Shown here: positions 1 through 64,000 of the stretch, in pieces
Layout: each line of letters starts with the position of its first letter
Position numbering within the stretch: the first letter of the stretch is position 1
Sequence record: MK509462
DNA length: 64,000 nt
Direction: 5' to 3' (one strand)
Origin: Shigella phage MK-13
Position numbers and translations under genes: made by a program
The notes under the pieces: generated by a model
Database searches by the model: none
Told to the model about the DNA's origin: nothing
What the model saw: the letters and a program-made list of their open reading frames with translations, nothing else

Positions 1-550
1 ACTTCTTGCTCATGTTGTCTTCAAACAGCTGGGCATAAGACTTCTTGCCGTCGCTGGTAGCAACACGGAACCACTTTGAGAACACGTTGACGAGCGAAGC
101 CCCTTCACCGTTCTGGCCACCAGACTTCTGGTTGTTGTACTCTTCGTCTTCGTCGTTGAAGTTGCTGCCTGCATACAGGGAGCCGAAGAGCATCTCAGGC
201 AACCACTCGTTGGTAACACCGTGCTTCACAACAGGGATGCCCCCGTTATCGGCCACGATGATTTGACCGTTCATCGGGGAAACCGTGACAGTGATTTCCG
301 TCAGGGATTTACCCTCAGGCGTCTTGCTGTGGTCAACACAGTTGGTGATGATTTCATCAAACTGTTTGATCAGGGCGGGGGAGTACTCAAAGTTGTCACG
401 GAAAATGACTTGGTCTTTGGTTGGGTCGTACACCCACACCGTACCAACAGACGAACGGATGCTGCCCAGATGACGCTCTGGGCGAAGGAGGATATGCTCG
501 ACGTGAGTGAGCTTCTTGTACTTGCGTTCAATATCAATTTTATCAGACAT
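1..550 (-). CDS. DNA topoisomerase II ATPase subunit (T4 gp39-like), N-terminal part; C-terminus runs off the window
   Basis: Minus-strand ORF from ATG at 548-550; translation MSDKIDIERKYKKLTHVEHILLRPERHLGS...DEIITNCVD...IIVADNGGIPV matches the type IIA topoisomerase GHKL ATPase N-terminus. Confidence 0.7.
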   Translation of the reverse strand, partial: MSDKIDIERKYKKLTHVEHILLRPERHLGSIRSSVGTVWVYDPTKDQVIFRDNFEYSPALIKQFDEIITNCVDHSKTPEGKSLTEITVTVSPMNGQIIVADNGGIPVVKHGVTNEWLPEMLFGSLYAGSNFNDEDEEYNNQKSGGQNGEGASLVNVFSKWFRVATSDGKKSYAQLFEDNMSKK

Positions 551-599
551 CGGTCTATCCCGTCAATGGTAAACACACAAGATTATGTATGGGCTTGGG

Positions 600-1184
600 T
601 TATAGACCAAATTTAGTACGCCACTTTTCAACTTTGTGTTCAATAGCGTGCTCTACCTTAACAATAGTGCTTTTGAGATTATTGTTATGGTCGCAAGCCA
701 ATTTGGCTGTGTGTTTGATGACACCGTTCACCAACTCGACCAGATTATCATCTGTTCTTTGTGGTTGATTGAGCAACCTGGTAATGCGACCTTTGTAGTG
801 GTTGATCATCGCCATTTGCTTGTCGAGACTATCAACCCCACCACAGAACCAGTAATCTTCCAGGGTGTGTTGTGTAAGATCACTTGTTCGGTTAGCCTGT
901 GACAGAGAGAATATCAATGAATCGAATATCTCGTCTTTGGTCATAGAACCGTGTTGTTGAGTATGCTGGTAGTCGCAAACATACAGCAAGTCCAGAGCAG
1001 AGATAATAACGTCAGCCACTTCACCGTTTAAAGGTTCTGACCCAGCGATACCATACAACACATCAGACAGTTCGCAAGTTTCTTCAACGAGTTTGCAATA
1101 CACAAAAAAGGATGGTCGATTTGGCGTAATCTGGCTCAGTTCGTATGATGTTTCTAACACACGACGAATAAAATTCATTTTCAT
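600..1184 (-). CDS. MazG-like all-alpha NTP pyrophosphohydrolase (candidate dNTPase)
   Basis: 194-aa ORF with EExxEL-like (KLVEETCELSD) and ExxDv (EVADVIISALDLL) motifs typical of MazG/HisE-type NTP-PPases. Confidence 0.45.
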   Translation of the reverse strand: MKMNFIRRVLETSYELSQITPNRPSFFVYCKLVEETCELSDVLYGIAGSEPLNGEVADVIISALDLLYVCDYQHTQQHGSMTKDEIFDSLIFSLSQANRTSDLTQHTLEDYWFCGGVDSLDKQMAMINHYKGRITRLLNQPQRTDDNLVELVNGVIKHTAKLACDHNNNLKSTIVKVEHAIEHKVEKWRTKFGL

Positions 1185-1684
1185 TTCAGAGTTCCTTGTA
1201 TACGGATACGATTAATGTGTGCAATGATATAGTCCATAGAGGTTTGAAAACTATATTTCCCGTTCCGAACGTATGCATGGATCAGAGGGAGTCGACTGTA
1301 CGCCAATCTGATCTTCAGCAGGTCGGGCATTGTCTGGAGTTTCATGCTGGTGGCAAACAGAATGTCCCGCTTGAATTCTTCGGATGATGGATCAAGGACA
1401 GCGATGCGAGTGGCCGCCAACCCCTGCCCATATTGCTTGGCTTCGTAGCCGTCGAGCAAGCGCAGGTTGTCATCCCTGTACTTTAGCCAATACCAGTAGC
1501 CTTCCATGGAGTTGAACACGCCGTGCTCATAGGTAGTCACTGGATGATGGGCAAAATGCGAGAGGAAGCGCCCGAGTTCCGTTTGGCTCTGGCTGTAGAT
1601 GTTGAAGTGATTCTTACCCTCTGTTTCAGGGGTCATCTTGTTCTGTGGAACGCTCATTAACAGCATCATGATGTAGTTTCTCAA
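1181..1684 (-). CDS. hypothetical protein (167 aa)
   Basis: Long minus-strand ORF, stop overlaps the downstream start (ATGA-type); no motif recognised. Confidence 0.55.
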   Translation of the reverse strand: MRNYIMMLLMSVPQNKMTPETEGKNHFNIYSQSQTELGRFLSHFAHHPVTTYEHGVFNSMEGYWYWLKYRDDNLRLLDGYEAKQYGQGLAATRIAVLDPSSEEFKRDILFATSMKLQTMPDLLKIRLAYSRLPLIHAYVRNGKYSFQTSMDYIIAHINRIRIQGTLK

Positions 1685-1711
1685 ATCAAAGTATTGCTGT
1701 GTGCAGCCAGT

Positions 1712-1909
1712 TTATTTCTTCACACACCCCAAATAGGAGCAGAGTAAACCGACAGCAGAAAATATAATGGCAAGTAGGTAACGAGTCACCTGCATTTGTG
1801 ATGTTGTAAGCAGGCTGACAACGCTTTCGAGCGCCAGGAACAAACAAACTCCAGCGACTACACCGAACTTGAACGAATTACGTTCTCTGTTAATTCTGAA
1901 CTTGTACAT
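1712..1909 (-). CDS. small hydrophobic membrane protein (65 aa)
   Basis: ORF with two hydrophobic segments; same strand as neighbours. Confidence 0.4.
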   Translation of the reverse strand: MYKFRINRERNSFKFGVVAGVCLFLALESVVSLLTTSQMQVTRYLLAIIFSAVGLLCSYLGCVKK

Positions 1910-1958
1910 TGTGCGCCTCCTGTTAGGGAAATAGGGGAGTTTCCTCCCCTGTAACTAT

Positions 1959-2459
1959 CTAGCCCAGAAACACTACTAAAGTCAAATTTGTGAAAGCACT
2001 GCGGCTATTGCGCAACATTTCATGGGCGGCAGCCAAGCGTTTCGGATCATGAAGTGTATCAGAGAACACGATGATGTTTGCTTTATCGATACCCGTGCCC
2101 ATGTAATGGGAGATGGTTGTCGTGTGCTGTTTCTTGTCTACATCGGGTGGCGGTACATCCGCGCCTGCTCGGGAGTGGAAGAAATAATCGCGTTCACGAA
2201 CGCTATGGAAGACGCCCATGATGTTGAGGTTGTTCTCTGTCTGGAAATCATAGGACAGAATCTTCTTCAGCGCGGCGGTATGCCCAGTCTGGCGCAGCAT
2301 GCGATAGTACAGTATGTTTCCAGGACAGGTGGGGTCCGTCACGCCTCCCCTCGATTGGCGATCTTTCTGGATTTCATACGCATCCAGGATAAGTTGTTGG
2401 ACCATTCCAATATGGGCAGTCAGGGAGATTTCTACTTTACGCTTGATCATGGATTTCAT
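1959..2459 (-). CDS. hypothetical protein (166 aa)
   Basis: Minus-strand ORF in the co-directional gene block. Confidence 0.5.
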   Translation of the reverse strand: MKSMIKRKVEISLTAHIGMVQQLILDAYEIQKDRQSRGGVTDPTCPGNILYYRMLRQTGHTAALKKILSYDFQTENNLNIMGVFHSVRERDYFFHSRAGADVPPPDVDKKQHTTTISHYMGTGIDKANIIVFSDTLHDPKRLAAAHEMLRNSRSAFTNLTLVVFLG

Positions 2460-2577
2460 TTGGTGTATCCTCAGTTAGGTTCCGCTCATGGGGAACGGGT
2501 CCATTATACACCGAATACTGGAAATGAAAAAGAGGCCGGAGCCTCTTTTGTTAACCCATGATGATCGCGTTCATGAC

Positions 2578-2811
2578 TTATTCCTCTTCATATTTGCCTG
2601 TCCTGAAGTTCCACCTTCGTGCATTCTTCAGGTCGAGGTCTTTGAAGATATTCCCAAAGATCTTTTGGAAGTCGGTCTGCTCTTGTTCTTCCTCAAGATC
2701 CTTGGGTTTCTTGACAGGCTCTTTCACCATACCACCTTCGGGTTTCCCCACATCGGTGGTAGTGGTGCCAGGGGCTGCCGAGTCTTCAAGAAAGTCCTGG
2801 AAGCCCTTCAT
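2578..2811 (-). CDS. hypothetical acidic protein (77 aa)
   Basis: Minus-strand ORF immediately downstream of the Ig-like gene. Confidence 0.4.
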   Translation of the reverse strand: MKGFQDFLEDSAAPGTTTTDVGKPEGGMVKEPVKKPKDLEEEQEQTDFQKIFGNIFKDLDLKNARRWNFRTGKYEEE

Positions 2812-2813
2812 GA

Positions 2814-3623
2814 TTAGACCACAGCCATTTCACAACGGGTGGAGGCCACAGAGTGGCCGTCGGCGTCTTCAACAACACACCAGTACTCACCCTCGTCTGC
2901 GGCATCAACTGCAGTGATAACCAGGCTCGCAGTTGCAGCAGTGGCGTTGGCGCCAGCATCGATCACCACACCTTCACCGCCAGGGACATCAGAGAAGTAC
3001 CAAGCATATGTGTATGGGGTAGTGCCGCCTGTAGCAGCGATGGTGAAGGTTGCGTCTTCACCTGCTGTTACATCCTGAGAAGCAGCCAGATCAGTAGACA
3101 GAGCCAGCGCACCCGCCACTGTGATGACGGTAGAGTCAGTGTGACCACCTTCGATGGTAACACCGTACACAGTCACAGAACCAGGAGCCAGCAGCTTGAA
3201 TTTACCACCGCCGATGTGTACAGCTTTGGTGATGTCACCAGAGTACCAGTTGACACCCTGGTAGGTCGCGTTCGCCGGAGCGACGGTCGCCAGCAGTTCA
3301 ACAACCTGACCGACTTCACCACCAGCAGTCGCAGGGGTGATGGTCAGGCCAGTGGTCAGCACGGCGCTTGGGTCGTGGATTTCGTAAGAGATCTCGAAGC
3401 CGATAGGCTTGGTTGGATCAACTTTGGTCACGCCATCAGCCTGAAGATTGCTCTTGGTCAGAAGTGCATCCAGGCCTTTACACTCGGTCAGGATCTCGTC
3501 AGGGTCTTGGTTAAGACTGGTCTTTTCCCAACCCTTGGCAGTGCCTGTCACGGTGTGCAGACGCTCGGTTTCCGGTTTGTTGCGAACAACTTCCGGTGCT
3601 ACTAATACAGTGATTGTTGGCAT
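2814..3623 (-). CDS. Ig-like domain protein (Hoc-like / BIG2-type)
   Basis: ATG at 3623 with GGAGGA SD; contains a BIG2-like segment (LLATVAPANATYQGVNWYS) and an Ig-like C-terminus (YTYAWYF...GEYWCVVEDADG); ORF-track start at 3635 is GTG. Confidence 0.6.
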   Translation of the reverse strand: MPTITVLVAPEVVRNKPETERLHTVTGTAKGWEKTSLNQDPDEILTECKGLDALLTKSNLQADGVTKVDPTKPIGFEISYEIHDPSAVLTTGLTITPATAGGEVGQVVELLATVAPANATYQGVNWYSGDITKAVHIGGGKFKLLAPGSVTVYGVTIEGGHTDSTVITVAGALALSTDLAASQDVTAGEDATFTIAATGGTTPYTYAWYFSDVPGGEGVVIDAGANATAATASLVITAVDAADEGEYWCVVEDADGHSVASTRCEMAVV

Positions 3624-3994
3624 GGTTTCCTCCACTCGCCCAAATCGTTGTTCAGAGCCATTAATAGCTCGTTATCTGGTTCGTATGAACCGGAACATAA
3701 ATCATCACGCCATACGCCTAACGTCAACAAAGCAGCCTTGAGGCGCGGAAGCTGAGACTTATCCGTTTTCAACACAAGCATACGACAGACTGCTTCTGCT
3801 TCGAACGTATTGAAGAGAGTGATCAGCTGATTCAATATGAGCCTTGGACTCTTGCCAGGCACAAATCTCTTCAATGATTGGTTAATTAGCGAAATTCGCT
3901 GTATGTCTGTCAGCAACTCATCCCGTGAGATAGAATCAACAATGTAATGCCTCAAGGCATACTCTATCAGATTGCTTTCGTCAACGATAACCAT
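3602..3994 (-). CDS. hypothetical protein (130 aa)
   Basis: Minus-strand ORF, overlaps the next gene start. Confidence 0.5.
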   Translation of the reverse strand: MVIVDESNLIEYALRHYIVDSISRDELLTDIQRISLINQSLKRFVPGKSPRLILNQLITLFNTFEAEAVCRMLVLKTDKSQLPRLKAALLTLGVWRDDLCSGSYEPDNELLMALNNDLGEWRKPCQQSLY

Positions 3995-4023
3995 ATAGAT
4001 TAATTCAGCTGTTGTACACTGCT

Positions 4024-4449
4024 TTATTTAATCTGCAATTTTTCGATCAGTTGAGCAATCAACGTAATGCGATCTTCTACTGTGATACCCAAAGGTTCAG
4101 CCAGCAGCTTCAGGTCGTCCATACCCAGAAGGTTCAGAGTATCTGCTGTAATGTTGGTGGAGATGACAGCGCCCTTCTCAAACGGCTTGCCATACTTGTC
4201 GCGACCATAACGCTTCAGCGTGGACGCCAACCCTGGAAGCTCCTGGAGGAGTTCTTTGGTGCCGTCTTGGTATTCGCACACCCAACCGTACCCGCCAGCG
4301 TAGACGACGCCTCCATCCCCGCCTGTAGGCATGTTGTCTACAGCGCGTTGCAGGTAGGTAGGTAACACACCTTCCTCCTTCGCCTGGATGTCATCAACGG
4401 GGGCTGCAGTTGCGGTTTCAACTTTCTTGGTTTCGGGTTTCTTCGCCAT
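4024..4449 (-). CDS. hypothetical protein (141 aa)
   Basis: Minus-strand ORF with lysine-rich N-terminus. Confidence 0.55.
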   Translation of the reverse strand: MAKKPETKKVETATAAPVDDIQAKEEGVLPTYLQRAVDNMPTGGDGGVVYAGGYGWVCEYQDGTKELLQELPGLASTLKRYGRDKYGKPFEKGAVISTNITADTLNLLGMDDLKLLAEPLGITVEDRITLIAQLIEKLQIK

Positions 4450-4723
4450 GATTGGTTCTCCTATAGACTGTTATGTATTTACCACAGCAATTGCAGCAGT
4501 ATACGTGCATTGCATACCCATCATCTGTGAAGTCACAACCACCACAGCGACAGAACAACTTCACGAACTGGTCGCCATGCACTTCACGGGGAGGGAATTG
4601 TTTGTGGGAGTATTCCCTGGTCTCTCCTTCGAATTGGAAAGAGTCAATCAGGAACTTCGTTATCCGGCGGTGTGGTCCATATGCTTGCTGGGCATATTTG
4701 AAGTAGACATCAGTGGTTAACAT
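4418..4723 (-). CDS. cysteine-rich small protein (possible zinc-binding)
   Basis: 101-aa ORF with CRCGGC...CCNCCGK cysteine cluster. Confidence 0.45.
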   Translation of the reverse strand: MLTTDVYFKYAQQAYGPHRRITKFLIDSFQFEGETREYSHKQFPPREVHGDQFVKLFCRCGGCDFTDDGYAMHVYCCNCCGKYITVYRRTNHGEETRNQES

Positions 4724-4774
4724 ATCGACCTCAAAGAAAAGGAGGCCGAAGCCCCCTTGCAGGTTTACTGAAGA

Positions 4775-6337
4775 TTACTTGTACAGGCCAGTGACGTCAA
4801 TAGACTTGTGCTGGCGGTTGTACTCAGCAGTGTAGTCATCCAACACCAGGTATTCGCAGCAGCGGATTTTACTGGAGCCATAATCGTTGGTGATAGACAC
4901 GATATCTTTCGGGTTCAGCTTACAGCGAACAACGCGCTGGCCAACAGAACCGAAACACTGTTTCAGGTAGGCCAGGGAGCACACATGCAGACCGTATGAA
5001 CACAGGTCGGAGTTGTTGTCGTTCACGAATGAGCGAGCCATGCGCACGATAGTGCCTGGTGCGTTGCTGATCGTGTTGCTGTGTTTGTCCATGTAGTTGC
5101 CGCGCACCGATTTGTAGAGGATGATGTCACCATCGTCGTCAATTTCGATGTCGGAGTACGCCATGAACTCATAGATGCGCCCAGACTGAACCAGAGCAGC
5201 CGACGGGTTCTGGAACATTTTGTCCATAAACTTCGCCATGCGGTCCAGGTTGTGGAAGTCACCCTTCAGCATCAGCGCCAGTACACGCTTGGCGATGGAT
5301 GTGCCTGTGATGTCATGGCCAGACCAGCGGACACGGTTGTCAGACACGTCTACCAGACCTTCAGCGTACTTCGCGATGGCATCACGAGGGCGCATCAGCG
5401 AGTATGCCAGCTTCACGTCTTTGTCTTTGATCGCCTGTACGATGCGGTCATATGCTGGATGTGAAGTGGTGATCGTTTCCGGCTTGCCGTCAATTGCGAT
5501 AACAACGCTGTCAGGCAGAATCAGGATCTGGTGTTCGTTCAGGAACACGTCCAGGTCTTTCGCGCCGAAGTCCTGCTTGGTCTTCTTGTCATCAGCCACT
5601 TCTTCAACTTCTTTGATAGCGACAGCGAATTCCACAGAAGACAGAGCCAGGCGCAGGGTGCGGCCGAGGATGGCATCGAAGTAACCAACACGACGACGGG
5701 CATCCAAGGATCCACGAATAGGATAGGTTTCCCCGTCAACCACAACGCTGATTTCAACGTTGCTCGGAACTTTATCCGCACCTTCTGACAGCGCCACAGA
5801 AATTTCTGCCATCTTACCGATAGCTTCAACGCCGAAAGCGCGGCTGTTTCCTTCAACAGGAGTCAGTTCGGATTTTTCAAAGAAAGCCCCTTTGAAATTG
5901 CCGTCGTTAGTGAGACACAGATACTTGTTGTGGTTCGGTAGATATGCCCCAACATACCATTCTGAGTCATCTTTGTCTTTGGCCGTGCCGCCCGGTTGCA
6001 CCTCGAACACTTCCTGCTCTTCCTGCTTGATAGGAGAGATCACAGTTACCTTGTTTTCCTCCTCAGTAATCCGGACCAGCAGAGCGCGAGCAATGGTCTT
6101 GGCGCTTACAGCAAAGAACTCAGCCAGGGCGCGGTTGCTTTCGCCAGCCTTGCTCTTCACCTGAATCTGCTGAATCTCTTCAGTGGTCAGAGATTTCAGC
6201 GATAACGGGTTAACACCGAGTTCCGTGTCTGCAACACGTTGTACAGTCGAGCGGGGTATGCCCAACAGAGTGGCAATTGCGCTCTGGCTCATGCCTGCCT
6301 TCAAATGCTTGAGGATCTTTTCGTCAATCTTGTTCAT
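4775..6337 (-). CDS. rIIB: rIIB-like protein
   Basis: ATG at 6337 (ORF-track start 6424 is TTG); N-terminal HTH-like segment MSQSAIATLLGIPRSTVQRV; C-terminus ...GLHVCSLAYLKQCFG...RVVRCKLNPKDIVSI..DY...KIRCCEY resembles rIIB as recalled; lies directly downstream of rIIA as in T4. Confidence 0.65.
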   Translation of the reverse strand: MNKIDEKILKHLKAGMSQSAIATLLGIPRSTVQRVADTELGVNPLSLKSLTTEEIQQIQVKSKAGESNRALAEFFAVSAKTIARALLVRITEEENKVTVISPIKQEEQEVFEVQPGGTAKDKDDSEWYVGAYLPNHNKYLCLTNDGNFKGAFFEKSELTPVEGNSRAFGVEAIGKMAEISVALSEGADKVPSNVEISVVVDGETYPIRGSLDARRRVGYFDAILGRTLRLALSSVEFAVAIKEVEEVADDKKTKQDFGAKDLDVFLNEHQILILPDSVVIAIDGKPETITTSHPAYDRIVQAIKDKDVKLAYSLMRPRDAIAKYAEGLVDVSDNRVRWSGHDITGTSIAKRVLALMLKGDFHNLDRMAKFMDKMFQNPSAALVQSGRIYEFMAYSDIEIDDDGDIILYKSVRGNYMDKHSNTISNAPGTIVRMARSFVNDNNSDLCSYGLHVCSLAYLKQCFGSVGQRVVRCKLNPKDIVSITNDYGSSKIRCCEYLVLDDYTAEYNRQHKSIDVTGLYK

Positions 6338-6368
6338 CTTGTAGTTCCCACGTTGGTTAACAGGACTA

Positions 6369-9125
6369 TTATGCCCTGATGATGGAATTTGAAATAACGT
6401 CCAAGTAATCCGAAGAATTTTCAATCGGGTTCAGAGCGCTTGGTTTGTAGTTCTCTTTCAAGAACCGGATAACACGGTGGCGCTCGATGGTCAATCGGTT
6501 TTCCCGCCTTGCTTTCAATGACGGAGTCCTCGATATATCAAACGGCGTAAATCCATGAGACCGCAACACATCCGAAGCGTAGCCAAAGATCTGTAGCATC
6601 TGATGTTCTGAACGGAAGATCTTTTCGTCACGCTCGTTGGCGTACAAATTCACGTTAAGAGAATGTATTGTGTCCTGGAAATGGCTAAAGCGGCGCTTGT
6701 CATTGATTGAAACCGGGGCTTTCGCCAGGCTTTGGTAATGACGTACAGTCTGCTCATCCAAGATATCGTCCACGACTTTCATTAACTTGTTGTAACGGCT
6801 GACCAATTTGCCATAACGATCGTCTTCAACATCACCAAACGCCTGGTGAACCAGACGGCTCCCGTATTTTAAACGATCCGCCCCAAGGCGCATGCGGCGG
6901 TATGATTCCAGTATGCGCCTGGCGCTATCGCGCTCCAACATAGGCTTCACGTTTTCCAACATGATCTTCAGGATTTCATCGATCGGGATGAAGACTTCTG
7001 GGAACTTCTTCATCATTGGCACGGATTTACGGCGAGCCAGGAAGATCCTTCTGTGAACGTTCAGTATGTCGCTGATATACACTGGCTTGCCTTCATCGTC
7101 AACACTGACTGCGTGCTCGTACAGAGATTTACGAATACCCCGAGCCGCCGCCGTCGTCAACGTTCTGTCCATCACCTGATGGATACACTCATGGCCGGAC
7201 ACCTCAATGTAGACGATGCGCTCGCCCTTGTTGATAATATCTGAGATCTGGTCGCCCGTCAGTTCTTCTTGCAGGCAGATATCGAAGTTGCTGGATGTGA
7301 ACGGAAACAGGCCAGGGTCTTTGGTGACCGGAGGCGTGACATACGTCAGTTCGTTCATGAACTTGACTTCAGCAGGCTCCAGCACCGCACTCAGCCAATC
7401 GACGAACTTGTCAGCGAAGCACAGATAATCAACCGTCGTTTCTTCTTTACCAATCCAAGTTTCAAAGAAATCATAGAGAGCCTGAGAATTATTGAACGCA
7501 GGGTTGTCCTTAGATTGGTTGCGCTTGGTGACATAGGATGTGTTCGGCTTGGCCACGATGACCATCGTTCCTGTATCTTTCAGCTGCTTGATCTTCAGAT
7601 TACGTGCACGAACACTATCTTCGATCACCACAGTAACGTGCTGTCCACGATCAATCCACTTCTGGATTTCTGAAATGGTCAGGGTACTGGACTCACCCCA
7701 GTCATAGAAGATCTCCATAGAGAACGGCGATGACAGCTCATTGAACGGCGCGGTATGGCCATAATCGCGATCAATCTCAACAGGCAGCGGGTAACGGTAA
7801 TATGAATCATGGAAGCGCTTGTCCGCCGGGTATTCCTTTTCAACCATCTTACGGAACCCGCTACCGAACATTTCGCTCAGTCTTGCCTTCTCCATATACA
7901 GGGCAAGAGGACCACGCTTACACGCCAACTCCAGGTCGCGCATCTTTTCTGCCAAGATTGCATTGGCGGTGCCCTTAAACTCCTCAGAGAGCGTCTCACG
8001 CGTGAATTCGTCATACGACAGGTCTTCACGCGACGGCGGTACGTTCAGGGAACCGAGTTCGAAGAACGTATAGGACGACGGGAACTTGCTCATGATGGAA
8101 GCAGTGTCCGGGTCCAGCTGGTCCAGGTCAATCGGGTACGACACACCACCCATCACAGCATAATGGGTGTTCCCCTGGCCTTTCGGCTGGATGTACGTAT
8201 TGTTGACCTTGAAATCATAACTGATATCTTCCCAGCTGAAGCGGTATGAAGCGTTCTCAACAATTGGGCGTTGTTCAGGGCGCATAACACGACCAAGACG
8301 GACCAGTTCATCGGAGAATGCAGAGAAACGAGCGTTCTTCACCGGGATCTTCACCGTCATACCGTTGAACTCATCAGTGTCTTCCGGCTTTGGATCACGG
8401 GTTTCAAGATCTTTGGTGATCAGATCAACAGTCGGGATGCGCTTGGCGTTCAGGTACATCAGGAAGCGATGGAGTTTACCGTTCATGCGGCTTTCCACAG
8501 TGAACGAATCCGATACCGCAAATGGTGATTTGGAGCCAAGACCGAATGCCCCAATCTGATCATCATCTTCTTCCTTCGTACTGTGGAAGAGGGTGGTGTA
8601 CAATCCAGGCGTACGAATGATCTCGCCGTCTTCACGACGGAACACCAAAGACCCATTGTAGAACCCTGGAATACCGATGACTTCGGCCGAATCGGGGATC
8701 TCGTCTTCCTTCACGACCATGTTGCCTTCCAGCAGCACCTCATCTTCCTGCGCTGGGATGGCTTCACCGATGATCTTCTCAAGCGGCAGACCGATACCGT
8801 AATCACGGATTTCCAGCCATGGCTCAAAGTCATCAGGCAAATGCACAACAACTCGTGTGCCCTTCGGTGCCAGGTATTTGCTGTGGCGGGCAGGAGGGGG
8901 AGTGAGAGGCGCGTAGTGGGATGCTACCATGCGGTGCATACGATCACGCATGCCATGGGAGTCGATGGCGTTACAGGTGGTTTCACGCAGGGCTGCAGCC
9001 TCTTTGTAACGATACAATGATGAGAACAGAGTCTCAAACATCTTGTCGTTCATTTTGACGTTAAACGCCTGCCCCTGAATGGAAGACGACGAGCGGATGA
9101 AGTGCTCGGACTTGCGCATTTTCAT
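6369..9125 (-). CDS. rIIA: rIIA-like protein with N-terminal GHKL ATPase domain
   Basis: 918-aa ORF; Bergerat-fold motifs RETTCNAIDSH (N-box), DYGIG (G1), IGAFGLGSKSPF (G2); GSLNVPPSREDLSYDE segment; adjacent to rIIB and near topoisomerase II as in T4. Confidence 0.8.
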   Translation of the reverse strand: MKMRKSEHFIRSSSSIQGQAFNVKMNDKMFETLFSSLYRYKEAAALRETTCNAIDSHGMRDRMHRMVASHYAPLTPPPARHSKYLAPKGTRVVVHLPDDFEPWLEIRDYGIGLPLEKIIGEAIPAQEDEVLLEGNMVVKEDEIPDSAEVIGIPGFYNGSLVFRREDGEIIRTPGLYTTLFHSTKEEDDDQIGAFGLGSKSPFAVSDSFTVESRMNGKLHRFLMYLNAKRIPTVDLITKDLETRDPKPEDTDEFNGMTVKIPVKNARFSAFSDELVRLGRVMRPEQRPIVENASYRFSWEDISYDFKVNNTYIQPKGQGNTHYAVMGGVSYPIDLDQLDPDTASIMSKFPSSYTFFELGSLNVPPSREDLSYDEFTRETLSEEFKGTANAILAEKMRDLELACKRGPLALYMEKARLSEMFGSGFRKMVEKEYPADKRFHDSYYRYPLPVEIDRDYGHTAPFNELSSPFSMEIFYDWGESSTLTISEIQKWIDRGQHVTVVIEDSVRARNLKIKQLKDTGTMVIVAKPNTSYVTKRNQSKDNPAFNNSQALYDFFETWIGKEETTVDYLCFADKFVDWLSAVLEPAEVKFMNELTYVTPPVTKDPGLFPFTSSNFDICLQEELTGDQISDIINKGERIVYIEVSGHECIHQVMDRTLTTAAARGIRKSLYEHAVSVDDEGKPVYISDILNVHRRIFLARRKSVPMMKKFPEVFIPIDEILKIMLENVKPMLERDSARRILESYRRMRLGADRLKYGSRLVHQAFGDVEDDRYGKLVSRYNKLMKVVDDILDEQTVRHYQSLAKAPVSINDKRRFSHFQDTIHSLNVNLYANERDEKIFRSEHQMLQIFGYASDVLRSHGFTPFDISRTPSLKARRENRLTIERHRVIRFLKENYKPSALNPIENSSDYLDVISNSIIRA

Positions 9126-9202
9126 AGTATAGAAATCCTATCAATGTCAAAGGGAAACATATTGATTGAGTGGGTATGATACTGTGGTGGGCTTCAATTG
9201 AA

Positions 9203-9224
9203 AAAGCCCTCGGCTGAGGGCTTT
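9203..9224 (-). terminator. GC-rich hairpin, likely bidirectional rho-independent terminator
   Basis: aaaGCCCTCggctGAGGGCttt; follows the stop of the 9232-9579 gene and precedes the rIIA start. Confidence 0.5.
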
Positions 9225-9231
9225 GTTCAGA

Positions 9232-9579
9232 TCAATCTTCGGTGGCAAATCGTGCCTGGAAGTTGAATGTCGGTCGGGTTGCCCCAGGCTCAAGGGTTTC
9301 CTCAAGATAGCCCACGACGGTGCGGGTGACTGACACAGGCTCTTTGCGAGGGTTGACCGGAGTGGCCAGTGCGATGATAGAGGACTGCTGCTCTTCTACA
9401 CGCGTGTAGTCCACATTGAAGTGATAACGGCTACCGAACGCGGCCACTTCAACTTCAGTGATCTGTAGATCTTTCAGGTCAGTGCTGCTCAGGGTTCCCA
9501 CGTTCAACTGTGAGCGCAGATGCTCAACAATGTTGGAGTACACATACTGTGGGGTGATCAGCTGTTCAATAGAACTCAT
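9232..9579 (-). CDS. hypothetical protein (115 aa)
   Basis: Minus-strand ORF. Confidence 0.55.
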   Translation of the reverse strand: MSSIEQLITPQYVYSNIVEHLRSQLNVGTLSSTDLKDLQITEVEVAAFGSRYHFNVDYTRVEEQQSSIIALATPVNPRKEPVSVTRTVVGYLEETLEPGATRPTFNFQARFATED

Positions 9580-9734
9580 AACATATCCTCTACTTTTTGG
9601 GTTCGGTTTTACTTAATCGAGCGACCTCTGCTCGAAGGAAGATGATCTCGTCGGCCATCATCTTACCTTCTTCAAACATCACCCATGATCTGGCTAACTT
9701 GGGATTGCCAACGGACAAATCCTTCAGGCGCTCC

Positions 9735-9935
9735 TCACTTACGTTTGCGCTTGTTCTTTCCATTGGTCTTCGCCTTCTTCTTGCGGGTTACAGATGGACG
9801 GCCATGTCCCGGTTCGCCGGGTGTGCCACCCTGAGTGTAACGACGCCCCCACATGTCATCACCACGATGCGCGGCGACGATTTCCATTTCTGACAGCGCT
9901 AGCATAGCAGCAACAGCCGCAGATGATTTCTTCAT
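9735..9935 (-). CDS. hypothetical small basic protein (66 aa)
   Basis: Minus-strand ORF with lysine/arginine-rich C-terminus; weak. Confidence 0.3.
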   Translation of the reverse strand: MKKSSAAVAAMLALSEMEIVAAHRGDDMWGRRYTQGGTPGEPGHGRPSVTRKKKAKTNGKNKRKRK

Positions 9936-10384
9936 TTCGTTTCCCCCTTGGCAGCATAGGACAGCGCCTGAACAATCATCACAGCCAGGCCAATAGAAGC
10001 CTCCAGCCCTTCGCGAACGCTCTGCTCGATTTCATAATCAGACTGAACTTCAGGGCAGTTCTTTTCCTGGCGTCGGCGTTCTGCGTTGATCATATCACGC
10101 AGGAGCAGGTCGGTGAAGGAGTACTCATCAAAGTTCTCCAGATAATTCTGAATCCCCGTGGATACAGGGGCTGGCTCCGGCTCCGGTTCCTGTACCCCAG
10201 GATCTTTCAGGGCAGCAACAGTGGCATCAATATCCCACAGAGGGTTCAGCAGTAACAGAAGATTGACTGTGTTGCCTGACTCCGAAGTCGGGTTATTCCC
10301 CAGCACCTTGTACAGATTCTTCAGCGTCTTGTCAAAGGTCAGAACCACCTGAACGAGTTCTTCATAAGTTGGTTTGGTAGTCAT
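9932..10384 (-). CDS. hypothetical protein (150 aa)
   Basis: Minus-strand ORF, overlaps neighbours. Confidence 0.55.
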   Translation of the reverse strand: MTTKPTYEELVQVVLTFDKTLKNLYKVLGNNPTSESGNTVNLLLLLNPLWDIDATVAALKDPGVQEPEPEPAPVSTGIQNYLENFDEYSFTDLLLRDMINAERRRQEKNCPEVQSDYEIEQSVREGLEASIGLAVMIVQALSYAAKGETK

Positions 10385-10761
10385 TTGCGTTTGCTCCGGC
10401 GTTTATTCTTCATTTTAGCGGCCTGACGTTTGTGAGCAGCGGCTCCACGCAGGCGTGTGGGTTCTTGATAGCGGCGGTCGGCGTAAAATTCACGCATGCT
10501 GGCCTCGGCTGGTAATTCTCTTTCATCCAGTCGTTTCAGCTTGGCGATCAATTCCTTGGTGTCTGGCATCTGTTGTAGCTCGTCACAGATGATCATACGC
10601 TCACCAGGCTCACTCCGACGCTTCGGAATATCGTCGGGAGTGATGTGTACAACCTCAACTCCTGGTAGCTTCTCTTCCAGTAGAACTTTGATCAACCGAG
10701 AGCCCAGTCCGGCTCCAATAATCGCAATCTTTCTTGGCTTGTCTGTCATGTTCCTGTCCAC
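10381..10761 (-). CDS. hypothetical protein (126 aa)
   Basis: Minus-strand ORF; basic C-terminal tail. Confidence 0.55.
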   Translation of the reverse strand: MDRNMTDKPRKIAIIGAGLGSRLIKVLLEEKLPGVEVVHITPDDIPKRRSEPGERMIICDELQQMPDTKELIAKLKRLDERELPAEASMREFYADRRYQEPTRLRGAAAHKRQAAKMKNKRRSKRK

Positions 10762-10762
10762 G

Positions 10763-10810
10763 AAAAAGGGGATAGAGCAATAATACCCTATCCCCTTTTA
10801 TTGAAGAACG
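10763..10810 (-). terminator. Terminator-like hairpin with conserved 5' flank (minus-strand reading CGTTCTTCAATAAAAGGGGATAG...CTATCCCCTTTTT)
   Basis: 8-bp stem GGGGATAG/CTATCCCC followed by a T-run on the minus strand; related copies at 13671-13720 and 18088-18120. Confidence 0.5.
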
Positions 10811-10811
10811 A

Positions 10812-11243
10812 TTAGTCTTCAGATTCTACAACCCCACCGCGCAAATCCTGAACAGGCTTTCCGTCAGGTGCCATAATATAGATGGTGTTGATAGTCTCAA
10901 ACCAAGACAGCTGGTCGATCCCTTCAGTATACGGCGTTACTGGAACAGAAGTCTTGACCTCTTTGCCTTTCGTGTTCGGATGTTCAACCACATCCAAGAA
11001 CGCACAGTTCCCGCTCGGGTGGATCACACCATCAGTAAACAGCACGATCTTCTTGCGAGGGTTGCTGGCCTCACCCAGGCACACCACCAGATGATGAATC
11101 ATCTCGGGGCGGGTAATCAACGTGTCGTCACGGATGATACCTTGCTTGATAGCAGAGATCACCACTTCGTCTAACAGCGCCTGCTGCTGGTCCAGCGTCA
11201 GTGATTCAGTAAGTTTCAGAGCCATTATTCGTACCCCAAACAT
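10812..11243 (-). CDS. hypothetical protein (143 aa)
   Basis: Minus-strand ORF. Confidence 0.55.
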   Translation of the reverse strand: MFGVRIMALKLTESLTLDQQQALLDEVVISAIKQGIIRDDTLITRPEMIHHLVVCLGEASNPRKKIVLFTDGVIHPSGNCAFLDVVEHPNTKGKEVKTSVPVTPYTEGIDQLSWFETINTIYIMAPDGKPVQDLRGGVVESED

Positions 11244-11357
11244 TTGTTTAAGAAAGTCAGAACGTCATCCATGTTCTTGACTTCAATTTCAATGCCAAGC
11301 TCCTTTGCCAGCGTGTTGGCGTGCTTGACGATTTCTTTATCACGTTCTGACATGATA

Positions 11358-11933
11358 TCAGCCTTTGAAGTTGATCGGTTTCTGAACCCCAGCGTCGAAC
11401 GCGGCCTGGGTACGGGTATCGCTCACCACCTGACAGGTCTTGTCAAGATCGATGCGCGGGTAGCCAAACATGCCAGCGATCAACGAACCAGGGAACTGAG
11501 CCAGCTTGGTTTCGTACATTGCGCAGATATCCAGCTTCTTGGTCTGACTGATGCGGAATTCATCACGCCCAGAACTGATCACCACCTGGATCTCTTTGTA
11601 CAGGCTGGAATCGAACTGAATGTTCTGCTCCTGGATCCACTGCATAACAGCCTTGGAACCATCAGCGCCATAACGCCCTTCGAACGTGCCTTTGATCACT
11701 TCCTTCAGGCCGTCTTTGTACATGTCAGGAATCTGCGCCGTCTCCTGAACTTTGAGCGTGTAGTTGCTCAGGTAGTTCTCTGAGTCTTTGTTGAACTTCT
11801 TGACCTGTTGCTCAGTGCGGTTGAAGTCGTTGAAGTAGCTGATGACTGTGCCGATGCCGACAATCACCATGCCCAGCAAAGCCAAACCAACGATCCAACC
11901 TGTTGCAATACCCTTAGATTGAGACATTCTCAC
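11358..11933 (-). CDS. membrane-anchored protein (191 aa, N-terminal TM)
   Basis: Hydrophobic N-terminal segment GIATGWIVGLALLGMVIVGIGTVI. Confidence 0.55.
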   Translation of the reverse strand: MRMSQSKGIATGWIVGLALLGMVIVGIGTVISYFNDFNRTEQQVKKFNKDSENYLSNYTLKVQETAQIPDMYKDGLKEVIKGTFEGRYGADGSKAVMQWIQEQNIQFDSSLYKEIQVVISSGRDEFRISQTKKLDICAMYETKLAQFPGSLIAGMFGYPRIDLDKTCQVVSDTRTQAAFDAGVQKPINFKG

Positions 11934-11945
11934 TTCCTCTTTTGA

Positions 11946-13061
11946 TTAAAAATTAAACGGATAACGACGACGGCCACCATTGTACTCCATTCGCTGCAAT
12001 ATGAAAATTGCGGTGAACGGCAAGCAGCCCAGCAGAACAACAACCACAACTTCCCAGGTCTTGAGTTCCCGCCACTTCAGGTACTCCATTTCCTTCATCT
12101 CAACGCGGTTGTAGCCTTTGGTGATGTTGGCGACAACGTCTGTCATGACGCCGATACCCATATCATGTCCAATCAGGTCCATACCGTTGCGGGAGTGAAG
12201 TTCACGGTTGTGCATACCATCAGCGAACGAAGTGCTCTTACCCCAATTGATCTTCAGGTCTTTGCTGATGTCGGTGACGACAATGACGTCGTTCTTTTTA
12301 CCGCCATCCCATGCATAGACCAAGCCCTGGAAATATTCAACTGGCTGACCGGATGTCACAACCCAGACGATGTTCACCTGCTTGGCCGCGCCCAGCTTCT
12401 TCAGAACATCATTCAGATAGTCGTTCCAGTATGTGGTTGGCAAAGCCAGGCCGGACACGTTCAGGACACGAGTGACACGATAGTAGTCATAGACCTCAGG
12501 GTACTTGGGAATCTTGTCTTTGAAGCGCTCAGCAAACTGCTGGTCTGAGCGGGAGAACAGAGAGTCCTTGTTGCCCAGCACATAGTTCATGTAGGAGTGC
12601 TCACGGGCGGCTGGCTCACCAATCTGAACCTGCGCCCAGCGCGGCGGCTGGCCAAGACCACGGCGATCAATGCGGTCAATCGTCAGATTACCAACAGTCG
12701 TCAGCACATCCCAGTCCACGTCATACGAATGCTCATAGCAGGTGCTGCAATGGCGAGTACGGGTACAGGACTTGCTGCTACCGGAACCGGAGCATGATGT
12801 GGTGTAGTAGCAGTTGCACTGATACGAGTGCTCGCAGCTCACCTTATTGCGCTCCTTGCCAGTGACGTATCCGTTCAGGATCTCAACGTCCCCTGAACTG
12901 CCGAGGGAGAACGCAGCATAAGCCCCGACCTGAATCAGACAGGACAGCACCACCACAATCGCCGTCGCAATCAGAGTCTCTTTCGGCTCATGGGTCTTGC
13001 GGTGGTAGACCACAAACAGGATGGCCAGTATCAATGGCACACCAAACAGGAGATAGATCAT
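11946..13061 (-). CDS. cysteine-rich membrane protein (371 aa)
   Basis: Two N-terminal TM helices, a Cys/Ser-rich block (CEHSYQCNCYYTTSCSGSGSSKSCTRTRHCSTCYEH) and a C-terminal TM. Confidence 0.6.
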   Translation of the reverse strand: MIYLLFGVPLILAILFVVYHRKTHEPKETLIATAIVVVLSCLIQVGAYAAFSLGSSGDVEILNGYVTGKERNKVSCEHSYQCNCYYTTSCSGSGSSKSCTRTRHCSTCYEHSYDVDWDVLTTVGNLTIDRIDRRGLGQPPRWAQVQIGEPAAREHSYMNYVLGNKDSLFSRSDQQFAERFKDKIPKYPEVYDYYRVTRVLNVSGLALPTTYWNDYLNDVLKKLGAAKQVNIVWVVTSGQPVEYFQGLVYAWDGGKKNDVIVVTDISKDLKINWGKSTSFADGMHNRELHSRNGMDLIGHDMGIGVMTDVVANITKGYNRVEMKEMEYLKWRELKTWEVVVVVLLGCLPFTAIFILQRMEYNGGRRRYPFNF

Positions 13062-13444
13062 AACTCACCATCCACGAGTTGTGCCTTGGTCATCCCAAGG
13101 AGTTGATCTTTGTACTCAGGCTTGGCACCGTTCTTTAACAACAGATCCCAACGCTCTTCATGGTACTGTGGGTCCAGCGCTTCATCAAATGTGATGTGAT
13201 GGCGGAACATAACAGTTGCCACTGAATGGACGCAGTGAGCGATTGCGCGCTTCAGAGTGCGTTCTGGCGTAATGTGCTTTTTATATTCAATGCCCATCAG
13301 ATCCAATTCTTTGAAAAGATAGGAGAATGACAGGGCGCCTTGTGAATGCAGCACGACGATAGTGGCTTTCTTAGGGTGGAGTGTACCATCCGTTTCTTTC
13401 ATGAACAGATCGTACAGGTACTGTTTGTATTCGGACTGTGTCAT
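13058..13444 (-). CDS. hypothetical protein (128 aa)
   Basis: Minus-strand ORF, start/stop overlaps with neighbours. Confidence 0.55.
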   Translation of the reverse strand: MTQSEYKQYLYDLFMKETDGTLHPKKATIVVLHSQGALSFSYLFKELDLMGIEYKKHITPERTLKRAIAHCVHSVATVMFRHHITFDEALDPQYHEERWDLLLKNGAKPEYKDQLLGMTKAQLVDGEL

Positions 13445-13653
13445 TTAGATTCACCCATGACGATAACGGAAGCGCCATTACGGAAGCGCCCATATTCAGG
13501 CGGAAGACCTTCGCGAACTTTCTGTGCGAACGCTTCAGAAACCACCAGACGGCCAACCAGAGGGTCTTTTTGTTTCGGAGTGGACTCAAAGTAATCACCA
13601 AAAGTCGCTTCCATATCCAGTAGGGACATATCTTCAATTCGTTTCATTGCCAT
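13441..13653 (-). CDS. hypothetical protein (70 aa)
   Basis: Minus-strand ORF. Confidence 0.45.
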   Translation of the reverse strand: MAMKRIEDMSLLDMEATFGDYFESTPKQKDPLVGRLVVSEAFAQKVREGLPPEYGRFRNGASVIVMGESK

Positions 13654-13670
13654 GATGTATTTCCTTGCAA

Positions 13671-13720
13671 AAAGAAAGGGGAACGGGCTAATATTAACCC
13701 ATTCCCCTTTATTGAAGAAC
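13671..13720 (-). terminator. Terminator-like hairpin with conserved 5' flank (GTTCTTCAATAAAGGGGAA...TTCCCC + T-run on minus strand)
   Basis: Stem GGGGAA(c)GGG / CCC(a)TTCCCC at 13678-13707; minus-strand T-run after it; shares flank with the 10763-10810 element. Confidence 0.5.
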
Positions 13721-13735
13721 GCAATCGCAATCAGA

Positions 13736-13903
13736 TTACTTTTTCTTCAGCTCGTCCAGTTTGGCTTCGATTTGTTCCAGGATGTCTTTACCCTTCTGAA
13801 CAATCACTTCACCGTCTTGCGCGTGTTTGCGGAATACCAGAGCGCCAGCTACGAAGCCGACAACCACACCAGGAAGCGCATAAACCAGCAGATCTTGTAA
13901 CAT
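13736..13903 (-). CDS. small membrane protein (55 aa; not in the ORF track)
   Basis: ATG at 13903 preceded by GAGGA SD; translation MLQDLLVYALPGVVVGFVAGALVFRKHAQDGEVIVQKGKDILEQIEAKLDELKKK. Confidence 0.45.
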   Translation of the reverse strand: MLQDLLVYALPGVVVGFVAGALVFRKHAQDGEVIVQKGKDILEQIEAKLDELKKK

Positions 13904-13906
13904 GAT

Positions 13907-13935
13907 AATATCCTCACTTTATAGGTGAGGATATT
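13907..13935 (-). promoter_or_regulatory. 11-bp-stem hairpin enclosing the SD of the 13736-13903 gene
   Basis: AATATCCTCAC ...7 nt... GTGAGGATATT; sits between the stop of the 410-aa gene (13940) and the next ATG (13903); no U-run. Confidence 0.4.
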
Positions 13936-13939
13936 TATA

Positions 13940-15172
13940 TCAGCGTTTCAAGAGTGCCATGAGGTTGACGCTGCTGGGCTTCGACTTGTCTTCAGGCTTG
14001 ACAGCTGTCTTCGGGCGTTCACACACCTCAGATGGTTCCCAGCGCGTACCCTTTTGCAGGTGCCAAATGTGCAGAGGGATGCCAGTATCAAAGAACACAG
14101 GCATCTTCCACTTCTGGACGCCTGGAACGTGCCCTGCAGGAGCCTTTTCGCATAACAGGGTATCTGGTAACCAGAGTGAACGGGCTTCCCAGAGCGCTGC
14201 ACAGGAGTACTCCGGCCAGATGCGTTCCATGTAGTCGATCTCATCCCAGGTACGCTCGGCATCCCACCCAATGTAACGGGTATTCTTCTCACGGAAGAAC
14301 TTCTTCAGCCAGCATGCACCGGAGGTTTCAAAGTTCAGGCGATTGATGAACGTCAGATGCCCGAACTCAGCCACGCATTCCTTGAACGCCTGTTCAAGGT
14401 CGGCCTCAAGGATGTCACACTCTTCATCAGTGATAGGACAACCATTGATCTTTTTCTTCCCATGCTTGGTCACCCAATCATCACGGTTGGACAAGAACGC
14501 CGCGCCGTTGCGGTTGGACTCGCTGCCATCACGATCACGCAGCATGAAGCCAGGGACGTCGATATCCCACATATTGCCAAACACCATGTTCAGAGCTTCC
14601 AGGAAGTTCCAGGCGCTCAGGCGGCCGAAGTATTTCCAGGACATCGCCGTTTCCCACAACTTAGTGAACTGGTCGCCCTGGGGCTTGGTCTCCAACATCG
14701 GTCGGAATGCTTCCATCTGGGAGCGCCCTGCCAGCCAGTCAATGTAGGACTGAACACATGGGATCATCTTCGACTTGCGATAGCGGCAGTCGGTATCGAA
14801 GCGCATGCGCTCAAAGTTCAGGTTGTACCAATCAGAGAAGCGCTGCATCTCTTCTTTGGACTGAGGGGGTACAGGGAACTCACTGTAGATTGTCCATGGA
14901 CCGATGGCGTTGTAACAGCAGCCCCAAAGGAATGCCATCCAGATTTTGCGCTCGATCTTCTCAAGCTGCGTGATGCCTTCTGTGACTTCGATCGCATAAT
15001 CCATCAGACGCATCTGCTGGTTGTGCTCTTCGGTGTAGGACAGCGCCTCCACCCAAGCCTTGAGCAGGTACATGCGATTCTCAGGCTTGCGATAATCAAC
15101 AGCCAGGTCAATCGGGTACTTCCATTCAGCCGGGGGTGTATAGCCCGTCGGCATTTTAGATAGATGCGTCAT
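13940..15172 (-). CDS. hypothetical protein (410 aa); possible DNA-modification enzyme, unverified
   Basis: Long ORF with ATG start at 15172; no motif recognised; placed among nucleotide-metabolism genes. Confidence 0.6.
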   Translation of the reverse strand: MTHLSKMPTGYTPPAEWKYPIDLAVDYRKPENRMYLLKAWVEALSYTEEHNQQMRLMDYAIEVTEGITQLEKIERKIWMAFLWGCCYNAIGPWTIYSEFPVPPQSKEEMQRFSDWYNLNFERMRFDTDCRYRKSKMIPCVQSYIDWLAGRSQMEAFRPMLETKPQGDQFTKLWETAMSWKYFGRLSAWNFLEALNMVFGNMWDIDVPGFMLRDRDGSESNRNGAAFLSNRDDWVTKHGKKKINGCPITDEECDILEADLEQAFKECVAEFGHLTFINRLNFETSGACWLKKFFREKNTRYIGWDAERTWDEIDYMERIWPEYSCAALWEARSLWLPDTLLCEKAPAGHVPGVQKWKMPVFFDTGIPLHIWHLQKGTRWEPSEVCERPKTAVKPEDKSKPSSVNLMALLKR

Positions 15173-15512
15173 CTTTCGCTTCCTCTTCAGGAGCCAGCTG
15201 AATATCTTCCGGTTTCACGAACCCCATCGGGCGTTCCCACATATCGATAAAGCGACGGTCAGCGGTCACGAACCACAGACGGGCTGCAGTGTGGGTCTTA
15301 CCCGAGATGAACATCTGGGCATTCGTCTGGGTGCGGAACGGAGCCGCTTGCAGCCACTGACCGAAGTCTTTGGACGACGGGTTGGCGTTCAGCTGGAACT
15401 GAGGGATGACACAGTTCTTTTCAGGGATCAGGCGCACAGCCGTAATGTGCTGGGCGTTTCCGGTGTAGTCAATTGCAACGGCCACAGCATTGCGAGGGAT
15501 TTCGATTTTCAT
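15156..15512 (-). CDS. hypothetical protein (about 118 aa)
   Basis: ATG at 15512 overlaps the upstream stop as ATGA (translational coupling); ORF-track start 15647 would overlap the upstream gene. Confidence 0.45.
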   Translation of the reverse strand: MKIEIPRNAVAVAIDYTGNAQHITAVRLIPEKNCVIPQFQLNANPSSKDFGQWLQAAPFRTQTNAQMFISGKTHTAARLWFVTADRRFIDMWERPMGFVKPEDIQLAPEEEAKDDASI

Positions 15513-15712
15513 TTTGGTTCCTTGAATATTTTGTAACCAGCAGCGCCGATAGACATCACCGCGCCAATACAGTACATCACAGTCACGTTCAACTTCTCTG
15601 AGGTTGTTAAGTCCAGAGGGGTGAAATGATAGGCCAGGGCAGCGCACATTGAAACGGCTGCCATAACCAGACCGACGAATAACAGATAATTAGACAACCG
15701 TTTCATGATCAC
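15509..15712 (-). CDS. small membrane protein (67 aa)
   Basis: Two hydrophobic segments; stop overlaps the next start. Confidence 0.5.
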   Translation of the reverse strand: MIMKRLSNYLLFVGLVMAAVSMCAALAYHFTPLDLTTSEKLNVTVMYCIGAVMSIGAAGYKIFKEPK

Positions 15713-16626
15713 CCCTTCTTCATCAGGTCAAGGAGAGAGCGCGACGCTGCCTTCGGTGCTTCCGGCTGGGCACTCGCCTTGGTTTTAGTTTTAGATGCCT
15801 TCTGCGGCTTCTCAGGCACTCTGTGCGCCAAAGGATCATTACCGCCGACCTCACGGGTCATCGGATTGGTTTCGCAGTAGGCGTAGAAGTCTTTGGTGTG
15901 CATGTCAACATCGCGCAGTTCAGAGCGTGTCTGATGACAAATCGCATTACCCACAACCCACAGCGGGGCGTCGTATGGGAGCACCGCCAACTCGGACTGC
16001 TGTTTGGTCGTGAACTCCTGGGTGTTGGCCTCTGGTGCTTTATACAGGATATCCTGTCCGCTGTAATCATCAACAGCCACAGTGAAGCCCAGCGTCAACA
16101 TTTCGGTCTTCGATTTCTCAAACTCCTTGGAGTAAGATTCGTTGCGCGACCAGCCGGAGTCCCCTGCTTCTTTACCAGAGCGACCACGGATGCGGGCATC
16201 GTACTGATAGCGGTCGGGGTACGCAAAGTACAGCAGCGCCAATGATTCAATCGGATAATTCTTGAACATCCACTCAGGACGCCATTTGTCCGACAGCATG
16301 AGGGGTTCGCCCTCGCACACCAGAGTGTAACCCTGCGCCAGCCAGCCCTTGACCAGATCACGGGCGATATCACCCGAGCCTGTGGCAGCATGAATGGCGT
16401 CCATGGAAGTCCAGGAAGCCAGGCCGGATTTGTTGGACACAGTGTACTGGCCGACGAAGATCAACTTCAGCTCTTCGAATTTCAGGCCAAACGGGCGCGT
16501 CTTATCACCAATGGTGTAGGTGAGTTCGGTAGGCTCCAGCTTCGTACGGAGCCATTCGATGAACTGTACAACACGAGTACCCTTACCCGTGCCGCTGGTT
16601 CCTTTGATTACGATGATCTTTGCCAT
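15709..16626 (-). CDS. P-loop kinase (PNK-kinase-like / candidate nucleotide or DNA-base kinase)
   Basis: ATG at 16626; N-terminal Walker A KIIVIKGTSGTGKGT; 305 aa. Confidence 0.55.
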   Translation of the reverse strand: MAKIIVIKGTSGTGKGTRVVQFIEWLRTKLEPTELTYTIGDKTRPFGLKFEELKLIFVGQYTVSNKSGLASWTSMDAIHAATGSGDIARDLVKGWLAQGYTLVCEGEPLMLSDKWRPEWMFKNYPIESLALLYFAYPDRYQYDARIRGRSGKEAGDSGWSRNESYSKEFEKSKTEMLTLGFTVAVDDYSGQDILYKAPEANTQEFTTKQQSELAVLPYDAPLWVVGNAICHQTRSELRDVDMHTKDFYAYCETNPMTREVGGNDPLAHRVPEKPQKASKTKTKASAQPEAPKAASRSLLDLMKKG

Positions 16627-16931
16627 TATACAGCATCCTCAATACGCCAGCTCACGCCGCCCATCCATGGTGCCCAGAATACAGCAACCTGTGGGCGGCC
16701 ATTCTCTTCAAACTTCACTTTATACTGGTCGTCGAAGTTATAGAAGATTTCATCCGCTTCAGAGCGCTGACCGATCTCCACCAGTACGTCATGAAGAGCC
16801 TTGGCTGCGCCGATAGGAGTCGGAGTCTCCTGCTGGCGAATGAAGTTGTTGACATGGATAATCACGCCATCCATATCGCTATCACCGGAACGCTTGTCTG
16901 GGGTTTCCCCAAACTTGGATTGTTCTTGCAC
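16626..16931 (-). CDS. hypothetical protein (101 aa)
   Basis: Minus-strand ORF between the kinase and the HAD hydrolase. Confidence 0.5.
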   Translation of the reverse strand: MQEQSKFGETPDKRSGDSDMDGVIIHVNNFIRQQETPTPIGAAKALHDVLVEIGQRSEADEIFYNFDDQYKVKFEENGRPQVAVFWAPWMGGVSWRIEDAV

Positions 16932-16940
16932 GATGTCCTC

Positions 16941-17720
16941 CTATCGGACGTATTGATAATGACCAATCAAGCGGTTCACCACTTCAACAATATTGTGATT
17001 CAGGAAGTCGAAGTGGTTCTGGCCTTCTACTGGTTTAATATAAAGCATATCTTCCGAGTTCGAAAGATCCAGTTTTTCATAATTGCCCTGAGGAACAAAG
17101 ATGACGAAGATATTGTTCAGGCCGCACGGCTCAACATACTTCGGATTGTCATCAATCAAGACATCGCCTGCCAGCAGATGCTTTTCGTCAGTACTGACAA
17201 ATCCGTTGAAGATACCAGGGAACTTGTCGTAGACAAACTGGCGCTTGCTGCGCTCGTGTTCCGGCTCACACTTGGACACTGCGATGAATTCAACATTGTC
17301 AAAGTCTTCGAGCAGAATCTTCTTCAGATTCACCAGGAACTCGTAAGCACCAGGAAGCGGGTTCATCTTGGCGTACAGGTCAGGGCGACGCCACCAGTCC
17401 ATAGGATCACGCCCTGTAGGAGCATACATCCATTGCCCAGCGAGGTACACGCGGCGTATCAACCACGCCGGATGTGCACGTTCTCGCATCAGAATAGCCA
17501 GGTCGCCAGCATGAGCCATATAGCACTCTTTGGTGATCGGCTGGAACTGATATGACTTATGTTCCCCCGTAGCAATAGCAGCGGCAGCGATGTTCTCTTC
17601 GTTGAACCACTGCACCCAAGGGGAGAGGCTGTCGACCAGCGTCAGGTCAACATCCACGAGGACGCGATACAGACCACCGACCTTTGATTTCATATCATAG
17701 AGACAGACCAGGTTGTTCAT
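16941..17720 (-). CDS. HAD-superfamily hydrolase (nucleotidase/phosphatase-like)
   Basis: HAD motif I VLVDVDLTLVDS (DxDxT) and motif IV AGDVLIDDNPKY (GDxxxD). Confidence 0.6.
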   Translation of the reverse strand: MNNLVCLYDMKSKVGGLYRVLVDVDLTLVDSLSPWVQWFNEENIAAAAIATGEHKSYQFQPITKECYMAHAGDLAILMRERAHPAWLIRRVYLAGQWMYAPTGRDPMDWWRRPDLYAKMNPLPGAYEFLVNLKKILLEDFDNVEFIAVSKCEPEHERSKRQFVYDKFPGIFNGFVSTDEKHLLAGDVLIDDNPKYVEPCGLNNIFVIFVPQGNYEKLDLSNSEDMLYIKPVEGQNHFDFLNHNIVEVVNRLIGHYQYVR

Positions 17721-18067
17721 TTGTCTTCCTCAACTTTGTCGTAGCCCGTAGCAACGCACTGTTCTTCGGTACAATCCGCATACAGAACAACAGACGCCTG
17801 CTTCACGTAGGTGGTGCAGTGGTAGGTTTCGTCTTCCTGGATGGAATCGTCATAGTTGCAGACAGTTTGGAGCGGACCTGGGGTGGTGTTATCCAGCGCT
17901 GCATGTGCCTTGATGGTGTCTTCCATCTTGGCCACGGCTTGTTCGTTGGTGAACGTCGGCGCGTCGAGGTCAGGGGTTGACACGACGTCCGCCAGGGTAG
18001 AGCATGCGGTGGTAGAGAAAGCCAGAGCGCACACCAGAAGAATCTTATTGAGTTTCATTTCAATCAC
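17717..18067 (-). CDS. putative lipoprotein / secreted protein (116 aa)
   Basis: Signal-peptide-like N-terminus KLNKILLVCALAFSTTAC with a lipobox-like cysteine. Confidence 0.5.
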   Translation of the reverse strand: MIEMKLNKILLVCALAFSTTACSTLADVVSTPDLDAPTFTNEQAVAKMEDTIKAHAALDNTTPGPLQTVCNYDDSIQEDETYHCTTYVKQASVVLYADCTEEQCVATGYDKVEEDK

Positions 18068-18087
18068 CTGTTTGTCAAAGGGTTAAC

Positions 18088-18120
18088 AGGGGGAATTATA
18101 TCCCCCTTTGGTTTATTGAA
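18088..18120 (-). promoter_or_regulatory. Intergenic hairpin (AGGGGGA-attata-TCCCCCT) with TTCAATAAA flank
   Basis: 7-bp GC stem between the DNA polymerase stop (18121) and the next start (18067). Confidence 0.4.
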
Positions 18121-21120
18121 TCAACCTTTCTTCTTTTGCATCATGGCAAGAAGGTTCACACGACGCTTGTGTGACCAGCCGACCACGTCAAGGATGGACT
18201 GAATCGGGTCGATGAAGGACTTCTCAAAGGCTGTGTGGTAATCCACCCATTTACCCATACCCAGTTCCTCGGGGAAGAACTCAGGATATGCGAAGTAATT
18301 CTGGCCAAACGGGTTGCCATTCTTCAGCAGTACCATGTTGACCTTATCACCCGACTCAATCATTGGCAGGCCGAGGTCTTCGTTCTTCTCAACCAGACGG
18401 TTGTAACCCACACAAGCCTTGGCAGCGTAGTGAGCACCAGAGATGAACGAGCCGTCGGCGGCCACACACTTCTCTATGTCGGACACACCGGATGCCTTGG
18501 CGATATCGTCTACAGAGAGCTTCATGTACTCCTCTTTGTACTGGGAGATGAGCGTCTGTACTTCCTCTTCTGTGCCGAGCAGGATCTTCTCATAGCACTT
18601 GACAAGGCGCTCACGACACCATTCCGGCGTGGTGGACTTACGGGCTTCCAGACCTTTGAACTTGATCTTCGGCTTCTCGTACTTGATACCCTCACTGTCG
18701 TACACGGCCATGGCATACATCTTCTTGGCTCGCCAGACGGCAGCTGATGCAATTACTTCACGCTCCCACACCATGCGCTGTTCAAATCCGTTCATGGTGT
18801 TACACAGAAGCTGTGCCCACTCATTGGTCTTCGGCTGGTAGTTGTCTTTGATCCATTGGTCGATATTATCAACCATAGCATGATGGTCAGTAACATCAGG
18901 CCACAACTGCTTGACAAGACGCTCAATGCAGATGTAGTTGGAGTCGGTATCACCCGCGATGACGAAGTCCTGGCCTGTCGTGCCGCACAGCTTGTTCAGA
19001 TAGTCATCGGTGTAGCGCTTGTTCCACTTGTTGATCAGCTGACCGGACGTTGTGATGGCTTCGGCGATGTTGAGGTTGAAGTACTCTTTGAACCAGACGT
19101 TTGAGATCGCGCCATAGCCCGCGTTCATCAAGATCTTCAGACCTTGCTGTAGGGTCTCTTGAGCAACGCCCAGATCTTCCCACTTCTTCATCACTTCGGT
19201 CAGTGCATCAAGATCGATGTTCTTGTGCTCTTCATACCACTCTGGATCGTAGTAGCGGGACTTCATCGCAGACTCAAGATGGAAGTCACCCTTCGACATC
19301 TCTTTACACCATCCAGCCCACTGCTCGTACTTCAGCCCCTTGGCTTTCTCTACTTTACGGTCGCTGTAGATGCCGCGCATGATTTCAGACAGGAACGACA
19401 TCTTCTCGTTGCTGAAGAACTGAACGTTCGGCGTGAAGGACACGTTGTAGCGGCGCAGGGTTTCAAAGTGGAACTCACCCAGGGCAACCAGTTCATCAAC
19501 AACCTGCAGGCGTTCGTCAATCGCACGCAACAGCTTATCGTGAAGGGCTTTCATCAACCGACGTTTGTGCATCGGTGTTGCCATGTTATTCATCTGAGCA
19601 GCCAGCTCTTCACACATAGCCTCAATGATCTCACGGCGCTGGTGTTTGTCGCCAACGATAGTCTCAGGACCGAGGTTGTATTGCTGGATGATGTGAGGGT
19701 AGAGGGAGTTCAAGTCCTCAGAGAAGACCCAGAAGTAGATTCCTGGTGTCACCTCCATGACGTATGCGCCCTCAAAATCGGTCGGACCATCGTATACACG
19801 CTGGATCTTAGGCACTATCCCCTTCTCATACAGACGATAGTAGCACATGGCCAGCCACGGAGCCACAGTTCCCAGGCCGTCTTCATAGTTGGACTTGGTG
19901 CGGTACGCAAGGACGAACATCAGCTGAAGCAAACGCAGCTTCTGTTCTAGACGCCACACCAGCTTGACGTCCTTGATACCATATCGGGTGTGTTTGGCAT
20001 AGTCGTTGAAGTACAGGTCAAAGAGCGACTTGCTCTCACTGTAGTCCATCTTCTTCTCACCCAGCTCACAGTAAGCAATCCAGTCAAGAGAGTAGCGCTC
20101 ACGGGTGGTGTACGTGTGCTTCTTGTAGATCTGCATATAATCGAGCATAGGACAGCCCACGAACTGATACGTCGTGATATCGCCCTTCTTATCGCGAATG
20201 ATACGCTTCTTGATGACACCCCATGGGCTGAGGCGGTTGGTTTCGGCTTCGCCCAGTACCTGGTTCATGCGCTCAACAAGATACGGGCTATCGAACGTTT
20301 CAATGTTCCAGCCTGTCCAGCCGTCGAACTGACGCTGTGACCAGAAGTCAAGGAAAGATCGCAGCAGATCCTGCTCGGTGACAAACTCCTTGTACTCCAC
20401 CTCAAGTCCACCGATCTCCGCGTCTTCTGGATCGTATCTGAACTTCGCACGATCCTTCGCGCACGGCATACCCCACACCATGAACTTATTGGTCGCCATG
20501 TCCTGAAGCTGGATAAGCGTGATAGGGAACGCCGCATTCATGTCCTGGGTGATCTTGCCATTGCTATCAATGATAGGGAACTGGTCGGTCACGTTGTTGC
20601 TGATAAAGGAACTGGGGAAGTGCTCACGGATGAAGTCATGGTTGGCCAGTACCTGCTGATGGAAGCGGCGGATGCGTGCCTCGCTACCTTTGAACGTCTG
20701 CTGCTCAATAGTCGGATGAGGGAATGGACCCTTGGTCATCTCCCCATCTTTCCACCCGGCGGTGAACACTTCGATATCGAGGTTGGCGATATGGATATTG
20801 GAGTAATCCGGCTCGATCTTCCCAGGAAAGCTGTGGGCGATGAACTGGTATGCATAATCGGTCTGCCCGTAAATGGCTGCACCCTGGACTTCCTTATACT
20901 CCTCAAGGTAGTTGTCGGCAGTGCGCATGTCAGGGAACTTCTTAGAGACCAGGGGTTCGTTGAGCAAGCCGACCTTTTCAACATTTGAATAATCAGCCGT
21001 GGGTAAATAGAGAGTGGGTTCGAATTTCTTTTTCAACAGACGGCGATTACCCATGTCATCTGCGATTCGAATCAACAGGTCATTGCCCCGGCGGGCAACG
21101 TTCGTATAGAAAACGGTCAT
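18121..21120 (-). CDS. DNA polymerase, family B (T4 gp43-like)
   Basis: 999-aa ORF, ATG at 21120; exonuclease motif ANLDIEV, polymerase motif A DLNSLYPHI, motif B KILMNAGYG, motif C VIAGDTDS. Confidence 0.95.
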   Translation of the reverse strand: MTVFYTNVARRGNDLLIRIADDMGNRRLLKKKFEPTLYLPTADYSNVEKVGLLNEPLVSKKFPDMRTADNYLEEYKEVQGAAIYGQTDYAYQFIAHSFPGKIEPDYSNIHIANLDIEVFTAGWKDGEMTKGPFPHPTIEQQTFKGSEARIRRFHQQVLANHDFIREHFPSSFISNNVTDQFPIIDSNGKITQDMNAAFPITLIQLQDMATNKFMVWGMPCAKDRAKFRYDPEDAEIGGLEVEYKEFVTEQDLLRSFLDFWSQRQFDGWTGWNIETFDSPYLVERMNQVLGEAETNRLSPWGVIKKRIIRDKKGDITTYQFVGCPMLDYMQIYKKHTYTTRERYSLDWIAYCELGEKKMDYSESKSLFDLYFNDYAKHTRYGIKDVKLVWRLEQKLRLLQLMFVLAYRTKSNYEDGLGTVAPWLAMCYYRLYEKGIVPKIQRVYDGPTDFEGAYVMEVTPGIYFWVFSEDLNSLYPHIIQQYNLGPETIVGDKHQRREIIEAMCEELAAQMNNMATPMHKRRLMKALHDKLLRAIDERLQVVDELVALGEFHFETLRRYNVSFTPNVQFFSNEKMSFLSEIMRGIYSDRKVEKAKGLKYEQWAGWCKEMSKGDFHLESAMKSRYYDPEWYEEHKNIDLDALTEVMKKWEDLGVAQETLQQGLKILMNAGYGAISNVWFKEYFNLNIAEAITTSGQLINKWNKRYTDDYLNKLCGTTGQDFVIAGDTDSNYICIERLVKQLWPDVTDHHAMVDNIDQWIKDNYQPKTNEWAQLLCNTMNGFEQRMVWEREVIASAAVWRAKKMYAMAVYDSEGIKYEKPKIKFKGLEARKSTTPEWCRERLVKCYEKILLGTEEEVQTLISQYKEEYMKLSVDDIAKASGVSDIEKCVAADGSFISGAHYAAKACVGYNRLVEKNEDLGLPMIESGDKVNMVLLKNGNPFGQNYFAYPEFFPEELGMGKWVDYHTAFEKSFIDPIQSILDVVGWSHKRRVNLLAMMQKKKG

Positions 21121-21199
21121 GTAATTCTCCAGGTTATCCGTGCCGTTAGCACGTGAGCATATTTAACCATAGAGCCATTCATTGACCAAGGAGTTTATT

Positions 21200-21772
21200 A
21201 TGGCAATCCCCCTCGTTGGTATGATCCCAGGGGCGCTCAAGCAACTCTGGAACCTCGGGACTGATTTGATCCAATATAAGCGGGAAGTTGTTCAAGCCAA
21301 ACACGACGTCAAGCTGGAGGCCATCAAGTCCTCCTCAGATTGGGAGCTGTCTAAGATCACCGAAGTCGGCGGATCTTGGAAAGACGAATTCTGGACTATC
21401 GTGTTAGCCGTACCCGCTATCCTCGTCATGACTGCTCCGGTTGTGGAACTGATTTTGTTCCCTGGTGAGTATCATAAAGGGGATTTCATCAAAGCAGTAA
21501 TCGGTGGCCTCCAGGCGCTCGATACCGCACCTGAATGGTATACCTATTCATTATTGACAGCAATTAGTGCATCATTCGGTATCAAAGGCTACAACCACTA
21601 CAAAAGCAACGGGCGAAAAGCCCAGGCTGTGGATGCTCTCAAGCAGTTTGGGGTCAGGGTCGTACAAAAAGATCCCACTGTTGTTACTCAGTCGGGTGCT
21701 CCCGATCTTGAGTCTGCTCCCCCAGCTGGGTCTACTGCGACCTCTGGTGCGTGGCCTAATCTGAAGAAATAA
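21200..21772 (+). CDS. membrane protein (holin-like?), 190 aa
   Basis: ATG at 21200 with AAGGAG SD (ORF-track start 21182 is TTG); hydrophobic segments MAIPLVGMIPGAL and TIVLAVPAILVMTAPVV. Confidence 0.5.
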   Translation: MAIPLVGMIPGALKQLWNLGTDLIQYKREVVQAKHDVKLEAIKSSSDWELSKITEVGGSWKDEFWTIVLAVPAILVMTAPVVELILFPGEYHKGDFIKAVIGGLQALDTAPEWYTYSLLTAISASFGIKGYNHYKSNGRKAQAVDALKQFGVRVVQKDPTVVTQSGAPDLESAPPAGSTATSGAWPNLKK

Positions 21773-21778
21773 GTTCAA

Positions 21779-21804
21779 GGGGAGGAAACTCCCCTTTCTT
21801 TTGG
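21779..21804 (+). terminator. rho-independent terminator
   Basis: GGGGAG-gaaa-CTCCCC followed by TTTCTTTTGG. Confidence 0.6.
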
Positions 21805-21814
21805 TGTTTAGGGA

Positions 21815-22027
21815 ATGAAAGTGGTAAACAAGAGATTGCTCGTCACCCAAGGCGGGGCGACGATAGTGCGCGGAAGGATCTATGAACAGACACAGCTGGG
21901 TGATCACAAGACACGCCTGACTGTTAAGGCTCCCGATGGTGGTTGGCCGACAAAGGTGATTGTCCCAGACGGTCTCATAGAACGAGGGTCGGCAACGTAC
22001 AAGGGAGCAGAGTTCAAAATTTATTAA
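21815..22027 (+). CDS. hypothetical protein (70 aa)
   Basis: Plus-strand ORF. Confidence 0.4.
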   Translation: MKVVNKRLLVTQGGATIVRGRIYEQTQLGDHKTRLTVKAPDGGWPTKVIVPDGLIERGSATYKGAEFKIY

Positions 22028-22122
22028 AATATTTATTGAATAAAGTTTACTTCTTCAATAACTGGCGTATACTTCTAATTGTAGTACGAGCAAACAACAA
22101 TCTGAAGAGAAGGAAATACATC

Positions 22123-22680
22123 ATGGCAATCGAAATTATCGCTCAATCCAAATCAGGCAAGACTGTAATGTACGGTACTGAAGAAGGCCGCTGCATCATC
22201 AACTACGGCACCATCACTGGCGAGTCTCCAGAGAAAGGCGGTCGCTACCTGGTTGAGTACGGTTCACGCCTGCTGATGGTAAGCAAAGTCGATGGCCGTG
22301 AAATCATGATCCCTCGTAAAGAATACTTTGATTCACGCATTGAAGCCATGCAGTTCTTTTTCTTCCAGAAACGTCACGAACTCTTCGTTGAAGCGAAAGA
22401 CGCAGGTCTGGACGATGCCACTGCCGAACTGATTGCCGAAGGTAAAATGACTCTTGAGGCTGCTCTGGGTGACATGGATTGCGAAGCCGAAGCCCATTAT
22501 ATCGAATATTCCGCTTACCAGAATGAATGTGAAGACGATCCTGAAGACGACGGCTTCGACCCTGACCTTCACGGCGGCGAGGACGACAATACTCCTTCCC
22601 TGGAAGTGATCATGGCAGGCGGTCAGGCCGCTTGGGAGTGGCAGAACGAAAAGAACGCCTGGCTGGATTCCCGTCTTTAA
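22123..22680 (+). CDS. hypothetical protein (185 aa, acidic C-terminus)
   Basis: ATG at 22123 in the conserved context AGGAAATACATCATGGCAATCGAA; ORF-track 5' extension lacks an SD. Confidence 0.6.
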   Translation: MAIEIIAQSKSGKTVMYGTEEGRCIINYGTITGESPEKGGRYLVEYGSRLLMVSKVDGREIMIPRKEYFDSRIEAMQFFFFQKRHELFVEAKDAGLDDATAELIAEGKMTLEAALGDMDCEAEAHYIEYSAYQNECEDDPEDDGFDPDLHGGEDDNTPSLEVIMAGGQAAWEWQNEKNAWLDSRL

Positions 22681-22689
22681 TATGATGAA

Positions 22690-22710
22690 GCCCCTGTGGG
22701 GGCTTACTTT
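22690..22710 (+). terminator. GC hairpin (GCCCC-tgtg-GGGGC), terminator-like
   Basis: Follows the stop at 22680; followed by TTACTTT. Confidence 0.45.
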
Positions 22711-22728
22711 GAACTGAAGGACTATATC

Positions 22729-22893
22729 ATGGCAATCGAATATACCGAATCAGAGCACCGGAAGGTGGGCGCGAAATTGGAAGAATTGGCCAAACTCCTC
22801 CGCGAGTACCCATTCTCCGCTGATGTCAAAGAAGAACTCACTCGTGCCATGATGTCTATGGTGACCCTGTTGGCATTTGAAGTATCTGAATGA
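22729..22893 (+). CDS. hypothetical protein (54 aa)
   Basis: ATG in the conserved context GAAGGACTATATCATGGCAATCGAA. Confidence 0.45.
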   Translation: MAIEYTESEHRKVGAKLEELAKLLREYPFSADVKEELTRAMMSMVTLLAFEVSE

Positions 22894-22904
22894 AGGACTA
22901 TATC

Positions 22905-23456
22905 ATGAGCATTCCAAAAACTCCTGTCCGTATCGCTGTTGAGCCTCTGTTGTCGCAGGCCGAAGAAGCTGCCGAGCAGTACGCGAACAAAATCATCAAG
23001 AACGTGATGGACGACCTGGCCGCCAACGGCTGGGATCTTCAGAAGTGCGCTCCTTGGCCATCAACTGTCGGCATCCGAATGGGGCATCACGATTACCATC
23101 GCATGAAGGCAAAGCAGTCTTTGTATATGAGCCTGACTGCCGACAATAACCCACCAACCCGCTCTTATCGACCAGGTGCACCGAACATCGTCAAGGCCGA
23201 TCCAGAGCGCCAACGTCTGTTCATCAAGGAAGCCCGTCGCAACGCTGCACATCAGTATGAGTCTTTCATCTGCAAACTGGAAGACAAGATTGGCGGTCAC
23301 AGCGCGGCTGTGCTGGACGGTTCCCATATTTGGGGGCATTCAATTCTGACCGTGACTACTCCGGAAGGGATCCAGCGCTGGAAGACCCAGACTATCATCA
23401 ACGTGTCGAAGCTGGGTAAACTCTTTAACCAATATCCAACTCGGAAGGTGAAATGA
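22905..23456 (+). CDS. hypothetical protein (183 aa)
   Basis: ATG in the conserved context GAAGGACTATATCATG. Confidence 0.6.
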   Translation: MSIPKTPVRIAVEPLLSQAEEAAEQYANKIIKNVMDDLAANGWDLQKCAPWPSTVGIRMGHHDYHRMKAKQSLYMSLTADNNPPTRSYRPGAPNIVKADPERQRLFIKEARRNAAHQYESFICKLEDKIGGHSAAVLDGSHIWGHSILTVTTPEGIQRWKTQTIINVSKLGKLFNQYPTRKVK

Positions 23457-23827
23457 TGAACAACTTCGCACAGGAACTACAAGCAACCATAACCCAGGCT
23501 CAGGCCTGGAATGCTATGAGCAAAGTTGAAAAAGCCGTCGACATCTTTGTCAAGGAAGTGAAGAAAAACCTTATGCTCGAGGCGTCACGAGGCGTTGAAA
23601 TTGACGATATGGCATACGTCGTTTGTGGGCATACCTTTGACAATATGTTCACGGCATTCCACCAGGCTTACAGATGTTCACACTATCCGTCAGAGCACGA
23701 AATGAAAAAGTTCAAGAAGTTGCTGGGAGAAAGGATGCTCCAGGAAGGTCTGAAATTCGAATTCCGAAAGAATGAGCGAACCGAAATCGTTACCATGAGA
23801 TTCACAGCCCACACGGGCGAGATTTAA
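23453..23827 (+). CDS. hypothetical protein (124 aa)
   Basis: Plus-strand ORF overlapping the upstream stop. Confidence 0.6.
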   Translation: MMNNFAQELQATITQAQAWNAMSKVEKAVDIFVKEVKKNLMLEASRGVEIDDMAYVVCGHTFDNMFTAFHQAYRCSHYPSEHEMKKFKKLLGERMLQEGLKFEFRKNERTEIVTMRFTAHTGEI

Positions 23828-23832
23828 AAGAA

Positions 23833-23857
23833 AGGGGCTTAATGCCCCTTTTGTTAT
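23833..23857. terminator. bidirectional rho-independent terminator
   Basis: GGGGC-ttaat-GCCCC with T-runs on both strands, between convergent genes (stops at 23827 and 23854). Confidence 0.6.
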
Positions 23858-24312
23858 TCTTCCCAGAAGTCGTCATCGTCCCCGACGGCGGCCAGTTCCG
23901 TGTCCAGGTCTTCATCAGTGAACGGCGGTAGTACCCCATTCTGAATCAGATAATCCATTTCATCGTCTTCCAGCTGCAGGTCAGTGGCAATATACAGCGC
24001 TCCGCTGCCCTCTTCGTCCGTCTCGATACTGTACGAAGTGTATGGCACCCCATTCACTGTAATGATGATAGACGTTGGATCCTCGGGATCTACGTGCGCC
24101 TCGAACGGCACACCATCAATCGGCGCATCTTCCAGGAAGGTGGCAAGGGCTACAGCGGCGCGAACAACATCAGTGCCTTCAACGCCTGCATAGATCTCTT
24201 CCGCGCCCGTCTCTTCACGATCAAACAGCTCAATCGTGATACCGTCTTGAACACCAGTCCATACGGGGATGTCATTGGTGTATTCTGATTCAAACAATTT
24301 GGAGGTTGGCAT
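23854..24312 (-). CDS. hypothetical acidic protein (152 aa)
   Basis: Minus-strand ORF, Asp/Glu-rich. Confidence 0.55.
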   Translation of the reverse strand: MPTSKLFESEYTNDIPVWTGVQDGITIELFDREETGAEEIYAGVEGTDVVRAAVALATFLEDAPIDGVPFEAHVDPEDPTSIIITVNGVPYTSYSIETDEEGSGALYIATDLQLEDDEMDYLIQNGVLPPFTDEDLDTELAAVGDDDDFWEE

Positions 24313-24457
24313 GTTGGGTTCCTCAGTGGGTTAGCCATATGGGGTATTTAGGCTTCCCGCACCGCCAGGCCTGGTTTGTACAGGACGATCTCACGGAAAT
24401 ATTCAAGAAAGGTTTCATAGATACCCCACACGGGTTGTATGGGGTATTTAGAAGGGA

Positions 24458-25756
24458 TCAGGAAGGGGTGAAGCCGTTTACGGGTACTGTTTCAGGGATA
24501 GCCAGCTCAGGGCATGCAGCCTTCATTGGCTCGATGTACGGCTTGCTACCCACAATCCAGAACAGAGTGTTCTCATTGAGCAACTCGGGCTTGTTCTGCT
24601 GGATCCAGGTCATGACCTTGCCTTCATAGCGAGGGTGCAACTCAATATCACCCCACTGATAATCCATCAGGTCATTGTAACGAACCCAGTTGGTGGTGTG
24701 AAGATCCCAATGGTGTACCTCAAAACGAGGAAGCGTTATCTCTGGCTCGTCCTTCTGCCTGATACCACTTAGGAGGCCAGCCAGCGAAACGCTCTTAGAG
24801 GCATGCTGAAGCTCCTTCTTGCCGTGGACATAGTCTGGGTTGTCGTGATAACGGCGGGTGAAGTCGACAATGTGAGGCAGATTGGCTTGCTTACCAATGA
24901 TACGCAGGCGGCTCTCAATGAAGTCCAGGCGGTTTGGTCCAATCCCAATCAGATAAACACGCTTCAGATTAGGCTTAGGATGCATCGCCAGCCCGGTCAG
25001 GATGCTTGTGCATGAGTTGCATGATCCAGCAGGGATGATCAGATCGGTGATGTGGTCTGGGATGTTAGCAACCTGCTCGCCACCCAGCATATGGAAGCCA
25101 GCGATGCGCTCTGGGGAGTGAGCCGTGTGGTCCAGGGTGATACCATATTCCAGGTAGTACGCCTTTGGATTCACCTGCTCAATGAGTTTCTTACAGCGCG
25201 GCTGGATCGTGCTGTTGTAACCCGAGCCGACGAAGTTGAACTCACTGCCGAACCAGGCGCTCATCTCAACCATCCCATGGTTCATGCAAGTGGTTGGTTT
25301 GGTCGCGCCGAGTACAGTGGTTGTCTTTCCGCCGAAGTGCCGAGAGACTGCCGTCGCCATAGGGGATTGCGGACTACCAACGACAGTACCGTGGATGATG
25401 TCAGGGGAACCTCCGGCCTTCAGGTGCTCAACCATCAGCCAGATGGCCTGGCGCAACTTACTGCCATTGATGCCCTGCTGACCATTTGCGTAATTGGACA
25501 GCGGTGCAAAGTAATCTTCACGCTTGAACCAGACCTGCTGATTGGTTTCGGGGTTGGCAACGAGTTCGCACGGGGTGTGCTTGTAGAGATAGTCTTCCCA
25601 GTGGATGACATTGCGGTCAAGCGAGAGAGCATTGAAGATAGTTTTGCGGTCGCCCATAAGGGCATCCGGGGTATATGGAGCAAAGATAAAAGGGCTGGCG
25701 TTTTCTTCTATCGCCTGTTTGGTGATATCTATAAGTTTCTGAGTTTTGTCGTTCAT
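24458..25756 (-). CDS. PLP-dependent enzyme-like protein (fold-type II / ACC-deaminase-like?), 432 aa
   Basis: ATG at 25756 with GGAG SD; segment GINGSKLRQAIWL resembles the GGNKxRKL lysine motif of the ACC-deaminase / D-cysteine desulfhydrase family; weak, by recall. Confidence 0.4.
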   Translation of the reverse strand: MNDKTQKLIDITKQAIEENASPFIFAPYTPDALMGDRKTIFNALSLDRNVIHWEDYLYKHTPCELVANPETNQQVWFKREDYFAPLSNYANGQQGINGSKLRQAIWLMVEHLKAGGSPDIIHGTVVGSPQSPMATAVSRHFGGKTTTVLGATKPTTCMNHGMVEMSAWFGSEFNFVGSGYNSTIQPRCKKLIEQVNPKAYYLEYGITLDHTAHSPERIAGFHMLGGEQVANIPDHITDLIIPAGSCNSCTSILTGLAMHPKPNLKRVYLIGIGPNRLDFIESRLRIIGKQANLPHIVDFTRRYHDNPDYVHGKKELQHASKSVSLAGLLSGIRQKDEPEITLPRFEVHHWDLHTTNWVRYNDLMDYQWGDIELHPRYEGKVMTWIQQNKPELLNENTLFWIVGSKPYIEPMKAACPELAIPETVPVNGFTPS

Positions 25757-25825
25757 TCTATTTCTCCTGTAGACATTGGCTTATCATAGCGTATCTACAG
25801 GAGTATAGAAAAGGAGAATCTCGGC

Positions 25826-26524
25826 TTACTTCTTGAACAGACGAAGGAACTTCATCATGTTTTCCATGAAAGTCGGCTTCTTGACCTTTTGTTTTACCGG
25901 AGCACCCTGATCATTCAGAACACGACTGGCCGGAGGGGTAGGAGCCACAGGTGGCTCTACATATTTTCGATTCAGGCTTTCTTCAATCTCGCCCAATGAG
26001 GCGTCCTTCGTAGCCGGAACGATATTCACTGTATGACGCGGGGATTCAGCGACGTATTTGTTGTCAACCACAGTGACAGGCTTGACGAGATTCTTTTCGT
26101 ACTCGCGAGCCATGGCCTGGTACTTCCGATTCTCTGCGTCGAAGTCCATAGAAACGGCTTTACGACAACGGCGGGTTGCGCTTTCATCACCATAGAAATA
26201 GAAGAAGTTTTTGACCAGCCAATGGATTGCCTGTTCACGCGTATAGAATACTTTGAACGGCTGACCGTCGCCCTCTTCGGCGGCGGTAATACTAGAGTAA
26301 CCCATAAGGACAACCTGCCCCTTCACGCCGAGATCAAAGGGTGTGCATTCGCCAGGCTGGTTGAGATCACGCGGAGCGAGCTGGGAGCCGCGATGGATAT
26401 AATTCGGCGACAAGAACTCGTTCAGAGTACGCTTGTTGCCTTTGTATTGGAACATACGGATTATAGTTGGGGTGGACTGCAATTCCCATTCTTCAGTATT
26501 TTCCCAGATAGAAACATTACGCAT
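25826..26524 (-). CDS. hypothetical protein (232 aa)
   Basis: Minus-strand ORF. Confidence 0.6.
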   Translation of the reverse strand: MRNVSIWENTEEWELQSTPTIIRMFQYKGNKRTLNEFLSPNYIHRGSQLAPRDLNQPGECTPFDLGVKGQVVLMGYSSITAAEEGDGQPFKVFYTREQAIHWLVKNFFYFYGDESATRRCRKAVSMDFDAENRKYQAMAREYEKNLVKPVTVVDNKYVAESPRHTVNIVPATKDASLGEIEESLNRKYVEPPVAPTPPASRVLNDQGAPVKQKVKKPTFMENMMKFLRLFKK

Positions 26525-26594
26525 TGGTGTATCCTCAAATCAATGATAGGGGTTTAACGGTTAAATTTTAAACCCCTATTGGTTGTTGAACAAA

Positions 26595-27113
26595 TTAGAT
26601 GGTGCTCATGTAGAGAGGAACCACCTGCTCTGCGATCAGAACGATCTCATTAATGGTGAAGTCGCCACCATAAGAATACAGCTTCATCTGCGCCCCGTTG
26701 GTTGCGAGGTTCCCTGCCTTGTCAACACTGAAGAACGTGATAAAGGAGAGAACGTCTGGGGGCGGTACGCTGGAATCTCGACTCTTAGACAATTGGTTGC
26801 CTGTAGAGCCAACAAAGTCCAGCAACATCGTCCTGTTGGATGTCGAACCAGACCATGTTCCGATGATGTTCACCTTGACAGGCAAGATAGAATCGACCGG
26901 AAATGCATGGAACTTATGGTCGGACAATTTGAAGAAAGGGGCTAACCCAGTCACAGACGAAGGATGCGGTGTTTTACCGTCCAACAACGTTAAGAGATCA
27001 ACACCAGTCGCTCCAGCAGGCAAAGCCGCTGTGAGGCCAGAGAACCTCACTTCAACTTTGATGCGGTGCGTCTGGAGCATATTGCCCAGGTAAGGAGAAG
27101 GTAGAATGGCCAT
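26595..27113 (-). CDS. hypothetical protein (172 aa)
   Basis: Minus-strand ORF. Confidence 0.55.
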   Translation of the reverse strand: MAILPSPYLGNMLQTHRIKVEVRFSGLTAALPAGATGVDLLTLLDGKTPHPSSVTGLAPFFKLSDHKFHAFPVDSILPVKVNIIGTWSGSTSNRTMLLDFVGSTGNQLSKSRDSSVPPPDVLSFITFFSVDKAGNLATNGAQMKLYSYGGDFTINEIVLIAEQVVPLYMSTI

Positions 27114-27121
27114 GGCTCCTC

Positions 27122-27376
27122 CTAGGAAACGATAACAGAGGAAGCAGAAGACGCGCTCTTAACCCACCCAACAGTCGGCGGGGTGAGCACAACGATATTA
27201 CCTTGATAGAGAGTATGAGCCGGAGAGGAAGCACTCGGCGTGGTTGGACTATCACACAAATACACAGAACCTTGAGTCACTTGTATTGTTTTCAATGATG
27301 TGCCATCTGAGACTTGCGTCCATGTACTTGCATCCAGAGTAAACTTGGCTGTTGCCATGATACACCTCCTGTACAA
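27122..27376 (-). CDS. hypothetical protein (about 78-84 aa)
   Basis: Minus-strand ORF. Confidence 0.4.
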   Translation of the reverse strand: MYRRCIMATAKFTLDASTWTQVSDGTSLKTIQVTQGSVYLCDSPTTPSASSPAHTLYQGNIVVLTPPTVGWVKSASSASSVIVS

Positions 27377-27786
27377 GTTCAGATCTATTTATACCGGACA
27401 AAAGAAAGCCGGATATCCTTATCCGGCTATACCACATCGATGGGATGGGTGGAAAGACTACACACTTTGCACTGGTACTGCCCTATGGGAGAGCGCGTCA
27501 GGAGTCGAACCTGAAGTCGTCGGCGTAGAGAAAGCTATTTGCATTTCACTATCCTCGCCGCGATTTTCTTAACTTCCTAAACACCCGATTACGAGAGAGT
27601 CGGCATGCACACCTTCTAACTCTTCAGGAAGTCACGCCCACAATTTGGTGCCCGTTAGAGGGGTTGAACCTCAGCACTCTGGTGATCAACCCAGAGAGTC
27701 GCGCCTCATCCGTTTGTTAGTCAGATTTGGGTCTTGCAAAACCTTAACCGACCGTCTACAAACAGACTGCTTGACCGAGCGTAATT

Positions 27787-27870
27787 TGGAGCGGGAGAGC
27801 AGGATTCGAACCTGTCCAGTGATCGTCGCCGATGATCAGTCGGCTACTGTCCAACCCCTATGGCTCCCGC
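27787..27870 (-). tRNA. tRNA-like gene, near-canonical (tentative anticodon GAT)
   Basis: Perfect 7-bp acceptor GCGGGAG/CTCCCGC plus T and CCA, T-loop TTCGAAT, 5-bp anticodon stem GCCGA/TCGGC; one extra nucleotide at the T-stem/acceptor junction and a D-stem mismatch. Confidence 0.45.
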
Positions 27871-28093
27871 GAAATAAGGACGGGCTTCACACCCGATTGA
27901 GCATTTGATCTGCCGTAGCCCAACTCCCCGCGCTTCTCAGCGCCGATTGGTTAACTGGCGACCAGTGCCTTCTGGTTCGATCTCCTGGAACTTTACAGGC
28001 TTTGCGCCCGACCATTTCTGGAAGTTGGGGCATCGTTTCCGATGTGGAGTCACCCCATTTTATACACAGCGTGGCTGCAACGCTTACTGTGTT

Positions 28094-28177
28094 TGGTGTG
28101 AGTGGATGGATTCGAACCACCGCGCTGTTACGGGGAGATTTACAGTCTCCTGCATTCGACCGCTCTGCCACACTCAC
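28094..28177 (-). tRNA. tRNA-Tyr (anticodon GTA), type II with long variable arm
   Basis: Acceptor GTGAGTG/CACTCAC + A + CCA; anticodon stem GGAGA/TCTCC with loop CTGTAAA; T-arm GGTGG-TTCGAAT-CCATC; 84 nt. Confidence 0.75.
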
Positions 28178-28434
28178 ATTTGGTCTACCGCTGCGTGCTG
28201 GGCCACGCTCGAGGACATCGGCCATCCTTCCTCAGCTAATCCACGCAGCGGCAGATTTGTTTCAGAGTGTCCGGTGTAGCAACCCGTGAGGTGCGCACTA
28301 CTGTAGCCTCTACACTCTGAATTTGGTGGGCGTTACTATCGTCGTCTTCGGATTCCGTTCGGCTATTGGACAGAGGCTTGGAGCTTGTCGGTCGCGTACT
28401 TCGTGCCTATTCACTTTCGTTCACACCCATTGTC

Positions 28435-28510
28435 TGGCGACGATGACAGGACTTGAACCTGTGACATATGGATTAACAGTCCACCGTTCTACCGACTGAA
28501 CTACATCGTC
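28435..28510 (-). tRNA. tRNA-Asn (anticodon GTT)
   Basis: Full cloverleaf: acceptor GACGATG/CATCGTC, D-arm GTTC-AGTCGGTA-GAAC, anticodon stem GTGGA/TCCAT with loop CTGTTAA, T-arm ACAGG-TTCAAGT-CCTGT, discriminator G, CCA; 76 nt. Confidence 0.9.
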
Positions 28511-28511
28511 T

Positions 28512-28736
28512 TTATCCGTGCTTGTTCGCTTCAATCGCCCTTAATTGGGCATCAGCGTCAGCTTTGGTGTCATGTGTACCAAGAACCTTCGTCTTGGTGT
28601 GGTCAAGGACAACCCACTTGTCACCTCGCTTTTCAACAAACTCGACAATCTCTTTGTTGTCGGTAGCGAGGCCATCCCACTCAGCAATAAAATCACCGAA
28701 CGTTTTCATCATACTCACCAATTGTTTATTGAACAA
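28512..28736 (-). CDS. hypothetical protein (74 aa)
   Basis: Clean minus-strand ORF ending 2 nt before tRNA-Asn. Confidence 0.5.
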   Translation of the reverse strand: MFNKQLVSMMKTFGDFIAEWDGLATDNKEIVEFVEKRGDKWVVLDHTKTKVLGTHDTKADADAQLRAIEANKHG

Positions 28737-28938
28737 CTGGTTTATTTAGGTGCTCCCAAGGCGGTATTTGAATCCCGCGATCCCATCACACCTGCCGTAG
28801 ACCGGAGCTTGCTGGCAGTCCAACAATGTTTGGCGGGGTTTGAGGATTTTCACCTCACCTGCTGGGTTTGGCCGCCCAGCCGTTCTCTATGAGGATTCGC
28901 TGTCCGGACAACTATCCCTTAAACTATCGCCCCTCAAT

Positions 28939-29018
28939 TTGGTTGGAGGAGAAGGATTCGAACCTTCAACGGCTGCCGCCATCCCCTCAGGGAATGTCTA
29001 CCCCTTCCATCATCCTCC
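28939..29018 (-). tRNA. tRNA gene, isotype unresolved (tentative anticodon TGA)
   Basis: Perfect acceptor TGGAGGA/TCCTCCA + A + CCA and T-arm GAAGG-TTCGAAT-CCTTC; D-arm and anticodon-arm register could not be resolved by hand. Confidence 0.55.
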
Positions 29019-30538
29019 AAATTATTGTGTGACCAACCAAGGACTGTCAACCCTTTATCCCGTTTGTGCATGATCAGTTCATGCAGGCCTGTTTGTGCGC
29101 CTCACAGCATGCGCTTCTGTTGGTCATTGGCTTGCACCGTAGCCTCGCAACAGGCGTTTATTTTTCCAGGGCTTTCCACTTGCAAGTCTTAACCATACAG
29201 GGATACGGGCTTGCAAGATCGGGTTGGTCACAACTCTGATGGCTCTCGCCTTTCCGCTCATTTACCTGTCATCCACAACCGATATACATTATGGAATCTT
29301 GAGAGCCATCAGAGTTGCAGCCATGCTACAACCCGCACCTGGGAGAGGACAAGGTGATCGACCCCAGATACTTGCCTGCTTTCGCCAGGCCAAACGGTTT
29401 AGCGTCGGGTGCCTCCCGATGCCATTATCATGGCGAATAATGGCGTTGACTTATCCTCAGGTGGTTCTTGCCACTCAACCCTTGCGCTTAGCAGGATTCA
29501 CTAAACAACCCGCACTTCAGTGTCTTCGTCACACTTCAGCACTTGTCCTCTAACGTTCAGACCAAACGAGGCTGGCCGATAGCAAACTTGTTCTCTGGTA
29601 TTTTGTGACCCGCCAGAACGGTATGGGTTGATAGCCCGAACTCAGTTTGTATCGTAGAGTGATCACACTTGTCAGGATGATCACTATTTTGCGAACTCGA
29701 GAATACTGCACCTGTCTCGGGTTTCCCCTTAGTACGGTCACTCATTGTTCGAAGCAGTCAGGGAGCTACCCTTGATGACCGCGCTTATCTTGAGCTGTTC
29801 CTGGTGCCCACCAGTGTCCGGAATGTATAGGCATCGCAGCTTTACAAGGCAATGGTCTATTTCACCCATCGCTCTCCCAAGTTCGCAAAGTAGAGTTCTC
29901 TGAACTTCAATGACCCCTCATCTTGTACTATCGCCGCCGGGAACGTTCACCATGTGAATCAACCCTTGGGTTAAGTTCAACGTCCAGAGGACTCTACTTT
30001 GCGTTGTGGGGGCTGACCCCCACACGGCTACTTCTTTAACAGGGATTGCCAGCCCTGGGGATTCCACTGTTTAAGGCTTCATCCCATAACGCCTTAGGCG
30101 TGTTCTCAAATTATTGAGCTTGCTTAACTGCAAACTGATGCGCTGTGAGACACATCTTTGAGGGCACTCAGTGTGCAACAGGCTCCGATATTTCATAGGG
30201 CATTACTGCCTCGGATTTGAGTTGCCTTTCTCCTGAAACTCCATGCAGTCTCGCGTCTGACGCGGAATGCCCTCAAAGATGTGGAGCCGCTTTAGGGAGT
30301 CGAACCCAAGTGATTGGCCAGCGCTGACCTCACACCCCACCTGATATGTTCACCGGAACTTGCCTACTCAGGAGCTTATCCCCTTTTGACAATCAGGTAT
30401 AGCGGCATTGTAAATCTGTTTGGGCGGAGGCCTGTAACCAGCAGGCATCTCCTAGCGAACTTCTGAACACCAGGCTCGGGTGCGCCTGTCGCTGTGGTGA
30501 GTTCGACTTAACTCCTGAGCGGTTATTCCCAGTCGTCG

Positions 30539-30628
30539 ACACCCCCCAAACAGATTTTAGTCGGCGGGAGCTTATTAATCACACCCCCCAAACAGATTTT
30601 AGTCGGCGGGAGCTTATTAATCACACCC
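30539..30628. repeat. 42-bp tandem direct repeat, 2 copies plus a partial third
   Basis: acaccccccaaacagattttagtcggcgggagcttattaatc at 30539-30580 and 30581-30622, then acaccc; GGCGGGAG/CTCCCGCC inverted repeat at 30605-30612/30628-30635. Confidence 0.85.
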
Positions 30629-31357
30629 TCCCGCCTATTGTAGTGCGCCGAATTTTGTTATGAGGAGTCGGAAGACCTCACTGACTTATAGGCTATTACG
30701 CCGCCATCAGAACTACATCATCGTTTGCATTTATTTTTGTGGTCTGTTTCTTAAAACCCGCAAAGTCACGCACAACGAAAACGAAAACCTGTTTGAGCAC
30801 AAGACGCCATGTCCTGGGTTCACATCGAAGTGTTTGTCTAATGCCCAAACAGCTTTTCGTTCAATGGGTTAACTATACTCTGCAACCCGTTATTGACAAA
30901 ACTTTAAATCTGCCGGAACTTACGCATCCGGCCTCGCCTGTTGGTGCTCCTTCGAATCCGGGAAGATCAGCAGGAACTATGAATCAAGTTAATTCAACCA
31001 ACAGGAACCTTTGTGTTGCCCTTTGACGCAACATTATGAACCCTCTGTGAAGATCCATAATGTTGTCGGCGTGATGGAACCTGGCAGATCCGTCCTCCCC
31101 TATATGTTGGTGTCGACTTGCCAACGGGGTGCTCTCAAGCATCTGAGCTAATCACGCTACAACAGGGAGTTTCGTTCTCCGACGGTCAGTGCGTCCACTA
31201 ACACCATGCAAGGTGGATGTCACGCCTCTATTCACGCATGCCCCTGAGACTGGGATTAGTGAGGTCGGCTTTAGATGCCTAACTCAATGCGCTGTTCGCC
31301 TCACGTTTAATACTTTACCACAGCCCAGCTAATTTGAAAAGTCCTCTCCTCTTTGAG

Positions 31358-31504
31358 TTACACTGCCCACAGCAGTGCGGACGAACCTTCACTCAAAACC
31401 GGATGCACCGAAGTGGGCGACTGTTTACCGGACTGATCGGGTAGACCCAGGAGAGTAAAGGTAATCCCGATCAGGAGGATGAGGAGTAACATCATGTAAA
31501 ACAT
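31358..31504 (-). CDS. small hydrophobic protein (48 aa; not in the ORF track)
   Basis: Minus-strand ATG preceded by a strong SD GAAGGGAGGGAA; translation MFYMMLLLILLIGITFTLLGLPDQSGKQ... Confidence 0.4.
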   Translation of the reverse strand: MFYMMLLLILLIGITFTLLGLPDQSGKQSPTSVHPVLSEGSSALLWAV

Positions 31505-31561
31505 AGTGTTCCCTCCCTTCCATGCAACTAACTTTACTGCAATTCTTTATTGAATAAAGCG

Positions 31562-32131
31562 TTATTTTACCACTTTTAACTTCACATCACGCTCGAGCAG
31601 ATACACATATTCACGGGCGGCTGCGAGCGACATATAATGGGTGGATGGGGTGCTGTGTTTGTTCAGCGTCTCTTTTAATTCAACTCGCTCAGCCCACCCA
31701 TTGATGGAGGTGCCGTAGAAGCCGATGATAGCAGCGAAATAAATGCGTTGAGTTTCCGGCTCCAGGATGTAGTTCACGGTGAAGCAAACTTCAGAGCGAA
31801 TGCCAGAAGGTTTGATACCAATACGAAAATATGGCATCTCATTGCTAACACACAAATGGCGAAAACGATCACGACGGGCTTGTGTTGACTCCGTAAGTTC
31901 TTTACGCAGATGTATATCGTCGATGTTAAAAGAGAATGTGTTGTTGCTCTTTAGATCTGATTTAGCCAGGTCGATAGCAGAAGGAAGGACACGGCGGAAA
32001 TTGACTTCTTTCTTTGTCAAGCGTTTTGTCTCAGAAGTGATCCACACGAAATCGATATCTTGTACTTTCTTTCCTTCATATTTTTCCAACAAGGGAATGA
32101 TGTGTTTTAATACGGCAGTGTTGATGTGCAT
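31562..32131 (-). CDS. hypothetical protein (189 aa)
   Basis: Minus-strand ORF; palindrome CTTTATTGAATAAAG immediately downstream. Confidence 0.6.
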   Translation of the reverse strand: MHINTAVLKHIIPLLEKYEGKKVQDIDFVWITSETKRLTKKEVNFRRVLPSAIDLAKSDLKSNNTFSFNIDDIHLRKELTESTQARRDRFRHLCVSNEMPYFRIGIKPSGIRSEVCFTVNYILEPETQRIYFAAIIGFYGTSINGWAERVELKETLNKHSTPSTHYMSLAAAREYVYLLERDVKLKVVK

Positions 32132-32430
32132 GAGAGGTTCCTTAATATAGGGTTGATTGACCGGACTATTATATTTGGAAAGGTGTTATTGAATTAAAGG
32201 CCAACAAAATAGGAGTGCGGTTTATTAATAGGCAAAAACTACTTTTCTACAACACTCAGAGACTGTATCTTACTGTGGTGCCCTTTGAGTTGTGAGTGAT
32301 AACGAACAACGAAAAGCAGCCTCCATGGCTGTGGAATGGGACTGCCTGTCAAGGCGGTGTTACGAGCGTAGCGAGTAGGTTAATACTAATCGAGTAATAT
32401 AACGCGCGAGGAAGATTCAATCCCATCCCG

Positions 32431-32438
32431 CTAAATAT
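32431..32438 (+). promoter_or_regulatory. late-promoter-like motif CTAAATAT
   Basis: Variant of the T4 late promoter TATAAATA, about 40 nt upstream of the gp6-like start. Confidence 0.3.
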
Positions 32439-32477
32439 CTTCAACACCATATTCAAGTTCAGGTGATGGAGATAAAC

Positions 32478-34259
32478 ATGGCCACACAAACAGTTCCTTC
32501 ACTCGATGTCAGGGCTTTCGAGTATCTTATCAAGAAGCGCATGAAAGCTGATCCAACTTTCAAGGATTATGACTTTGAAGGTTCTGGTCTCAGTGCAATC
32601 GTGCGTATCTTGGCCTCGGATGCCAACTCTATCGGGTTCATGCAGAACATGCTGAATGGCGAAAGCCATCTTCACTCTGCCCAACAGCGTTCTAATGTCG
32701 GTCTGGCGGCGGGGTTCTTGTCTTACACCCCTCACAACCACCAGGCGGCGTTCCTGTACGCAAACGTCACAGTCACTCCATATGACGCCAGCACGGCTCC
32801 AGACACGATTGTAATGGACCGCCGGGCGATGTTCATTGGAGCGAAGGATGGCAAATCCTACAACTTCACGGTTGACCAACCTGTGAGCGCCTCTCTTGTA
32901 GACGGCTCTTACAAGTTCGAGAACATCAAACTCGTACAGGGCAACTGGCTGTACAAGTCCTATGACGTGGAAGGCAGCGCGATCTCTACCTATGTGATCC
33001 CATCTTCTTCCGTGGACATCAACCACATGGTGGTGCAGGTGCAGGAATCTGAGACCTCCGACGTGCGGTCTACCTTCTCACGATATGTCAGCCCGTTCGA
33101 TTTGAGCCAGTATGCACAACTCTACTTCGTTGAGCTGGGGTTGGACGGGATGTACACGTTTGAATTCGGCGACGGTTATATCTGCAAGCGAGTAGAAGAC
33201 GGCAACGTCGTGTATCTTCAGTATCTGGAGACCTCTGGTGCAGACGGCAATGACATCACTGCCTTGTCCTCTGCGTCTTCCATCGGGGGCTTCAACCTTG
33301 TAGATGTTGAGCTGGTGTCAGAACGTTCTTCCGGCGGTACAGACCCAGAGAGCATTGAAGACATCAAGCGCCTTGCTCCGCTGGCTTATCAGGCTGAGGG
33401 TGCGGCGGTAGCCGAAGTCGATTATGCTGTGTTGACTGAGCGCCTGTTCTCCAACGTCTCCCGCGCCAAAGCATATGGTGGAGACACGCTATCTCCGCCC
33501 GACTCTGGATACGTTTACATTGCTGTAGTACCTTCTGTTGGTGAGACGCTGTCGGACGCTGAGAAGGCAGATATCGTGGCGACTTTGGACAAGTACAATG
33601 TGGGTACGATTACACCCAAGATTGTCGACGCCGAACTGACTTATGTTGATGTCACCACCCGCGTGTTTTGGGATCCGACTTCCACGGCCTACACCGAAGA
33701 GCAGTTGAAGACAGTCGTAAAGAACGGTGTTGTCAACTGGGGCTTGGGGAACCTGGAAGGATTCGACGAACTGTTCGATAAAGAGCAGTTGCAGTCGGCC
33801 ATCACCGACATGGACAGATCGATAGCGTCAAACATCGCTTCCGTGAAGTACAAGCGCCACTTCAAGCCGGACTATGGGGTACTAGACAGCTTCACGTTCG
33901 ATTATGGGCGCTCGATTGCATCTGGTTCTGTGCGTATCAGTGGGTTTAAGCCGCTTCCGGCCGAGGTCGACTTCACTTACTACATGCGCGATGTCAGTGG
34001 TGTCCTGAATATGTACAAGGTGAGTACAGCAGACACGACCAAAGAATATCTGGTACAAGCTGTTGGAACGGTTGATTATGTGAATGGCGTTGTTGAACTC
34101 CAGCGCATCACAGTATCCAACTACAACACCGAGGGAGTGACTATCATCGTGTCCCCAGACGGTCTTGACCAGAACATTCAGGCCACACAAAACCAGGTGC
34201 TTCGCATCGGTGCTGTAACTGTGGAGCCGGAGGTGCGTTATGTCCAAAGATCTCAATAA
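32478..34259 (+). CDS. baseplate wedge protein (T4 gp6-like)
   Basis: ATG at 32478 with GGAG SD (ORF-track start is GTG); N-terminal FKDYDFEGSGLSAIVRILASD resembles the gp6 N-terminus as recalled. Confidence 0.6.
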   Translation: MATQTVPSLDVRAFEYLIKKRMKADPTFKDYDFEGSGLSAIVRILASDANSIGFMQNMLNGESHLHSAQQRSNVGLAAGFLSYTPHNHQAAFLYANVTVTPYDASTAPDTIVMDRRAMFIGAKDGKSYNFTVDQPVSASLVDGSYKFENIKLVQGNWLYKSYDVEGSAISTYVIPSSSVDINHMVVQVQESETSDVRSTFSRYVSPFDLSQYAQLYFVELGLDGMYTFEFGDGYICKRVEDGNVVYLQYLETSGADGNDITALSSASSIGGFNLVDVELVSERSSGGTDPESIEDIKRLAPLAYQAEGAAVAEVDYAVLTERLFSNVSRAKAYGGDTLSPPDSGYVYIAVVPSVGETLSDAEKADIVATLDKYNVGTITPKIVDAELTYVDVTTRVFWDPTSTAYTEEQLKTVVKNGVVNWGLGNLEGFDELFDKEQLQSAITDMDRSIASNIASVKYKRHFKPDYGVLDSFTFDYGRSIASGSVRISGFKPLPAEVDFTYYMRDVSGVLNMYKVSTADTTKEYLVQAVGTVDYVNGVVELQRITVSNYNTEGVTIIVSPDGLDQNIQATQNQVLRIGAVTVEPEVRYVQRSQ

Positions 34260-35094
34260 CGGACACAATGGGGTGAAATATGAAACCCCATTGTTCTACC
34301 AGAATGAATTCCCAGTGTTCATCGAGTTCATGGACACGTTCTTCAACTGGCTGTATCGCCAGCAGGGATTCACCGAAGAGGAGATTTTGGCGTATCTGGC
34401 AGACACTGATGGTTGGGTGAACCCAAATACGGATCAGTCTCCTATTGAGCAGCTGATTGACATCAAGAAGCGCAAGACACCAGGGACCGAGGCCAAGGAC
34501 TTCTTGGAAGACAAGTTCCTGACGCGCACGTTTGAGAACATGATGGCGCTAGACTTCGAAAATTTGCTGGATGTAGACGGTCGGCCATTAATCTCAATGG
34601 AAGACAAGAACGAACGCATCGACGATTGGTATGCTGATTTTGGATTCCAGAGAACGGTTGATAAGACCTTCCTGGAGTTTGGGAAGTTTGTGCCAGTTGG
34701 TTCGGACAGTTTGGTGACTTCAGACGGAGACACGCTCTCTGTGTATGTCGAGGGAACCAAACGCCGAACGCTGGACCATGTCCGCTGGTTGAAGTTGCTT
34801 AAACACATTTATCGCATTCGCGGGACGAAGAAAGCGATTGAATTGTTCTTCTGGATTTACTTTGGTTGCCCAGTGAGTGTGTACTATCCCAAGGAAGAAA
34901 TTGGTGGTTTGGACGATAACTTTGAATGTGACGGCGCGACAGGAATGCGTGACGATTACTACTATGATGAATTCACGTATGTGATAAGAGTTCCTGGCGA
35001 CGTATCTGATTTTGAAGGTGTGTTTGAGCGCGTCTTCCGTCAGCATTTCCATCCTGCTGGGTTTACTGTATTCCTGGAAAGTTCAAGGAGTTAA
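34240..35094 (+). CDS. baseplate/virion structural protein (284 aa)
   Basis: ATG with GGAGG SD; between the gp6-like and tail-fibre genes. Confidence 0.45.
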   Translation: MSKDLNNGHNGVKYETPLFYQNEFPVFIEFMDTFFNWLYRQQGFTEEEILAYLADTDGWVNPNTDQSPIEQLIDIKKRKTPGTEAKDFLEDKFLTRTFENMMALDFENLLDVDGRPLISMEDKNERIDDWYADFGFQRTVDKTFLEFGKFVPVGSDSLVTSDGDTLSVYVEGTKRRTLDHVRWLKLLKHIYRIRGTKKAIELFFWIYFGCPVSVYYPKEEIGGLDDNFECDGATGMRDDYYYDEFTYVIRVPGDVSDFEGVFERVFRQHFHPAGFTVFLESSRS

Positions 35095-35096
35095 AA

Positions 35097-36308
35097 ATGG
35101 CCGATTTTCTGAGTCAATACACAGGTCAGCAGATTGATGCAATCCTTTCTTCTGTTGACGATAAAGTAAGCAAGAACGATGTTATCAACGATTTCGCTGT
35201 TGATGATCCGTTGTTTCCTCCTTCAGCTCATCTGACGTATGAACTGAAGCGTTCTGTGGATGACATCTACGACACGTTGGATAATAAGGTGATTCGCACC
35301 GACGGTGGGGAACAAACTATCAACGGGCGGAAGACTTTTGCCGCAGAAATCCGAGCCAATGCTGGTGTCAGTATCCCTACGGGGAAGAAACTTACCATCG
35401 CAGATGAGCCAGTTGATTCCACTGATGGCGTCAATCTGTCTATGCTGCGCAAGCACGGCGTGAGTGAAGACACTGCCGGGGTTAACTCTGGTCTGAAAAT
35501 CGAGTTGTTATCTGGCGGCTACAACAAACTCACTTTCGACGGCACAAATCTGGCCACTTACTCTGGTACTGGTGTGCCAACTACCATGTTACTGGTGAGT
35601 GGAACCGACACTGTCAAGTACGACACATCTGCGTTTGTGACTTCTATCTTCAATGATACGCGTTTCAACGCTTATCTGAAGGTTGTTGATTACGACGCCG
35701 ATATGTTGGATATCCAGTCTCAGTTCAATACTGTGAACACCACTCTGGCAGCGAAGGTCAACACATCGACTTACAACTCCAAGATGTCTAGCCTGGACAC
35801 CAGTATACTGGATCTGACGAACAACAAAGTGAACGTCAGTACGTATAACACGAAGATGGCGGCGTTGGACAGTTCCATCAGCGGCATTCAGAGTGATATC
35901 GGCACGATCAATACCACGTTGTCTGGAAAGGTCAACACATCGACCTACAACGCCAAAATGACAAGCCTGGACGCCGACATTGCTGCCCGTGTGAAGATCG
36001 GGAAGACCAACCCAAGCGGCATCACTGTCTCTGCTTCGGGGAACTCTGCGTTGCCCGACTTCGATTTGGTGAACCTTTGCCAAGTGTTGATCAGTGCACA
36101 ATGGGGTACAGGCAACGTCGTGGATACGTACCGCGTGACGATCACCCGTGACGGGACTATCAAGTCTGAGCTGTTGATTCAGAAGTCCACTTCCGGTACG
36201 GTGACATTCGCGGGTTCTGTAGTGTCTTCAAAACTTCGTTTGACGATAACAAATGCGAACACGACGACTGCGTGCTCTATTGATTATAGTCTGGTCGCTT
36301 CTTTCTAA
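35097..36308 (+). CDS. tail fibre protein with internal coiled-coil repeats
   Basis: N-terminal INGRKTF motif; three repeats of VNTSTYNxKMxxLDxxI (nucleotide repeats around 35752-35785 and 35926-35960). Confidence 0.65.
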   Translation: MADFLSQYTGQQIDAILSSVDDKVSKNDVINDFAVDDPLFPPSAHLTYELKRSVDDIYDTLDNKVIRTDGGEQTINGRKTFAAEIRANAGVSIPTGKKLTIADEPVDSTDGVNLSMLRKHGVSEDTAGVNSGLKIELLSGGYNKLTFDGTNLATYSGTGVPTTMLLVSGTDTVKYDTSAFVTSIFNDTRFNAYLKVVDYDADMLDIQSQFNTVNTTLAAKVNTSTYNSKMSSLDTSILDLTNNKVNVSTYNTKMAALDSSISGIQSDIGTINTTLSGKVNTSTYNAKMTSLDADIAARVKIGKTNPSGITVSASGNSALPDFDLVNLCQVLISAQWGTGNVVDTYRVTITRDGTIKSELLIQKSTSGTVTFAGSVVSSKLRLTITNANTTTACSIDYSLVASF

Positions 36309-36316
36309 AGTGAAAG

Positions 36317-36324
36317 CTAAATAC
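36317..36324 (+). promoter_or_regulatory. late-promoter-like motif CTAAATAC
   Basis: Lies within the 5' arm of the 36319-36357 hairpin. Confidence 0.35.
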
Positions 36325-36357
36325 CCCTAGATGAAACGAACACATTTAGGGGTATTT
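36319..36357 (+). promoter_or_regulatory. 11-bp-stem hairpin immediately upstream of the tailspike start
   Basis: AAATACCCCTA ...17 nt... TAGGGGTATTT ending 3 nt before the ATG at 36361. Confidence 0.45.
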
Positions 36358-36360
36358 GAA

Positions 36361-39255
36361 ATGGCTAATAAACCAACACAGCCTGTTTTCCCTCTCGGTC
36401 TGGTGGCTGAAGAGCAGTCTACTTTGGCTGGTATCCTCAACACGGGTACGATTGAGCATGGACCAGATGCTGTCCTGACTTTACCCGAGGGTAATGCCAG
36501 TGCAGGTCTCCCGTCTTCTGTTCGCTACAATGCCGACTCCGACGAATTTGAGGGCTTCTACGAAAATGGTGGATGGTTGCCGCTGGGTGGCGGTGGTATC
36601 CGCTGGGAAGCCCTTCCGCATGCCTCTACGGCAACGCTCACTGAAGGGCGAGGCTATCTGGTAGACAACTCCACAGGCGTCTCTACGGTGGTGTTCCCTT
36701 CCCCTACGCGCATTGGCGATTCTGTTACAGTCTGTGACTTGTATGGAAAGTTCTCCCTGTATCCCCTGACCATTGACCCAAATGGTCGCCCAATGTATGG
36801 CTCTGTAGAGCCTATGACGCTCTCCACCGACAGCGTATCTGCGACCTTTACCTGGTCTGGTGACGCGCGTGGCTGGATTGTGACTGCTGGCGTCGGCCTT
36901 GGGCAGGGGCGCGTGTATAGCCGCACGATCTTCACTGAAACCGTTTCGGTAGACACCGCTCAAGTTACTCTGACAACGCAGCCGTCGATTGTTGATGTGT
37001 ATGTTGACGGCAAGCGCCTGCTGGAATCAAAGTATTCCCTCAATGGTTTCAATGTCGACTTCAGTCCATCAATCCCATCAGGTTCCGAGCTGCAGGTCAT
37101 CCAATACGTCCCGATCCAGTTAGGCAATGGCTCCGGTGGTTCCGGCGGCGGTACGGTTATCACTTGGATCTACAATAGTGGATCAGCTGCGGGTGGTGAA
37201 ACCGAGATCGAGTTGGACGTGGATGCCGAAGATGTTTCTGAGATCTTTATCGATGGATCCCGCCAGCAAAAAGGTCTGGGCTTCACTTATGACTCCGTTA
37301 CGAAGATCATCACGCTGGCCGACGAACTCGAAGCTGGTGATGAAGTTGTTGTCGTCATCAATGGCGACCCAACCCTGTACAATCAGATCGACCGTACACC
37401 AAACGAAGTGGCGCGTTCCGTGAACGTGCCGAATTCTCAGGTTATTTTGTCGTCCGATACCATCACCAAACTGGACGGAAAGACGGTTATCTATGATGTG
37501 GTGGCGCAAAAGATTTGGAGCTTACCTTCTGGTATCCCGACAGGTTCTTCTGTTGTATCTGTGAGTGGGAGCACTCTGACATATGCACCAGGGAATGTTG
37601 TTGTTTCTTTGCTCTTGCCGACTTCTGAAAGTTTGGTCGTTTTCCAAGAATTATTAGAGTCTAATGCGGGGGTTGGGTCTATTGGTGGCGTTGCTGTGGA
37701 ATTAGGAGACCGAAACTCGCTAAACTCGAACCAGACCGTGCTCGGGCGTATTGTGGCCAGCAAAACTCTTTCTGGTATTTACAACAAATATTCAGTTGTT
37801 CCCAACACAGGTAAAGTTGCTGACGGTGTGGTATTAATTGACCGCCTGGACGGTAATCAACTTGAAATTCAATTTGAAGACTATATTGATGTTCGCGCTT
37901 TCATGTTCGGCGCAATGACAGATCAGGAAACATTACAGGCAGCATTGGATTATGCGGATAGTGTTTCCGGACATTGCGTAATTGGCATCACACCCAAAAA
38001 CAAAAATGGAGACCCTTGGGTGTTCACGCATCTGCATATTGGTTCTAAAACTATTGTTAAGGGTGCAGGCGGCTGGTTGAAATTCGCAGATAATGTTTGT
38101 AATGATGCGACCAAAGCATATTATCTTGTCGAGAACTTTGATGCACAGGATACCCATTTAATAGATTTGTATATAGACGGAAACCAAGCAAGCAACACAT
38201 TGTATGCTGTAGCCGACATCTTAACGTTCGGTGGGAATCGATGCTCTATCACCAACTGTAAGCTCGTGAATGCCCCCGACTCAGGTCTGATGTTTGCGAC
38301 TACCAAAAACTGCTGGGTGAATGGTCTTTATGTAGAAAACACGCGCGACCTTGGGATCTACTTATCTGCAAGTGTGGCAGGCGGTACTCGTAACTGCGCA
38401 ATGTCCAACCTGGTGTTGCGCGACTGCGCTCAAGGGGCTATGGGTTTCAAACGCTACGTTGCCGACATTGTTGTGGATAATGTTGTAGCCACCAACTGTG
38501 GTAATGGAATCACCTTTGAAGGTTTTGAAGTTGTGACGCCGGGTATGAACCCATCCAATATCACTATGAGCAATATACGTCTGCGTGATATTGGATTTGG
38601 TTATCGGTCTGTTTCAGCGGCAGAGCGAGCTTTAAGTTTCGATTATGCTCGCGGCATCCGTATTAGCAACCTCAGCGTTCAGAACTGTTCTGGTGTCGGT
38701 ATCTTCTTCAGCACTAACACAAGTACTGGTATTTACATTAATGGCGCTAACTTAACTGGATATGCTGCTAACCCACAAATCGCGAGTGGTGTCCCAAACA
38801 ACGATGGTATTCAGTGTAATGGTGCTTCTGGTTTTGAACTGATTAATGTGAACTTGGAAGGGTTCGCAAGATACGCAGCTTGGTTCCTGAGCTGTAGTGG
38901 CGGCAGCGTGGTCGGTGGTCGTTGGACTAATACCCAGGCTAGTGGATATAATGCATACAACGGCGCACGTGTAAATGCAGCCTGTAGTTTCACTAAGTTT
39001 TCGCCTGAGTTTATTAGTGGGGCGAGCGGAACAGACCTAGAATGGTTTAATGGTGCGACTGGAATTACCAAAGACACGATACTGAACAATGCTACTGGCC
39101 CAGCAAAATATGGGTATGTTGTCGTCTCTGGTCCTACGCCTGTGGCTACAGTAACCCCCCGTTTTATTGGGCAGGAAGTCTGGAGTGCAGGTGCGAGTTC
39201 CTGGTGGAAATCACATGGCTTAACCTCCTCAGACTGGAAACAGATGTCAAATTGA
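36361..39255 (+). CDS. tailspike protein (right-handed beta-helix), 964 aa
   Basis: Repeated beta-helix coil motifs (VATNCGNGITFEG, VQNCSGVGIFFST); in the tailspike cluster. Confidence 0.75.
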   Translation: MANKPTQPVFPLGLVAEEQSTLAGILNTGTIEHGPDAVLTLPEGNASAGLPSSVRYNADSDEFEGFYENGGWLPLGGGGIRWEALPHASTATLTEGRGYLVDNSTGVSTVVFPSPTRIGDSVTVCDLYGKFSLYPLTIDPNGRPMYGSVEPMTLSTDSVSATFTWSGDARGWIVTAGVGLGQGRVYSRTIFTETVSVDTAQVTLTTQPSIVDVYVDGKRLLESKYSLNGFNVDFSPSIPSGSELQVIQYVPIQLGNGSGGSGGGTVITWIYNSGSAAGGETEIELDVDAEDVSEIFIDGSRQQKGLGFTYDSVTKIITLADELEAGDEVVVVINGDPTLYNQIDRTPNEVARSVNVPNSQVILSSDTITKLDGKTVIYDVVAQKIWSLPSGIPTGSSVVSVSGSTLTYAPGNVVVSLLLPTSESLVVFQELLESNAGVGSIGGVAVELGDRNSLNSNQTVLGRIVASKTLSGIYNKYSVVPNTGKVADGVVLIDRLDGNQLEIQFEDYIDVRAFMFGAMTDQETLQAALDYADSVSGHCVIGITPKNKNGDPWVFTHLHIGSKTIVKGAGGWLKFADNVCNDATKAYYLVENFDAQDTHLIDLYIDGNQASNTLYAVADILTFGGNRCSITNCKLVNAPDSGLMFATTKNCWVNGLYVENTRDLGIYLSASVAGGTRNCAMSNLVLRDCAQGAMGFKRYVADIVVDNVVATNCGNGITFEGFEVVTPGMNPSNITMSNIRLRDIGFGYRSVSAAERALSFDYARGIRISNLSVQNCSGVGIFFSTNTSTGIYINGANLTGYAANPQIASGVPNNDGIQCNGASGFELINVNLEGFARYAAWFLSCSGGSVVGGRWTNTQASGYNAYNGARVNAACSFTKFSPEFISGASGTDLEWFNGATGITKDTILNNATGPAKYGYVVVSGPTPVATVTPRFIGQEVWSAGASSWWKSHGLTSSDWKQMSN

Positions 39256-39295
39256 TCCGATTCTGTCTAGAGATGTCTAGCAACTTCTATCGATA

Positions 39296-39313
39296 AAGCC
39301 CCTTCAGGGGCTT
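39296..39313 (+). promoter_or_regulatory. GC hairpin GCCCC-ttca-GGGGC
   Basis: Between tailspike genes; near-identical to the 44306-44319 hairpin. Confidence 0.4.
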
Positions 39314-39336
39314 CGTGAGAACAACAGGAGATTCAC

Positions 39337-41439
39337 ATGAATCCGCAATTCAATCAGCCGAAAGGTTCAACGGCCAAAGAAATCAACAAAAACCCGCGTG
39401 AATTATGGCGTCGGACTTTGTCGGAATTGGGTCTTAATTTGGTCGAAGGTAGTTTTGAAGACGGTGCTACTGTGGCGACTGCAACTGACGTCGTGTGGCA
39501 TATCAATGGCGCCCAGTGTTACACCTGGGGTGGGTCTTTACCCAAGACTGTAGACAAAAACTCAACACCGCAATCAACTGGTGGGATATCCGGAGAAGCT
39601 TGGAAGAAATACGATGAAACTTCTCAGGTTACGACACCAGGATACTATGGCGGAACTTGTTTCCCCACGGAAAATAATCTCTCCTTGGCCGTCGGGGATA
39701 TTATCCCGTCAGGAGTAATGTTCGTCAGAATTGATGGTAATCTGATGATGATGAGTTCTTCTCTGACGGAACCCGTGACTGTCACCAGTTTTGATCAGAC
39801 TGTGATCAATGGCTTGCATGAGTTGTATCCAGTATCATTCTTTAACGAAGTGATCACGGGATGGAAGATTGCCCAGAATGACGCACAGCTTACGCGTTTA
39901 CTCCCAAAGGCAGGGAATATTTACATTGGTTATTCTCCAGTGAAAGTTGAAGGAATCTTCATTATTCAGGGAGATATCCGACTCAAGCCATTGCTGCCAA
40001 AAGTAACCGTTGATTCACGTCAGTTCTGGTTGAGATCGCCGCGCGCCTGGAACGAAACAAACCAGGAATATGACTACACCGCGTACGATATTCGTATTGT
40101 CGGTAACTTCCTGTTTGACTTCTATAGGCAAGATGCTTCCTTTGACCCAGGCGTTGGACTAGCTATGCAGTCCGCTGGAACTCTGGAGCTTTCCGGGTGT
40201 GAGTTACAAGGTGCGTGGAGAAGCAACGTAACCATGGATTATGGGCGCTGGTCTATTGCAGACAACTTGTATTCACATGATTGTGGCAGGGGGCAGATTC
40301 AAAATCCAGATGGTAGCAACCGCAATGGTATGGCTATTATTGTTGGTAATGCGACAGAAGCACATATCCATCATATCCGCACCAGAACCACTTGGGCATC
40401 CTCTGTCTTTGTTGATTCTTACCGCCCTGGACGAACGCTTAACGTGATGATCCATGACGTTAGTATTAACGGTTCTGGTGGTAACGGCCTGCGCCTTCAA
40501 TCTGACGATCTTGTTACCGGTGTTGGCGGCGGGCAGGGTACTGCAATTACTCGTGTAAACATCAGCGGCGTAACAATTAAAAACTGTGAATCGCATGGCA
40601 TCCGCGCAAACTTCACCAACGGAAGCGTTACGGGCGTATACATTGAGTCATGTAACGCGGGTATTGCCATTGAGGGTTCTAGTGATGTCACGTATGACAA
40701 CATCACCATCAGGAATTGCTCACAGCCAATCCTCTGTCGATATTATCCGGTAGTCTGCACACGCCTGCGATTTAGTAATATCTTAATATCAGGCCACACA
40801 GATTGGGCTGTGTTCTTTTTGCGTAAGGATGGCTCCTCTCACACGGTAAATCTAGGTGATATTGAATTCGACGGGTTGACAATCCACTGCACACAACCTG
40901 GTTCTAAAGCTGTTATGATTAACTGCGGGTCGAACGCAACAGCTACTTCCGACATCACTATGAAGAACGTGCGTATTGTTGGCGCATTTCCTGATACAGA
41001 CGGAACAGCACTCTGTCAGATTCATAATGCACGACATATTGAAGTAGATAACTGGAACATCAGAGGTGTTAACGGGCTTCCTAGTTCTTATTTGTATGCG
41101 CAAGCATCTCAGAGCTTGAACGTGCATCGCCTGGTTGGCGTTCAACCGTTTGGTACTGTTGATCGTCCTATTGAGTGCGTTGGCGTGGCTGGTCACGTAA
41201 ACATTGTGAATTGTTCTGTTCCTGTAACCACGAACGGAATATTATATACTTCAACTCCTGCATCCCGTTACGAAGAAGGGAACCAGTTTTACAATAGCGC
41301 TCAACCACAACAATTCCCGTTCACCAACGCTGGGCAGTTGCGTGGTGGTGATGTGAACACGTTAACAACCACGCAACTGGCAAACATAGTGGCTACGCTG
41401 ATTAACGATATTAGCCTGGGTAAATTCGTAATCAGATAA
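39337..41439 (+). CDS. tailspike protein, 700 aa
   Basis: N-terminus MNPQFNQPKGS...YTWGGSLPK shared with the 44459 gene; beta-helix-like repeats. Confidence 0.75.
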   Translation: MNPQFNQPKGSTAKEINKNPRELWRRTLSELGLNLVEGSFEDGATVATATDVVWHINGAQCYTWGGSLPKTVDKNSTPQSTGGISGEAWKKYDETSQVTTPGYYGGTCFPTENNLSLAVGDIIPSGVMFVRIDGNLMMMSSSLTEPVTVTSFDQTVINGLHELYPVSFFNEVITGWKIAQNDAQLTRLLPKAGNIYIGYSPVKVEGIFIIQGDIRLKPLLPKVTVDSRQFWLRSPRAWNETNQEYDYTAYDIRIVGNFLFDFYRQDASFDPGVGLAMQSAGTLELSGCELQGAWRSNVTMDYGRWSIADNLYSHDCGRGQIQNPDGSNRNGMAIIVGNATEAHIHHIRTRTTWASSVFVDSYRPGRTLNVMIHDVSINGSGGNGLRLQSDDLVTGVGGGQGTAITRVNISGVTIKNCESHGIRANFTNGSVTGVYIESCNAGIAIEGSSDVTYDNITIRNCSQPILCRYYPVVCTRLRFSNILISGHTDWAVFFLRKDGSSHTVNLGDIEFDGLTIHCTQPGSKAVMINCGSNATATSDITMKNVRIVGAFPDTDGTALCQIHNARHIEVDNWNIRGVNGLPSSYLYAQASQSLNVHRLVGVQPFGTVDRPIECVGVAGHVNIVNCSVPVTTNGILYTSTPASRYEEGNQFYNSAQPQQFPFTNAGQLRGGDVNTLTTTQLANIVATLINDISLGKFVIR

Positions 41440-41473
41440 ATAAGGGTCGCAGGATTAACCCCTTATCCATTCA

Positions 41474-41481
41474 CTAAATAC
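41474..41481 (+). promoter_or_regulatory. late-promoter-like motif CTAAATAC
   Basis: Overlaps the 5' arm of the 41478-41510 hairpin. Confidence 0.35.
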
Positions 41482-41510
41482 CCCATATTGGCAAATCCTC
41501 TATGGGGTAT
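41478..41510 (+). promoter_or_regulatory. 10-bp-stem hairpin sequestering the start region of the next tailspike gene
   Basis: ATACCCCATA ...13 nt... TATGGGGTAT; the 3' arm contains the ATG at 41502 and the SD-like region for the ATG at 41517. Confidence 0.45.
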
Positions 41511-41516
41511 CTTCAA

Positions 41517-44297
41517 ATGTCTAGAAACGTCGAGAGCATCTTTGGAGCGGTTGTAACAGCCCCGCACCAGATTCCATACACTTACACCGCAACGGGTGGA
41601 GAGACGTTTATCTCCCTCCCGTTCTACCCTGTTACAGGCTTCATCACCATCAATGGTGGGGTTCAGGTTCCTGTCGACAACTATGAAATTGATGGTAACA
41701 CTGTGAACCTCGGTCGAGCGCTAGAGGCTGATGATGTAGTGTACTGTCTGTTCGACAAGATCCTGTCCCCAGAAGATTATGAAAACGGGATCCGAATCTA
41801 CAAGTTCCAGGCCGTTGGCAACGAGACCTCATTCACCCCAGACTTCACGACGTATGGTGTGCAATCCCTGTATATCGATGGGAAGTTCCAGGTTCCTGGG
41901 GTTGACTACAATTACAACAGCGCAACTGGTGTGGTGTCATTCCTGAATGGATCTCCGACTGCTGGTGTTTGGGTTGTGGCTGAGATGTCTGTGAAGCAAA
42001 ACTATCTGGCTCTGTCTTCGGAGGGTGGTGCCAGTTTGGTAGGCACGACTTCTGGCAGCACTGTGCAGGAAGAGTTGAACGATGTTGCTGGGCAGCTAGC
42101 CAATTTAGAAGATGATCTTTCTACATTGAAAATTGCAGTGGCCAGTGTTTCCTTTACTCAATTTGGGGCAGTTGGTGACGGCGTGGCTAACGACACGCAC
42201 GCCGTAAAACTGGCGTTCGATTATGCTCTTGCTAATAACGTTGCAGTCGAGCAGCATAGCGGTGTTTTCTTGCTGGATGGCACTGAATACATTGATATCA
42301 GAAACCTGCAAACCGACCTCACCGGATGCGTCCTTAAGCCATCCGCATCATGGACTGGTCAGATTGTGATTTCTCAGACTGGCGCGCCTGTCACTTACGG
42401 TTCTAGTTCTGATGTCGTGACAAAACTTAATACTAACAGTCCAGCCAGCCGCGCCGTTGGAAGTACGATAATGAGCGGGATCGCAACTGATAGCACTTTG
42501 GATGGATGCTACGTCAAAATATCGACTTCTCAGCCAATGTTCGTATTCAGGGACGCTACTTACACAAGGAAAGACCTGAACAGAGTTTATAACCGAGGCA
42601 ACATAGAGAACCCGTTACGCTATGGCCTAGGAACGAATGTTACAGAAGTTATTGCGCTGAAAATTCGCAAAGACGTGCAGACTGTTAAAGGGCTTACTAT
42701 TGATGAAAGCCTGTCGAAAAACTATCGCATTGTGTACATCAACAACGCATCACGCGTTAAGCTTGTCAACACGTCTTTCATCAATGCCCCGATAACGCAG
42801 GATTTCAGTGATACCAGAATTGATATTGCAGGCTCATATGACGTGGAAATTGACGGCCTGTTCACACCGTCTGTGGTCGATTCGTTCAACGGCACTGGTG
42901 ACATCTACTCGTATTCTCTGGGTATAAGCGAGAGCATGAATGTCAGAGTGAAGCATATGACTGCTAACGGTGAAGGATGGGGCGCGACCGGTAGCAACAA
43001 CAGCGCAAACATTACTTTCGAAGAATGCGACTTGAGCAGGATTGACTTTCATATGCCTTTCCAGGGATATTTGCGTGTCAATAAATGCAATGTTGGACGA
43101 TACGGTGTAGTTGTAACTGGCATTGGTGACCTAATCATTGATGATGTCATCTTTAATGGTTCAACTGACCAGCTGGGTTCAATTATCGCCACTCGTCCTG
43201 ACTGCGGCGGGTTCTTCGATGGTGACCTGTATATGTCAAATGTGACTATCGCTGGTCGCCGTTCCGGTCAGATTTCGGCACTAATCCAGGGACCTGCTGA
43301 TGCTGGGCAGGGACCAGCATCAGGATCGCCCATCAACAGCACTCTTTTCAATAAAGTTGTTATTCGCGACCTAAAACTGAAAGACGGATTCTTTGAGCAG
43401 ACTTTTGCCACGCTACTGTATTCCCAGCGTGATTCACAACTACTGTTCCCAAAAGTGGTCGATATTGACGGGCTAAGTTTTGGGGCGCTGCCAAAATCAT
43501 CTGGGGTTGGCCTGAATATCGACTTCTCGCGATTTAAAGCGCTGTTCTCTGATATGACAAACTCAGAGCATCCAGTAACAGGAAGAAAAACGACCGATAT
43601 TATTTTACGTAATATTCAAACACCATATCTGTCGGTAACAGCGGCATCAGCGCGTCATAACCCCTCTATTGTCGCAAGTAACGTGCGTCATGTGATAAGT
43701 GGCGAAGTAGATACGCTGCTGGAGATTAACCAGCGTGGCAGATATTTGTTAGATTCATGCTCACTTGAGCAGTTGAAGCTTTTTTATGGTTCGAACCCCA
43801 ATGGCCTGGTAAGTCTCACAATGCGTGGCGGCAGACTTCAGCAGCCTGTTGCAGCAACCATGCCTATTTCTGGTGAAACCACGCACAGCGTCACCCTAGA
43901 TGGAACGGATATTGTGTGCCAGTTCAACGGGCAAGACTCAACATACCCGATCACCAAAGCAATCATTGCCAGGGCGCTTGTTAAAGACTGTAGATATTGG
44001 GATGTTTCTGGCGCAAGACTAAACAATTTGAGTTTCGTTAAGCCTGAAAGCACTAGCACCACTATAACTGTGACTATGAAGGTTGGTCAAAAATTAGCAG
44101 TGTCTACCGGATACACAGCAGGCAATACTTACACAAGAAGCAACTTTACCGCGTTGTGGGAGTCAGGTGCCAAGCAAGTAGCAAGCATTGGCGCGGCAGG
44201 CAACGTGATTGTCACATATACGGTATCAGGTGATTCGGTTTCACAGATAGTAATGACAAGTCCAGCAAGTAATGAGATCCGCGACGTGTCAATTTAA
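41517..44297 (+). CDS. tailspike protein, about 926 aa
   Basis: Start ambiguous (41502 or 41517); beta-helix-like repeats; N-terminal anchor-like region. Confidence 0.7.
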   Translation: MSRNVESIFGAVVTAPHQIPYTYTATGGETFISLPFYPVTGFITINGGVQVPVDNYEIDGNTVNLGRALEADDVVYCLFDKILSPEDYENGIRIYKFQAVGNETSFTPDFTTYGVQSLYIDGKFQVPGVDYNYNSATGVVSFLNGSPTAGVWVVAEMSVKQNYLALSSEGGASLVGTTSGSTVQEELNDVAGQLANLEDDLSTLKIAVASVSFTQFGAVGDGVANDTHAVKLAFDYALANNVAVEQHSGVFLLDGTEYIDIRNLQTDLTGCVLKPSASWTGQIVISQTGAPVTYGSSSDVVTKLNTNSPASRAVGSTIMSGIATDSTLDGCYVKISTSQPMFVFRDATYTRKDLNRVYNRGNIENPLRYGLGTNVTEVIALKIRKDVQTVKGLTIDESLSKNYRIVYINNASRVKLVNTSFINAPITQDFSDTRIDIAGSYDVEIDGLFTPSVVDSFNGTGDIYSYSLGISESMNVRVKHMTANGEGWGATGSNNSANITFEECDLSRIDFHMPFQGYLRVNKCNVGRYGVVVTGIGDLIIDDVIFNGSTDQLGSIIATRPDCGGFFDGDLYMSNVTIAGRRSGQISALIQGPADAGQGPASGSPINSTLFNKVVIRDLKLKDGFFEQTFATLLYSQRDSQLLFPKVVDIDGLSFGALPKSSGVGLNIDFSRFKALFSDMTNSEHPVTGRKTTDIILRNIQTPYLSVTAASARHNPSIVASNVRHVISGEVDTLLEINQRGRYLLDSCSLEQLKLFYGSNPNGLVSLTMRGGRLQQPVAATMPISGETTHSVTLDGTDIVCQFNGQDSTYPITKAIIARALVKDCRYWDVSGARLNNLSFVKPESTSTTITVTMKVGQKLAVSTGYTAGNTYTRSNFTALWESGAKQVASIGAAGNVIVTYTVSGDSVSQIVMTSPASNEIRDVSI

Positions 44298-44303
44298 AGT
44301 GCT

Positions 44304-44324
44304 TAAGCCCCTTCGGGGGCTTTC
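44304..44324 (+). terminator. rho-independent terminator-like hairpin
   Basis: GCCCC-ttcg-GGGGC followed by TTTCC. Confidence 0.5.
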
Positions 44325-44458
44325 CAATGAGGAACTACACCACCAGTCAACACTAGACATTCTCGAAATTAGACTTCTTGGCGTTTAAACCCAAAATGCA
44401 GAAGAAACGAGTATTATTTGAATTCAATAAACATGACTAAAACAACAGGAGATTCTTT

Positions 44459-46243
44459 ATGAATCCGCAATTTTCACAGCCGAAAGGCTCTGTCTCCAAA
44501 GAGACAAACAAGGACTCCATTGCTCGCAAGTTTGGGTGCAAGAAGTCTGAGGTTCTCTATGCTAAACCAGGTGCTGTCCTGACAGGATACAAGGTGATCT
44601 ACGATAAGGTCACTCAGCGCTCCTATGCACTGCCTTCTAACCTGCCCGCTGGCGCTACCATCACCAGCCTGACAGACGGCATTCTCGTGCACAATACGGG
44701 TACTGTCGATCTGGGTGTTCTCGCAGTGCTTCGGAAGGAATTTGTAACTTTGATCGAAAACTTCGACTCAGGGTTCACAATTCGTGTTAGAAATGAAGTC
44801 GTTTCTGATGGTACAAATCTTTACCGTTGGGGTGGGACTTTACCCAAATCTGTAAACGCTGGTGGCACCATTGCCAATACTGGTGGATTGTCAAGTTCTA
44901 ACTGGGTGAAATTGGATCCAGATGCATTGAGAGATGAGTTATACTCTGGGTTTTATCGTCTAACTGTTATCGACCCTTCGATGTCTCAGTCTCTTATACA
45001 AACTAAATTATCCCAGGGTGGGACATTCCAGTTTCTTCCTGGCAACTATACGGTAACTGGCCAGGCGTTGGCGTTTTATCCTAACTCTGAAATTTATGCG
45101 CATTCCGGCGCTTTATTCTTGGCTGGCGAAAACAACGTTGGTGTACTCACGATTGACCCTTCTCGTTCTGGTGGAAATGCAGTGAGAAACTGCAAATTAC
45201 ACAATATCAGGATATCATTGAATGGTAAAACGGGTTGCGTCGCTTTCAGAGCCAAATATTGGAGGAACCATGGTCATCTAGATATGATGTGGGTAGACAT
45301 GGGGACAGCCATTAATAACGTCGGGATAGAGATAGGGACTTTGTGTTATGGATTGAAGATAGACGGTTGTGAGGTTATCGGTGGTGGGGCTGGTTCGAGT
45401 CGGTTAATAGTACAGAACGGAGCCAATGCTATCGTTATAACAGGATTTGATGGTTATTCCGGTGCTCCGGAAGTGGATATGCCGGATTATGGTATTATCG
45501 TAAGACACTCTACCGACGGCGGGACTTCTTGGGATTATACCACAACATTCCCCACAGAAGCAGTCTGTTTTGTTAACGGATTCAGCCAGAATACCACGAA
45601 GTATGGTTTCTTGGATCAGGCCAAGGGAACTAAGGTGTATGGAATGTATTATGAGAACAATAGTATCTCTGATGTCCGCATCAGTGGTTCTCAAGATGCC
45701 ACATTCCGAGATTGTACACACTCTTCCCCAAGCCAAGGAACCCTCGCGCATGGGTATAGTATAACCAACTCCACCAACAGCTTAATTGATGAGCCGATAT
45801 GGGGAACAAGGGCTGGAGGTTTCTTCGACATTGGTGGTGCACAAGACGCCGGTGTGACTGGCCACATAGTCAACATCGCACGTTGGGGCGCAAGTCGAGG
45901 CATTGATGATCTCGGCGTTGTAACGGCATGTAAATTAAGTCGTGGAAAATTGCCATTACAGCTCACAACTGACTCTGTCGACATAAACAGCGGTTATGGG
46001 TGCTATCGAAGAAACGTTTCTTCTGGTTCCAACATCGCATTTACTGGTACGCCATATGATGGTATGGAGCTGACGTTTTTACTGAGAGGTTCAAACATTG
46101 CTTCATTGAGCATAGCGGGTGTCCCTGTCGATGTGACTGGTGCCAACACCGCCACCACGAAAATGAATCTCGTGAAAATGGTGTATTCAAAAGTAACGAG
46201 CACATGGGTGATCAATGCTGGTCAATGGAATGCTTCCGCTTGA
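44459..46243 (+). CDS. tailspike protein, 594 aa
   Basis: N-terminus MNPQFSQPKGS...YRWGGTLPK shared with the 39337 gene; conserved upstream AACAACAGGAGATTC. Confidence 0.75.
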   Translation: MNPQFSQPKGSVSKETNKDSIARKFGCKKSEVLYAKPGAVLTGYKVIYDKVTQRSYALPSNLPAGATITSLTDGILVHNTGTVDLGVLAVLRKEFVTLIENFDSGFTIRVRNEVVSDGTNLYRWGGTLPKSVNAGGTIANTGGLSSSNWVKLDPDALRDELYSGFYRLTVIDPSMSQSLIQTKLSQGGTFQFLPGNYTVTGQALAFYPNSEIYAHSGALFLAGENNVGVLTIDPSRSGGNAVRNCKLHNIRISLNGKTGCVAFRAKYWRNHGHLDMMWVDMGTAINNVGIEIGTLCYGLKIDGCEVIGGGAGSSRLIVQNGANAIVITGFDGYSGAPEVDMPDYGIIVRHSTDGGTSWDYTTTFPTEAVCFVNGFSQNTTKYGFLDQAKGTKVYGMYYENNSISDVRISGSQDATFRDCTHSSPSQGTLAHGYSITNSTNSLIDEPIWGTRAGGFFDIGGAQDAGVTGHIVNIARWGASRGIDDLGVVTACKLSRGKLPLQLTTDSVDINSGYGCYRRNVSSGSNIAFTGTPYDGMELTFLLRGSNIASLSIAGVPVDVTGANTATTKMNLVKMVYSKVTSTWVINAGQWNASA

Positions 46244-46250
46244 TAGACAA

Positions 46251-46280
46251 AGCCCCTCAGATGAGGGGCTTTTTCTTTCT
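46251..46280 (+). terminator. strong rho-independent terminator
   Basis: AGCCCCTC-agat-GAGGGGCT followed by TTTTTCTTTCT. Confidence 0.65.
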
Positions 46281-46289
46281 ATTCCTCGG

Positions 46290-46318
46290 TTGGCTGTATA
46301 CTAAATATCTCTATAATG
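46290..46318 (+). promoter_or_regulatory. sigma70-like promoter candidate overlapping late-like motif CTAAATAT
   Basis: TTGGCT -17 nt- TATAAT; CTAAATAT at 46301-46308. Confidence 0.35.
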
Positions 46319-46341
46319 GCACCTATCGATGGAGCATCAAA

Positions 46342-49300
46342 ATGCAAGAAATGAACCTCAACCGCCGCCCATACTGGGATGATTGGAATCCAGAGAAGCG
46401 TTTTTCACGCATCCTGTTCCGTCCGGCTCCTATCAAAGTTCAGACCCGTGAACTGAACCAGATGCAGACCATCTTCCAGGATCAGCTGGAGAAACTCGGG
46501 AACCATCTGTTCAAAGACGGTTCGATGGTTATCCCCGGCGGCCTGACAATCACCAACACCGCAGTGTCCATGAAGTTCACTCTGGCTGGTGGTAGCGAGT
46601 TCACCGATCTGGAAGGTATCTCCGAACTCTATGTTCTGGGTAAGGACAACAATGCGAAAGCGCGCGTCCTGTCTCTGGAACGTTACCTGGCTGAGCCGGA
46701 TACAATGTACGCCATCTTAGAGATGACTGAGAGTGGTAGTTCAGACGGTTTCGAAGCTGGTGACAACCTGTACTTCAACACCTACGACGTGAACGATAAC
46801 TTCATCCGTGTCGGCTATGGTGTGGCTGCTACTGTCGGTGGCTCTATTGTTGCGCGCATGACCAAAGGCGTTTACTTTGTCCGCGGTATGTTCCTGGATG
46901 TTGAGGCTGCTACCCTGATCGTCGACAACGCATCCAACTCCACCTCACACCGGGTGGGCTTCAAAGTAACAGAGACCATCGTCACCGAAACCGAAGACGA
47001 AAGTCTGTTCTCCAATGCTCAGGGTACTCCGAACTCCAAAGCCCCTGGTGCGCATCGCCTGCGCATCGACCTCGTGTTGTCTCGCTACGGTTATGATGAA
47101 GAAGTGGCCGACTTCGTAGAGCTGGCGAAAGTCAAAGACGGGCGCATTCAGTCCATGGTGACCCAGTCCACCTACAACATCCTCGAAGACAGTATGGCGC
47201 AGCGCACTTATGAGACCAACGGGGATTACAACGTCTCCACTCATCAGATCGACCTGCGTGAACATCTGAAACAGAACAACAACGGCGGCGTTTATACTCC
47301 TGCCGAAGGTGGTGACGAAAGCAAATTCGTGGCGGTTATGAAGCCAGGCATTTCCTACGTTCGTGGCCGTCGTATCGAAAACCTCGGCGAAGAACTGGTC
47401 ACAATCGACAAAGCCCGTGACACTGATATCTTGAACAACAACCCTGTGGCTGTTGCGACTGGCAACTATCTGGTGTCCAAGAACTCCAAAGGGGTTCCGG
47501 TTGTCTCTCGCACAATCCGTTACAAGTTCCTGAACGCATCCAGCGCTGTCCAGGCCACTGCCCTCCTGATTTCAGCAGAACGTTCTGGGGCGGAATTCCG
47601 TCTGTATATGCGCGACCTGGTTGTGACTGGGGACATGGGTACTGTCACGAAGGTTGCATACGAAGAAAGCGGCACAACGATGTTCTCTTGCGAACTGGAG
47701 TCTAATCAGTTCAGCCAGAGTTCGGCGATTGACCTGATCTTCCCTCTGCCTGTATTTGGCGTGAAGACCCTGGCTCCTACTGGCAACATTGATATCAACT
47801 ACACCGTCCTGCGGTCAAACAAGATCACGTTGAACGCCGCTGGTGCAGGCTCAATCTCTGCTCCTCTGGGTTACAGCTTCAGCCCTGAATTCTCTTTGTA
47901 CTCAGCGGCGAAGGCAGACGGCACTGCAGCTCAGTTTGATATCTCTTCGGGACTGTCCCTGACTGGTACTCCGGTCGGTTCAGCACTGCAGATTTCCCTG
48001 GGCGCGGGGTACGCCAACCAGTCTATCAACCTGTTGGCACTGATGGTCCGCACCACAGCGACGATCAAGACCAAGACTGTTACCGAAGTCACCGAGACTG
48101 TGACGTTCACTTCGGCGGCCAGCGTACAGCTGAACAACCACGACGGTTACAAGCTGGTCAGCGTGAAGAACGCAAATGGCGCTGACGTCACCTCTAACTT
48201 CACTCTGGACGGCGGCCAGCGTGATGCTGCATACTATCGTTCTAACCTGTTATCGGGCACTGGAGCCATTTCAGGGACGTTCACGGTGGTGTATCAGTAT
48301 TTCGCTCACAGCTCTGGTGATTTCTTCACAGCGGATTCCTATTCTTCCATCGATTACCCAGACATCCCGAACTATGTTTCGTCCAGTTCTGGTACTGTGT
48401 ATGGCCTGGCAGACTGCCTGGACTTCCGTCCTAAGATCACCAGCGGTGCTTCCGACACTGATATGGTTCGCCCGAACACTGCTATCGTCCTCGATGCGGA
48501 GTACTATCTGCCTCGTATTGATGCTGTGTATCTGGCCGACAACGGCGTGTTTAACGTTGCGCGTGGTGTGAGTTCCAACAACCTGGCTTCGCCTGCGATC
48601 CCCGACAACGGCATGCGTCTGTACGAATTGATGATCCCGCCTTACACGGCCAACATCGACGATATTCAGATTCGTACCATCGACAACCGTCGTTACACGA
48701 TGCGTGATATCGGTAAACTGGAGACCCGTATCTCCAATGTTGAATACTACACCTCACTGTCACAGCTGGAATCTTCAGCTATGACTCAGCAGGTGTTCGA
48801 CCCGATCACTGGCAACCCGCGCTTCAAAAACGGTATCGCTGCCGACCCGTTCAAAGACTTCCGTCTGATCGACGATTTGTCTGCTGACTGGGTAGGTTCA
48901 ATCGACACTGACAATGGTCGCCTACGCCCGTTCGTTCAGCAGAATGCGGTTGACCTGACGCCAGTGGGCTGGAACAACGTTCAGGATGGCATGGTTGTAT
49001 GCAACTACACCCGTGAGATCTCTGTGCGCCAGGATTATGCGACCACGACCATCAACGTGAACCCATATGCGGTATTCAACTGGGAAGGTTTCCTGAAGCT
49101 GAACCCGACCACCGACTACTGGTTCGAGAACTACTATGTTGCTCCACGTGTGATCAACGAAACGATCAACACACGCGGCGCGATCAAAGAAGGTTCCGTG
49201 TATGGCACATGGCGTACTGTGTCTGTGTCTGAGCGTGTGTGGGAACCACATGGCGCAGGCGGCGTATGGTGGGGCTACCGCTACCGCACGACTGTGTCTA

Positions 49301-51180
49301 CCCGTGACGTCACCACGTACACGTACACCGACAAGACGACGACTACCCTGACTGGCGAGCAGATCGTTGAAACGCAGGTTATTCCATACATGCGCAAAAC
49401 GAACATCAACTTCGAAGCCACAGGCCTGCGTCCGTTCACTCGTGTATATCCGTTCTTCTCAGGGCGTGATGTGAGCGCGTACTGTACTCCAAGTGGTGGC
49501 GTACTGGGTGGCGCGCTGAACACTGATGCCAACGGTAATATCAAAGGCGTGTTCGCAGTGCCTCAGAACGAGACTGTTAAGTTCAACACGGGCGATAACG
49601 TCTTCCGTCTGACTGATAGTCCTGTGGACAGCAAGTCTGCTGACGATACCCTGACCAATGCTGAAGCGGTTCACAAATCCTTTGGTAAGAAACAGGGCAT
49701 TCAAAAGACCTATGTCAACACTCGCGTCCTGGGTTACACCGCGACCAAGTCTACAGAGAACAAAACGGAGACGGTTGAAGTTGCGAAGTGGAAAGACCCG
49801 ATTGCTCAATCCTTCATGGTTGCTACCAATATTGGTGGTGAGTACATCGAAGGGATTGAAGTCTTCTTCTCCACCAAGTCCCGTGATATCCCGATTACTC
49901 TGGAAATCCGCGAGATGAGCAATGGCCTGCCTGCGACGACTGTGGTCACTCGTAAGACTTTGAACCCATCAGAAGTTTCCGTCTCTACAGACTCTTCTGT
50001 GCCAACGATGTTCAAGTTTGATTATCCTGTGTATCTGCAGGCGCAGACGGAGTTCGCGATCGTGCTCCTGGCCAACACTCAGGACTACAACGCATACATC
50101 GCAGAGATGGGCAAAAAGAACTTGCTGACCAACGAGTACATCGCCAAGCAGCCGTACACTGGCGTGTTCTTCACGTCTTCCAACGGCACGACTTGGACTC
50201 CAAACCAGACTGCCGATATGAAGTTCCGTGTGTATCGCTGTAACTTCTCCGCTGGTTCAAACATCGTGACCTTCGATGCTAAAGTCGGTCCGAAGATCCG
50301 CCCTCTGGGTCTGAACACCGTGAAATGTGTCAACGGTTCTTCAACTGTTACAGTGTACGCGCCGGGGCATGGCCTGACTGCGGGTGAAAGTGTTACCCTG
50401 TCTGGTCTGACGGGTGGTTGTGGTTTCACTCCTGAGCAACTGAACGCCCAACACACTGTGACTGACGCGACGTTCACGGCGTTCAAATTTGTTCTGAGTT
50501 CTAACGCCGACTCCGACGGGCAGATTGGTGGTGAAGAGGCTTCTTTCCTGGGCAACTACTTGGTAGACATGTTCTATGCAAGCGTCACCAATTCAGCCCT
50601 GGAAGGATCTGTATTGAAACTGGAATACCGTTACCGCGATGCGACCTCCAACTCATTCTCTGATTGGGCTGAGTTCGAATCCGATACGGACGTGTCTCTG
50701 CCGACGGAAGGCATCTATCGCCAAGTGGGTGACTTCCAGGTGCGGGCGACAATGACGCGTAACGAAAGCAACGTGTACACGGCTCCGATGATCGACGGTG
50801 ATGACTTCACTATCATCTTCAACACCTACGGGGTGGATCCGTTTGAAGACGTGTTCAGTTATGTGACCAAGGATATCGGATTCGATAACCCTTGCACCAC
50901 TCTGAAACAGTACTTCGGTGCGATGCTACCTTCTCAGTCTTCAATGACTGTACAGGTGAAACTGCTCCGCGCTGGTCAGGAGATGGATGATGTCGCATGG
51001 GAAACTGTGACTCCAACATCCCCTCTGGTCAACGATGGTTCTACATTCTTTGAATACGAATATGACAAGACTGTGGACAGCACCAATCCGTTTGTTGGCC
51101 TGAAGATCCGCCTGCTGGTGAGAGGCAACCGTACAGCGCCGCCATCATTCAAAGATTTCCGTTTGATTGCTCTGGCATAA
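46342..51180 (+). CDS. large virion structural protein (1612 aa), baseplate/tail-associated
   Basis: ATG at 46342 with GGAG SD; ORF-track start 46204 rejected because the terminator hairpin lies inside that extension. Confidence 0.7.
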   Translation: MQEMNLNRRPYWDDWNPEKRFSRILFRPAPIKVQTRELNQMQTIFQDQLEKLGNHLFKDGSMVIPGGLTITNTAVSMKFTLAGGSEFTDLEGISELYVLGKDNNAKARVLSLERYLAEPDTMYAILEMTESGSSDGFEAGDNLYFNTYDVNDNFIRVGYGVAATVGGSIVARMTKGVYFVRGMFLDVEAATLIVDNASNSTSHRVGFKVTETIVTETEDESLFSNAQGTPNSKAPGAHRLRIDLVLSRYGYDEEVADFVELAKVKDGRIQSMVTQSTYNILEDSMAQRTYETNGDYNVSTHQIDLREHLKQNNNGGVYTPAEGGDESKFVAVMKPGISYVRGRRIENLGEELVTIDKARDTDILNNNPVAVATGNYLVSKNSKGVPVVSRTIRYKFLNASSAVQATALLISAERSGAEFRLYMRDLVVTGDMGTVTKVAYEESGTTMFSCELESNQFSQSSAIDLIFPLPVFGVKTLAPTGNIDINYTVLRSNKITLNAAGAGSISAPLGYSFSPEFSLYSAAKADGTAAQFDISSGLSLTGTPVGSALQISLGAGYANQSINLLALMVRTTATIKTKTVTEVTETVTFTSAASVQLNNHDGYKLVSVKNANGADVTSNFTLDGGQRDAAYYRSNLLSGTGAISGTFTVVYQYFAHSSGDFFTADSYSSIDYPDIPNYVSSSSGTVYGLADCLDFRPKITSGASDTDMVRPNTAIVLDAEYYLPRIDAVYLADNGVFNVARGVSSNNLASPAIPDNGMRLYELMIPPYTANIDDIQIRTIDNRRYTMRDIGKLETRISNVEYYTSLSQLESSAMTQQVFDPITGNPRFKNGIAADPFKDFRLIDDLSADWVGSIDTDNGRLRPFVQQNAVDLTPVGWNNVQDGMVVCNYTREISVRQDYATTTINVNPYAVFNWEGFLKLNPTTDYWFENYYVAPRVINETINTRGAIKEGSVYGTWRTVSVSERVWEPHGAGGVWWGYRYRTTVSTRDVTTYTYTDKTTTTLTGEQIVETQVIPYMRKTNINFEATGLRPFTRVYPFFSGRDVSAYCTPSGGVLGGALNTDANGNIKGVFAVPQNETVKFNTGDNVFRLTDSPVDSKSADDTLTNAEAVHKSFGKKQGIQKTYVNTRVLGYTATKSTENKTETVEVAKWKDPIAQSFMVATNIGGEYIEGIEVFFSTKSRDIPITLEIREMSNGLPATTVVTRKTLNPSEVSVSTDSSVPTMFKFDYPVYLQAQTEFAIVLLANTQDYNAYIAEMGKKNLLTNEYIAKQPYTGVFFTSSNGTTWTPNQTADMKFRVYRCNFSAGSNIVTFDAKVGPKIRPLGLNTVKCVNGSSTVTVYAPGHGLTAGESVTLSGLTGGCGFTPEQLNAQHTVTDATFTAFKFVLSSNADSDGQIGGEEASFLGNYLVDMFYASVTNSALEGSVLKLEYRYRDATSNSFSDWAEFESDTDVSLPTEGIYRQVGDFQVRATMTRNESNVYTAPMIDGDDFTIIFNTYGVDPFEDVFSYVTKDIGFDNPCTTLKQYFGAMLPSQSSMTVQVKLLRAGQEMDDVAWETVTPTSPLVNDGSTFFEYEYDKTVDSTNPFVGLKIRLLVRGNRTAPPSFKDFRLIALA

Positions 51181-51230
51181 GTAGTAATACCAAGGCGGGG
51201 GCAAGCCCGCCATTAACAGAGGATATTATC

Positions 51231-51479
51231 ATGCGTGGTGTAAAAGTACAGGGGCATGCATCGATGATGAGAAGTAGCTCTTGCCCTGGGGCTATCATCT
51301 GCACAGACAGCGCTGCTGGTTTAGCGGCTCTGAACGCCCGTCGTAATCAGGAAGAAAAGGACAGAACTATTGCAGCGCAGGCAGCGCAAATCGATCAACT
51401 GACAGCGACGGTACAACTCATGGCGGAACACCTCGGGATTGAACTCCCGTCAGGAGGCCAAGATGACAACTCAAACTAA
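51231..51479 (+). CDS. hypothetical protein (82 aa)
   Basis: Plus-strand ORF. Confidence 0.4.
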   Translation: MRGVKVQGHASMMRSSSCPGAIICTDSAAGLAALNARRNQEEKDRTIAAQAAQIDQLTATVQLMAEHLGIELPSGGQDDNSN

Positions 51480-51801
51480 CACTGTGATCGATGTGAAAGC
51501 GATCCTCACCGGGGTGCTGACGGCGGCGATAGTCTCTGTTGGCTCGGTTGTTTGGATGATGGGTAAGTTCGAAAACCGTCTTGATGTGGTTGAGCGGGAT
51601 TCCAACAAGGTTGACCAGATCCTTGTCAAAGTCAACGATATGAGTGAGAAGATCGCTGTATTGAACACAGACGTCAACTACGTCAAGCAGAACGTTGCTG
51701 AATTAAAACTCAATAGCAGCAGTCTGTCCGACGACGTGCGAACTCTGCGGATTACGGTATCTGATCTCCAGAGTGGTAAGGGGAACGTCAATGGCCGTTA
51801 A
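51463..51801 (+). CDS. membrane-anchored coiled-coil protein (112 aa)
   Basis: ATG with AGGAGG SD; N-terminal TM (ILTGVLTAAIVSVGSVVWMM) then heptad-like region. Confidence 0.45.
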   Translation: MTTQTNTVIDVKAILTGVLTAAIVSVGSVVWMMGKFENRLDVVERDSNKVDQILVKVNDMSEKIAVLNTDVNYVKQNVAELKLNSSSLSDDVRTLRITVSDLQSGKGNVNGR

Positions 51802-52543
51802 TTCTATCAGAGACCGCAAGGGGTTTATGAATTACATCCTCAAGAAATTGGGGGCACCCGTAATTCAGATCAACCTCGACCCATCACAGGTGTCCGACGC
51901 TGTCGATGACGCTCTACAGAAATTCTGGGAGTATCACCGCGATGGTAGCCAGGATGCGTTCTTCGTCCATGTCGTTGATGACGACACTATCACGAAGGGC
52001 TACATCGAATTCCCGAAAGATATCGATGACGTCACCGAAGTCATTCCAGGACCACCAATTGAATCTATCGGTAACTGGGCAACCCCTCAGTGGCAAATGG
52101 CGCAGGCTATGTTGGTGCCGAAGTCAGCGCTGGTGTCTATCCGCCTGATCGATTATGTCTCAATGCAGCAGCGTCTGTCCGACATCACCAGTGTGCTGAA
52201 CGTGAAGCGCACCTTCGTGTACAAGAAATTCCAGCGTAAACTCTATCCTCAATTCGCCCTGACGAAGGACGAGGCTCTGGCGTTCAAATGTTTCCAGAAC
52301 ATCGACCCAGAGGTAGAGGGTAATGAAGAAGCATGGAATGACATGTGGCTGAAGGCGTATGCAACAGCTCTGGTAAAACGCCGTTGGGCAGAGGTGCTGA
52401 AGAAGGCAAGAGGCATCCGTCTCCCTGGCGGTATTGAGCTGGATGGTGATACTATGTTCAGTGAGGCTGAAGCGGAGATCGAGCGTTTAGAGGAAGAACT
52501 TCGTACTGGCCAGCAATACCCGATTGACTTCTATATGGGATAA
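51791..52543 (+). CDS. neck/head-completion protein (gp13-like by position)
   Basis: ATG at 51791 (ORF-track start is GTG); assigned by T4 gene order only. Confidence 0.4.
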   Translation: MAVNSIRDRKGFMNYILKKLGAPVIQINLDPSQVSDAVDDALQKFWEYHRDGSQDAFFVHVVDDDTITKGYIEFPKDIDDVTEVIPGPPIESIGNWATPQWQMAQAMLVPKSALVSIRLIDYVSMQQRLSDITSVLNVKRTFVYKKFQRKLYPQFALTKDEALAFKCFQNIDPEVEGNEEAWNDMWLKAYATALVKRRWAEVLKKARGIRLPGGIELDGDTMFSEAEAEIERLEEELRTGQQYPIDFYMG

Positions 52544-52548
52544 GGAAA

Positions 52549-52572
52549 GGCGGGTTCCCCCGCCCTTCTTTT
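52549..52572. terminator. bidirectional terminator hairpin
   Basis: GGCGGG-ttcc-CCCGCC followed by CTTCTTTT; between convergent genes. Confidence 0.55.
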
Positions 52573-52783
52573 AGATTTTCAAATCCAGGTTTCCGTTGCC
52601 ACTACCACGCAGCAGGCCGTCTTCGGTCTTGTCTTTAGAGTTCCACCACTCAATGAAGTCTGTGCCATCCACTTCCTTCACCAGACCGACGATGTCGTAA
52701 TCGCCGCCTCCAATCTTGGCGTCCACACAGATGATTCGGACGCGACGACCACTGCGAACTTCTTTGATGTCTTCCACTTGCAT
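52571..52783 (-). CDS. hypothetical protein (70 aa)
   Basis: Only minus-strand ORF inside the plus-strand structural block. Confidence 0.45.
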   Translation of the reverse strand: MQVEDIKEVRSGRRVRIICVDAKIGGGDYDIVGLVKEVDGTDFIEWWNSKDKTEDGLLRGSGNGNLDLKI

Positions 52784-52812
52784 GAGTTATTCCTCAAAAG
52801 AATAAACTTCGA

Positions 52813-52820
52813 CTAAATAC
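52813..52820 (+). promoter_or_regulatory. late-promoter-like motif CTAAATAC
   Basis: 23 nt upstream of the ATG at 52843. Confidence 0.35.
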
Positions 52821-52842
52821 CTTCAAAATTGAGGGTATCGAT

Positions 52843-53493
52843 ATGGCCACTTCAAAATATTTCAACGCCACCAATCACCAAGGCACACAGAAGCTGATTG
52901 AAGATTTGGTGCAAGAAATGATTCAGTTGCGTGGGATAGACGTCAAGTATATACCACGTTCCATCGTTGAAAAATTCCCAGTTACCAACGATGCAAACCA
53001 TCGATTCGACCAAGCGTTCGACATCGAAGTTTACATGCAGGATTACCAGGGCTTCAACACCCAGATGTGGGAGAAGTTCGGGGGTATTAATCTACAGGAT
53101 GAGGTGACGTTCTCTATCTCGCGCCGCCGCTTTGCTGAGGTGATAGGCAACGGTGTTGGGATTGAACAACAACCTCAGGAAGGTGACCTGATCTACCTGC
53201 CCCTGGCGAACAAGATCTTCAAGGTCAACAACCCGAACAACGATGAAGACTTCATGCAATTTGGCAAATGGTATACGTTCTCTCTGCCGTGCACGTTGTT
53301 CCAGTACGGCAACGAAAACTTCGATACAGGCGTTCCGGAGATCGACGATATCGACAAACGTCTGTCCATCTTGGACGAAGAGAACGAACCGGACGTGTAC
53401 AAGGATTCTTCTCTACAGACCGACAATGCTTTGGCGGATGTGCTTGAGAAGGGGCTTGCAGTAGACAAGATGAAGATCGACTTTGGAGAATAA
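52843..53493 (+). CDS. neck protein (gp14-like by position)
   Basis: 216-aa ORF; assignment by gene order only. Confidence 0.4.
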   Translation: MATSKYFNATNHQGTQKLIEDLVQEMIQLRGIDVKYIPRSIVEKFPVTNDANHRFDQAFDIEVYMQDYQGFNTQMWEKFGGINLQDEVTFSISRRRFAEVIGNGVGIEQQPQEGDLIYLPLANKIFKVNNPNNDEDFMQFGKWYTFSLPCTLFQYGNENFDTGVPEIDDIDKRLSILDEENEPDVYKDSSLQTDNALADVLEKGLAVDKMKIDFGE

Positions 53494-53495
53494 TC

Positions 53496-54191
53496 ATGGC
53501 CAGACCATTTGAAAATTACTTCTACCATGATTCATTGATGAAATACATCAATCTGTTTGCCACCATTATGTCTGATCTGAAGGTGAACACAGAGCGTGGT
53601 CTTATGGAAGTCCCATTACACATGGCCATCGGGAGACGCAATGACCTCAACAGGAACGTGCCATCCAACATGCTCCCATTTGCGACCTTCTCTTTTGGTC
53701 AGTTTGAGATCAACAAACAGGTGACGAAGACGTACCACAATCGACAATCGACGCCAACAGCCGGGGCGAAGCAGCGAATTCCCCTGATTATCGATTTTGA
53801 GTACAATATCCGAACCAAGAAATTGGTTGAGATGTTACAGGTGCTAGAGCAGGTTTATTCGGTATTCACCCCCTCTCTAGACTGTGGCATCAAGGACAAC
53901 GATACACTACAGCAAGACCAGAAGATCAAGATCCAACTGATTAACCACCAGATGTCCGATAACTGGGAAGGGGATGCTTCTGATTCACCACACGTCGACT
54001 GCTCCTTCATGTTCCAGCTGAGCGGCTTCATCTATGGGTACGACTATTGGGTGGACAACGGTGGTGGCGGGGATCCCAACGGGATCAAAGAGATAATTAT
54101 CGAAATGTCTAATGATTTGAAAACGCCGTGGACGGAACTACCAGAGTGGTTCCGTGTTGACAAAGACGGCGTACATCATCCTGGAGATTGA
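53496..54191 (+). CDS. tail completion / sheath stabiliser (gp15-like by position)
   Basis: 231-aa ORF with GGAG SD; gene order only. Confidence 0.4.
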   Translation: MARPFENYFYHDSLMKYINLFATIMSDLKVNTERGLMEVPLHMAIGRRNDLNRNVPSNMLPFATFSFGQFEINKQVTKTYHNRQSTPTAGAKQRIPLIIDFEYNIRTKKLVEMLQVLEQVYSVFTPSLDCGIKDNDTLQQDQKIKIQLINHQMSDNWEGDASDSPHVDCSFMFQLSGFIYGYDYWVDNGGGGDPNGIKEIIIEMSNDLKTPWTELPEWFRVDKDGVHHPGD

Positions 54192-54193
54192 TT

Positions 54194-54895
54194 ATGAGTG
54201 CTATGTCAGAACGCCTATTGTCCACCCTCGGTGCTATCCAAGCGCGGGATGAGGTCGCTCAAGAAGTCATGGAGAAGACCTCGCCTGTGGCTGGAAAAGA
54301 TTATGATCCGGATACAGGCGAATGGTTGGGTGAAAAGCCTGCAGGGTATGAGCCTGTGGTGTTCCCTCCTTCTCTGGACCCAGAAGAGCTGAAGTCCAAG
54401 GAATCTAAGGTTCCAGACTTCGAAGACACGGACGCCACCACCGACTACAAACGCATCCGTGACACGACTTATGCCATGCAGGAAGCCACGATGTTCATGA
54501 TGGGACAGGCGGCCAAACTCGCGACGACCACTGAAGCACCCCGCGCGTTCACAGTCTTCAAAGAGTTGGGCGAACTCATGCGCGGTCTGAACAAAGACCT
54601 GATGGAGAACCAGAAGACCATCAAGGCCGTTACAGGCGACAAAGAGCCACCTCCTGGGGACGAAACAACCGTCGAGGTCACCACGTCCCCTGATGGCACA
54701 ACCACGGTCAACGTCGGCAAACAGGCCAGGTCTTCCCGTGATCTACTGAAGACCATCGAAGACGCCCGTAAACGTGCTGAAGAACGTACTGCAGCGAAAG
54801 CTGCGTCCAAAGGACCTGATCCCGAAGAAGATGTAATCGAAGTTCAGGCAGAGCCGAAGGAAGAAGGTGAAGACGATGGCGTATCAGAAGCGTGA
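54194..54895 (+). CDS. terminase small subunit (putative)
   Basis: ATG at 54194 with GGAG SD; immediately upstream of and overlapping the large terminase; charged low-complexity C-terminus. Confidence 0.5.
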   Translation: MSAMSERLLSTLGAIQARDEVAQEVMEKTSPVAGKDYDPDTGEWLGEKPAGYEPVVFPPSLDPEELKSKESKVPDFEDTDATTDYKRIRDTTYAMQEATMFMMGQAAKLATTTEAPRAFTVFKELGELMRGLNKDLMENQKTIKAVTGDKEPPPGDETTVEVTTSPDGTTTVNVGKQARSSRDLLKTIEDARKRAEERTAAKAASKGPDPEEDVIEVQAEPKEEGEDDGVSEA

Positions 54896-57086
54896 TATTG
54901 AATATGCCCCGATAAAGACGGGATTCAAGATTGATGATGTCAGATTGCGTATGGACCAGACGTTCATGCGCAAGCCGTCTGTGCGTGCTCCTCGTGTAGA
55001 GTTGATGTTGACCGACGATCAAGAATCGGAGTTCGTTGAGTGCGCAATGGACGCTCATTACTTCGCCGCCAACTACTACAAGATCACGACCATCGATAAG
55101 GGCTTCATCCTCTTCGATATGCATGATTATCAGAAGCAGCTGTTCCATGACTTCCAGGATCACCGCTTCAACGCCGTGGTTCAGGCGCGTCAGTCTGGTA
55201 AGTGTGTGAAGGGTGACAGCATCGTCGAGGTTTACGATACGTTCAGCCAAGAAGAGTTTAAAGTCACCATCGAGGAGCTTCACAGCCGCTTCGAGGGACC
55301 AAATCACGCCGAGCCACTGAATGCCTTTGGCAAACACGATAAGTTCGTAGACAGCCGCTTCGGCAAGCGTTATTTTGTTCGCTGTGACAAAGGCTGGGTG
55401 CCTATCATCGCCGCGCACAAGACCAAGCCGTACCAAGAGTACGTTGTCATCACTTCCAGTGGTCGTCGTATCAACGTGGCCGATGATCACATGTTCTTCA
55501 ATCAGAACATGAAGGAAGTGTTTGCTAAAGATCTGGTTGCTGGTTCACGGCTAATGACCGAAGAAGGTCTAGAAGAAGTCGTTGAGGTATGGCAGACTGG
55601 TGAGGTGCATCACATGTTTGACCTACAGGTGAAATCTAGTGATCAGCGCTACTACACCAACGGCTTCCTCAGCCACAACACGACAGTCGTAGCAGCGTTC
55701 CTGCTCTGGTATGCGATGTTCCACTCTGACAAAGAGATCGCGGTACTGGCGAACAAAGAGAAGCAGGCGATTGAAATCCTAGACCGTATCCGCAAGGCAT
55801 ACCAGGATTTGCCATTCTTCCTCCAACAGGGTTGCGAGAAGTTCGGCTCCACGCTCATCGAGTTCGAAAACGGGTCGAAGATCTACGCCTATGCGACATC
55901 CTCTGACTCCATCCGTGGTCGATCTGTATCTCTTCTGTATGTAGACGAAGTGGCGTTCATTGAAAACGACTTTGAATTCTGGGAGTCTACATTCCCGGCG
56001 ATTGCATCTGCAGATACATCACGTTGTATCCTGACCAGTACGCCGAAAGGTCAGCGCGGGTTGTTCTACGACATCGTCACCAAGGCGAACCCAGAACACC
56101 CTCAGTACAACGACTTCAAACTCACAGAGGTTCCATGGTATCGTGTTCCAACATACACCAAGGATCCGAACTGGGAATCCAAACAGAGGGCGAAGCTGGG
56201 CGATGCACGTTTCGATCAGGAATTCGGTATCAAGTTCCGTGGTTCTGTAGGATCACTGATACCTGCCAAGTGTCTAGACAAGATGACCTCGAAACTCTAT
56301 CAGGAGCCGAACGAGTTCACCAAGATCTACCACGATTACGATCCGAAGCGCATCTACATGGGTATCGCCGATACAGGCAAAGGTGTGGAGGGGGATTACT
56401 CTGTTCTGACCATCTTGGACATCACAGACTATCCTCACAAGATTGCGGCCAAGTATCGGAACAACACGATACCTCCAATGATGTATGCATACACTATCGC
56501 CGACATGGGCGAGAAATATGGCACGTGTCCGATGTTGGTTGAAACCAACAACGACGTGGGCGGCCAGGTAATCACAATTCTATATCAGGAAATTGAATAC
56601 CCGGAGATCATCTTCACTACCACAGATGCGAAGGGTACTGGCAAACGAATTGGTGGCCGCCGCCCTGAGCCTGGCATCAACACGAACAAGAAAGTGCGTT
56701 CGAATGGTTGTGCTAACCTCAAGGCGCTTATCGAACGTGAGATGCTGGTGGTTGATGACCAAGACACGATAGATGAACTCAGTACATTCGTATGGACTGG
56801 GACAAGGTATGAAGCCGATGATGGTTGTCATGATGACTGTGTGATGCCTCTCGTGCTCTATGCATGGGCGGTGAAACAAGAATGGTTTAGTGATCTCACA
56901 AACTCAAGTATCTCTGTGGACATGAGAGGAAGATTATCTGCGATGGAAGAATCTCAGATGTTACCTTTCGGGGGTGTGCTTTCAACACCAGATCCTCACT
57001 CTATAGAGAGTATCCCAGGGTTTGGTGGAGTTCAGGTGTATGACGAACGCTCTGGCATGTCCATGGAAGAATGGCTGAGACGGTGA
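54876..57086 (+). CDS. terminase large subunit (T4 gp17-like), interrupted by a mini-intein
   Basis: ATG at 54876 (ORF-track start is GTG); Walker A reconstituted as ARQSGK|TTVVAAF after removing the intein. Confidence 0.9.
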   Translation: MAYQKRDIEYAPIKTGFKIDDVRLRMDQTFMRKPSVRAPRVELMLTDDQESEFVECAMDAHYFAANYYKITTIDKGFILFDMHDYQKQLFHDFQDHRFNAVVQARQSGKCVKGDSIVEVYDTFSQEEFKVTIEELHSRFEGPNHAEPLNAFGKHDKFVDSRFGKRYFVRCDKGWVPIIAAHKTKPYQEYVVITSSGRRINVADDHMFFNQNMKEVFAKDLVAGSRLMTEEGLEEVVEVWQTGEVHHMFDLQVKSSDQRYYTNGFLSHNTTVVAAFLLWYAMFHSDKEIAVLANKEKQAIEILDRIRKAYQDLPFFLQQGCEKFGSTLIEFENGSKIYAYATSSDSIRGRSVSLLYVDEVAFIENDFEFWESTFPAIASADTSRCILTSTPKGQRGLFYDIVTKANPEHPQYNDFKLTEVPWYRVPTYTKDPNWESKQRAKLGDARFDQEFGIKFRGSVGSLIPAKCLDKMTSKLYQEPNEFTKIYHDYDPKRIYMGIADTGKGVEGDYSVLTILDITDYPHKIAAKYRNNTIPPMMYAYTIADMGEKYGTCPMLVETNNDVGGQVITILYQEIEYPEIIFTTTDAKGTGKRIGGRRPEPGINTNKKVRSNGCANLKALIEREMLVVDDQDTIDELSTFVWTGTRYEADDGCHDDCVMPLVLYAWAVKQEWFSDLTNSSISVDMRGRLSAMEESQMLPFGGVLSTPDPHSIESIPGFGGVQVYDERSGMSMEEWLRR
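55203..55679 (+). mobile_element. mini-intein (159 aa) inserted in the terminase Walker A P-loop
   Basis: Starts with Cys right after ARQSGK, ends ...GFLSHN followed by Thr; HINT-like blocks (INVADDHMFF, VHHMFDLQV); no LAGLIDADG/HNH/GIY-YIG motif seen. Confidence 0.8.
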
Positions 57087-57089
57087 TCA

Positions 57090-57097
57090 CTAAATAA
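57090..57097 (+). promoter_or_regulatory. late-promoter-like motif CTAAATAA
   Basis: About 40 nt upstream of the tail sheath ATG. Confidence 0.3.
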
Positions 57098-57138
57098 CTT
57101 TCAAATTGAGCGAAACTCTACCGAGAAGGAATAAGATT

Positions 57139-59034
57139 ATGGCAACTCAAAGCTTCAGCGTTGCGCCGTCCGTACAGTGGACCGAGCGTGATGCCACGCT
57201 TCAGACGTCTCCATCCGTTGTTGTTCAGGGTGCGACCGTCGGTAAATTCCAATGGGGTGAAGCAGAACTCCCTGTGTTGGTCACTGGTGGTGAAACTGGT
57301 CTGGTGAAGAAATTCTTCAAGCCAAACGATGCAACTGCCACCGACTTCCTGGTGATTGCTGACTTCCTGTCTTACAGCTCTGTTGCATGGGTGACCCGTG
57401 TGGTCGGTCCGGCGGCACGTAACGCTGTAACCAAAGGTCAGACTGCAATCCTTATCCGTAACAAACTGGACTTCGAAACCGCGTCCCCATCTGCGTCTAT
57501 TACCTGGACAGGCCGCTATGCTGGCTCCCTGGGTAACGACGTTGCGATCAACGTGTGTGATGCTGCTGGATTCCCGACTTGGGAATTCCGTAACAACTTC
57601 GCCTATGCTCCACAGGCTGGCGAATACCACATCGTCATCGTTGACAAAGTCGGTCGCATCACAGATTCTTCTGGCGCTGTTGGTCAGGTTGATCGTATCT
57701 CTGTATCCGGTACGGCTACTGGTGCAGGCTCAATCTCTGTTGCTGGCGAAGACGTGGCGTACACTGACACTGACACCCCGGCCACCCTGGCGACCAAAAT
57801 CGGCACTGCGTTGACGGCTCTGACTGACGTGTATTCTTCTGTTGTCGTGAAGTCCAACACCGTCACCGTCACTCACAAAGCAATCGGTCCTCAGGCTGTG
57901 ACTGCTATCGTTCCTGATGCGAACGGTCTGACTGCGACTGCAGTGATCACCACTGTTGGTGCTTCCGGTTCCATTATTGAAAAATATGAACTGATGCAGC
58001 TGACTCAGGGATCCAAGAAATCTGACGGCTCCAATGCGTACTTCAAAGATGTGATCAACGACACCTCCAACTGGGTGTACACCTTTGCAAGCACTCTGAC
58101 CGCTGGCGTGACTGAGCTGGAAGGTGGTGTGGACGACTACACTGGCAACCGTGTAGCGGCTATCGAAGCCCTGAACAATGCCGAAGCATACGATGCCAAG
58201 CCTGTGTTCGCATACTGTGAAGAACTCATCGAGCAGCAGACGCTGATCGACCTCTCCACCGAGCGTAAAGACACCGTGTCCTTCGTGTCTCCTCTGCGTG
58301 ACGTTGTGGTCGGCAACCGTGGTCGTGAGATGGACGATGTCGTTGCTTGGCGTGAAAGCCTGGTGCGTGACTCTTCCTACTTCTTCATGGACGACAACTG
58401 GGCGTATGTGTACGACAAGTACAACGACAAGATGCGTTGGATCCCTGCGTGTGGTGGTACGGCGGGTGTTTGGGCACGTAGCATTGAGATCGCGGGTATC
58501 TACAAATCCCCTGCGTTCCACAACCGTGGCAAATACAACAACTACAACCGCATGGCGTGGTCTGCGTCTTCTGACGAACGCGCTGTCCTGTATCGCAACC
58601 AGGTTAACAGCATCGTTACCTTCTCCACTGAAGGCATCGTTCTGTACGGCGATAAGACTGGTTTGACTCGTCCGTCCGCGTTCGACCGCATCAACGTTCG
58701 TGGCCTGTTCATCATGGCCGAGCAGAACATCGCTGCCATCGCCAAATACTACCTTGGTGAGAACAACGATGAATTCACTCGTAGCCTGTTCAGCAACGCT
58801 GTACGCCCATACATCCGCCAGCTGGCCAACATGGGTGCGATCTACGATGGTCAGGTGAAGTGCGACGCCGACAACAACACCGCCGACATCATCGCTGCGA
58901 ACCAGATGGTTGCGGGTATCTGGTTGAAACCAGAATACTCCATCAACTGGGTGTATCTGGACTTTGCTGCAGTACGTCCGGACATGGAGTTCAGCGAGAT
59001 CGAAACTGGCGGTGGCATCGTAGCCGCTTCCTGA
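57139..59034 (+). CDS. tail sheath protein (T4 gp18-like)
   Basis: Matches recalled gp18 motifs: GKFQWGE, DKYNDKMRWIP, IVLYGDKTG, FDRINVRGLF. Confidence 0.9.
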   Translation: MATQSFSVAPSVQWTERDATLQTSPSVVVQGATVGKFQWGEAELPVLVTGGETGLVKKFFKPNDATATDFLVIADFLSYSSVAWVTRVVGPAARNAVTKGQTAILIRNKLDFETASPSASITWTGRYAGSLGNDVAINVCDAAGFPTWEFRNNFAYAPQAGEYHIVIVDKVGRITDSSGAVGQVDRISVSGTATGAGSISVAGEDVAYTDTDTPATLATKIGTALTALTDVYSSVVVKSNTVTVTHKAIGPQAVTAIVPDANGLTATAVITTVGASGSIIEKYELMQLTQGSKKSDGSNAYFKDVINDTSNWVYTFASTLTAGVTELEGGVDDYTGNRVAAIEALNNAEAYDAKPVFAYCEELIEQQTLIDLSTERKDTVSFVSPLRDVVVGNRGREMDDVVAWRESLVRDSSYFFMDDNWAYVYDKYNDKMRWIPACGGTAGVWARSIEIAGIYKSPAFHNRGKYNNYNRMAWSASSDERAVLYRNQVNSIVTFSTEGIVLYGDKTGLTRPSAFDRINVRGLFIMAEQNIAAIAKYYLGENNDEFTRSLFSNAVRPYIRQLANMGAIYDGQVKCDADNNTADIIAANQMVAGIWLKPEYSINWVYLDFAAVRPDMEFSEIETGGGIVAAS

Positions 59035-59042
59035 TGGAACAT

Positions 59043-59058
59043 GCCCTCTTCGGAGGGC
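59043..59058 (+). terminator. hairpin GCCCTC-ttcg-GAGGGC after the sheath gene
   Basis: GC stem directly after the stop; weak T-tract. Confidence 0.4.
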
Positions 59059-59112
59059 AATTTCATTGAAGGCACTAATTAGAATTGTGTAACTCTTTTT
59101 GGAGAATCTATA

Positions 59113-59646
59113 ATGGCTACAGTTAATGAATTTCGCGCGGCCATGTCACGTGGGGGCGGCGTACAACGTCAGCACCGCTGGCGTGTGACCGTCAACTTCC
59201 CAGCATTCGTAGCTGGCGCAGATACCATTCGCGACGTGTCTCTGTTGGCAGTAACAACCAACACTCCTACTGGTCAGCTGGGTGAGATCCTTGTGCCTTG
59301 GGGTGGTCGTGAACTTCCATTCCCTGGTGATCGTCGCTTCGAAGCGCTTCCTATTACGTTCATCAACGTCGTGAACAACTCTGCTTACAACGCCTTTGAA
59401 GTTTGGCAGCAGTACATTAACGGAAGCAACAGCAACCGTGCGGCGGCGAATCCAGATGACTATTTCCGTGACGTGATCATGGAGTTACTGGATGCGAACG
59501 ACAACGTCACTAAGACCTGGACTCTGCAGGGTGGTTGGCCTCAGAACCTCGGCCAGCTGGAACTGGATATGTCTGCAATGGACTCATATACTCAGTTCAC
59601 TGTCGATCTGCGTTACTTCCAGGCCATTTCTGATAAGTCCCTGTAA
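59113..59646 (+). CDS. tail tube protein (T4 gp19-like)
   Basis: 177-aa ORF directly after the sheath gene, with GGAG SD. Confidence 0.75.
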   Translation: MATVNEFRAAMSRGGGVQRQHRWRVTVNFPAFVAGADTIRDVSLLAVTTNTPTGQLGEILVPWGGRELPFPGDRRFEALPITFINVVNNSAYNAFEVWQQYINGSNSNRAAANPDDYFRDVIMELLDANDNVTKTWTLQGGWPQNLGQLELDMSAMDSYTQFTVDLRYFQAISDKSL

Positions 59647-59659
59647 TGTCCTCAGTGCT

Positions 59660-59678
59660 GGGGGAATCTTATTCCCCC
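59660..59678 (+). promoter_or_regulatory. perfect 8-bp palindromic hairpin GGGGGAAT-ctt-ATTCCCCC
   Basis: Between the tail tube and portal genes. Confidence 0.4.
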
Positions 59679-59712
59679 TCACTAATTACAAGAAAATGTT
59701 GAGGACTTAATC

Positions 59713-61404
59713 ATGGCATTCGGTAATGGTGCATTCGGTAACGGGTTCTTCGGTCTGTTCGGTACTGGCGGGAAGATTGAAGCCCCGGTAGACACCGACA
59801 AACTGGTAACGAACCAAGAAGAGAAGTTGCTTTCAAAAGCGGCTGTTGTTGCGCTGGACGATGCTCAGGATGGTTCTATCATCTTGCAGGGCGGTGCCAA
59901 CACATTCAATTTCGTAGGCGTTGAGAGTGAACTACTCAGCGTCAAACAAGTCGTCGAAGAATATCAGTCTATGGCTCAGCAACCTGAGATCCGTAAGGCT
60001 GTCGATATTATCGTGAACGACGTCGTCACCTGTGAAGAGGATGAGACTCCCGTCACAATCAATCTGGAAAAGGTTGAAGGCATCGACGACTCCATCAAAG
60101 AAAAGATCAATGATGCCTTCAAGGAAGTTCTTGAACTCATGGACTTCAACAACACCGCATATCAAAAGATCCGTCGTTGGTATGTAGAAGGTCGTCAAGC
60201 ATACCATGTTGTCGTAGATCCAAAGAACAAGAAAGGTGGTATTGCCAAACTGGTGATGCTGGATTCGCGCTGCATCCGCCCTGTATACATCGTGAAGAAA
60301 GAAGTTCGCGACGGCATCGAGGTAATTGGAGAAGTCAAACTTCAATACTACTACAACCCGAACTACAACCGCAATCAGTTTACTGGGCAATCGGGCACGT
60401 CTCAGAACTTCCAGCCGTCACAGCAGGAACTGGTGTTTGATGAAGAAAGCGTTGTCTACATCGACAGTGGTGAAGATCCGTTGGCCAATGGGGTTATCCC
60501 AGGCTTGCTGAACCCTGCTATCCGTCCCCTGAACAACCTCGTTACAACTGAGGATGCGACGGTCATCTACGCCATCACGCGTGCTCCAGAGAAGCGAGCG
60601 TTCTATCTCGACGTGGGTACTCTGGGTAAGAAGTCTGCGGAAGAGTATATGCAGGCGATGATGGGTAAATTCAAGAACCGTCTGGCGTATGATCGCACCA
60701 CTGGTAAAGTGGCAGGCAATACCCATCTGATGGGTATCGCTGAAGACTACTGGTTGCCGCGCCGCGAAGGGCAGAACGCAACGGAGATATCCAACGTAGG
60801 TGGCGGCGATCAACTGGGTCAAATGGATCATGTGGTATACTTCCGCGAGAAGCTCTACGAGGCTCTGATGATCCCTAAGAGCCGCCTCCAAGAGGAAGGT
60901 TCCATCAACATCGGTGGTTCCAATCTTGCCGAAATCACCCAGGAAGAACTGCGCTTCAACAAATTCTGCGCAGGCCTGCGCCGTCGTTATTCAGGATTCT
61001 TCCTTGAACTTCTTCGTCGTCAGCTGATCCTGAAGAACATCACTGACCAGACTGATTGGAACGAAAAGATCAAGCCGTTTGTCAAGTTCGAATTTACATC
61101 TGACAGCTTCATTCGTGAGCAGCAGGAAAACGAAATCCTGGCGCAACGCATGTCTGCTCTTGGTCAGATCGAACCGTACATTGGCACCCTGTTCTCTATC
61201 GATTATGCTCAGCGCAATCTGCTGCGTATGTCTGACGAAGACATCAAAGATCAGCAAGAGAAGATCGCGCAAGAGAAGAAAGAAGGCAAATATCCTGAAG
61301 TGCAGGCAGATGAATCAGGCGGCTTCGGCGGCGGTGAAGTCAGCCCACTGAAATTCAGACCTAACGTCATCCCAGCGACTAACCCTCCTGGTGGTGAAGA
61401 ATAA
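59713..61404 (+). CDS. portal vertex protein (T4 gp20-like)
   Basis: 563-aa ORF between tail tube and prohead core genes; Gly-rich N-terminus. Confidence 0.8.
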   Translation: MAFGNGAFGNGFFGLFGTGGKIEAPVDTDKLVTNQEEKLLSKAAVVALDDAQDGSIILQGGANTFNFVGVESELLSVKQVVEEYQSMAQQPEIRKAVDIIVNDVVTCEEDETPVTINLEKVEGIDDSIKEKINDAFKEVLELMDFNNTAYQKIRRWYVEGRQAYHVVVDPKNKKGGIAKLVMLDSRCIRPVYIVKKEVRDGIEVIGEVKLQYYYNPNYNRNQFTGQSGTSQNFQPSQQELVFDEESVVYIDSGEDPLANGVIPGLLNPAIRPLNNLVTTEDATVIYAITRAPEKRAFYLDVGTLGKKSAEEYMQAMMGKFKNRLAYDRTTGKVAGNTHLMGIAEDYWLPRREGQNATEISNVGGGDQLGQMDHVVYFREKLYEALMIPKSRLQEEGSINIGGSNLAEITQEELRFNKFCAGLRRRYSGFFLELLRRQLILKNITDQTDWNEKIKPFVKFEFTSDSFIREQQENEILAQRMSALGQIEPYIGTLFSIDYAQRNLLRMSDEDIKDQQEKIAQEKKEGKYPEVQADESGGFGGGEVSPLKFRPNVIPATNPPGGEE

Positions 61405-61435
61405 TTCGACTAAGTATAGAAAACATTTAGAGGAT

Positions 61436-61609
61436 ATGAACATGGCCGCTATCGATCTGGTAAAAGCAATCATCGCTGGTGACACCGATGCTGCTGTTGC
61501 TGAATGTCAAACTGAACTGTCTGCTCGCGCCCAAGAACTCGTTCAACAGGGCACCGCATATGTCATGAACTCTCTGAGTCAAGACATGTCTCCTGCGCAA
61601 GACGAATAA
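61436..61609 (+). CDS. small prohead core protein (gp67-like by position)
   Basis: ATG after GAGGA SD; 57 aa, acidic. Confidence 0.4.
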   Translation: MNMAAIDLVKAIIAGDTDAAVAECQTELSARAQELVQQGTAYVMNSLSQDMSPAQDE

Positions 61610-61619
61610 GGAGAGCATC

Positions 61620-61925
61620 ATGGAAATCGAAGAAGTTGCAACATTCGCTGATTTCCTGGCTTCCCGCATGGACGAGCAGAAAGTCATTGACAAGGTGAAT
61701 GCAAAAGGTAAACGCCGCCGTCGCCTGCAGTGCGCTCCTGGTTTCAAATTGTCTGCGGATGGTTCTCGTTGTGAGGTTATGGTCGCCAGTGAGCGCCGTA
61801 CCCGCAAGCTGGGCAACCGCAAGGCAATCCGAGCCAAGAAACGCATGGGTATGGGCTACAGTCGCAAGATTGAGCGTCGTAAGAAGAAAGCGATGAAGTT
61901 CCGCAAAATGATGGGACTGAGTTAA
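61620..61925 (+). CDS. basic prohead core protein (gp68-like by position)
   Basis: 101-aa ORF with highly basic C-terminus (KRRRRLQ..RKKKAMKFRK). Confidence 0.45.
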   Translation: MEIEEVATFADFLASRMDEQKVIDKVNAKGKRRRRLQCAPGFKLSADGSRCEVMVASERRTRKLGNRKAIRAKKRMGMGYSRKIERRKKKAMKFRKMMGLS

Positions 61926-61932
61926 GGAGCGA

Positions 61933-62601
61933 ATGATGAAACTGTTGCGTGAGATCACGGCGATAGGGAAAGACCTCCAAATTGGTGAAAGCACGACCTC
62001 CACCGGGGGTAAGGCTATGTTCATCGAAGGTCCATTCGTGATGTGTAATCAGGTGAACCGTAATGGACGCAACTACGATCTCCAGAAAGTGGGCATACCA
62101 GCTGTCGAAGCATATGACAAAGAGTATGTTCAGGATCGTCGCGCAATCGGTGAACTCAAACATCCCGACTACCCTTTCCCAGATATTGCTGAAGCTGCGC
62201 TGAAGACCGAGAGCCTCCGTTGGGAGGGTACAAACGCAATCGGTCGAGCGCGCGTGCTAAATACACCAAAAGGCCAGATCATTCGTGCTCTGGCTGAAGC
62301 AGACTTCAACTTGGCCGTGTCTACACGTGGCCTTGGTGAGACCAAGTCGGTGAACGGTTATGACGACGTTCAACCTGGCTTTATGCTCACTGCTGTTGAT
62401 GCAGTCGACCGTCCTTCTGGACAAGTTTGTTATGTAAAGGCTGTGAGCGAATCTGTTGAATGGCAGCTTGATGAATCTTCAGGGATTTGGGTTCCTAAAG
62501 ACATCAAAGGGCAAGTCGTCGATTCATTGGTGAAAACCAATATTCAGTTCGAAGACGACTTCCTGCGCCGCCTCGATATCGCATTGAGACATCTGGGCTG
62601 A
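61933..62601 (+). CDS. prohead core protease/scaffold (gp21-like by position)
   Basis: 222-aa ORF with AAGGAG SD, directly upstream of the scaffold gene. Confidence 0.55.
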   Translation: MMKLLREITAIGKDLQIGESTTSTGGKAMFIEGPFVMCNQVNRNGRNYDLQKVGIPAVEAYDKEYVQDRRAIGELKHPDYPFPDIAEAALKTESLRWEGTNAIGRARVLNTPKGQIIRALAEADFNLAVSTRGLGETKSVNGYDDVQPGFMLTAVDAVDRPSGQVCYVKAVSESVEWQLDESSGIWVPKDIKGQVVDSLVKTNIQFEDDFLRRLDIALRHLG

Positions 62602-62612
62602 ATTCAGCCTCA

Positions 62613-62620
62613 CTAAATAC
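62613..62620 (+). promoter_or_regulatory. late-promoter-like motif CTAAATAC
   Basis: 27 nt upstream of the scaffold ATG. Confidence 0.35.
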
Positions 62621-62646
62621 TGAAAATCGTTCAGAAGGAAACAATC

Positions 62647-63519
62647 ATGAAACCTGAATTGCAAAAACTGTTTGAGGGCGTTAACGGCCTCAGCCCCGAC
62701 TTCCTGGATAAAGTGTCCGGCCTGCTGGAATCTAAGGTAGAAGCCGCTCGCCTGACCGCTATTCAAGAAACCGAAAACGCTGCCAACGTCGAGCGCCTGC
62801 GTCTGGTTGAAGCTCATCAGTCTGAGATTGCTCAGCTGAAAGAGTCTCACTTGATGGAGATCGCAACCAAAGTTGACAGCTTCCTGAACGCTGTTGTAGA
62901 AGAGTGGGCTAACACCAACGCTCCTGCAATCGATGCTCAGATCAAGCGTGAAGCAGCTGAAAACCTGCTGACTGGCCTGACTGGCGTTCTGAAAGAAGCT
63001 GGTATCAACTTTGCGACTGACGAAAACGGCCAGATCGCTGCGCTGACTGCCCGCCTGACAGAAGCAGAACAACGCGCTGCGGCTGCTGAAAGCGAAAACC
63101 GTCAAATCAAAGAAGCCGCGAATGCGACTCTGCGCGACTCTGTGATCGCCCGTATCTGTGAAGGCATGGTCGACACCAAGAAAGCAACGGTTGTCAATCT
63201 GCTGGAAGCGGTGCAGTTCACCACCGAAAGCGAATTCGCTTCCCGCGTACACACCTTCCGCAACCTGGTAGAAGGTAAGTCCGCGAAGAAAGAAGGCGAT
63301 GACGATGACGACTTCCAGGATAAAGTCGGCGGCAAAGATGGCGACGACGACAACAAAGGCGACAAAGACAAAGTCGACGAAGGCAAAAAGTCTAAGAAAG
63401 AAGGCGATGACGGCGACGATGATGGCAAAGACGATGAAGATGAAACAGACAAAGAGCTGAAAGAATCTATCAAGCGTCAGTTGGCCGACTATAATCGTCG
63501 CTTCGGCATCAACGGCTAA
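62647..63519 (+). CDS. prohead scaffold protein (gp22-like)
   Basis: Coiled-coil-like, with a highly acidic D/E/K low-complexity block; directly upstream of the capsid gene. Confidence 0.75.
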   Translation: MKPELQKLFEGVNGLSPDFLDKVSGLLESKVEAARLTAIQETENAANVERLRLVEAHQSEIAQLKESHLMEIATKVDSFLNAVVEEWANTNAPAIDAQIKREAAENLLTGLTGVLKEAGINFATDENGQIAALTARLTEAEQRAAAAESENRQIKEAANATLRDSVIARICEGMVDTKKATVVNLLEAVQFTTESEFASRVHTFRNLVEGKSAKKEGDDDDDFQDKVGGKDGDDDNKGDKDKVDEGKKSKKEGDDGDDDGKDDEDETDKELKESIKRQLADYNRRFGING

Positions 63520-63533
63520 TTTTAGCAGCCACA

Positions 63534-63549
63534 GCCCTCGAAAGGGGGC
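63534..63549 (+). terminator. hairpin GCCCT-cgaaag-GGGGC, terminator-like
   Basis: After the scaffold stop; followed by TTGATTTT. Confidence 0.4.
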
Positions 63550-63610
63550 TTGATTTTGAACTACTAAGTAATTTCAACTTAACTGAATATCAATGTAAGG
63601 AATGACCATC

Positions 63611-64000
63611 ATGGCTAAGAAACTTGTTACTGAACAAATGCGCGAGCAGTGGCTGCCAGTTCTTCAGAAAGAATCTGAAAGTATCCAGCCGCTTTCTGCC
63701 GAAAACGTTGCTGTCCGCCTGCTGCAAAACCAGGCTGAGTGGAACGCCAAAAACCTGGGCGAATCTGACGCTCCTGGTTCTGTGAACAACTCTGTGGGCA
63801 AATGGCAGCCAGTCCTGATCGACATGGCAAAACGTCTGGCTCCGATCAACATCGCGATGGACTTCTTCGGCGTACAGCCGCTGTCTGGTCCTGACGGTCA
63901 GATCTTTGCTCTGCGTGCTCGCCAGGGCGTCGGCGACTCATCCAACACCCAACAGTCCCGTAAAGAACTGTTCATGCAGGAAGCTGATTCCGGCTACTCT
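63611..64000 (+). CDS. major capsid protein (T4 gp23-like), N-terminal part; continues past the window end
   Basis: INIAMDFFGVQPLSGPDGQIFALRA matches the recalled gp23 segment LIAFDICGVQPMNSPTGQVFALRA. Confidence 0.85.
   Translation, partial: MAKKLVTEQMREQWLPVLQKESESIQPLSAENVAVRLLQNQAEWNAKNLGESDAPGSVNNSVGKWQPVLIDMAKRLAPINIAMDFFGVQPLSGPDGQIFALRARQGVGDSSNTQQSRKELFMQEADSGYS

Follow-up and report, generated by a model that had tools for sequence, protein, structure and literature searches.

The heptamer CTAAATA recurs ahead of structural genes in the stretch of 64,000 nt from Shigella phage MK-13 analysed here (the window), and this raises the question of whether it marks the late promoters of a phage lineage, as a sequence-only reading had suggested. 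The window belongs to an Agtrevirus-like phage of the Ackermannviridae (ViI-like) and shows 94-98% identity to Shigella phage Ag3.

Distribution of CTAAATA

CTAAATA was found 11 times in the window, compared to 3.4 +/- 1.9 copies expected from 100 dinucleotide shuffles, none of which reached 11. Ten of the 11 copies are intergenic, with unannotated DNA making up 10.4% of the window (binomial P = 1.5e-9). The same-strand slot 15-50 nt before a CDS start, which covers 1.9% of positions, holds nine of the 11 (P = 2e-14); these nine, all in coding-strand orientation, precede the start codon by 23-42 nt, and every intergenic copy is oriented along the coding strand of its downstream gene. When all 7-mers upstream of starts were scanned without bias, CTAAATA ranked first for the window (Bonferroni 1.8e-9) and again for the complete Ag3 genome (15/19, Bonferroni 8e-16), and TAAATA was the first-ranking upstream 6-mer in Ag3 (29/44). 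Rather than being equally frequent in coding DNA, the core TAAATA was depleted inside Ag3 genes, on the sense strand (9 vs 17.4 in codon shuffles, P = 0.016) as well as on the antisense strand (4 vs 15.1, with no shuffle that low).

Boxes and leaders on the plus strand

All seven CTAAATA sites that the sequence-only reading had placed upstream of structural genes were located on the plus strand, and the gaps from motif end to ATG given below agree with the 23-45 nt spacing it had claimed. The box at 32431-32437 lies 40 nt before the ATG (32478) of the baseplate wedge gene gp6 and was invariant in 8 unique orthologous leaders. A hairpin of -13.2 kcal/mol is predicted in this leader (32436-32474); its 5' arm TATCTTCAACACC overlaps the box, its 3' arm GGTGATGGAGATA contains the Shine-Dalgarno (SD) sequence GGAGA, and it disappears for RNA beginning 6 nt past the box. 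The box at 36317-36323 precedes the ATG (36361) of an Ag3 orf213-like structural protein gene by 37 nt and overlaps a predicted hairpin of 16 bp and -21 kcal/mol (36318-36358, arms TAAATACCCCTAGATG / CATTTAGGGGTATTTG) whose 3' arm contains the SD AGGGG; among relatives its loop is variable and its stem invariant. For the tailspike gene, the box (41474-41480) is 36 nt before the ATG (41517), and the predicted hairpin at 41478-41510 (-16.3 kcal/mol, arms ATACCCCATA / TATGGGGTAT) has the SD GGGG in its 3' arm. The gp14 neck protein gene shows the same arrangement, with the box at 52813-52819, 23 nt before the ATG (52843), and a hairpin of -10.2 kcal/mol at 52817-52838 (arms ATACCTTCA / TGAGGGTAT, SD GAGGG in the 3' arm).

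The other three leaders fold weakly or lack a strong hairpin. The box at 46301-46307 is preceded by an intrinsic terminator (46249-46272) and lies 34 nt upstream of the ATG (46342) for a 1612-aa structural protein homologous to Ag3 orf206; the structure predicted for this leader is weak (-6 kcal/mol). No strong hairpin was predicted in the leader of the gp18 tail sheath gene, where the box at 57090-57096 lies 42 nt before the ATG (57139). In the leader of the gp22 scaffold gene (box 62613-62619, 27 nt before the ATG at 62647), a weak 5-bp stem CTGAA/TTCAG adjoins the SD sequence.

The CTAATTA variants claimed before 59113 and 59713 were also present. One, at 59075-59081, lies 31 nt before the ATG (59113) of the gp19 tail tube gene behind a terminator (59042-59059), and certain relatives carry CTAAATA at this site; the other, at 59682-59688, lies 24 nt before the ATG (59713) of the gp20 portal gene. 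Several sites were absent from the sequence-only reading, namely three minus-strand copies outside its range, one intragenic copy, one-mismatch variants and TAAATA-core sites. On the plus strand, CTAAGTA is found at 61410-61416, 25 nt before hyp190 (61442), a small head-module ORF homologous to Ag3 orf190. Two one-mismatch boxes, CTAAGTA (63564-63570) and CTGAATA (63583-63589), precede the ATG (63611) of the gp23 major capsid gene by 40 and 21 nt, and a terminator-like hairpin with a T-run precedes both. The major capsid gene, which would be expected to be the strongest late gene, has no exact box. The intragenic CTAAATA (62257-62263) falls within the gp21 protease gene and is also conserved in Ag3. 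It may be an internal promoter or have arisen by chance, a single coding copy being within chance expectation.

Boxes and leaders on the minus strand

On the minus strand, a CTAAATAccccata box at 24345-24351 precedes the Ag3 orf227 homologue (ATG at 24312) by 32 nt and has no hairpin. A second CTAAATAccccata box (24445-24451) is followed by a 31-codon ORF without annotation that starts at 24418, and the leader (24421-24451) is predicted to form an 11-bp hairpin of -17.2 kcal/mol in which GGGG is sequestered. The third exact copy, CTAAATA at 28743-28749 (leader 28717-28749), precedes the small ORF hyp220 and lies about 9 nt downstream of an acceptor-end-like GGGAGCACC in the tRNA cluster. A 10-bp hairpin ACCAGTTGTT / AACAATTGGT is predicted over the SD of this leader, and where Ag3, L031 and the window differ in the arms, the changes (G-C to G-U, U-A to U-G) preserve RNA pairing. 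An ATAAATA variant with the hairpin ATATCCTCAC / GTGAGGATAT (13908-13938) precedes a small membrane protein gene homologous to Ag3 orf248, and TAAATA-core sites were found ahead of minus-strand genes at 4025, 4476, 13932 and 21160.

Conservation and the Ag3 late genes

Nine genes were tested, and in most of them motif identity was 1.00 over 7-18 unique orthologous leaders. It was 0.94 for gp19, where CTAAATA and CTAATTA alternate, and the gp20 set comprised three sequences only. In the 20 nt upstream of the motif, identity was 0.40-0.73, excepting the three-sequence gp20 set, and no conserved -35 region was detected in the aligned orthologous leaders. CTAAATA also precedes four structural genes in Vibrio phage D507, a distant relative whose gp14 is 40% identical.

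In Ag3, the scattered late genes gp4/gp48, gp2/gp54, gp5, gp3 and gp23 each have a box or a one-mismatch variant in a short gap of their own, and where late genes are divergently paired, the 50-53 nt between them hold one box on each strand. The C of the box is a preference, since late genes with TTAAATA, ATAAATA and even TATAAATA also occur. Five to seven nt past the box, A is the commonest base (12-15 of 30 Ag3 leaders). Exact or core boxes were also found ahead of genes without known lateness, including UvsW, DNA polymerase and several hypotheticals.

Homologues of the T4 late transcription proteins were identified in Ag3. Ag3 gp55 matches PHROG 234 (E = 7e-52), and a profile of the family matches T4 gp55 (7D7C) with E = 1.4e-7; Ag3 gp33 matches Pfam PF16805 (E = 1e-18), and gp45 is annotated in the Ag3 genome. 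The three genes are absent from the window and were seen only in Ag3, the 94-98% identical relative.

Leader hairpins

At 5-6 of the 10 intergenic window sites, a hairpin is predicted whose 5' arm consists of the box with the pyrimidines following it and whose 3' arm holds the SD. Predicted folding energies of six window leaders are -10 to -21 kcal/mol, and the structure is gone if the RNA begins 6 nt after the box. Matched pairs of arm and SD out-bind permuted pairs (window z = -4.5, Ag3 z = -7.2; none of 20,000 permutations as low), and the box lies within the 5' arm in 9 of 30 leaders, compared to 5.9% of position-matched controls (P = 4e-5). The design is also seen in the Ag3 leaders for endolysin and a RuvC-like resolvase.

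Other results speak against a hairpin layer. Leaders with and without the motif did not differ in mean stability (-7.65 vs -6.46 kcal/mol, P = 0.41), and SD-sequestering hairpins were about equally frequent in the two groups (9/30 vs 19/71 leaders). Ag3 sigma-70-like early promoters are likewise embedded in hairpins. As the stems are invariant in the available relatives, they show no true covariation.

Proposed mechanism and alternative explanations

CTAAATA is very probably a -10-like late promoter element, and roughly half of the exact copies would carry an additional hairpin layer. As a T4-type, gp55-dependent late promoter the box is well supported at the level of sequence, because of its enrichment, position, conservation and variants and because Ag3 encodes gp55, gp33 and gp45 homologues. 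The lineage-specific consensus proposed earlier gains support from the position and strand bias, the unbiased scans, the conservation, the Ag3 regulon, the machinery, the depletion of TAAATA inside genes, and the lack of both a conserved -35 region and a surplus of sigma-70 promoters. Points against it are the missing exact box at the major capsid gene and the boxes ahead of genes not known to be late. Host RNA polymerase core with a phage gp55-family late sigma factor, assisted by the co-activator gp33 and the sliding clamp gp45, would read CTAAATA at -12 to -6 without a -35 element, by analogy with T4 TATAAATA at -13 to -6, and we infer that transcription would start at a purine about 6 nt past the last A of the box. 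At -12, C is preferred here in place of the A of T4. Each box would head one late transcription unit, and these units cover baseplate, tailspikes, neck, sheath, tube, portal, scaffold and capsid. In the copies with the hairpin layer, the box end and the pyrimidine run (the 'cCcc' extension) would pair with the Shine-Dalgarno sequence. Since a promoter is absent from its own transcript, the hairpin and the masked ribosome site would exist only in upstream read-through RNA, and box-initiated RNA, which lacks the 5' arm, would be translatable. Some hairpin leaders, such as that of gp14, sit behind a terminator, so there would be little read-through RNA to regulate, which also counts against the hairpin layer.

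The leader hairpins might instead be intrinsic terminators or insulators of upstream transcription, with the box in the 5' arm letting its own RNA escape. We consider this unlikely. In its favour, TAT(TT), the complement of the box, stands at the end of the 3' arms and leaves a short U-rich tail after some stems; GGTATTTTCT tails are seen in the Ag3 leaders of endolysin and orf174, and two Ag3 boxes lie in the loops of clear terminators. In a terminator scan (loop <= 8 nt, 5 T in 8 nt), however, the true terminators of the window (46249, 52549 and 59042) were recovered but none of its leader hairpins, and the sequence trailing the window stems is not U-rich. It is highly unlikely that the box is an RNA element, the 5' strand of an operator, processing or stabiliser hairpin, with transcription starting further upstream. 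Such an element would account for the strong predicted pairing of the box at 5-6 of the 10 intergenic window sites and for a box-to-ATG stretch conserved beyond coding sequence, but 21 of the 30 Ag3 boxes (about two thirds) have no hairpin, the divergent gaps of 50-53 nt must house promoters with one box per strand, and no Rfam family matched. The box is moreover the late promoter core of T4 and Aeh1, and the avoidance of TAAATA in genes on both strands better fits a DNA signal.

Promoters read by a factor other than gp55, either host sigma-70 (with a poor -10) or a middle-time phage factor, are very unlikely. Several Ag3 boxes do lie ahead of replication or uncharacterised genes, and the late leader at 46290-46317 contains a 10/12 sigma-70-like match. 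Against this, TAAATA agrees with TATAAT at 3 of 6 positions and misses the critical final T, the -35 region is unconserved, and sigma-70-like sites are not in excess in the structural region (22 vs 22.7 expected, and 21 vs 18.4). The family has a distinct sigma-70-like motif, TTCAAT-N14-TATAAT, whose copies in the window are confined to the non-structural half. An artefact of chance or composition was suggested by the shortness and AT-richness of the box and by intergenic DNA being AT-richer than coding DNA, but it was rejected as practically negligible in probability, given the shuffle counts, the strand and slot bias, and a box unchanged across diverged relatives in which the adjacent intergenic bases vary.

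Comparison with known systems

Like the T4 late promoter, the late promoter proposed here is a short AT-rich -10-like box with a TAAATA core and no -35 element, 20-45 nt before virion and morphogenesis genes. The likeness to T4 TATAAATA noted by the sequence-only reading stands, but not its "first-base change", as the altered base is the second of the octamer, at position -12 (numbering and flipped bases according to PMC7892883). This base, which is flipped into a deep gp55 pocket, is A in T4 and mostly C here; furthermore, the T at -13 is unconserved here, and the box-to-start stretch is pyrimidine/C-rich, whereas that of T4 is AT-rich. In addition to encoding gp55, gp33 and gp45 homologues, Ag3 shares with T4 the gp55 residues N13, R57, F86 and T99 that line the base pockets. 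The gp55 homologue is, however, about 80 residues longer and about 22% identical, with Y97 replaced by W and H95 by F.

In T4, the leaders of e, soc, 49 and I-TevI form hairpins that sequester the RBS and carry the late promoter in the 5' strand (PMC3014915), and for these genes the masking of read-through RNA has been demonstrated by experiment. T4 gene e resembles the window leaders in having the box in the 5' arm and the SD in the 3' arm, and its leader is also close in sequence to that of window gp14 (TAAATACCTTC...GGAGGTAT in T4 e, TAAATACCTTC...GAGGGTAT in window gp14). In Ag3 the design occurs at the genes for endolysin and a Holliday-junction resolvase, which correspond in function to T4 e and 49. 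The design is more frequent here, at 5 of 11 sites compared to 1 of 17 in T4 (P = 0.02) with the same script, which recovered the T4 gene e hairpin as a control, and it differs from that of T4 in occurring on core structural genes within the late cluster. By analogy with T4, the hairpins here may control translation; since read-through RNA in the late cluster would itself be late, their purpose would not be simple early-versus-late timing.

CTAAATA, starting at -12, has also been predicted as the late promoter of Aeromonas phage Aeh1 (Nolan et al. 2006, PMC1524935). Both phages have the same 7-mer with the distinguishing C at -12, upstream of T4 late gene orthologues, and in Aeh1 too it was linked to a divergent gp55. 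Aeh1 belongs to the Straboviridae, however, and its gp55 is 41% identical to that of T4, with H95 and Y97 kept. The C preference therefore has no obvious residue basis common to the two proteins; it may have arisen independently in Aeh1 and the Ackermannviridae.

The longer form CTAAATAcCcc was reportedly first described by Adriaenssens et al. in 2012 in Arch Virol. The EspM4VN paper (PMC7283392) names two motifs, CTAAATAcCcc and TTCAAT[N14]TATAAT, as signatures of the ViI-like phages (Viunalikevirus, now Ackermannviridae). Both signatures are present in the window, and the motif is the same, in the same family, without a difference in sequence. Our search of the literature on Ackermannviridae yielded neither mapped transcript 5' ends nor in vitro transcription, a 2024 review of the family does not mention promoters or transcription, and no paper among those searched ties the 'cCcc' tail to Shine-Dalgarno pairing. 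The motif itself has already been published, and the novelty is only its frequent placement in hairpins that hide the Shine-Dalgarno sequence.

Gene organization of the window

By megablast, the 32-52 kb region was closest to Shigella phage Ag3 (Ackermannviridae, Agtrevirus); other ViI-like phages ranked next. When the whole window was aligned to the Ag3 genome, identities of 94-98% were found in reverse orientation, with the window spanning the ends of the Ag3 record and divergence confined to the receptor-binding parts of the tailspikes. Genes in the window were identified through the Ag3 annotation. The left half (1-32 kb) is coded mostly on the minus strand, with rIIA/rIIB, DNA polymerase, small unknown genes and a cluster of tRNAs. 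The right half (32.4-64 kb) is taken up by the plus-strand cluster of late morphogenesis genes, in the order gp6, two unknown genes, an orf213-like structural protein, three tailspikes, a 1612-aa orf206 homologue, gp13, gp14, gp15, terminase, sheath, tube, portal, scaffold, protease, gp22 and the beginning of the capsid gene gp23 (63611).

Four tRNA genes, Ile-GAT, Tyr, Asn and Ser-TGA, were identified by ARAGORN on the minus strand between 27787 and 29019, only two of which reach the Rfam tRNA gathering score, and the Ag3 annotation has Ser(GCT) where the window has Ile(GAT). An Rfam search of the window returned tRNAs only.

Distribution of the CTAAATA box

The heptamer CTAAATA (the box) had been pointed out by a sequence-only reading before at least seven structural gene starts and taken for a late promoter element. 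It was found 23-42 nt (box end to ATG) before all seven starts given there (32478, 36361, 41517, 46342, 52843, 57139 and 62647), and the CTAATTA variants that had been stated to precede 59113 and 59713, the starts of gp19 and gp20, were also present. In the shuffle control, the 11 exact copies of CTAAATA in the window compared with 3.4 +/- 1.9 expected, and none of 100 shuffles reached 11. All 11 copies lie on the strand of the local genes, including three on the minus strand, at 24345, 24445 and 28743, that had not been listed previously. Ten of the 11 are in DNA with no annotated feature, which makes up 10.4% of the window (P = 1.5e-9). Nine are found 15-50 nt before a CDS start on the same strand, where only 1.9% of positions fall (P = 2e-14).

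When all 7-mers were ranked in an unbiased way by their enrichment in the region 10-60 nt before starts, CTAAATA came first both in the window (9/11, Bonferroni 1.8e-9) and in the complete Ag3 genome (15/19, Bonferroni 8e-16), where the core TAAATA was also the first-ranked 6-mer (29/44). The frequency in coding regions was checked against codon-shuffled genes. Inside Ag3 genes the core was rarer than expected, with 9 occurrences vs 17.4 on the sense strand and 4 vs 15.1 on the antisense strand, and the proposition that the motif is equally frequent inside coding regions therefore clearly fails. Chance as the source of the motif is excluded. In five of the 11 window copies the sequence is CTAAATACC, four of these five being CTAAATACCCC, and the repeated presence in the window of the family signature motif CTAAATAcCcc was confirmed.

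The only coding copy (62257-62263) is located in the gp21 protease gene, 383 nt upstream of gp22, and is conserved in Ag3. T4 has internal late promoters, for example in gene 17, and this copy could be functional; a single coding copy is within chance expectation. The 14-nt string CTAAATACCCCATA occurs twice on the minus strand (24312-24451), at a spacing of 100 nt. The upstream copy heads a strong hairpin masking the Shine-Dalgarno (SD) sequence and a 31-codon ORF (ATG 24418), which has no annotation in Ag3 and extends into the second box. The region may represent a small late gene so far missed in annotation, or else a tandem promoter.

Conservation among relatives and published precedents

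Conservation was analyzed in thirty loci from IMG/VR that contain relatives of gp14 and orf214. For nine leaders, with 3-18 sequences per gene, the box was present in every unique orthologous sequence. Its identity across orthologues was 1.00, except for gp19 (0.94), where CTAAATA and CTAATTA alternate. The 20 nt upstream of the box were 0.40-0.73 identical for most genes, below the first 60 coding bases (0.79-0.95); the exception was gp20, for which 0.87 was obtained from three sequences only. In Vibrio phage D507, with a gp14 of only 40% identity, four structural genes are preceded by CTAAATA and gp6 by CTAAGTA. Together with the conservation among orthologues, the boxes of D507 indicate that the C-containing consensus is family-deep. 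In one relative, the late box before the small ORF named hyp220 follows directly after a tRNA-like 3' end (...CACCA); for the hyp220 box of the window, about 190 nt separate it from the end of the nearest called tRNA upstream.

The motif itself is nothing new, and the window follows the pattern published for ViI-like phages. CTAAATAcCcc was reportedly first described in the 2012 Viunalikevirus genus proposal. The EspM4VN paper names 'TTCAAT[N14]TATAAT and CTAAATAcCcc' as the two regulatory motifs of ViI-like phages (PMC7283392), and the earlier Ag3 and CBA120 papers either searched with the T4 late promoter consensus TATAAATA or called the late consensus unknown. Promoters and transcription are nowhere mentioned in the 2024 Ackermannviridae review, and no transcript mapping for the family was found in the Ackermannviridae literature. 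The late-promoter interpretation of the sequence-only reading, which the sequence evidence indicates to be right, had thus already been anticipated in print.

The sigma-70-like companion motif TTCAAT-N14-TATAAT has six matches with at most one mismatch in the window (first bases 2503, 10780, 18095, 22054, 28708 and 32168) vs 0.22 expected. All six begin at 32.2 kb or further left and thus outside the late cluster, and these sites account for the enrichment of the 7-mer AATAAAC upstream of starts. At 46290-46317, a 10/12 sigma-70-like match (TTGGCT-16-TATAAT) overlaps the late box of the orf206 homologue, its TATAAT being 6 nt downstream of CTAAATA.

Relation to the T4 late promoter

CTAAATA is related to TATAAATA, matching ATAAATA at 6/7 bases, and is identical to the Aeromonas phage Aeh1 variant of the T4 late promoter, published by Nolan et al. 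as a predicted late promoter (PMC1524935). It is most probably the late promoter box of ViI-like phages; the feature is real, was in all likelihood correctly interpreted and belongs, as an ordinary case, to a class already in print. The late transcription genes gp55, gp33 and gp45 were not found in the window and are present in Ag3. Ag3 orf122, annotated as the late sigma gp55, matches PHROG 234 'late sigma transcription factor' (E = 7e-52), and a profile of 16 gp55 family members matches T4 gp55 in structure 7D7C (E = 1.4e-7). Ag3 gp55 gave no match in a direct phmmer search of PDB or in a Pfam search. Ag3 orf076 matches the gp33 Pfam family PF16805 (E = 1e-18), and gp45 is annotated in Ag3 with a weak Pfam match (E = 0.0017, below the cut-off).

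The T4 octamer occupies positions -13 to -6, and pockets of gp55 take up its flipped adenines of -12, -9 and -8 (PMC7892883, PMC1524935), with A-12 stacked on Y97 (PMC7892883). Aligned to this numbering, the C of CTAAATA is position -12, and transcripts are predicted to begin about 6 nt past the last A of the box. The Ackermannviridae gp55 homologues have an invariant W at the T4 Y97 position and F for H95. The replacement of Y97 by W was considered as the cause of C at -12 and rejected, as Aeh1 has the same C preference yet keeps H95 and Y97, showing that the substitution is not a shared determinant.

Genes marked by boxes in the window and in Ag3

According to the Ag3 annotation, the genes behind the window boxes include those for gp6, tailspike, neck, sheath and scaffold, among others. 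In the whole Ag3 genome, every intergenic exact CTAAATA faces a gene start 23-46 nt away, and late genes dispersed among early ones each carry a box or a near variant within their own short gap. The forms in Ag3 are CTAAATA for gp48, TTAAATA for gp4 and gp2, the T4 consensus TATAAATA itself for gp54, CATAAATA for gp5, CAAAATA for gp3, and CTGAATA and CTAAGTA for gp23. The divergent pairs gp4/gp48 and gp2/gp54 are separated by gaps of 50 and 53 nt with one box per strand, so these gaps must contain promoters. In 30 Ag3 leaders the base before TAAATA was C in 15, T in 6, A in 6 and G in 3; furthermore, A is enriched 5-7 nt after the box and occupies the sixth base after it in 15/30, an indirect hint of a transcription start at about this distance. 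For annotation, a map of late transcription units can be predicted, with promoters before gp6, orf213, one tailspike, orf206, gp14, gp18, gp19, gp20, gp22 and gp23.

The major capsid gene is the late gene expected to be expressed most strongly. Its leader (63535-63611) has no exact box; it contains two one-mismatch forms, CTAAGTA and CTGAATA, which come after a terminator-like hairpin, and the same is found in Ag3. Outside the window, at 60851 and 66274 of the Ag3 record, two exact CTAAATA copies lie in hairpin loops followed by T-runs (ATCCCCC-TAAATAC-AGGGGGAT-TTCTTTTTC and AAGGGCAC-TAAATACCAC-GTGCCCTT-TATCTTTT). These look like a terminator and a promoter overlapping in one element.

The tailspike region (37600-44400) is mosaic, the largest coverage by any one phage record being 36%; one segment matches the tail fibre gene of G7C, an unrelated podovirus, at 84% identity, and another matches Shigella phage ChubbyThor at 99%. 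A promoter-plus-leader cassette, CTAAATACCCCATATTGG...GGGGTAT, is conserved and joined to different tailspike genes in different phages, and it may move together with the conserved N-terminal anchor module. No box precedes the tailspike genes at 39337 and 44459 in the window (regions 39260-39337 and 44380-44459). The two genes share the leader AACAACAGGAGATTC before the ATG, and the former is preceded by a terminator-like hairpin. Ag3 orf207, the orthologue of the gene at 44459, has an exact CTAAATA, which indicates that the promoter was lost or replaced in the window.

Ackermannviridae phages are widely used for biocontrol and tailspike engineering, applications that benefit from an assignment of promoters to the individual tailspike genes.

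Leader hairpins containing the box

In six window leaders, at least the last three box bases and the pyrimidines that follow form the 5' arm of a strong predicted hairpin, the 3' arm of which is the SD sequence. The predicted MFEs were -21.0 kcal/mol for orf213, -17.2 kcal/mol for the small ORF behind the box at 24445, -16.3 kcal/mol for the 41517 tailspike, -13.2 kcal/mol for gp6, -10.8 kcal/mol for hyp220 and -10.2 kcal/mol for gp14. A seventh hairpin follows an ATAAATA box at 13932. When folding was predicted for RNA started 6 nt past the box, the hairpin structure was gone. As a folding model, the hairpin geometry is solid.

In four T4 genes, e and 49 among them, the ribosome binding site is masked on long transcripts and freed on transcripts from the late promoter (PMC3014915). 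The gene e-type geometry, with the SD paired and the box in the 5' strand, is predicted for the six window leaders. The Ag3 endolysin and RuvC-like resolvase, functional counterparts of T4 e and 49, also have leaders of the promoter-in-hairpin design. The accessible motif papers on the family do not contain the pairing of the box region with the SD.

Matched arm/SD pairing was stronger than that of permuted combinations in the window (-7.7 vs -4.4 kcal/mol, n = 13, z = -4.5) and in Ag3 (n = 30, z = -7.2), and 0 of 20,000 permutations were as low as observed. The masking configuration, in which the SD pairs with the 16 nt at the box and truncation costs at least 6 kcal/mol, was found in 9/30 Ag3 leaders vs 5.9% of position-matched controls (P = 4e-5). 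T4 60-110 kb served as the positive control, and the gene e leader (TAAATACCTTC...GGAGGTAT) was the only match among its 17 TATAAATA sites; the same script gave 5/11 in the window vs 1/17 in T4 (Fisher P = 0.02). At least three pyrimidines in the four bases after the box were present in 8/9 hairpin-bearing leaders vs 9/21 other leaders (P = 0.02), which suggests a mainly anti-SD role for the published 'cCcc' tail.

The motif leaders were not more stable than other leaders (mean MFE -7.65 vs -6.46 kcal/mol, P = 0.41), the truncation effect was on average no larger for them, and SD-masking hairpins were about as frequent in leaders without a box (19/71). The sole feature specific to motif leaders was the placement of the box in the 5' arm. 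Several SD-masking leaders without a box embed a sigma-70-like -10 element instead. In Ag3, the leaders of DNA ligase, orf067, orf160, orf181 and orf182 have sigma-70-like promoters embedded in hairpins, with TATAAT in the loop or the 5' arm, and the 3' arm of the DNA ligase hairpin has the SD. Promoters inside leader hairpins may be a general habit of the phage, beyond late promoters. In the relatives from the 30 IMG/VR loci, orthologous stems were invariant and the loops alone varied, so no covariation was seen; the hyp220 stem had two one-sided changes that keep G-U pairing, too few to count.

Other readings of the box and its hairpins were considered. Recognition of the boxes by sigma-70 is unlikely, because no conserved -35 element was found in the orthologous leaders and consensus scans showed no enrichment of sigma-70 sites in the structural region. 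The pairing with the SD might suggest that the box is purely an RNA element. This is unlikely too, as two thirds of the boxes have no hairpin and the divergent gene pairs need promoters in their 50-nt gaps. Nor is it supported that the leader hairpins are intrinsic terminators, with a GC-rich stem, short loop and T-run, since a terminator scan reported 0/6 of them while it did report the true terminators adjoining the orf206 and gp19 promoters.

Possible function of the embedded promoters

We regard an effect of the hairpins on gene expression as having an even chance at best. Read-through RNA is likely at orf213 and at the 41517 tailspike, judging from the lack of an upstream terminator in the sequence, and unlikely at gp14, which has a putative terminator upstream at 52549. 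As read-through RNA in the late cluster is itself late, the T4 rationale of preventing premature synthesis has no direct application here.

If the embedding is functional, late and sigma-70-like early promoters would lie in the 5' arm of a hairpin masking the ribosome site, and the baseplate, tailspike, neck and many other genes would be translated solely from RNA of their own promoter. Polycistronic read-through RNA would be silent for the hairpin-bearing genes, and the protein output of each gene would be set by the strength of its own promoter, uncoupled from upstream transcription. A device known from four T4 genes would then organise a large share of phage gene expression, and the conserved C-rich tail of the motif would be explained.

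The frequent placement of promoters in hairpins extends a known T4 mechanism modestly and in a way that can be tested. Tentatively, and with more doubt than confidence, we suggest that 'cCcc' may serve as the anti-SD strand and not in promoter recognition, and that the Ackermannviridae may have made the gene e trick a genome-wide rule. In T4 itself the trick is rare, whereas under the embedded-promoter reading it would be found genome-wide in the Ackermannviridae.

Follow-up and report, generated by a model that had tools for sequence, protein, structure and literature searches.

Translational control by a hairpin that overlaps a late promoter is described in reviews of bacteriophage T4 (PMC3014915, PMC2988022); the mechanism has been shown experimentally for the T4 genes e, soc, 49 and I-TevI and proposed for segB and for mobE of phage Aeh1. 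About seven T4 genes are named in these reviews (e, soc, 49, I-TevI/II/III and segB; PMC3014915, PMC2988022), and fifty late-promoter sites are listed for T4 (PMC2988020), with the late box at -13 to -6 and a CTAAATA-type consensus in Aeh1 (PMC2988020). A gp55/gp33/gp45 system has been reported for phages Ag3 and CBA120, and homologs of the three proteins are annotated in the relative LIMEstone1 (ORF091, ORF053, and ORF120). The literature cites the sequence CTAAATAcCcc as a regulatory motif unique to the Viunalikevirus group. The Ackermannviridae literature that we examined treats it as a bare motif and mentions neither a hairpin nor pairing with the Shine-Dalgarno (SD) sequence, and our literature search found no transcriptome, transcript 5′-end, expression, or translation study for this family.

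The window analyzed here is a stretch of 64,000 nucleotides from Shigella phage MK-13 (MK509462), an Ackermannviridae phage near Agtrevirus. It contains at least six hairpins that pair the region of a late-promoter box with the SD zone of a gene. This box-hairpin-SD arrangement is a real, conserved feature, of a kind of control already known from T4, and is family-wide rather than specific to tailspike genes: besides tailspikes 1 and 3 (TSP1 and TSP3), the hairpin genes are those for baseplate gp6, a neck protein, a 55-aa membrane protein, and a gene remnant. The features are as follows.

36317-36324, plus strand: TSP1 late-promoter box CTAAATAC, found as a motif, with the TAAATA core at 36318-36323 (orthologous position annotated in LIMEstone1)
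36319-36329, plus strand: TSP1 5′ arm AAATACCCCTA, with anti-SD CCCC at 36324-36327 (extended to 36318-36333 by RNAfold)
36347-36357, plus strand: TSP1 3′ arm TAGGGGTATTT, with SD GGGG at 36349-36352 (GGGG annotated as a ribosome-binding site, RBS, in phage Marshall)
36361-39255, plus strand: tailspike 1 coding sequence, true and conserved start ATG 36361
41474-41481, plus strand: TSP3 late-promoter box CTAAATAC, found as a motif, with a predicted late start at ~41486
41478-41487, plus strand: TSP3 5′ arm ATACCCCATA, from stem search and fold
41501-41510, plus strand: TSP3 3′ arm TATGGGGTAT, from stem search and fold, with SD GGGG at 41504-41507
41517-44297, plus strand: tailspike 3 coding sequence, true and conserved start ATG 41517
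32431-32477, plus strand: baseplate gp6 site, with box CTAAATAT, 5′ arm TATCTTCAACACC (32436-32448), 3′ arm GGTGATGGAGATA (32462-32474) containing SD GGAG, and ATG 32478
52813-52842, plus strand: neck/head-closure gene site, with 5′ arm ATACCTTCA (52817-52825), 3′ arm TGAGGGTAT (52830-52838), one U·G pair, and ATG 52843
13904-13938, minus strand: site of the 55-aa membrane/coiled-coil gene, with box ATAAATA, 5′ arm AATATCCTCAC (13935-13925), 3′ arm GTGAGGATATT (13917-13907) containing SD GAGGA, and ATG 13903
24419-24451, minus strand: site of a 31-codon remnant, with box CTAAATAC, 5′ arm core ATACCCCA (24447-24440), 3′ arm core TGGGGTAT (24428-24421), and ATG 24418

As in T4, the DNA encoding the 5′ strand of the SD-pairing hairpin carries a putative gp55-type -10 box, and the gene classes concerned are the same (endolysin, intron-encoded homing endonuclease, and structural genes); the endolysin and the intron-encoded endonuclease of LIMEstone1 have the hairpin, as do their T4 counterparts e and I-TevI. 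The CTAAATA-type box is shared with Aeh1. In contrast to T4, the phages belong to the Ackermannviridae and the arrangement is known here from sequence and predicted folds.

At the two tailspike genes, the perfect 10-11-bp stems that the first-pass annotation had placed within a few nucleotides of the start codons are present. The TSP1 stem (AAATACCCCTA/TAGGGGTATTT) measures 11 bp, its 3′ arm stopping 3 nt short of ATG 36361, and the TSP3 stem (ATACCCCATA/TATGGGGTAT) measures 10 bp and ends 6 nt before ATG 41517. RNAfold extends the TSP1 stem to 16 bp with two G·U pairs, and in an 81-nt context this fold reaches -25.8 kcal/mol with a z-score of -6.1, none of 200 shuffles being as good; taken alone, the TSP3 fold stands out only modestly (z = -2.1; equaled or beaten by 8 of 200 shuffles). 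The late-promoter-like motif assigned to the 5′ arm proved to be the published late-type motif of the Ackermannviridae, and the LIMEstone1 record annotates putative late promoters at the positions orthologous to both tailspike boxes. Other parts of the initial description had to be changed. The two sites do not share one stem sequence, since that of TSP3 is not AAATACCCC/GGGGTATTT and only ATACCCC/GGGGTAT is common to both, and the tailspikes, described as paralogous, are not close paralogs, their best local match being just 29% over 63 aa (E = 8e-4). Sequestration of the start region applies to the SD GGGG and not to the start codon. The ORF finder had placed the starts of tailspikes 1 and 3 at 36331 and 41502, which are in-frame ATGs inside the hairpins; we rejected both in favor of the conserved starts at 36361 and 41517.

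Thirteen sites in the window combine a box with a gene, and six of these are strong instances, with stems of 10-16 bp, 3′ arms that contain the SD and end ~0-6 nt before the ATG, and an SD-zone probability of being unpaired, P(unpaired), of 0.01-0.22 on long transcripts. Throughout the window the boxes lie 29-47 nt upstream of start codons; CTAAATAC occurs seven times (0.87 expected) and AAATACCCC five times (0.17 expected). The Viunalikevirus motif CTAAATAcCcc, which is found intergenically and upstream of structural genes, matches exactly at 36317, 41474, 24351 (minus strand), and 24451 (minus strand), and the (C)TAAATA box upstream of the hairpin genes is a putative gp55-type late promoter. 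The sequence following the box is GC-rich (CCCC), whereas that of T4 is AT-rich. GGGGTAT was considered as a generic RBS and rejected, as its frequency outside promoter sites is close to chance; it occurs 12 times in the window against 3.7 expected, and seven of the 12 are 3′ arms or reverse complements of the box. When the window was scanned against Rfam at the gathering threshold, two tRNAs were the only hits, and no known RNA family was found at the hairpins.

Inverted repeats of 10 bp are not rare, with 53 pairs in the 64 kb. We rejected chance as the source of the arrangement because box, stem, SD, and ATG repeatedly coincide, and derangement and Fisher tests agree. The association of the hairpins with boxes and SDs is non-random: in the window, duplexes between a promoter and its cognate SD averaged -8.53 kcal/mol as compared to -5.20 kcal/mol for non-cognate pairs, and in LIMEstone1, where 28 of the 33 late promoters annotated by its authors entered the test, the means were -7.06 and -4.34 kcal/mol; in both genomes none of 20,000 derangements, which preserve the composition of both segments, was as low. 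A census of 193 LIMEstone1 coding sequences, with TAAATA counted at -60 to -15, gave a P(unpaired) of the SD zone below 0.15 for 10 of 31 genes with TAAATA and for 6 of 162 without (Fisher p = 1.2e-5), and SD sequestration differed between genes with and without the box (Mann-Whitney p = 5e-7). The hairpin is present on only about one third of late promoters. At these frequencies in LIMEstone1 and in the window, it appears to be far more common than in T4, for which the figures come from reviews.

The cassette is conserved, as the first-pass annotation had supposed, and is kept in four genera. That of TSP1 is present in Agtrevirus, Limestonevirus, Kuttervirus, and Taipeivirus, its region being matched by 268 phage records, and the TSP3-type cassette is conserved although the upstream flanks are unrelated. 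Among orthologs of TSP1, TSP3, and gp6 the stems are nearly invariant and hence uninformative on covariation; Taipeivirus alone rearranges the inner stem, and the gp6 orthologs contain one improving and two breaking changes. The useful covariation is that between paralogous sites, where the arms differ yet remain complementary (CCCC/GGGG, CCTTCGCA/TGCGGAGG, TCTGTACA/TGTGGAGA, TCCTCGC/GTGAGGA, and CTCTTT/AAGGAG), and that at the endolysin site, where a C-G pair switches to U·G among orthologs. Loop sequences vary, whereas the UAU(UU) 3′ of the SD is conserved, as are extensions like CCCCATA/TATGGGG; the hairpin has been gained or lost between lineages at gp26 and at gp14 (LIMEstone1 versus the window).

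These patterns bear on whether the hairpins act in RNA at all. Their complementarity could arise incidentally where a pyrimidine-rich promoter discriminator lies opposite a purine-rich SD, or reflect a DNA-level cruciform or a promoter copy on the opposite strand; pyrimidine runs follow the box at several hairpin-less sites too, the minus strand of the TSP1 site reads AAATACCCC, and in LIMEstone1 true face-to-face late promoters form palindromes (16682/16709). We regard an origin of this sort as very unlikely, given that composition-preserving derangements never reproduced the pairing, that the conserved UAU(UU) and CCCCATA/TATGGGG are required by neither box nor SD, and that the minus-strand copies (TCAAATAC) lack the T of the box and have no gene downstream. 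Moreover, the G·U pairs and the C-G to U·G switches fit RNA and not DNA: at four of six sites G·U pairs give the sense strand a stability advantage of ~3 kcal/mol over the antisense strand, which points to RNA rather than DNA.

We consider it probable that the hairpins exert T4-type control, hiding the SD on read-through RNA while transcripts from the gene's own late promoter escape. Between the box and the predicted start, a run of pyrimidines (CCCC, CCTTC, TCTTC, or TCCTC) would serve as an anti-SD, and the last bases of the box would pair with the UAU(UU) immediately 3′ of the SD. A transcript entering from upstream would contain both arms, fold, and conceal the SD. RNA polymerase at the gene's own late promoter would start ~6 nt after the box, and the resulting transcript, without the anti-SD, would be translatable, such that translation of the gene would be coupled to the firing of its own late promoter. 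Here we infer the start position, which is transferred from T4, as well as the read-through transcripts and the translational effect. With T4 spacing (box at -13 to -6, start at the sixth nucleotide after TAAATA), the anti-SD occupies about -5 to -1 and the predicted starts, ~36329 for TSP1 and ~41486 for TSP3, fall just beyond it, so late transcripts would lose the inhibitory 5′ arm. As in T4, long transcripts are thus predicted to be masked and late ones to begin within the 5′ strand or beyond it. Our analysis suggests that the 'cCcc' of the published motif acts at least in part as an anti-SD and not as a determinant of the promoter. At 24351 (minus strand) CCCC follows the box at a site with no complementary SD, so some of the motif may be part of the promoter proper.

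Predicted SD accessibility rises overall from 0.01-0.22 on read-through transcripts to 0.34-0.58 on late transcripts: from 0.01 to 0.55 for TSP1, 0.03 to 0.34 for TSP3, 0.10 to 0.35 for gp6, and 0.08 to 0.58 for the gene starting at 13903. At these values the predicted late leaders are incompletely open. If transcription instead began upstream of the box, the hairpin would be a 5′-terminal stem-loop that stabilizes the mRNA or is opened by a phage factor, as Com of phage Mu does for mom. The stems are indeed very stable (down to -25.8 kcal/mol), and the start positions are predicted from T4 spacing rather than mapped. We find such an upstream start hardly credible, however, as the family encodes gp55, gp33, and gp45 and the box lines up with the late boxes of T4 and Aeh1 at -13 to -6, the differences in the arms from site to site argue against a single RNA-binding activator, and abundant structural proteins would be poorly served by an SD that is masked permanently.

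The layout of the sites, a GC-rich stem flanked by an A-tract and UAUUU, also resembles that of a Rho-independent terminator, and some orthologs and paralogs are annotated as such. The hairpins might accordingly be mainly terminators, insulators, or 3′-end stabilizers of the upstream unit, with the promoter in the 5′ arm restarting transcription and SD masking being secondary. ARNOLD called the Taipeivirus ortholog of the TSP1 site a terminator (-12.5); the LIMEstone1 terminators 54223-54250 and 92858-92885 appear, after correction of a coordinate shift, to be the promoter hairpins of the endolysin gene and ORF129, both of which are followed by UUUUCUU; and plain GC hairpins precede TSP2 and TSP4. 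Against this, the window sites have no U-tract (tails GAAAUGGC, CUUCAAAU, AACAUGGC, and AUCAUGUU, with one to three U in eight nucleotides), and a terminator scan called none of the six. Unlike in a terminator, which would need no SD, the stem includes one within its 3′ arm, ~0-6 nt from the ATG and downstream of a promoter, whereas the real terminators of the window directly follow stop codons and lie upstream of promoters (46249-46272 and 13710-13675). We judge a primarily terminator-like role unlikely. With the LIMEstone1 maps read by eye, co-orientation of the upstream gene did not discriminate between sites with the hairpin (8 of 10) and those without it (10 of 17).

Within the T4-type reading, early-versus-late logic applies clearly, as a prediction, to the minus-strand sites at 13938 and 24451. 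Early-type promoters precede both, and nothing that convincingly resembles a terminator was found in between; the 55-aa gene comes last in a minus-strand unit whose start is an exact early-type promoter (18095-18120). The only promoters that we found ahead of TSP1, TSP3, and gp6 were late ones or an early one in divergent orientation, with no obvious source of early read-through; the gp6 and gp26 sites are located in divergent intergenic regions. In this respect the family differs from T4, as several sites (gp6, the tailspikes, and the neck gene) stand within purely late clusters for which no early read-through is predicted. All computationally testable parts of the earlier T4-like interpretation are supported, including a late start past the anti-SD and masking of long transcripts, both as predictions, while its early-versus-late timing is not obvious at the tailspike sites. 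With only late read-through predicted there, the role of the hairpin at these genes may be insulation rather than timing. More tentatively, and with less confidence than we place in T4-type control itself, we raise the possibility of a general modular insulator, by which translation of about one third of late genes, including those in purely late operons such as the tailspikes, would require the gene's own primary transcript, the 'cCcc' being an anti-SD and not a promoter determinant.

The same cassette is variously labeled in public records as a late promoter (LIMEstone1), a terminator (KWBSE43-6), or an RBS (Marshall), and the in-frame ATGs within the hairpins mislead ORF callers. The T4-type reading predicts transcript 5′ ends ~6 nt after TAAATA. 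When tailspikes are swapped, the promoter-hairpin-SD cassette should be kept intact, as expression may otherwise fail or be mistimed. If the insulator reading were true, promoter strength would set protein stoichiometry, and tailspike modules could move between genomes with a self-contained expression cassette. By our analysis, a post-transcriptional mechanism of T4 would reach a second large phage family with uses in therapy and biocontrol (Kuttervirus, Agtrevirus, Limestonevirus, and Taipeivirus), and the Ackermannviridae appear to use it far more often than T4 does.

Both hairpins that the first-pass annotation placed before tailspike genes of Shigella phage MK-13, each with a late-promoter-like motif (box), are present as it described them.

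36317-36324, plus strand: site 1 box, CTAAATAC
36319-36329, plus strand: site 1 5' arm, AAATACCCCTA, perfect complement of the 3' arm
36347-36357, plus strand: site 1 3' arm, TAGGGGTATTT; ATG of tailspike 1 at 36361
41474-41481, plus strand: site 2 box, CTAAATAC
41478-41487, plus strand: site 2 5' arm, ATACCCCATA, pairing with the 3' arm
41501-41510, plus strand: site 2 3' arm, TATGGGGTAT; ATG of tailspike 3 at 41517

The site 1 stem reaches 16 bp once extended by RNAfold, and its 81-nt context has a folding energy of -25.8 kcal/mol (z = -6.1); the site 2 fold taken alone is mildly unusual (z = -2.1). The element that the predicted folds conceal is the Shine-Dalgarno (SD) sequence GGGG, 8-9 nt upstream of the ATG at both sites and annotated as the ribosome binding site in phage Marshall. 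GGGGTAT was rejected as a generic ribosome binding site, its frequency being close to chance away from promoters. The conserved tailspike starts are 36361 and 41517; the ORF finder's starts are in-frame ATGs within the hairpins, and these mechanical calls at 36331 and 41502 (+) begin 30 and 15 nt too early, respectively. All four long ORFs (36361, 39337, 41517 and 44459) have tail-spike family matches. Tailspikes 1 and 3 share weak local similarity only, so describing them as paralogous overstates their relationship. Tailspikes 2 and 4 lack a late box (window 39290-39345 and 44305-44465, +) and are preceded by GC hairpins (AGCCCCTTCAGGGGCT and AGCCCCTTCGGGGGCT, respectively) and a near-identical leader, AACAACAGGAGATTC...ATGAATCCGCAATT; these regions look like a duplicated module junction, of another type than the cassettes (box, hairpin and SD) of tailspikes 1 and 3.

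The window has 7 copies of CTAAATAC (0.87 expected) and 5 of AAATACCCC (0.17 expected). CTAAATAcCcc is cited, with one other regulatory motif, as characteristic of this Viunalikevirus/Ackermannviridae group (PMC7283392). The record of Dickeya phage LIMEstone1 (HE600015.1) annotates a "putative late promoter" at orthologous positions, before tailspike genes and gp6, and Ackermannviridae encode homologues of T4 gp55, gp33 and gp45. The T4 late box, TATAAATA, lies at -13 to -6, and that of Aeromonas phage Aeh1 has C at -12, i.e., CTAAATA (PMC2988020); by alignment with this spacing, transcription should start at the sixth nucleotide after TAAATA, at about 36329 and 41486.

Longer early transcripts of T4 e, soc, 49 and I-TevI sequester the SD and/or AUG; the late promoter lies within the DNA for the hairpin 5' strand, and late transcripts, being without this strand, are translated (PMC3014915). 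I-TevII/III, segB and Aeh1 mobE share the arrangement (PMC2988022). Because the design is just the one set out in these T4 reviews, with the SD predicted here to be masked on long transcripts and the 5' arm to be missing from late ones, the T4-type mechanism put forward in the first-pass annotation is the best-supported reading. The LIMEstone1 endolysin and intron endonuclease genes resemble T4 e and I-TevI, respectively. We found no transcript maps for Ackermannviridae in the literature searched, and the genome papers examined do not mention the hairpins; the original motif description lies outside that set, and prior notice is possible.

When every TAAATA box in the window was inspected, the cassette proved not to be confined to tailspikes; four more sites share its design.

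32431, plus strand: gp6, arms TATCTTCAACACC / GGTGATGGAGATA
52813, plus strand: neck/head-closure gene, arms ATACCTTCA / TGAGGGTAT
13938, minus strand: 55-aa membrane protein, arms AATATCCTCAC / GTGAGGATATT, perfect 11-bp stem
24451, minus strand: 31-codon remnant, arms ATACCCCA / TGGGGTAT

Among all boxes read, those at 24351(-), 46301, 57090 and 62613 have no strong stem. The remnant (window 24312-24451, -) comprises a full promoter, hairpin and ATG (24418), then 31 codons and the next late promoter (24351); its LIMEstone1 counterpart is the 152-aa structural gene ORF173, whose homologue seems to have been deleted with its control region retained. The 55-aa protein (13736-13903, -; PHROG 3879, unknown function) combines a hydrophobic N-terminal segment with a charged coiled-coil tail, and its gene, which closes an early unit, would be tightly gated by the hairpin; the protein could have a role in lysis timing.

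Predicted accessibility (mean unpaired probability) of the SD zone on a read-through transcript that begins 60 nt before the box and on a late transcript that begins at box+11
Tailspike 1: read-through 0.01; late 0.55
Tailspike 3: read-through 0.03; late 0.34
gp6: read-through 0.10; late 0.35
52843: read-through 0.22; late 0.43
13903: read-through 0.08; late 0.58
24418: read-through 0.17; late 0.46

At two stemless sites the SD zone is predicted at 0.36-0.52 even on the long transcript. At every strong site the sequence that pairs with the SD comes after the box but before the predicted start and is thus necessarily missing from the late transcript. Several stems contain G.U pairs, the sense strand is about 3 kcal/mol more stable than the antisense in 4 of 6 window stems, and C-G and U.G alternate opposite the SD GG among orthologues of the endolysin site, all of which favour a structure in sense-strand RNA rather than DNA.

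As an independent set we used the 33 late promoters annotated by the LIMEstone1 authors (150 kb of the record covered; 28 sites usable). Pairing between promoter and SD segments of the same gene was strong at about 11 of the 28 (gp26, endolysin, uvsW, ORF129, two tailspikes, gp6, ORF173, intron endonuclease I-LimII and ORF191 among them), with complementarity kept although arm sequences vary. When promoter segments were matched with SD segments of other sites, the mean weakened from -7.06 to -4.34 kcal/mol in LIMEstone1 and from -8.53 to -5.20 kcal/mol in the window, and 0 of 20000 re-pairings reached the cognate mean in either. Across 193 LIMEstone1 CDS, strong SD sequestration on the read-through transcript was predicted for 10 of the 31 genes that have a box at -60 to -15 versus 6 of the 162 that do not (Fisher p = 1.2e-5; Mann-Whitney p = 5e-7). 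Inverted repeats of different origin, palindromes TAAATAG...CTATTTA, arise in LIMEstone1 from overlapping face-to-face late boxes at divergent gene pairs (stretches L021 16682-16709, L023 3070-3079 and 12029-12034).

Megablast matches of window 35000-42500 are Ackermannviridae phages, the closest being Shigella phages ChubbyThor and Ag3 and Salmonella phage SKML-39 (Agtrevirus), followed by Dickeya Limestonevirus and many Salmonella/Escherichia Kuttervirus records. The tailspike 1 cassette, whose region matches 268 phage records, is kept in Agtrevirus, Limestonevirus, Kuttervirus and Taipeivirus, with an invariant core (CTAAATACCCCTAG...CTAGGGGTATT), variable loops and, in Taipeivirus, a rebuilt inner stem. 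The tailspike 3-type cassette is conserved before its gene while sequence further upstream is unrelated between genomes, an alignment pattern indicating that it travels with the gene's 5' end. The gp26 hairpin occurs in some lineages only.

Transcription termination has some support as an alternative function: ARNOLD calls the Taipeivirus orthologue of site 1 a terminator, and in LIMEstone1, after correction of a coordinate shift, two annotated terminators coincide with the promoter hairpins of the endolysin gene and ORF129, whose tails are U-rich. The window sites, however, have no U-tract and failed a terminator scan, and at the strong instances the SD is part of the 3' arm, only about 0-6 nt of sequence separating that arm from the ATG; this placement argues for SD masking as the common selected property. 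Rfam gave no family match at the sites. The shift appears in 18 of 18 minus-strand terminator features tested in HE600015.1 (e.g., 54223-54250, 92858-92885 and 15238-15271), each apparently displaced by one feature length: as annotated they fold at 0 to -5.6 kcal/mol, and the stretch directly upstream at -12 to -20 kcal/mol. At LIMEstone1 L022 8489-8527 (record 58489-58527, -), a late box occupies the loop, not the 5' arm, of a terminator-like hairpin (CCCCCT-AAATAC-AGGGGG, then a U-rich tail).

The early-type motif TTCAAT-N14-TATAAT has 19 matches in the window versus 4 expected, the best of them minus-strand matches in the left half. Sites 13938(-) and 24451(-) end such early-type units; neither is preceded by a convincing terminator-like site, and on sequence grounds both fit the temporal logic of T4. 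The motif repeatedly overlaps GC-rich hairpins or terminators (10764-10805, 13672-13716, 18088-18120 and 26546-26590, -), with the -10 TATAAT within the hairpin loop at 18088-18120; promoters combined with terminators in this way may be a second design that the genome uses repeatedly. Two tRNA genes (28097-28177 and 28438-28510, -) lie downstream of an early-type promoter at 28708-28733. A two-mismatch early motif, TTCAAT-N14-TATCTT, overlaps the gp6 late box (32416-32441, +) and may make it a dual promoter, but relatives do not share the TTCAAT part.

We regard the hairpins as real, conserved and mechanistically interpretable, on a principle already established in T4. gp6 sits in a divergent region. 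Because only late promoters were found in the cluster of plus-strand structural genes (32.4-46.2 kb), and its single convincing terminator is at 46249-46272, the tailspike 1 and 3 hairpins would exert their effect on late polycistronic transcripts that start at the gp6 or tailspike 1 promoters. Their role in this cluster may be insulation or stoichiometry, not timing, with partial termination or 3'-end protection also possible.

Follow-up and report, generated by a model that had tools for sequence, protein, structure and literature searches.

A contiguous mini-intein, predicted to splice out, in the Walker A motif of the terminase large subunit of Shigella phage MK-13

[quoted passage not shown] The source phage is an Agtrevirus (Ackermannviridae) of the Ag3/P46FS4-like Salmonella/Shigella phages; its closest TerL genes are those of Salmonella phage P46FS4 and Shigella phage Ag3 (99% nucleotide identity). 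The original prediction had described a 159-aa insertion that begins with Cys directly after ARQSGK and ends with His-Asn followed by Thr, and this description was found to be exact to the base. The claimed placement at the Lys/Thr junction of the P-loop was also borne out: the insert lies between the invariant Walker A Lys and Thr. The novelty implied for this arrangement, however, did not stand, as the same intein is annotated in phages Mooltan, Magnus, Maynard and Marshall, and the site has been called 'classic' (PMC5050341). The features are listed in Table 1.

Table 1. Features of the TerL gene and its predicted intein (positions in the window)
Feature	Position	Strand	Remarks
TerL precursor gene	54876..57086	+	736 aa, 84.5 kDa; start = ATG annotated in relatives
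N-extein	54876..55202	+	109 aa; from the sequence and the T4 gp17 alignment
ARQSGK (first Walker A half, end of N-extein)	55185-55202	+	
Class-1 mini-intein (predicted)	55203..55679	+	477 nt = 159 aa, 18.5 kDa; in frame, no stops, no endonuclease domain
Cys1 codon TGT	55203-55205	+	block A nucleophile
Intein residues 1-30 (block A)	55203..55292	+	two strands and a short helix; counterpart of the short N-fragment of split relatives
Variable linker, intein residues 31-46 (EGPNHAEPLNAFGKHD)	55293..55340	+	low confidence; gap-rich in alignment
Block B, A93-D94-D95-H96	55479..55490	+	His invariant; Thr of TxxH is Ala throughout the homologue family
Block F, M138-F-D140-L-Q-V	55614..55631	+	Met138 and Asp140 invariant
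Block G, L156-S157-H158-N159	55668..55679	+	penultimate His and the terminal Asn that would cyclise
His158-Asn159 (CAC AAC)	55674-55679	+	
Thr+1 (ACG)	55680-55682	+	C-extein nucleophile and Walker A Thr (GK/TT)
C-extein	55680..57086	+	468 aa + stop; first residue Thr+1

The open reading frame of the host gene can be read from a GTG at 54867 (739 aa) or from the ATG at 54876 (736 aa), and across the insert it runs NAVVQARQSGK / CVKGDS...NGFLSHN / TTVVAAFLLWY. When the insert is removed in silico, a protein of 577 aa (66.1 kDa) is obtained, in which the two flanks meet as ARQSGK-TTVVAAF. The T4 gp17 structures (PDB 3ezk/3cpe) align colinearly with this spliced form over residues 29–517 (E = 4e-71), and SRQLGKTTVVA, the Walker A motif of gp17, falls under ARQSGKTTVVA; the excision does restore a canonical gp17-type Walker A, as had been claimed. 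In Pfam, both Terminase_6N (PF03237; 62.9 bits against a cut-off of 22, 4e-17) and Terminase_6C (PF17289; 27.8 bits against 22.6, 3e-6) are matched. Judging from the sequence, the MK-13 terminase is a T4 gp17-type large subunit, which consists of a Terminase_6N ATPase domain with Walker A and an RNaseH-like nuclease domain.

The insert has the anatomy of an intein. Among 30 homologues, C1, A93-D94-x-H96, D140, L156-S157-H158-N159 and T+1 are invariant: none of the residues of blocks A, B, F and G is missing. Thus, the HINT-like blocks of the original prediction are upheld by the invariant residues (C1, His96, Asp140, His158-Asn159 and Thr+1) together with the modelled fold described below. In a profile search, block B aligns with CAFNH of VidaL, CSEEH of gp41-1 and CSDNH of CatC. 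Block G is present in nearly all of the best 150 homologue representatives, and the +1 residue among these 150 is T in 97 and S in 51. Class-3 inteins lack an N-terminal nucleophile and have a Trp-Cys-Thr motif with a Cys in block F; these features are not seen, in that Cys1 begins the insert and block F (MFDLQV) contains no Cys. The remaining claim, that of a mini-intein with no homing-endonuclease motif, also agrees with our results: no match to LAGLIDADG, HNH or GIY-YIG endonucleases was found in the intein with Pfam and NCBIfam, its only non-HINT part is the 16-residue linker, and its 159 residues, which are too few to accommodate a homing endonuclease and form one compact beta-rich domain in the model, are within the size range of mini-inteins (about 130–200 aa).

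Similarity searches show that the insert did not arise as a chance match and place it among the inteins. An exhaustive HMMER search with the intein alone against 1.84 billion representatives gave 748 proteins at E ≤ 1e-3 and 371 at E ≤ 1e-10; a protein search by word index, in which the intein alone matched only 2 proteins, is superseded by this search and by one with the whole precursor. A profile built from 23 homologues matches the solved inteins VidaL (1.9e-12), gp41-1 (5.8e-12), CatC (3.3e-8) and NrdJ-1 (8e-4), and also the CDC21, DnaX and GyrA inteins. The AlphaFold2 model of the intein has a pLDDT of 92.4 and a pTM of 0.86; residues 1–30 are modelled as strands at 7–12 and 17–22 followed by a helix at 23–29, and the linker (31–46) is the sole region with a pLDDT of 72–73. 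When this model was compared with the PDB by Foldseek, the 40 best matches were all inteins (probability 1.00, TM up to 0.85), the remainder of the best 50 were inteins or BIL (HINT) domains, and the top match was VidaL (6vgv; E = 8.6e-10, TM 0.78/0.85).

The search against the Pfam intein profile, which had been suggested as a check, was only partly in line with expectation: the profile Intein_splicing (PF14890) is matched, but the single sequence stays under the curated cut-off (32.1 versus 35.8 bits), as it does for TIGR01445 (15.3 versus 24.5 bits) and TIGR01443 (10.7 versus 15.6 bits). These cut-offs are detection thresholds and not a biological criterion. They are nevertheless one point in favour of a different reading, in which the insert is a permanent HINT-like domain of the mature terminase that has lost splicing; another is that some GenBank records name the whole product 'terminase large subunit' or 'pretoxin HINT domain protein'. 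We regard this as very improbable, since 159 residues between the Lys and the Thr of GKT are incompatible with a P-loop, every catalytic residue for splicing is invariant, the +1 nucleophile included, and homologues have the insert either complete, with exact boundaries, or not at all. The second of these names, which is found in records of Dickeya phages such as RC-2014, phiD3, phiDP23.1 and phiDP10.3, and a Pfam match to PF07591 (E = 2.6e-4, 21.7 bits) would suit a polymorphic-toxin domain of the pretoxin-HINT (PT-HINT) or bacterial intein-like kind. This can scarcely be the case: the 21.7 bits are below the gathering cut-off of 27.7 and also below the intein match, the structural neighbours are inteins, and what follows 3' is not a toxin domain but the second half of TerL (ATPase/nuclease), starting at Thr+1.

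The distribution of the insert among homologues was observed directly. The TerL site is either occupied, RQSGK/C...LSHN/TT, or empty, RQSGK/TT, and the empty sites are exact in DNA as well (GGTAAG/ACNAC). A colinear insertion that stays in the protein, which would speak against an intein, was absent: homologues have either no insert or one with exactly the same boundaries. Alleles without the intein and with precise empty sites include those of Erwinia phage Bue1, Vibrio phage K353 and metagenomic relatives. The TerL of Bue1, a member of the same family, has 580 aa and aligns to the spliced product at 77% identity with a single gap, and in tblastn more than 2300 intein-free T4-like TerL genes are colinear with the spliced product in one piece.

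The intein is under purifying selection, with dN/dS of 0.10–0.20 as compared with 0.02–0.04 for the exteins, and its GC content (50.1%) is close to that of the host gene (49.7%). Between MK-13 and its closest relative, P46FS4, all 7 amino-acid differences in TerL are located in the intein (pN ~ pS, from small numbers), and therefore most intein positions are loosely constrained. In one relative, a recombinational swap of the TerL intein between lineages is visible.

Three larger versions of 443–451 aa occupy the same TerL site (P0082, P0086 and P0114), and their extra ~290 aa are found at the position of the linker. No endonuclease was detected in these inserts with Pfam. The extra residues are rich in W, S, R and Q; instead of a domain, they may represent intervening DNA that is read through in a different genetic code. 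As a separate matter, a GIY-YIG intein was considered for Vibrio phage VP-1 and its relatives; this idea was rejected because the GIY-YIG Pfam match in these phages (TerL residues ~500–590, past the ATPase domain) falls outside the intein.

We infer that splicing occurs, and likewise its chemistry and efficiency; a literature search found no splicing experiment on any Ackermannviridae TerL intein. TerL would be translated as the 84.5-kDa precursor, in which the insert physically breaks up the ATP-binding loop, and the intein would fold as a HINT domain and excise itself in the standard four steps: an N-S acyl shift at Lys(-1)-Cys1, in which the block B His96 assists, a trans-esterification onto the hydroxyl of Thr+1, the cyclisation of Asn159 with the help of His158 and the block F Asp140, and an O-N acyl shift. 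This would leave a free 18.5-kDa intein and a TerL of 66.1 kDa whose P-loop, ARQSGKTT, is intact. Packaging would depend on splicing because TerL is essential. The intein, which has no endonuclease of its own, probably persists chiefly through vertical descent, because its removal from the P-loop by anything but an exact deletion would be lethal; co-infecting relatives probably also swap it now and then by homologous recombination in the conserved sequences on either side. It is a long shot that the intein is not a frozen passenger, that it still moves as a recombination cassette among co-infecting Ackermannviridae, as in the one exchange noted above, and that its splicing is conditional and gates the onset of packaging.

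The conditional part of this proposal can be put as a refinement of the main reading: splicing would respond to redox state, temperature or a partner (TerS or DNA), and the intein would not be a neutral passenger but a post-translational switch that sets when active terminase appears. Two points agree with such a role: as has been argued for mycobacteriophage TerL inteins (PMC5050341), the active site and probably also oligomerisation are blocked while the intein is in place, and the intein is retained in several genera under purifying selection. Nevertheless, the sequence indicates no sensor, the intein-free alleles of close relatives are functional, and the mycobacteriophage TerL inteins that were tested spliced fast in a reporter (PMC5050341), so that a switch of this kind seems quite unlikely. 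A conserved redox trap in particular was rejected because Cys61, the second Cys of the intein, is not conserved among homologues. Excision from the precursor as a mini-intein thus remains our preferred reading.

This reading bears on annotation. The records of Ag3, P46FS4 and most other Ackermannviridae name the 736-aa product 'terminase large subunit', and some name it 'pretoxin HINT domain protein'; contrary to this naming, the mature enzyme would be the spliced protein of 577 aa. As one more intein in the P-loop of an essential phage ATPase, the MK-13 case follows a known tendency and therefore opens no new question. It does bring together cultured, genetically tractable phages that carry a contiguous intein related to the Cat/VidaL-type split inteins employed in biotechnology, natural intein-free alleles within the same phage family, and evidence of intein exchange without an intein-encoded endonuclease. 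In combination, these make experiments on the persistence of mini-inteins and the origin of split inteins possible.

The TerL intein is already known from related phages, in which the orthologue was annotated and published in 2013 and 2019. Maynard, Marshall and Mooltan (Kuttervirus) and Magnus (Taipeivirus) carry it in the same gene and at the same Lys/Thr site as MK-13, which differs from these carriers in being an Agtrevirus. In Mooltan and Magnus, a 477-nt TerL intein is annotated as a mat_peptide with boundaries identical to those in MK-13; in Maynard, an 'intein' feature lies under the TerL match, and a separate nr entry named intein covers Maynard and Marshall. The identity to the MK-13 intein is about 72% for Mooltan and Maynard and about 75% for Magnus. 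In the records of P46FS4 and Ag3, the intein is unannotated. The genome announcement of Marshall (PMC3853055) reportedly contains the term 'intein'. Those of Maynard, Mooltan and Magnus mention the TerL intein (PMC3868846, PMC6486243, PMC6763660).

Kelley et al. 2016 (PMC5050341) describe the Lys/Thr position in the P-loop as the 'classic' one at which an intein is inserted. In the mycobacteriophage TerL1-a inteins of this type, the active site is blocked until splicing, as is predicted for MK-13 (PMC5050341). The terminases belong to different families, the mycobacteriophage TerL1-a proteins being Terminase_1 and the MK-13 protein Terminase_6/gp17-type. Moreover, the mycobacteriophage TerL inteins tested for cleavage (sites b and c) have identifiable endonuclease domains (PMC5050341), whereas the MK-13 intein has none.

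By both profile and fold, the closest solved relatives of the MK-13 intein are VidaL (PDB 6vgv) and CatC. A review describes AceL-TerL, GOS-TerL and Cat-TerL as atypical split inteins, natural or consensus, whose N-fragments have 25–37 residues, and Cat (PDB 6dsl) is the consensus of AceL-TerL and GOS-TerL; judging by their names, the three are terminase-derived. A PDB search with the first 45 residues of the MK-13 intein for the Cat N-fragment (6dsl chain A) gave matches at chance level only (E > 0.8). The phage-metagenome inteins gp41-1 and NrdJ-1 share the HINT fold and profile similarity with the MK-13 intein, but they reside in other host proteins and are naturally split. Among the 150 best homologues, 104 begin with the C-fragment, at about residue 46/47 of the MK-13 intein. 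The TerL region of Delftia phage PhiW-14 may contain a true split intein, or its appearance may be due to an error in sequencing. The atypically split inteins are encoded by two genes, in contrast to MK-13, where one chain, predicted to splice in cis, has the 16-residue linker at the break. Because it is read from a single uninterrupted open reading frame, the MK-13 intein is a contiguous relative and not a split intein: it is a contiguous member of the VidaL/Cat atypically split family, with a soft linker (31–46) at the split point of the family.

The large terminase subunit (TerL) is the product of a plus-strand open reading frame with matches to Pfam Terminase_6N (4e-17) and Terminase_6C (3e-6), and its gene shares 99% DNA identity with its counterparts in Salmonella phage P46FS4 and Shigella phage Ag3 (Agtrevirus, Ackermannviridae). 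Its neighbourhood follows the usual order (neck proteins, gp15, small terminase, large terminase, sheath, tube, portal). Read directly from the DNA, the precursor is ...NAVVQARQSGK / CVKGDSIVEV...YYTNGFLSHN / TTVVAAFLLWY..., and the insert is in frame and exactly 477 nt (159 aa) long, opening with Cys and closing with His-Asn before a Thr, as the original prediction had stated. Excision leaves a product of 577 aa, which was aligned end to end with the T4 gp17 structures 3ezk/3cpe (E = 4e-71), its ARQSGKTTVVA being superposed on the gp17 Walker A SRQLGKTTVVA. Thus, a gp17-type Walker A is restored, and the P-loop is split precisely between Lys and Thr, both as anticipated.

Features of the TerL gene and its insert in the window
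Feature	Position	Strand	Basis
Small-terminase gene	54188/54194..54895
TerL start region, within the 3′ end of the small-terminase gene	54867-54895
GTG start of TerL in the mechanical ORF	54867
ATG start of TerL annotated in relatives	54876
TerL ORF	54867/54876..57086	+
Insert (intein)	55203-55679	+	DNA read
Insert Cys codon	55203-55205	+	DNA read
Linker (intein residues 31-46)	55293-55340
Insert His-Asn	55674-55679	+	DNA read
Thr after insert	55680-55682	+	DNA read

A colinear insertion retained in homologous terminases had been regarded as evidence against an intein; homologues show no such permanent insertion, and the site was found in two states only, intein-filled or empty. The filled state (RQSGK/C...[TN..]LSHN/TT) holds inteins of 150–183 aa, plus three of 443–451 aa, while the empty state (RQSGK/TTVVAAF) has no residues between Lys and Thr and is also exact in its DNA (GGTAAG/ACNAC). 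Vibrio phage K353 has an empty site, as do two metagenomic Ackermannviridae-like contigs with extein identities to the window of 84.5% and 76.5%; the TerL of Erwinia phage Bue1 (Ackermannviridae, Nezavisimistyvirus; 580 aa) aligns with the spliced window product at 77% identity, with one gap. A 147-aa spliced-junction query gave a single 441-nt match in more than 2300 T4-like phage genomes, and two pieces over 918 nt (441 + 477) in the enterobacterial Ackermannviridae. The same-site inteins of 443–451 aa belong to the metagenomic TerL proteins P0082, P0086 and P0114 (979–1010 aa). Their extra ~290 residues, which sit exactly at the linker/split position and contain much W, S, R and Q, match no Pfam endonuclease and may be intervening DNA that a gene caller read through under another genetic code.

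In the Pfam profile search, the insert alone matched Intein_splicing with E = 1.2e-7, but its 32.1 bits are slightly below the curated cut-off (35.8 bits), and it also scores below threshold with the TIGRFAM N- and C-terminal intein models. By phmmer, it weakly matched the solved inteins CatC, CDC21 intein, gp41-1, VidaL and Mxe GyrA, and in an exhaustive HMMER search its relatives among 1.84 billion representative proteins numbered 748 at E ≤ 1e-3, of which 371 reached E ≤ 1e-10. Among 30 same-site inteins excised from TerL homologues and aligned, C1, K47, G64, T74, T119, G122, M138, T152 and T+1 (the first C-extein residue) are invariant, and A93-D94-x-H96 of block B, D140 of block F and L156-S157-H158-N159 of block G are unchanged. 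Blocks A, B, F and G, the lack of which had been named as a counter-argument, are thus all represented (C1, H96, D140 and H158-N159). Together, the invariant residues make up the class-1 intein catalytic set, the sole deviation being Ala for the Thr of TxxH. The AlphaFold2 model from this alignment (pLDDT 92.4, pTM 0.86) has VidaL 6vgv as its top Foldseek match (E = 8.6e-10, TM 0.78/0.85); inteins make up all of the best 40 PDB matches, and inteins or BIL (HINT) domains the other matches listed down to rank 50. Blocks B, F and G are in register in the matches of the alignment profile to VidaL (1.9e-12), gp41-1 (5.8e-12) and CatC (3.3e-8). Since the insert matches no endonuclease family in the Pfam and TIGRFAM models, and only a soft linker of 16–20 residues lies outside the compact HINT domain in the model, it is a mini-intein. 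The fold, the catalytic residues and the absence of such a match agree with the original prediction, whose observation is confirmed and whose interpretation is supported.

The alignment and the model show that the P-loop of the precursor is split by an insert combining a class-1 intein fold with the complete set of catalytic residues, and that functional intein-free alleles carry exactly the sequence expected from splicing. Splicing along the route established for inteins would begin with an N-S acyl shift at Cys1 and proceed through trans-esterification onto Thr+1 and Asn159 cyclisation to a final O-N shift; the 84.5-kDa precursor would thereby yield TerL of 66.1 kDa and an intein of 18.5 kDa (computed masses). 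Packaging must depend on splicing, because the interrupted GK/T loop cannot bind ATP.

The intein matches its host gene in GC content (50.1% versus 49.7%). With dN/dS of 0.10–0.20 against divergent alleles versus 0.02–0.04 for the exteins, the intein is under purifying selection that is weaker than that on the exteins, and it diverges faster: between the window and P0003, a TerL protein of a relative, the exteins are 97% and the inteins 75% identical. Compared with P46FS4, all 577 extein residues are the same, and the seven amino acid differences in TerL are confined to the intein, where pN (0.018) and pS (0.021) are about equal. P0003 and Escherichia phage PhaxI form a strongly discordant pair, with inteins 97.5% and exteins 86.5% identical (aa). 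P0003 is encoded by a mosaic TerL gene at 3001-5211 of L013 (Logan SRR13243541 contig). In a sliding nucleotide comparison, the L013 stretch matching window ~55140-55590 is 90–100% identical to PhaxI, while its flanks are ~75–85% identical to PhaxI and mostly ~85–98% to the window. The discordance stems from replacement of most of the intein by recombination between an Agtrevirus-like and a Kuttervirus lineage; L013 thus documents exchange between lineages of an intein without its own endonuclease. In a neighbour-joining extein tree without support values, intein-free alleles are scattered among intein-containing ones.

Related inteins were also found in other phages. Delftia phage PhiW-14 (GQ357915) has one at the same GK/T site (2246-2788) whose reading frame is broken after 43 residues by two stop codons (2375-2380); the annotated TerL CDS begins at the next Met (2426), leaving the upstream N-extein and short intein N-part unannotated. 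Either a sequencing error accounts for the stops, or a cultured phage carries a natural, atypically split TerL intein. In Vibrio phage vB_VmeM-32 (KU160494, 1102-3216), the annotated TerL begins inside the intein at the family split point (MNDKFLEIN...), the 1.1 kb upstream is non-coding, and a second related intein of ~142 aa lies in the Walker B motif (YVDE/CVSGDTMV...IESHN/C). Pseudomonas phage Paride (OR805295; 637-921, 974-2407, 2411-3682) has a UvsX-like recombinase from two genes, the first ending ...AGESG/CLPETAKVKIRLSKKQS, the latter a 17-residue intein N-fragment, and the second opening with an intein C-part ending SSHN/SGKS; a 477-aa ORF without assigned function lies between them. 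The recombinase P-loop is the site of a split intein that is related to the one in the window. The TerL ORF of Vibrio phage VP-1 (MH363700, 1979-4195) ends in a GIY-YIG domain (residues ~506-589), and the remainder is a separate CDS (4284-5321, 'terminase like family protein'); a homing-endonuclease gene lying downstream of the intein seems to break up this gene for a second time. Campylobacter phage CPt10 (NC_027996, 78-2273) has a distantly related TerL intein (about 29% identity), apparently two residues upstream in the P-loop (...MQPRQ/C...LSHN/SSKST), marked in the record only by the PROSITE 'protein splicing signature'.

The same intein is annotated as mat_peptide with identical 477-nt boundaries in Salmonella phage Mooltan and Klebsiella phage Magnus, an 'intein' feature lies under the TerL match in Salmonella phage Maynard, and a separate nr entry (Maynard/Marshall) is named intein. 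The Marshall genome announcement reportedly contains the term 'intein'. The 2019 announcements of Mooltan (PMC6486243) and Magnus (PMC6763660) mention the intein, as does that of Maynard (PMC3868846); literature searches found no experimental work on any Ackermannviridae TerL intein. That terminase inteins are a known class, as had been noted, is correct: they are the commonest phage inteins, the 'classic' P-loop insertion lies between the invariant Lys and the nucleophilic Thr, and fast splicing was shown for five mycobacteriophage TerL inteins (Kelley et al. 2016, PMC5050341). The window intein is therefore already known in the Ackermannviridae, and its site is the textbook one. The interest is confined to its kinship with atypical split inteins, to the empty sites that occur naturally in this phage family and to one documented exchange of an intein that encodes no endonuclease.

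As for this kinship, 104 of the 150 best representatives are proteins starting with the C-terminal ~113 intein residues (residues ~46/47-159 of the window intein align to their residues ~3-125), and only 7 of the 150 match the whole intein, within a protein. Most C-exteins begin with the terminase Walker A tail, T/S-T-x-x-A-A-Y-L-L-W. The linker, of low model confidence and variable in the alignment, coincides with the split point of relatives and with the position of the extra sequence in the 443–451-aa versions. Proteins that open with the C-part have the same arrangement as naturally 'atypically' split inteins, such as AceL-TerL and GOS-TerL, whose N-fragments are 25–37 residues long and whose consensus is Cat (review PMC11766414). 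Because of this arrangement, and since CatC and VidaL are among its best solved relatives by profile and fold, the window intein is the contiguous form of the atypically split intein family.
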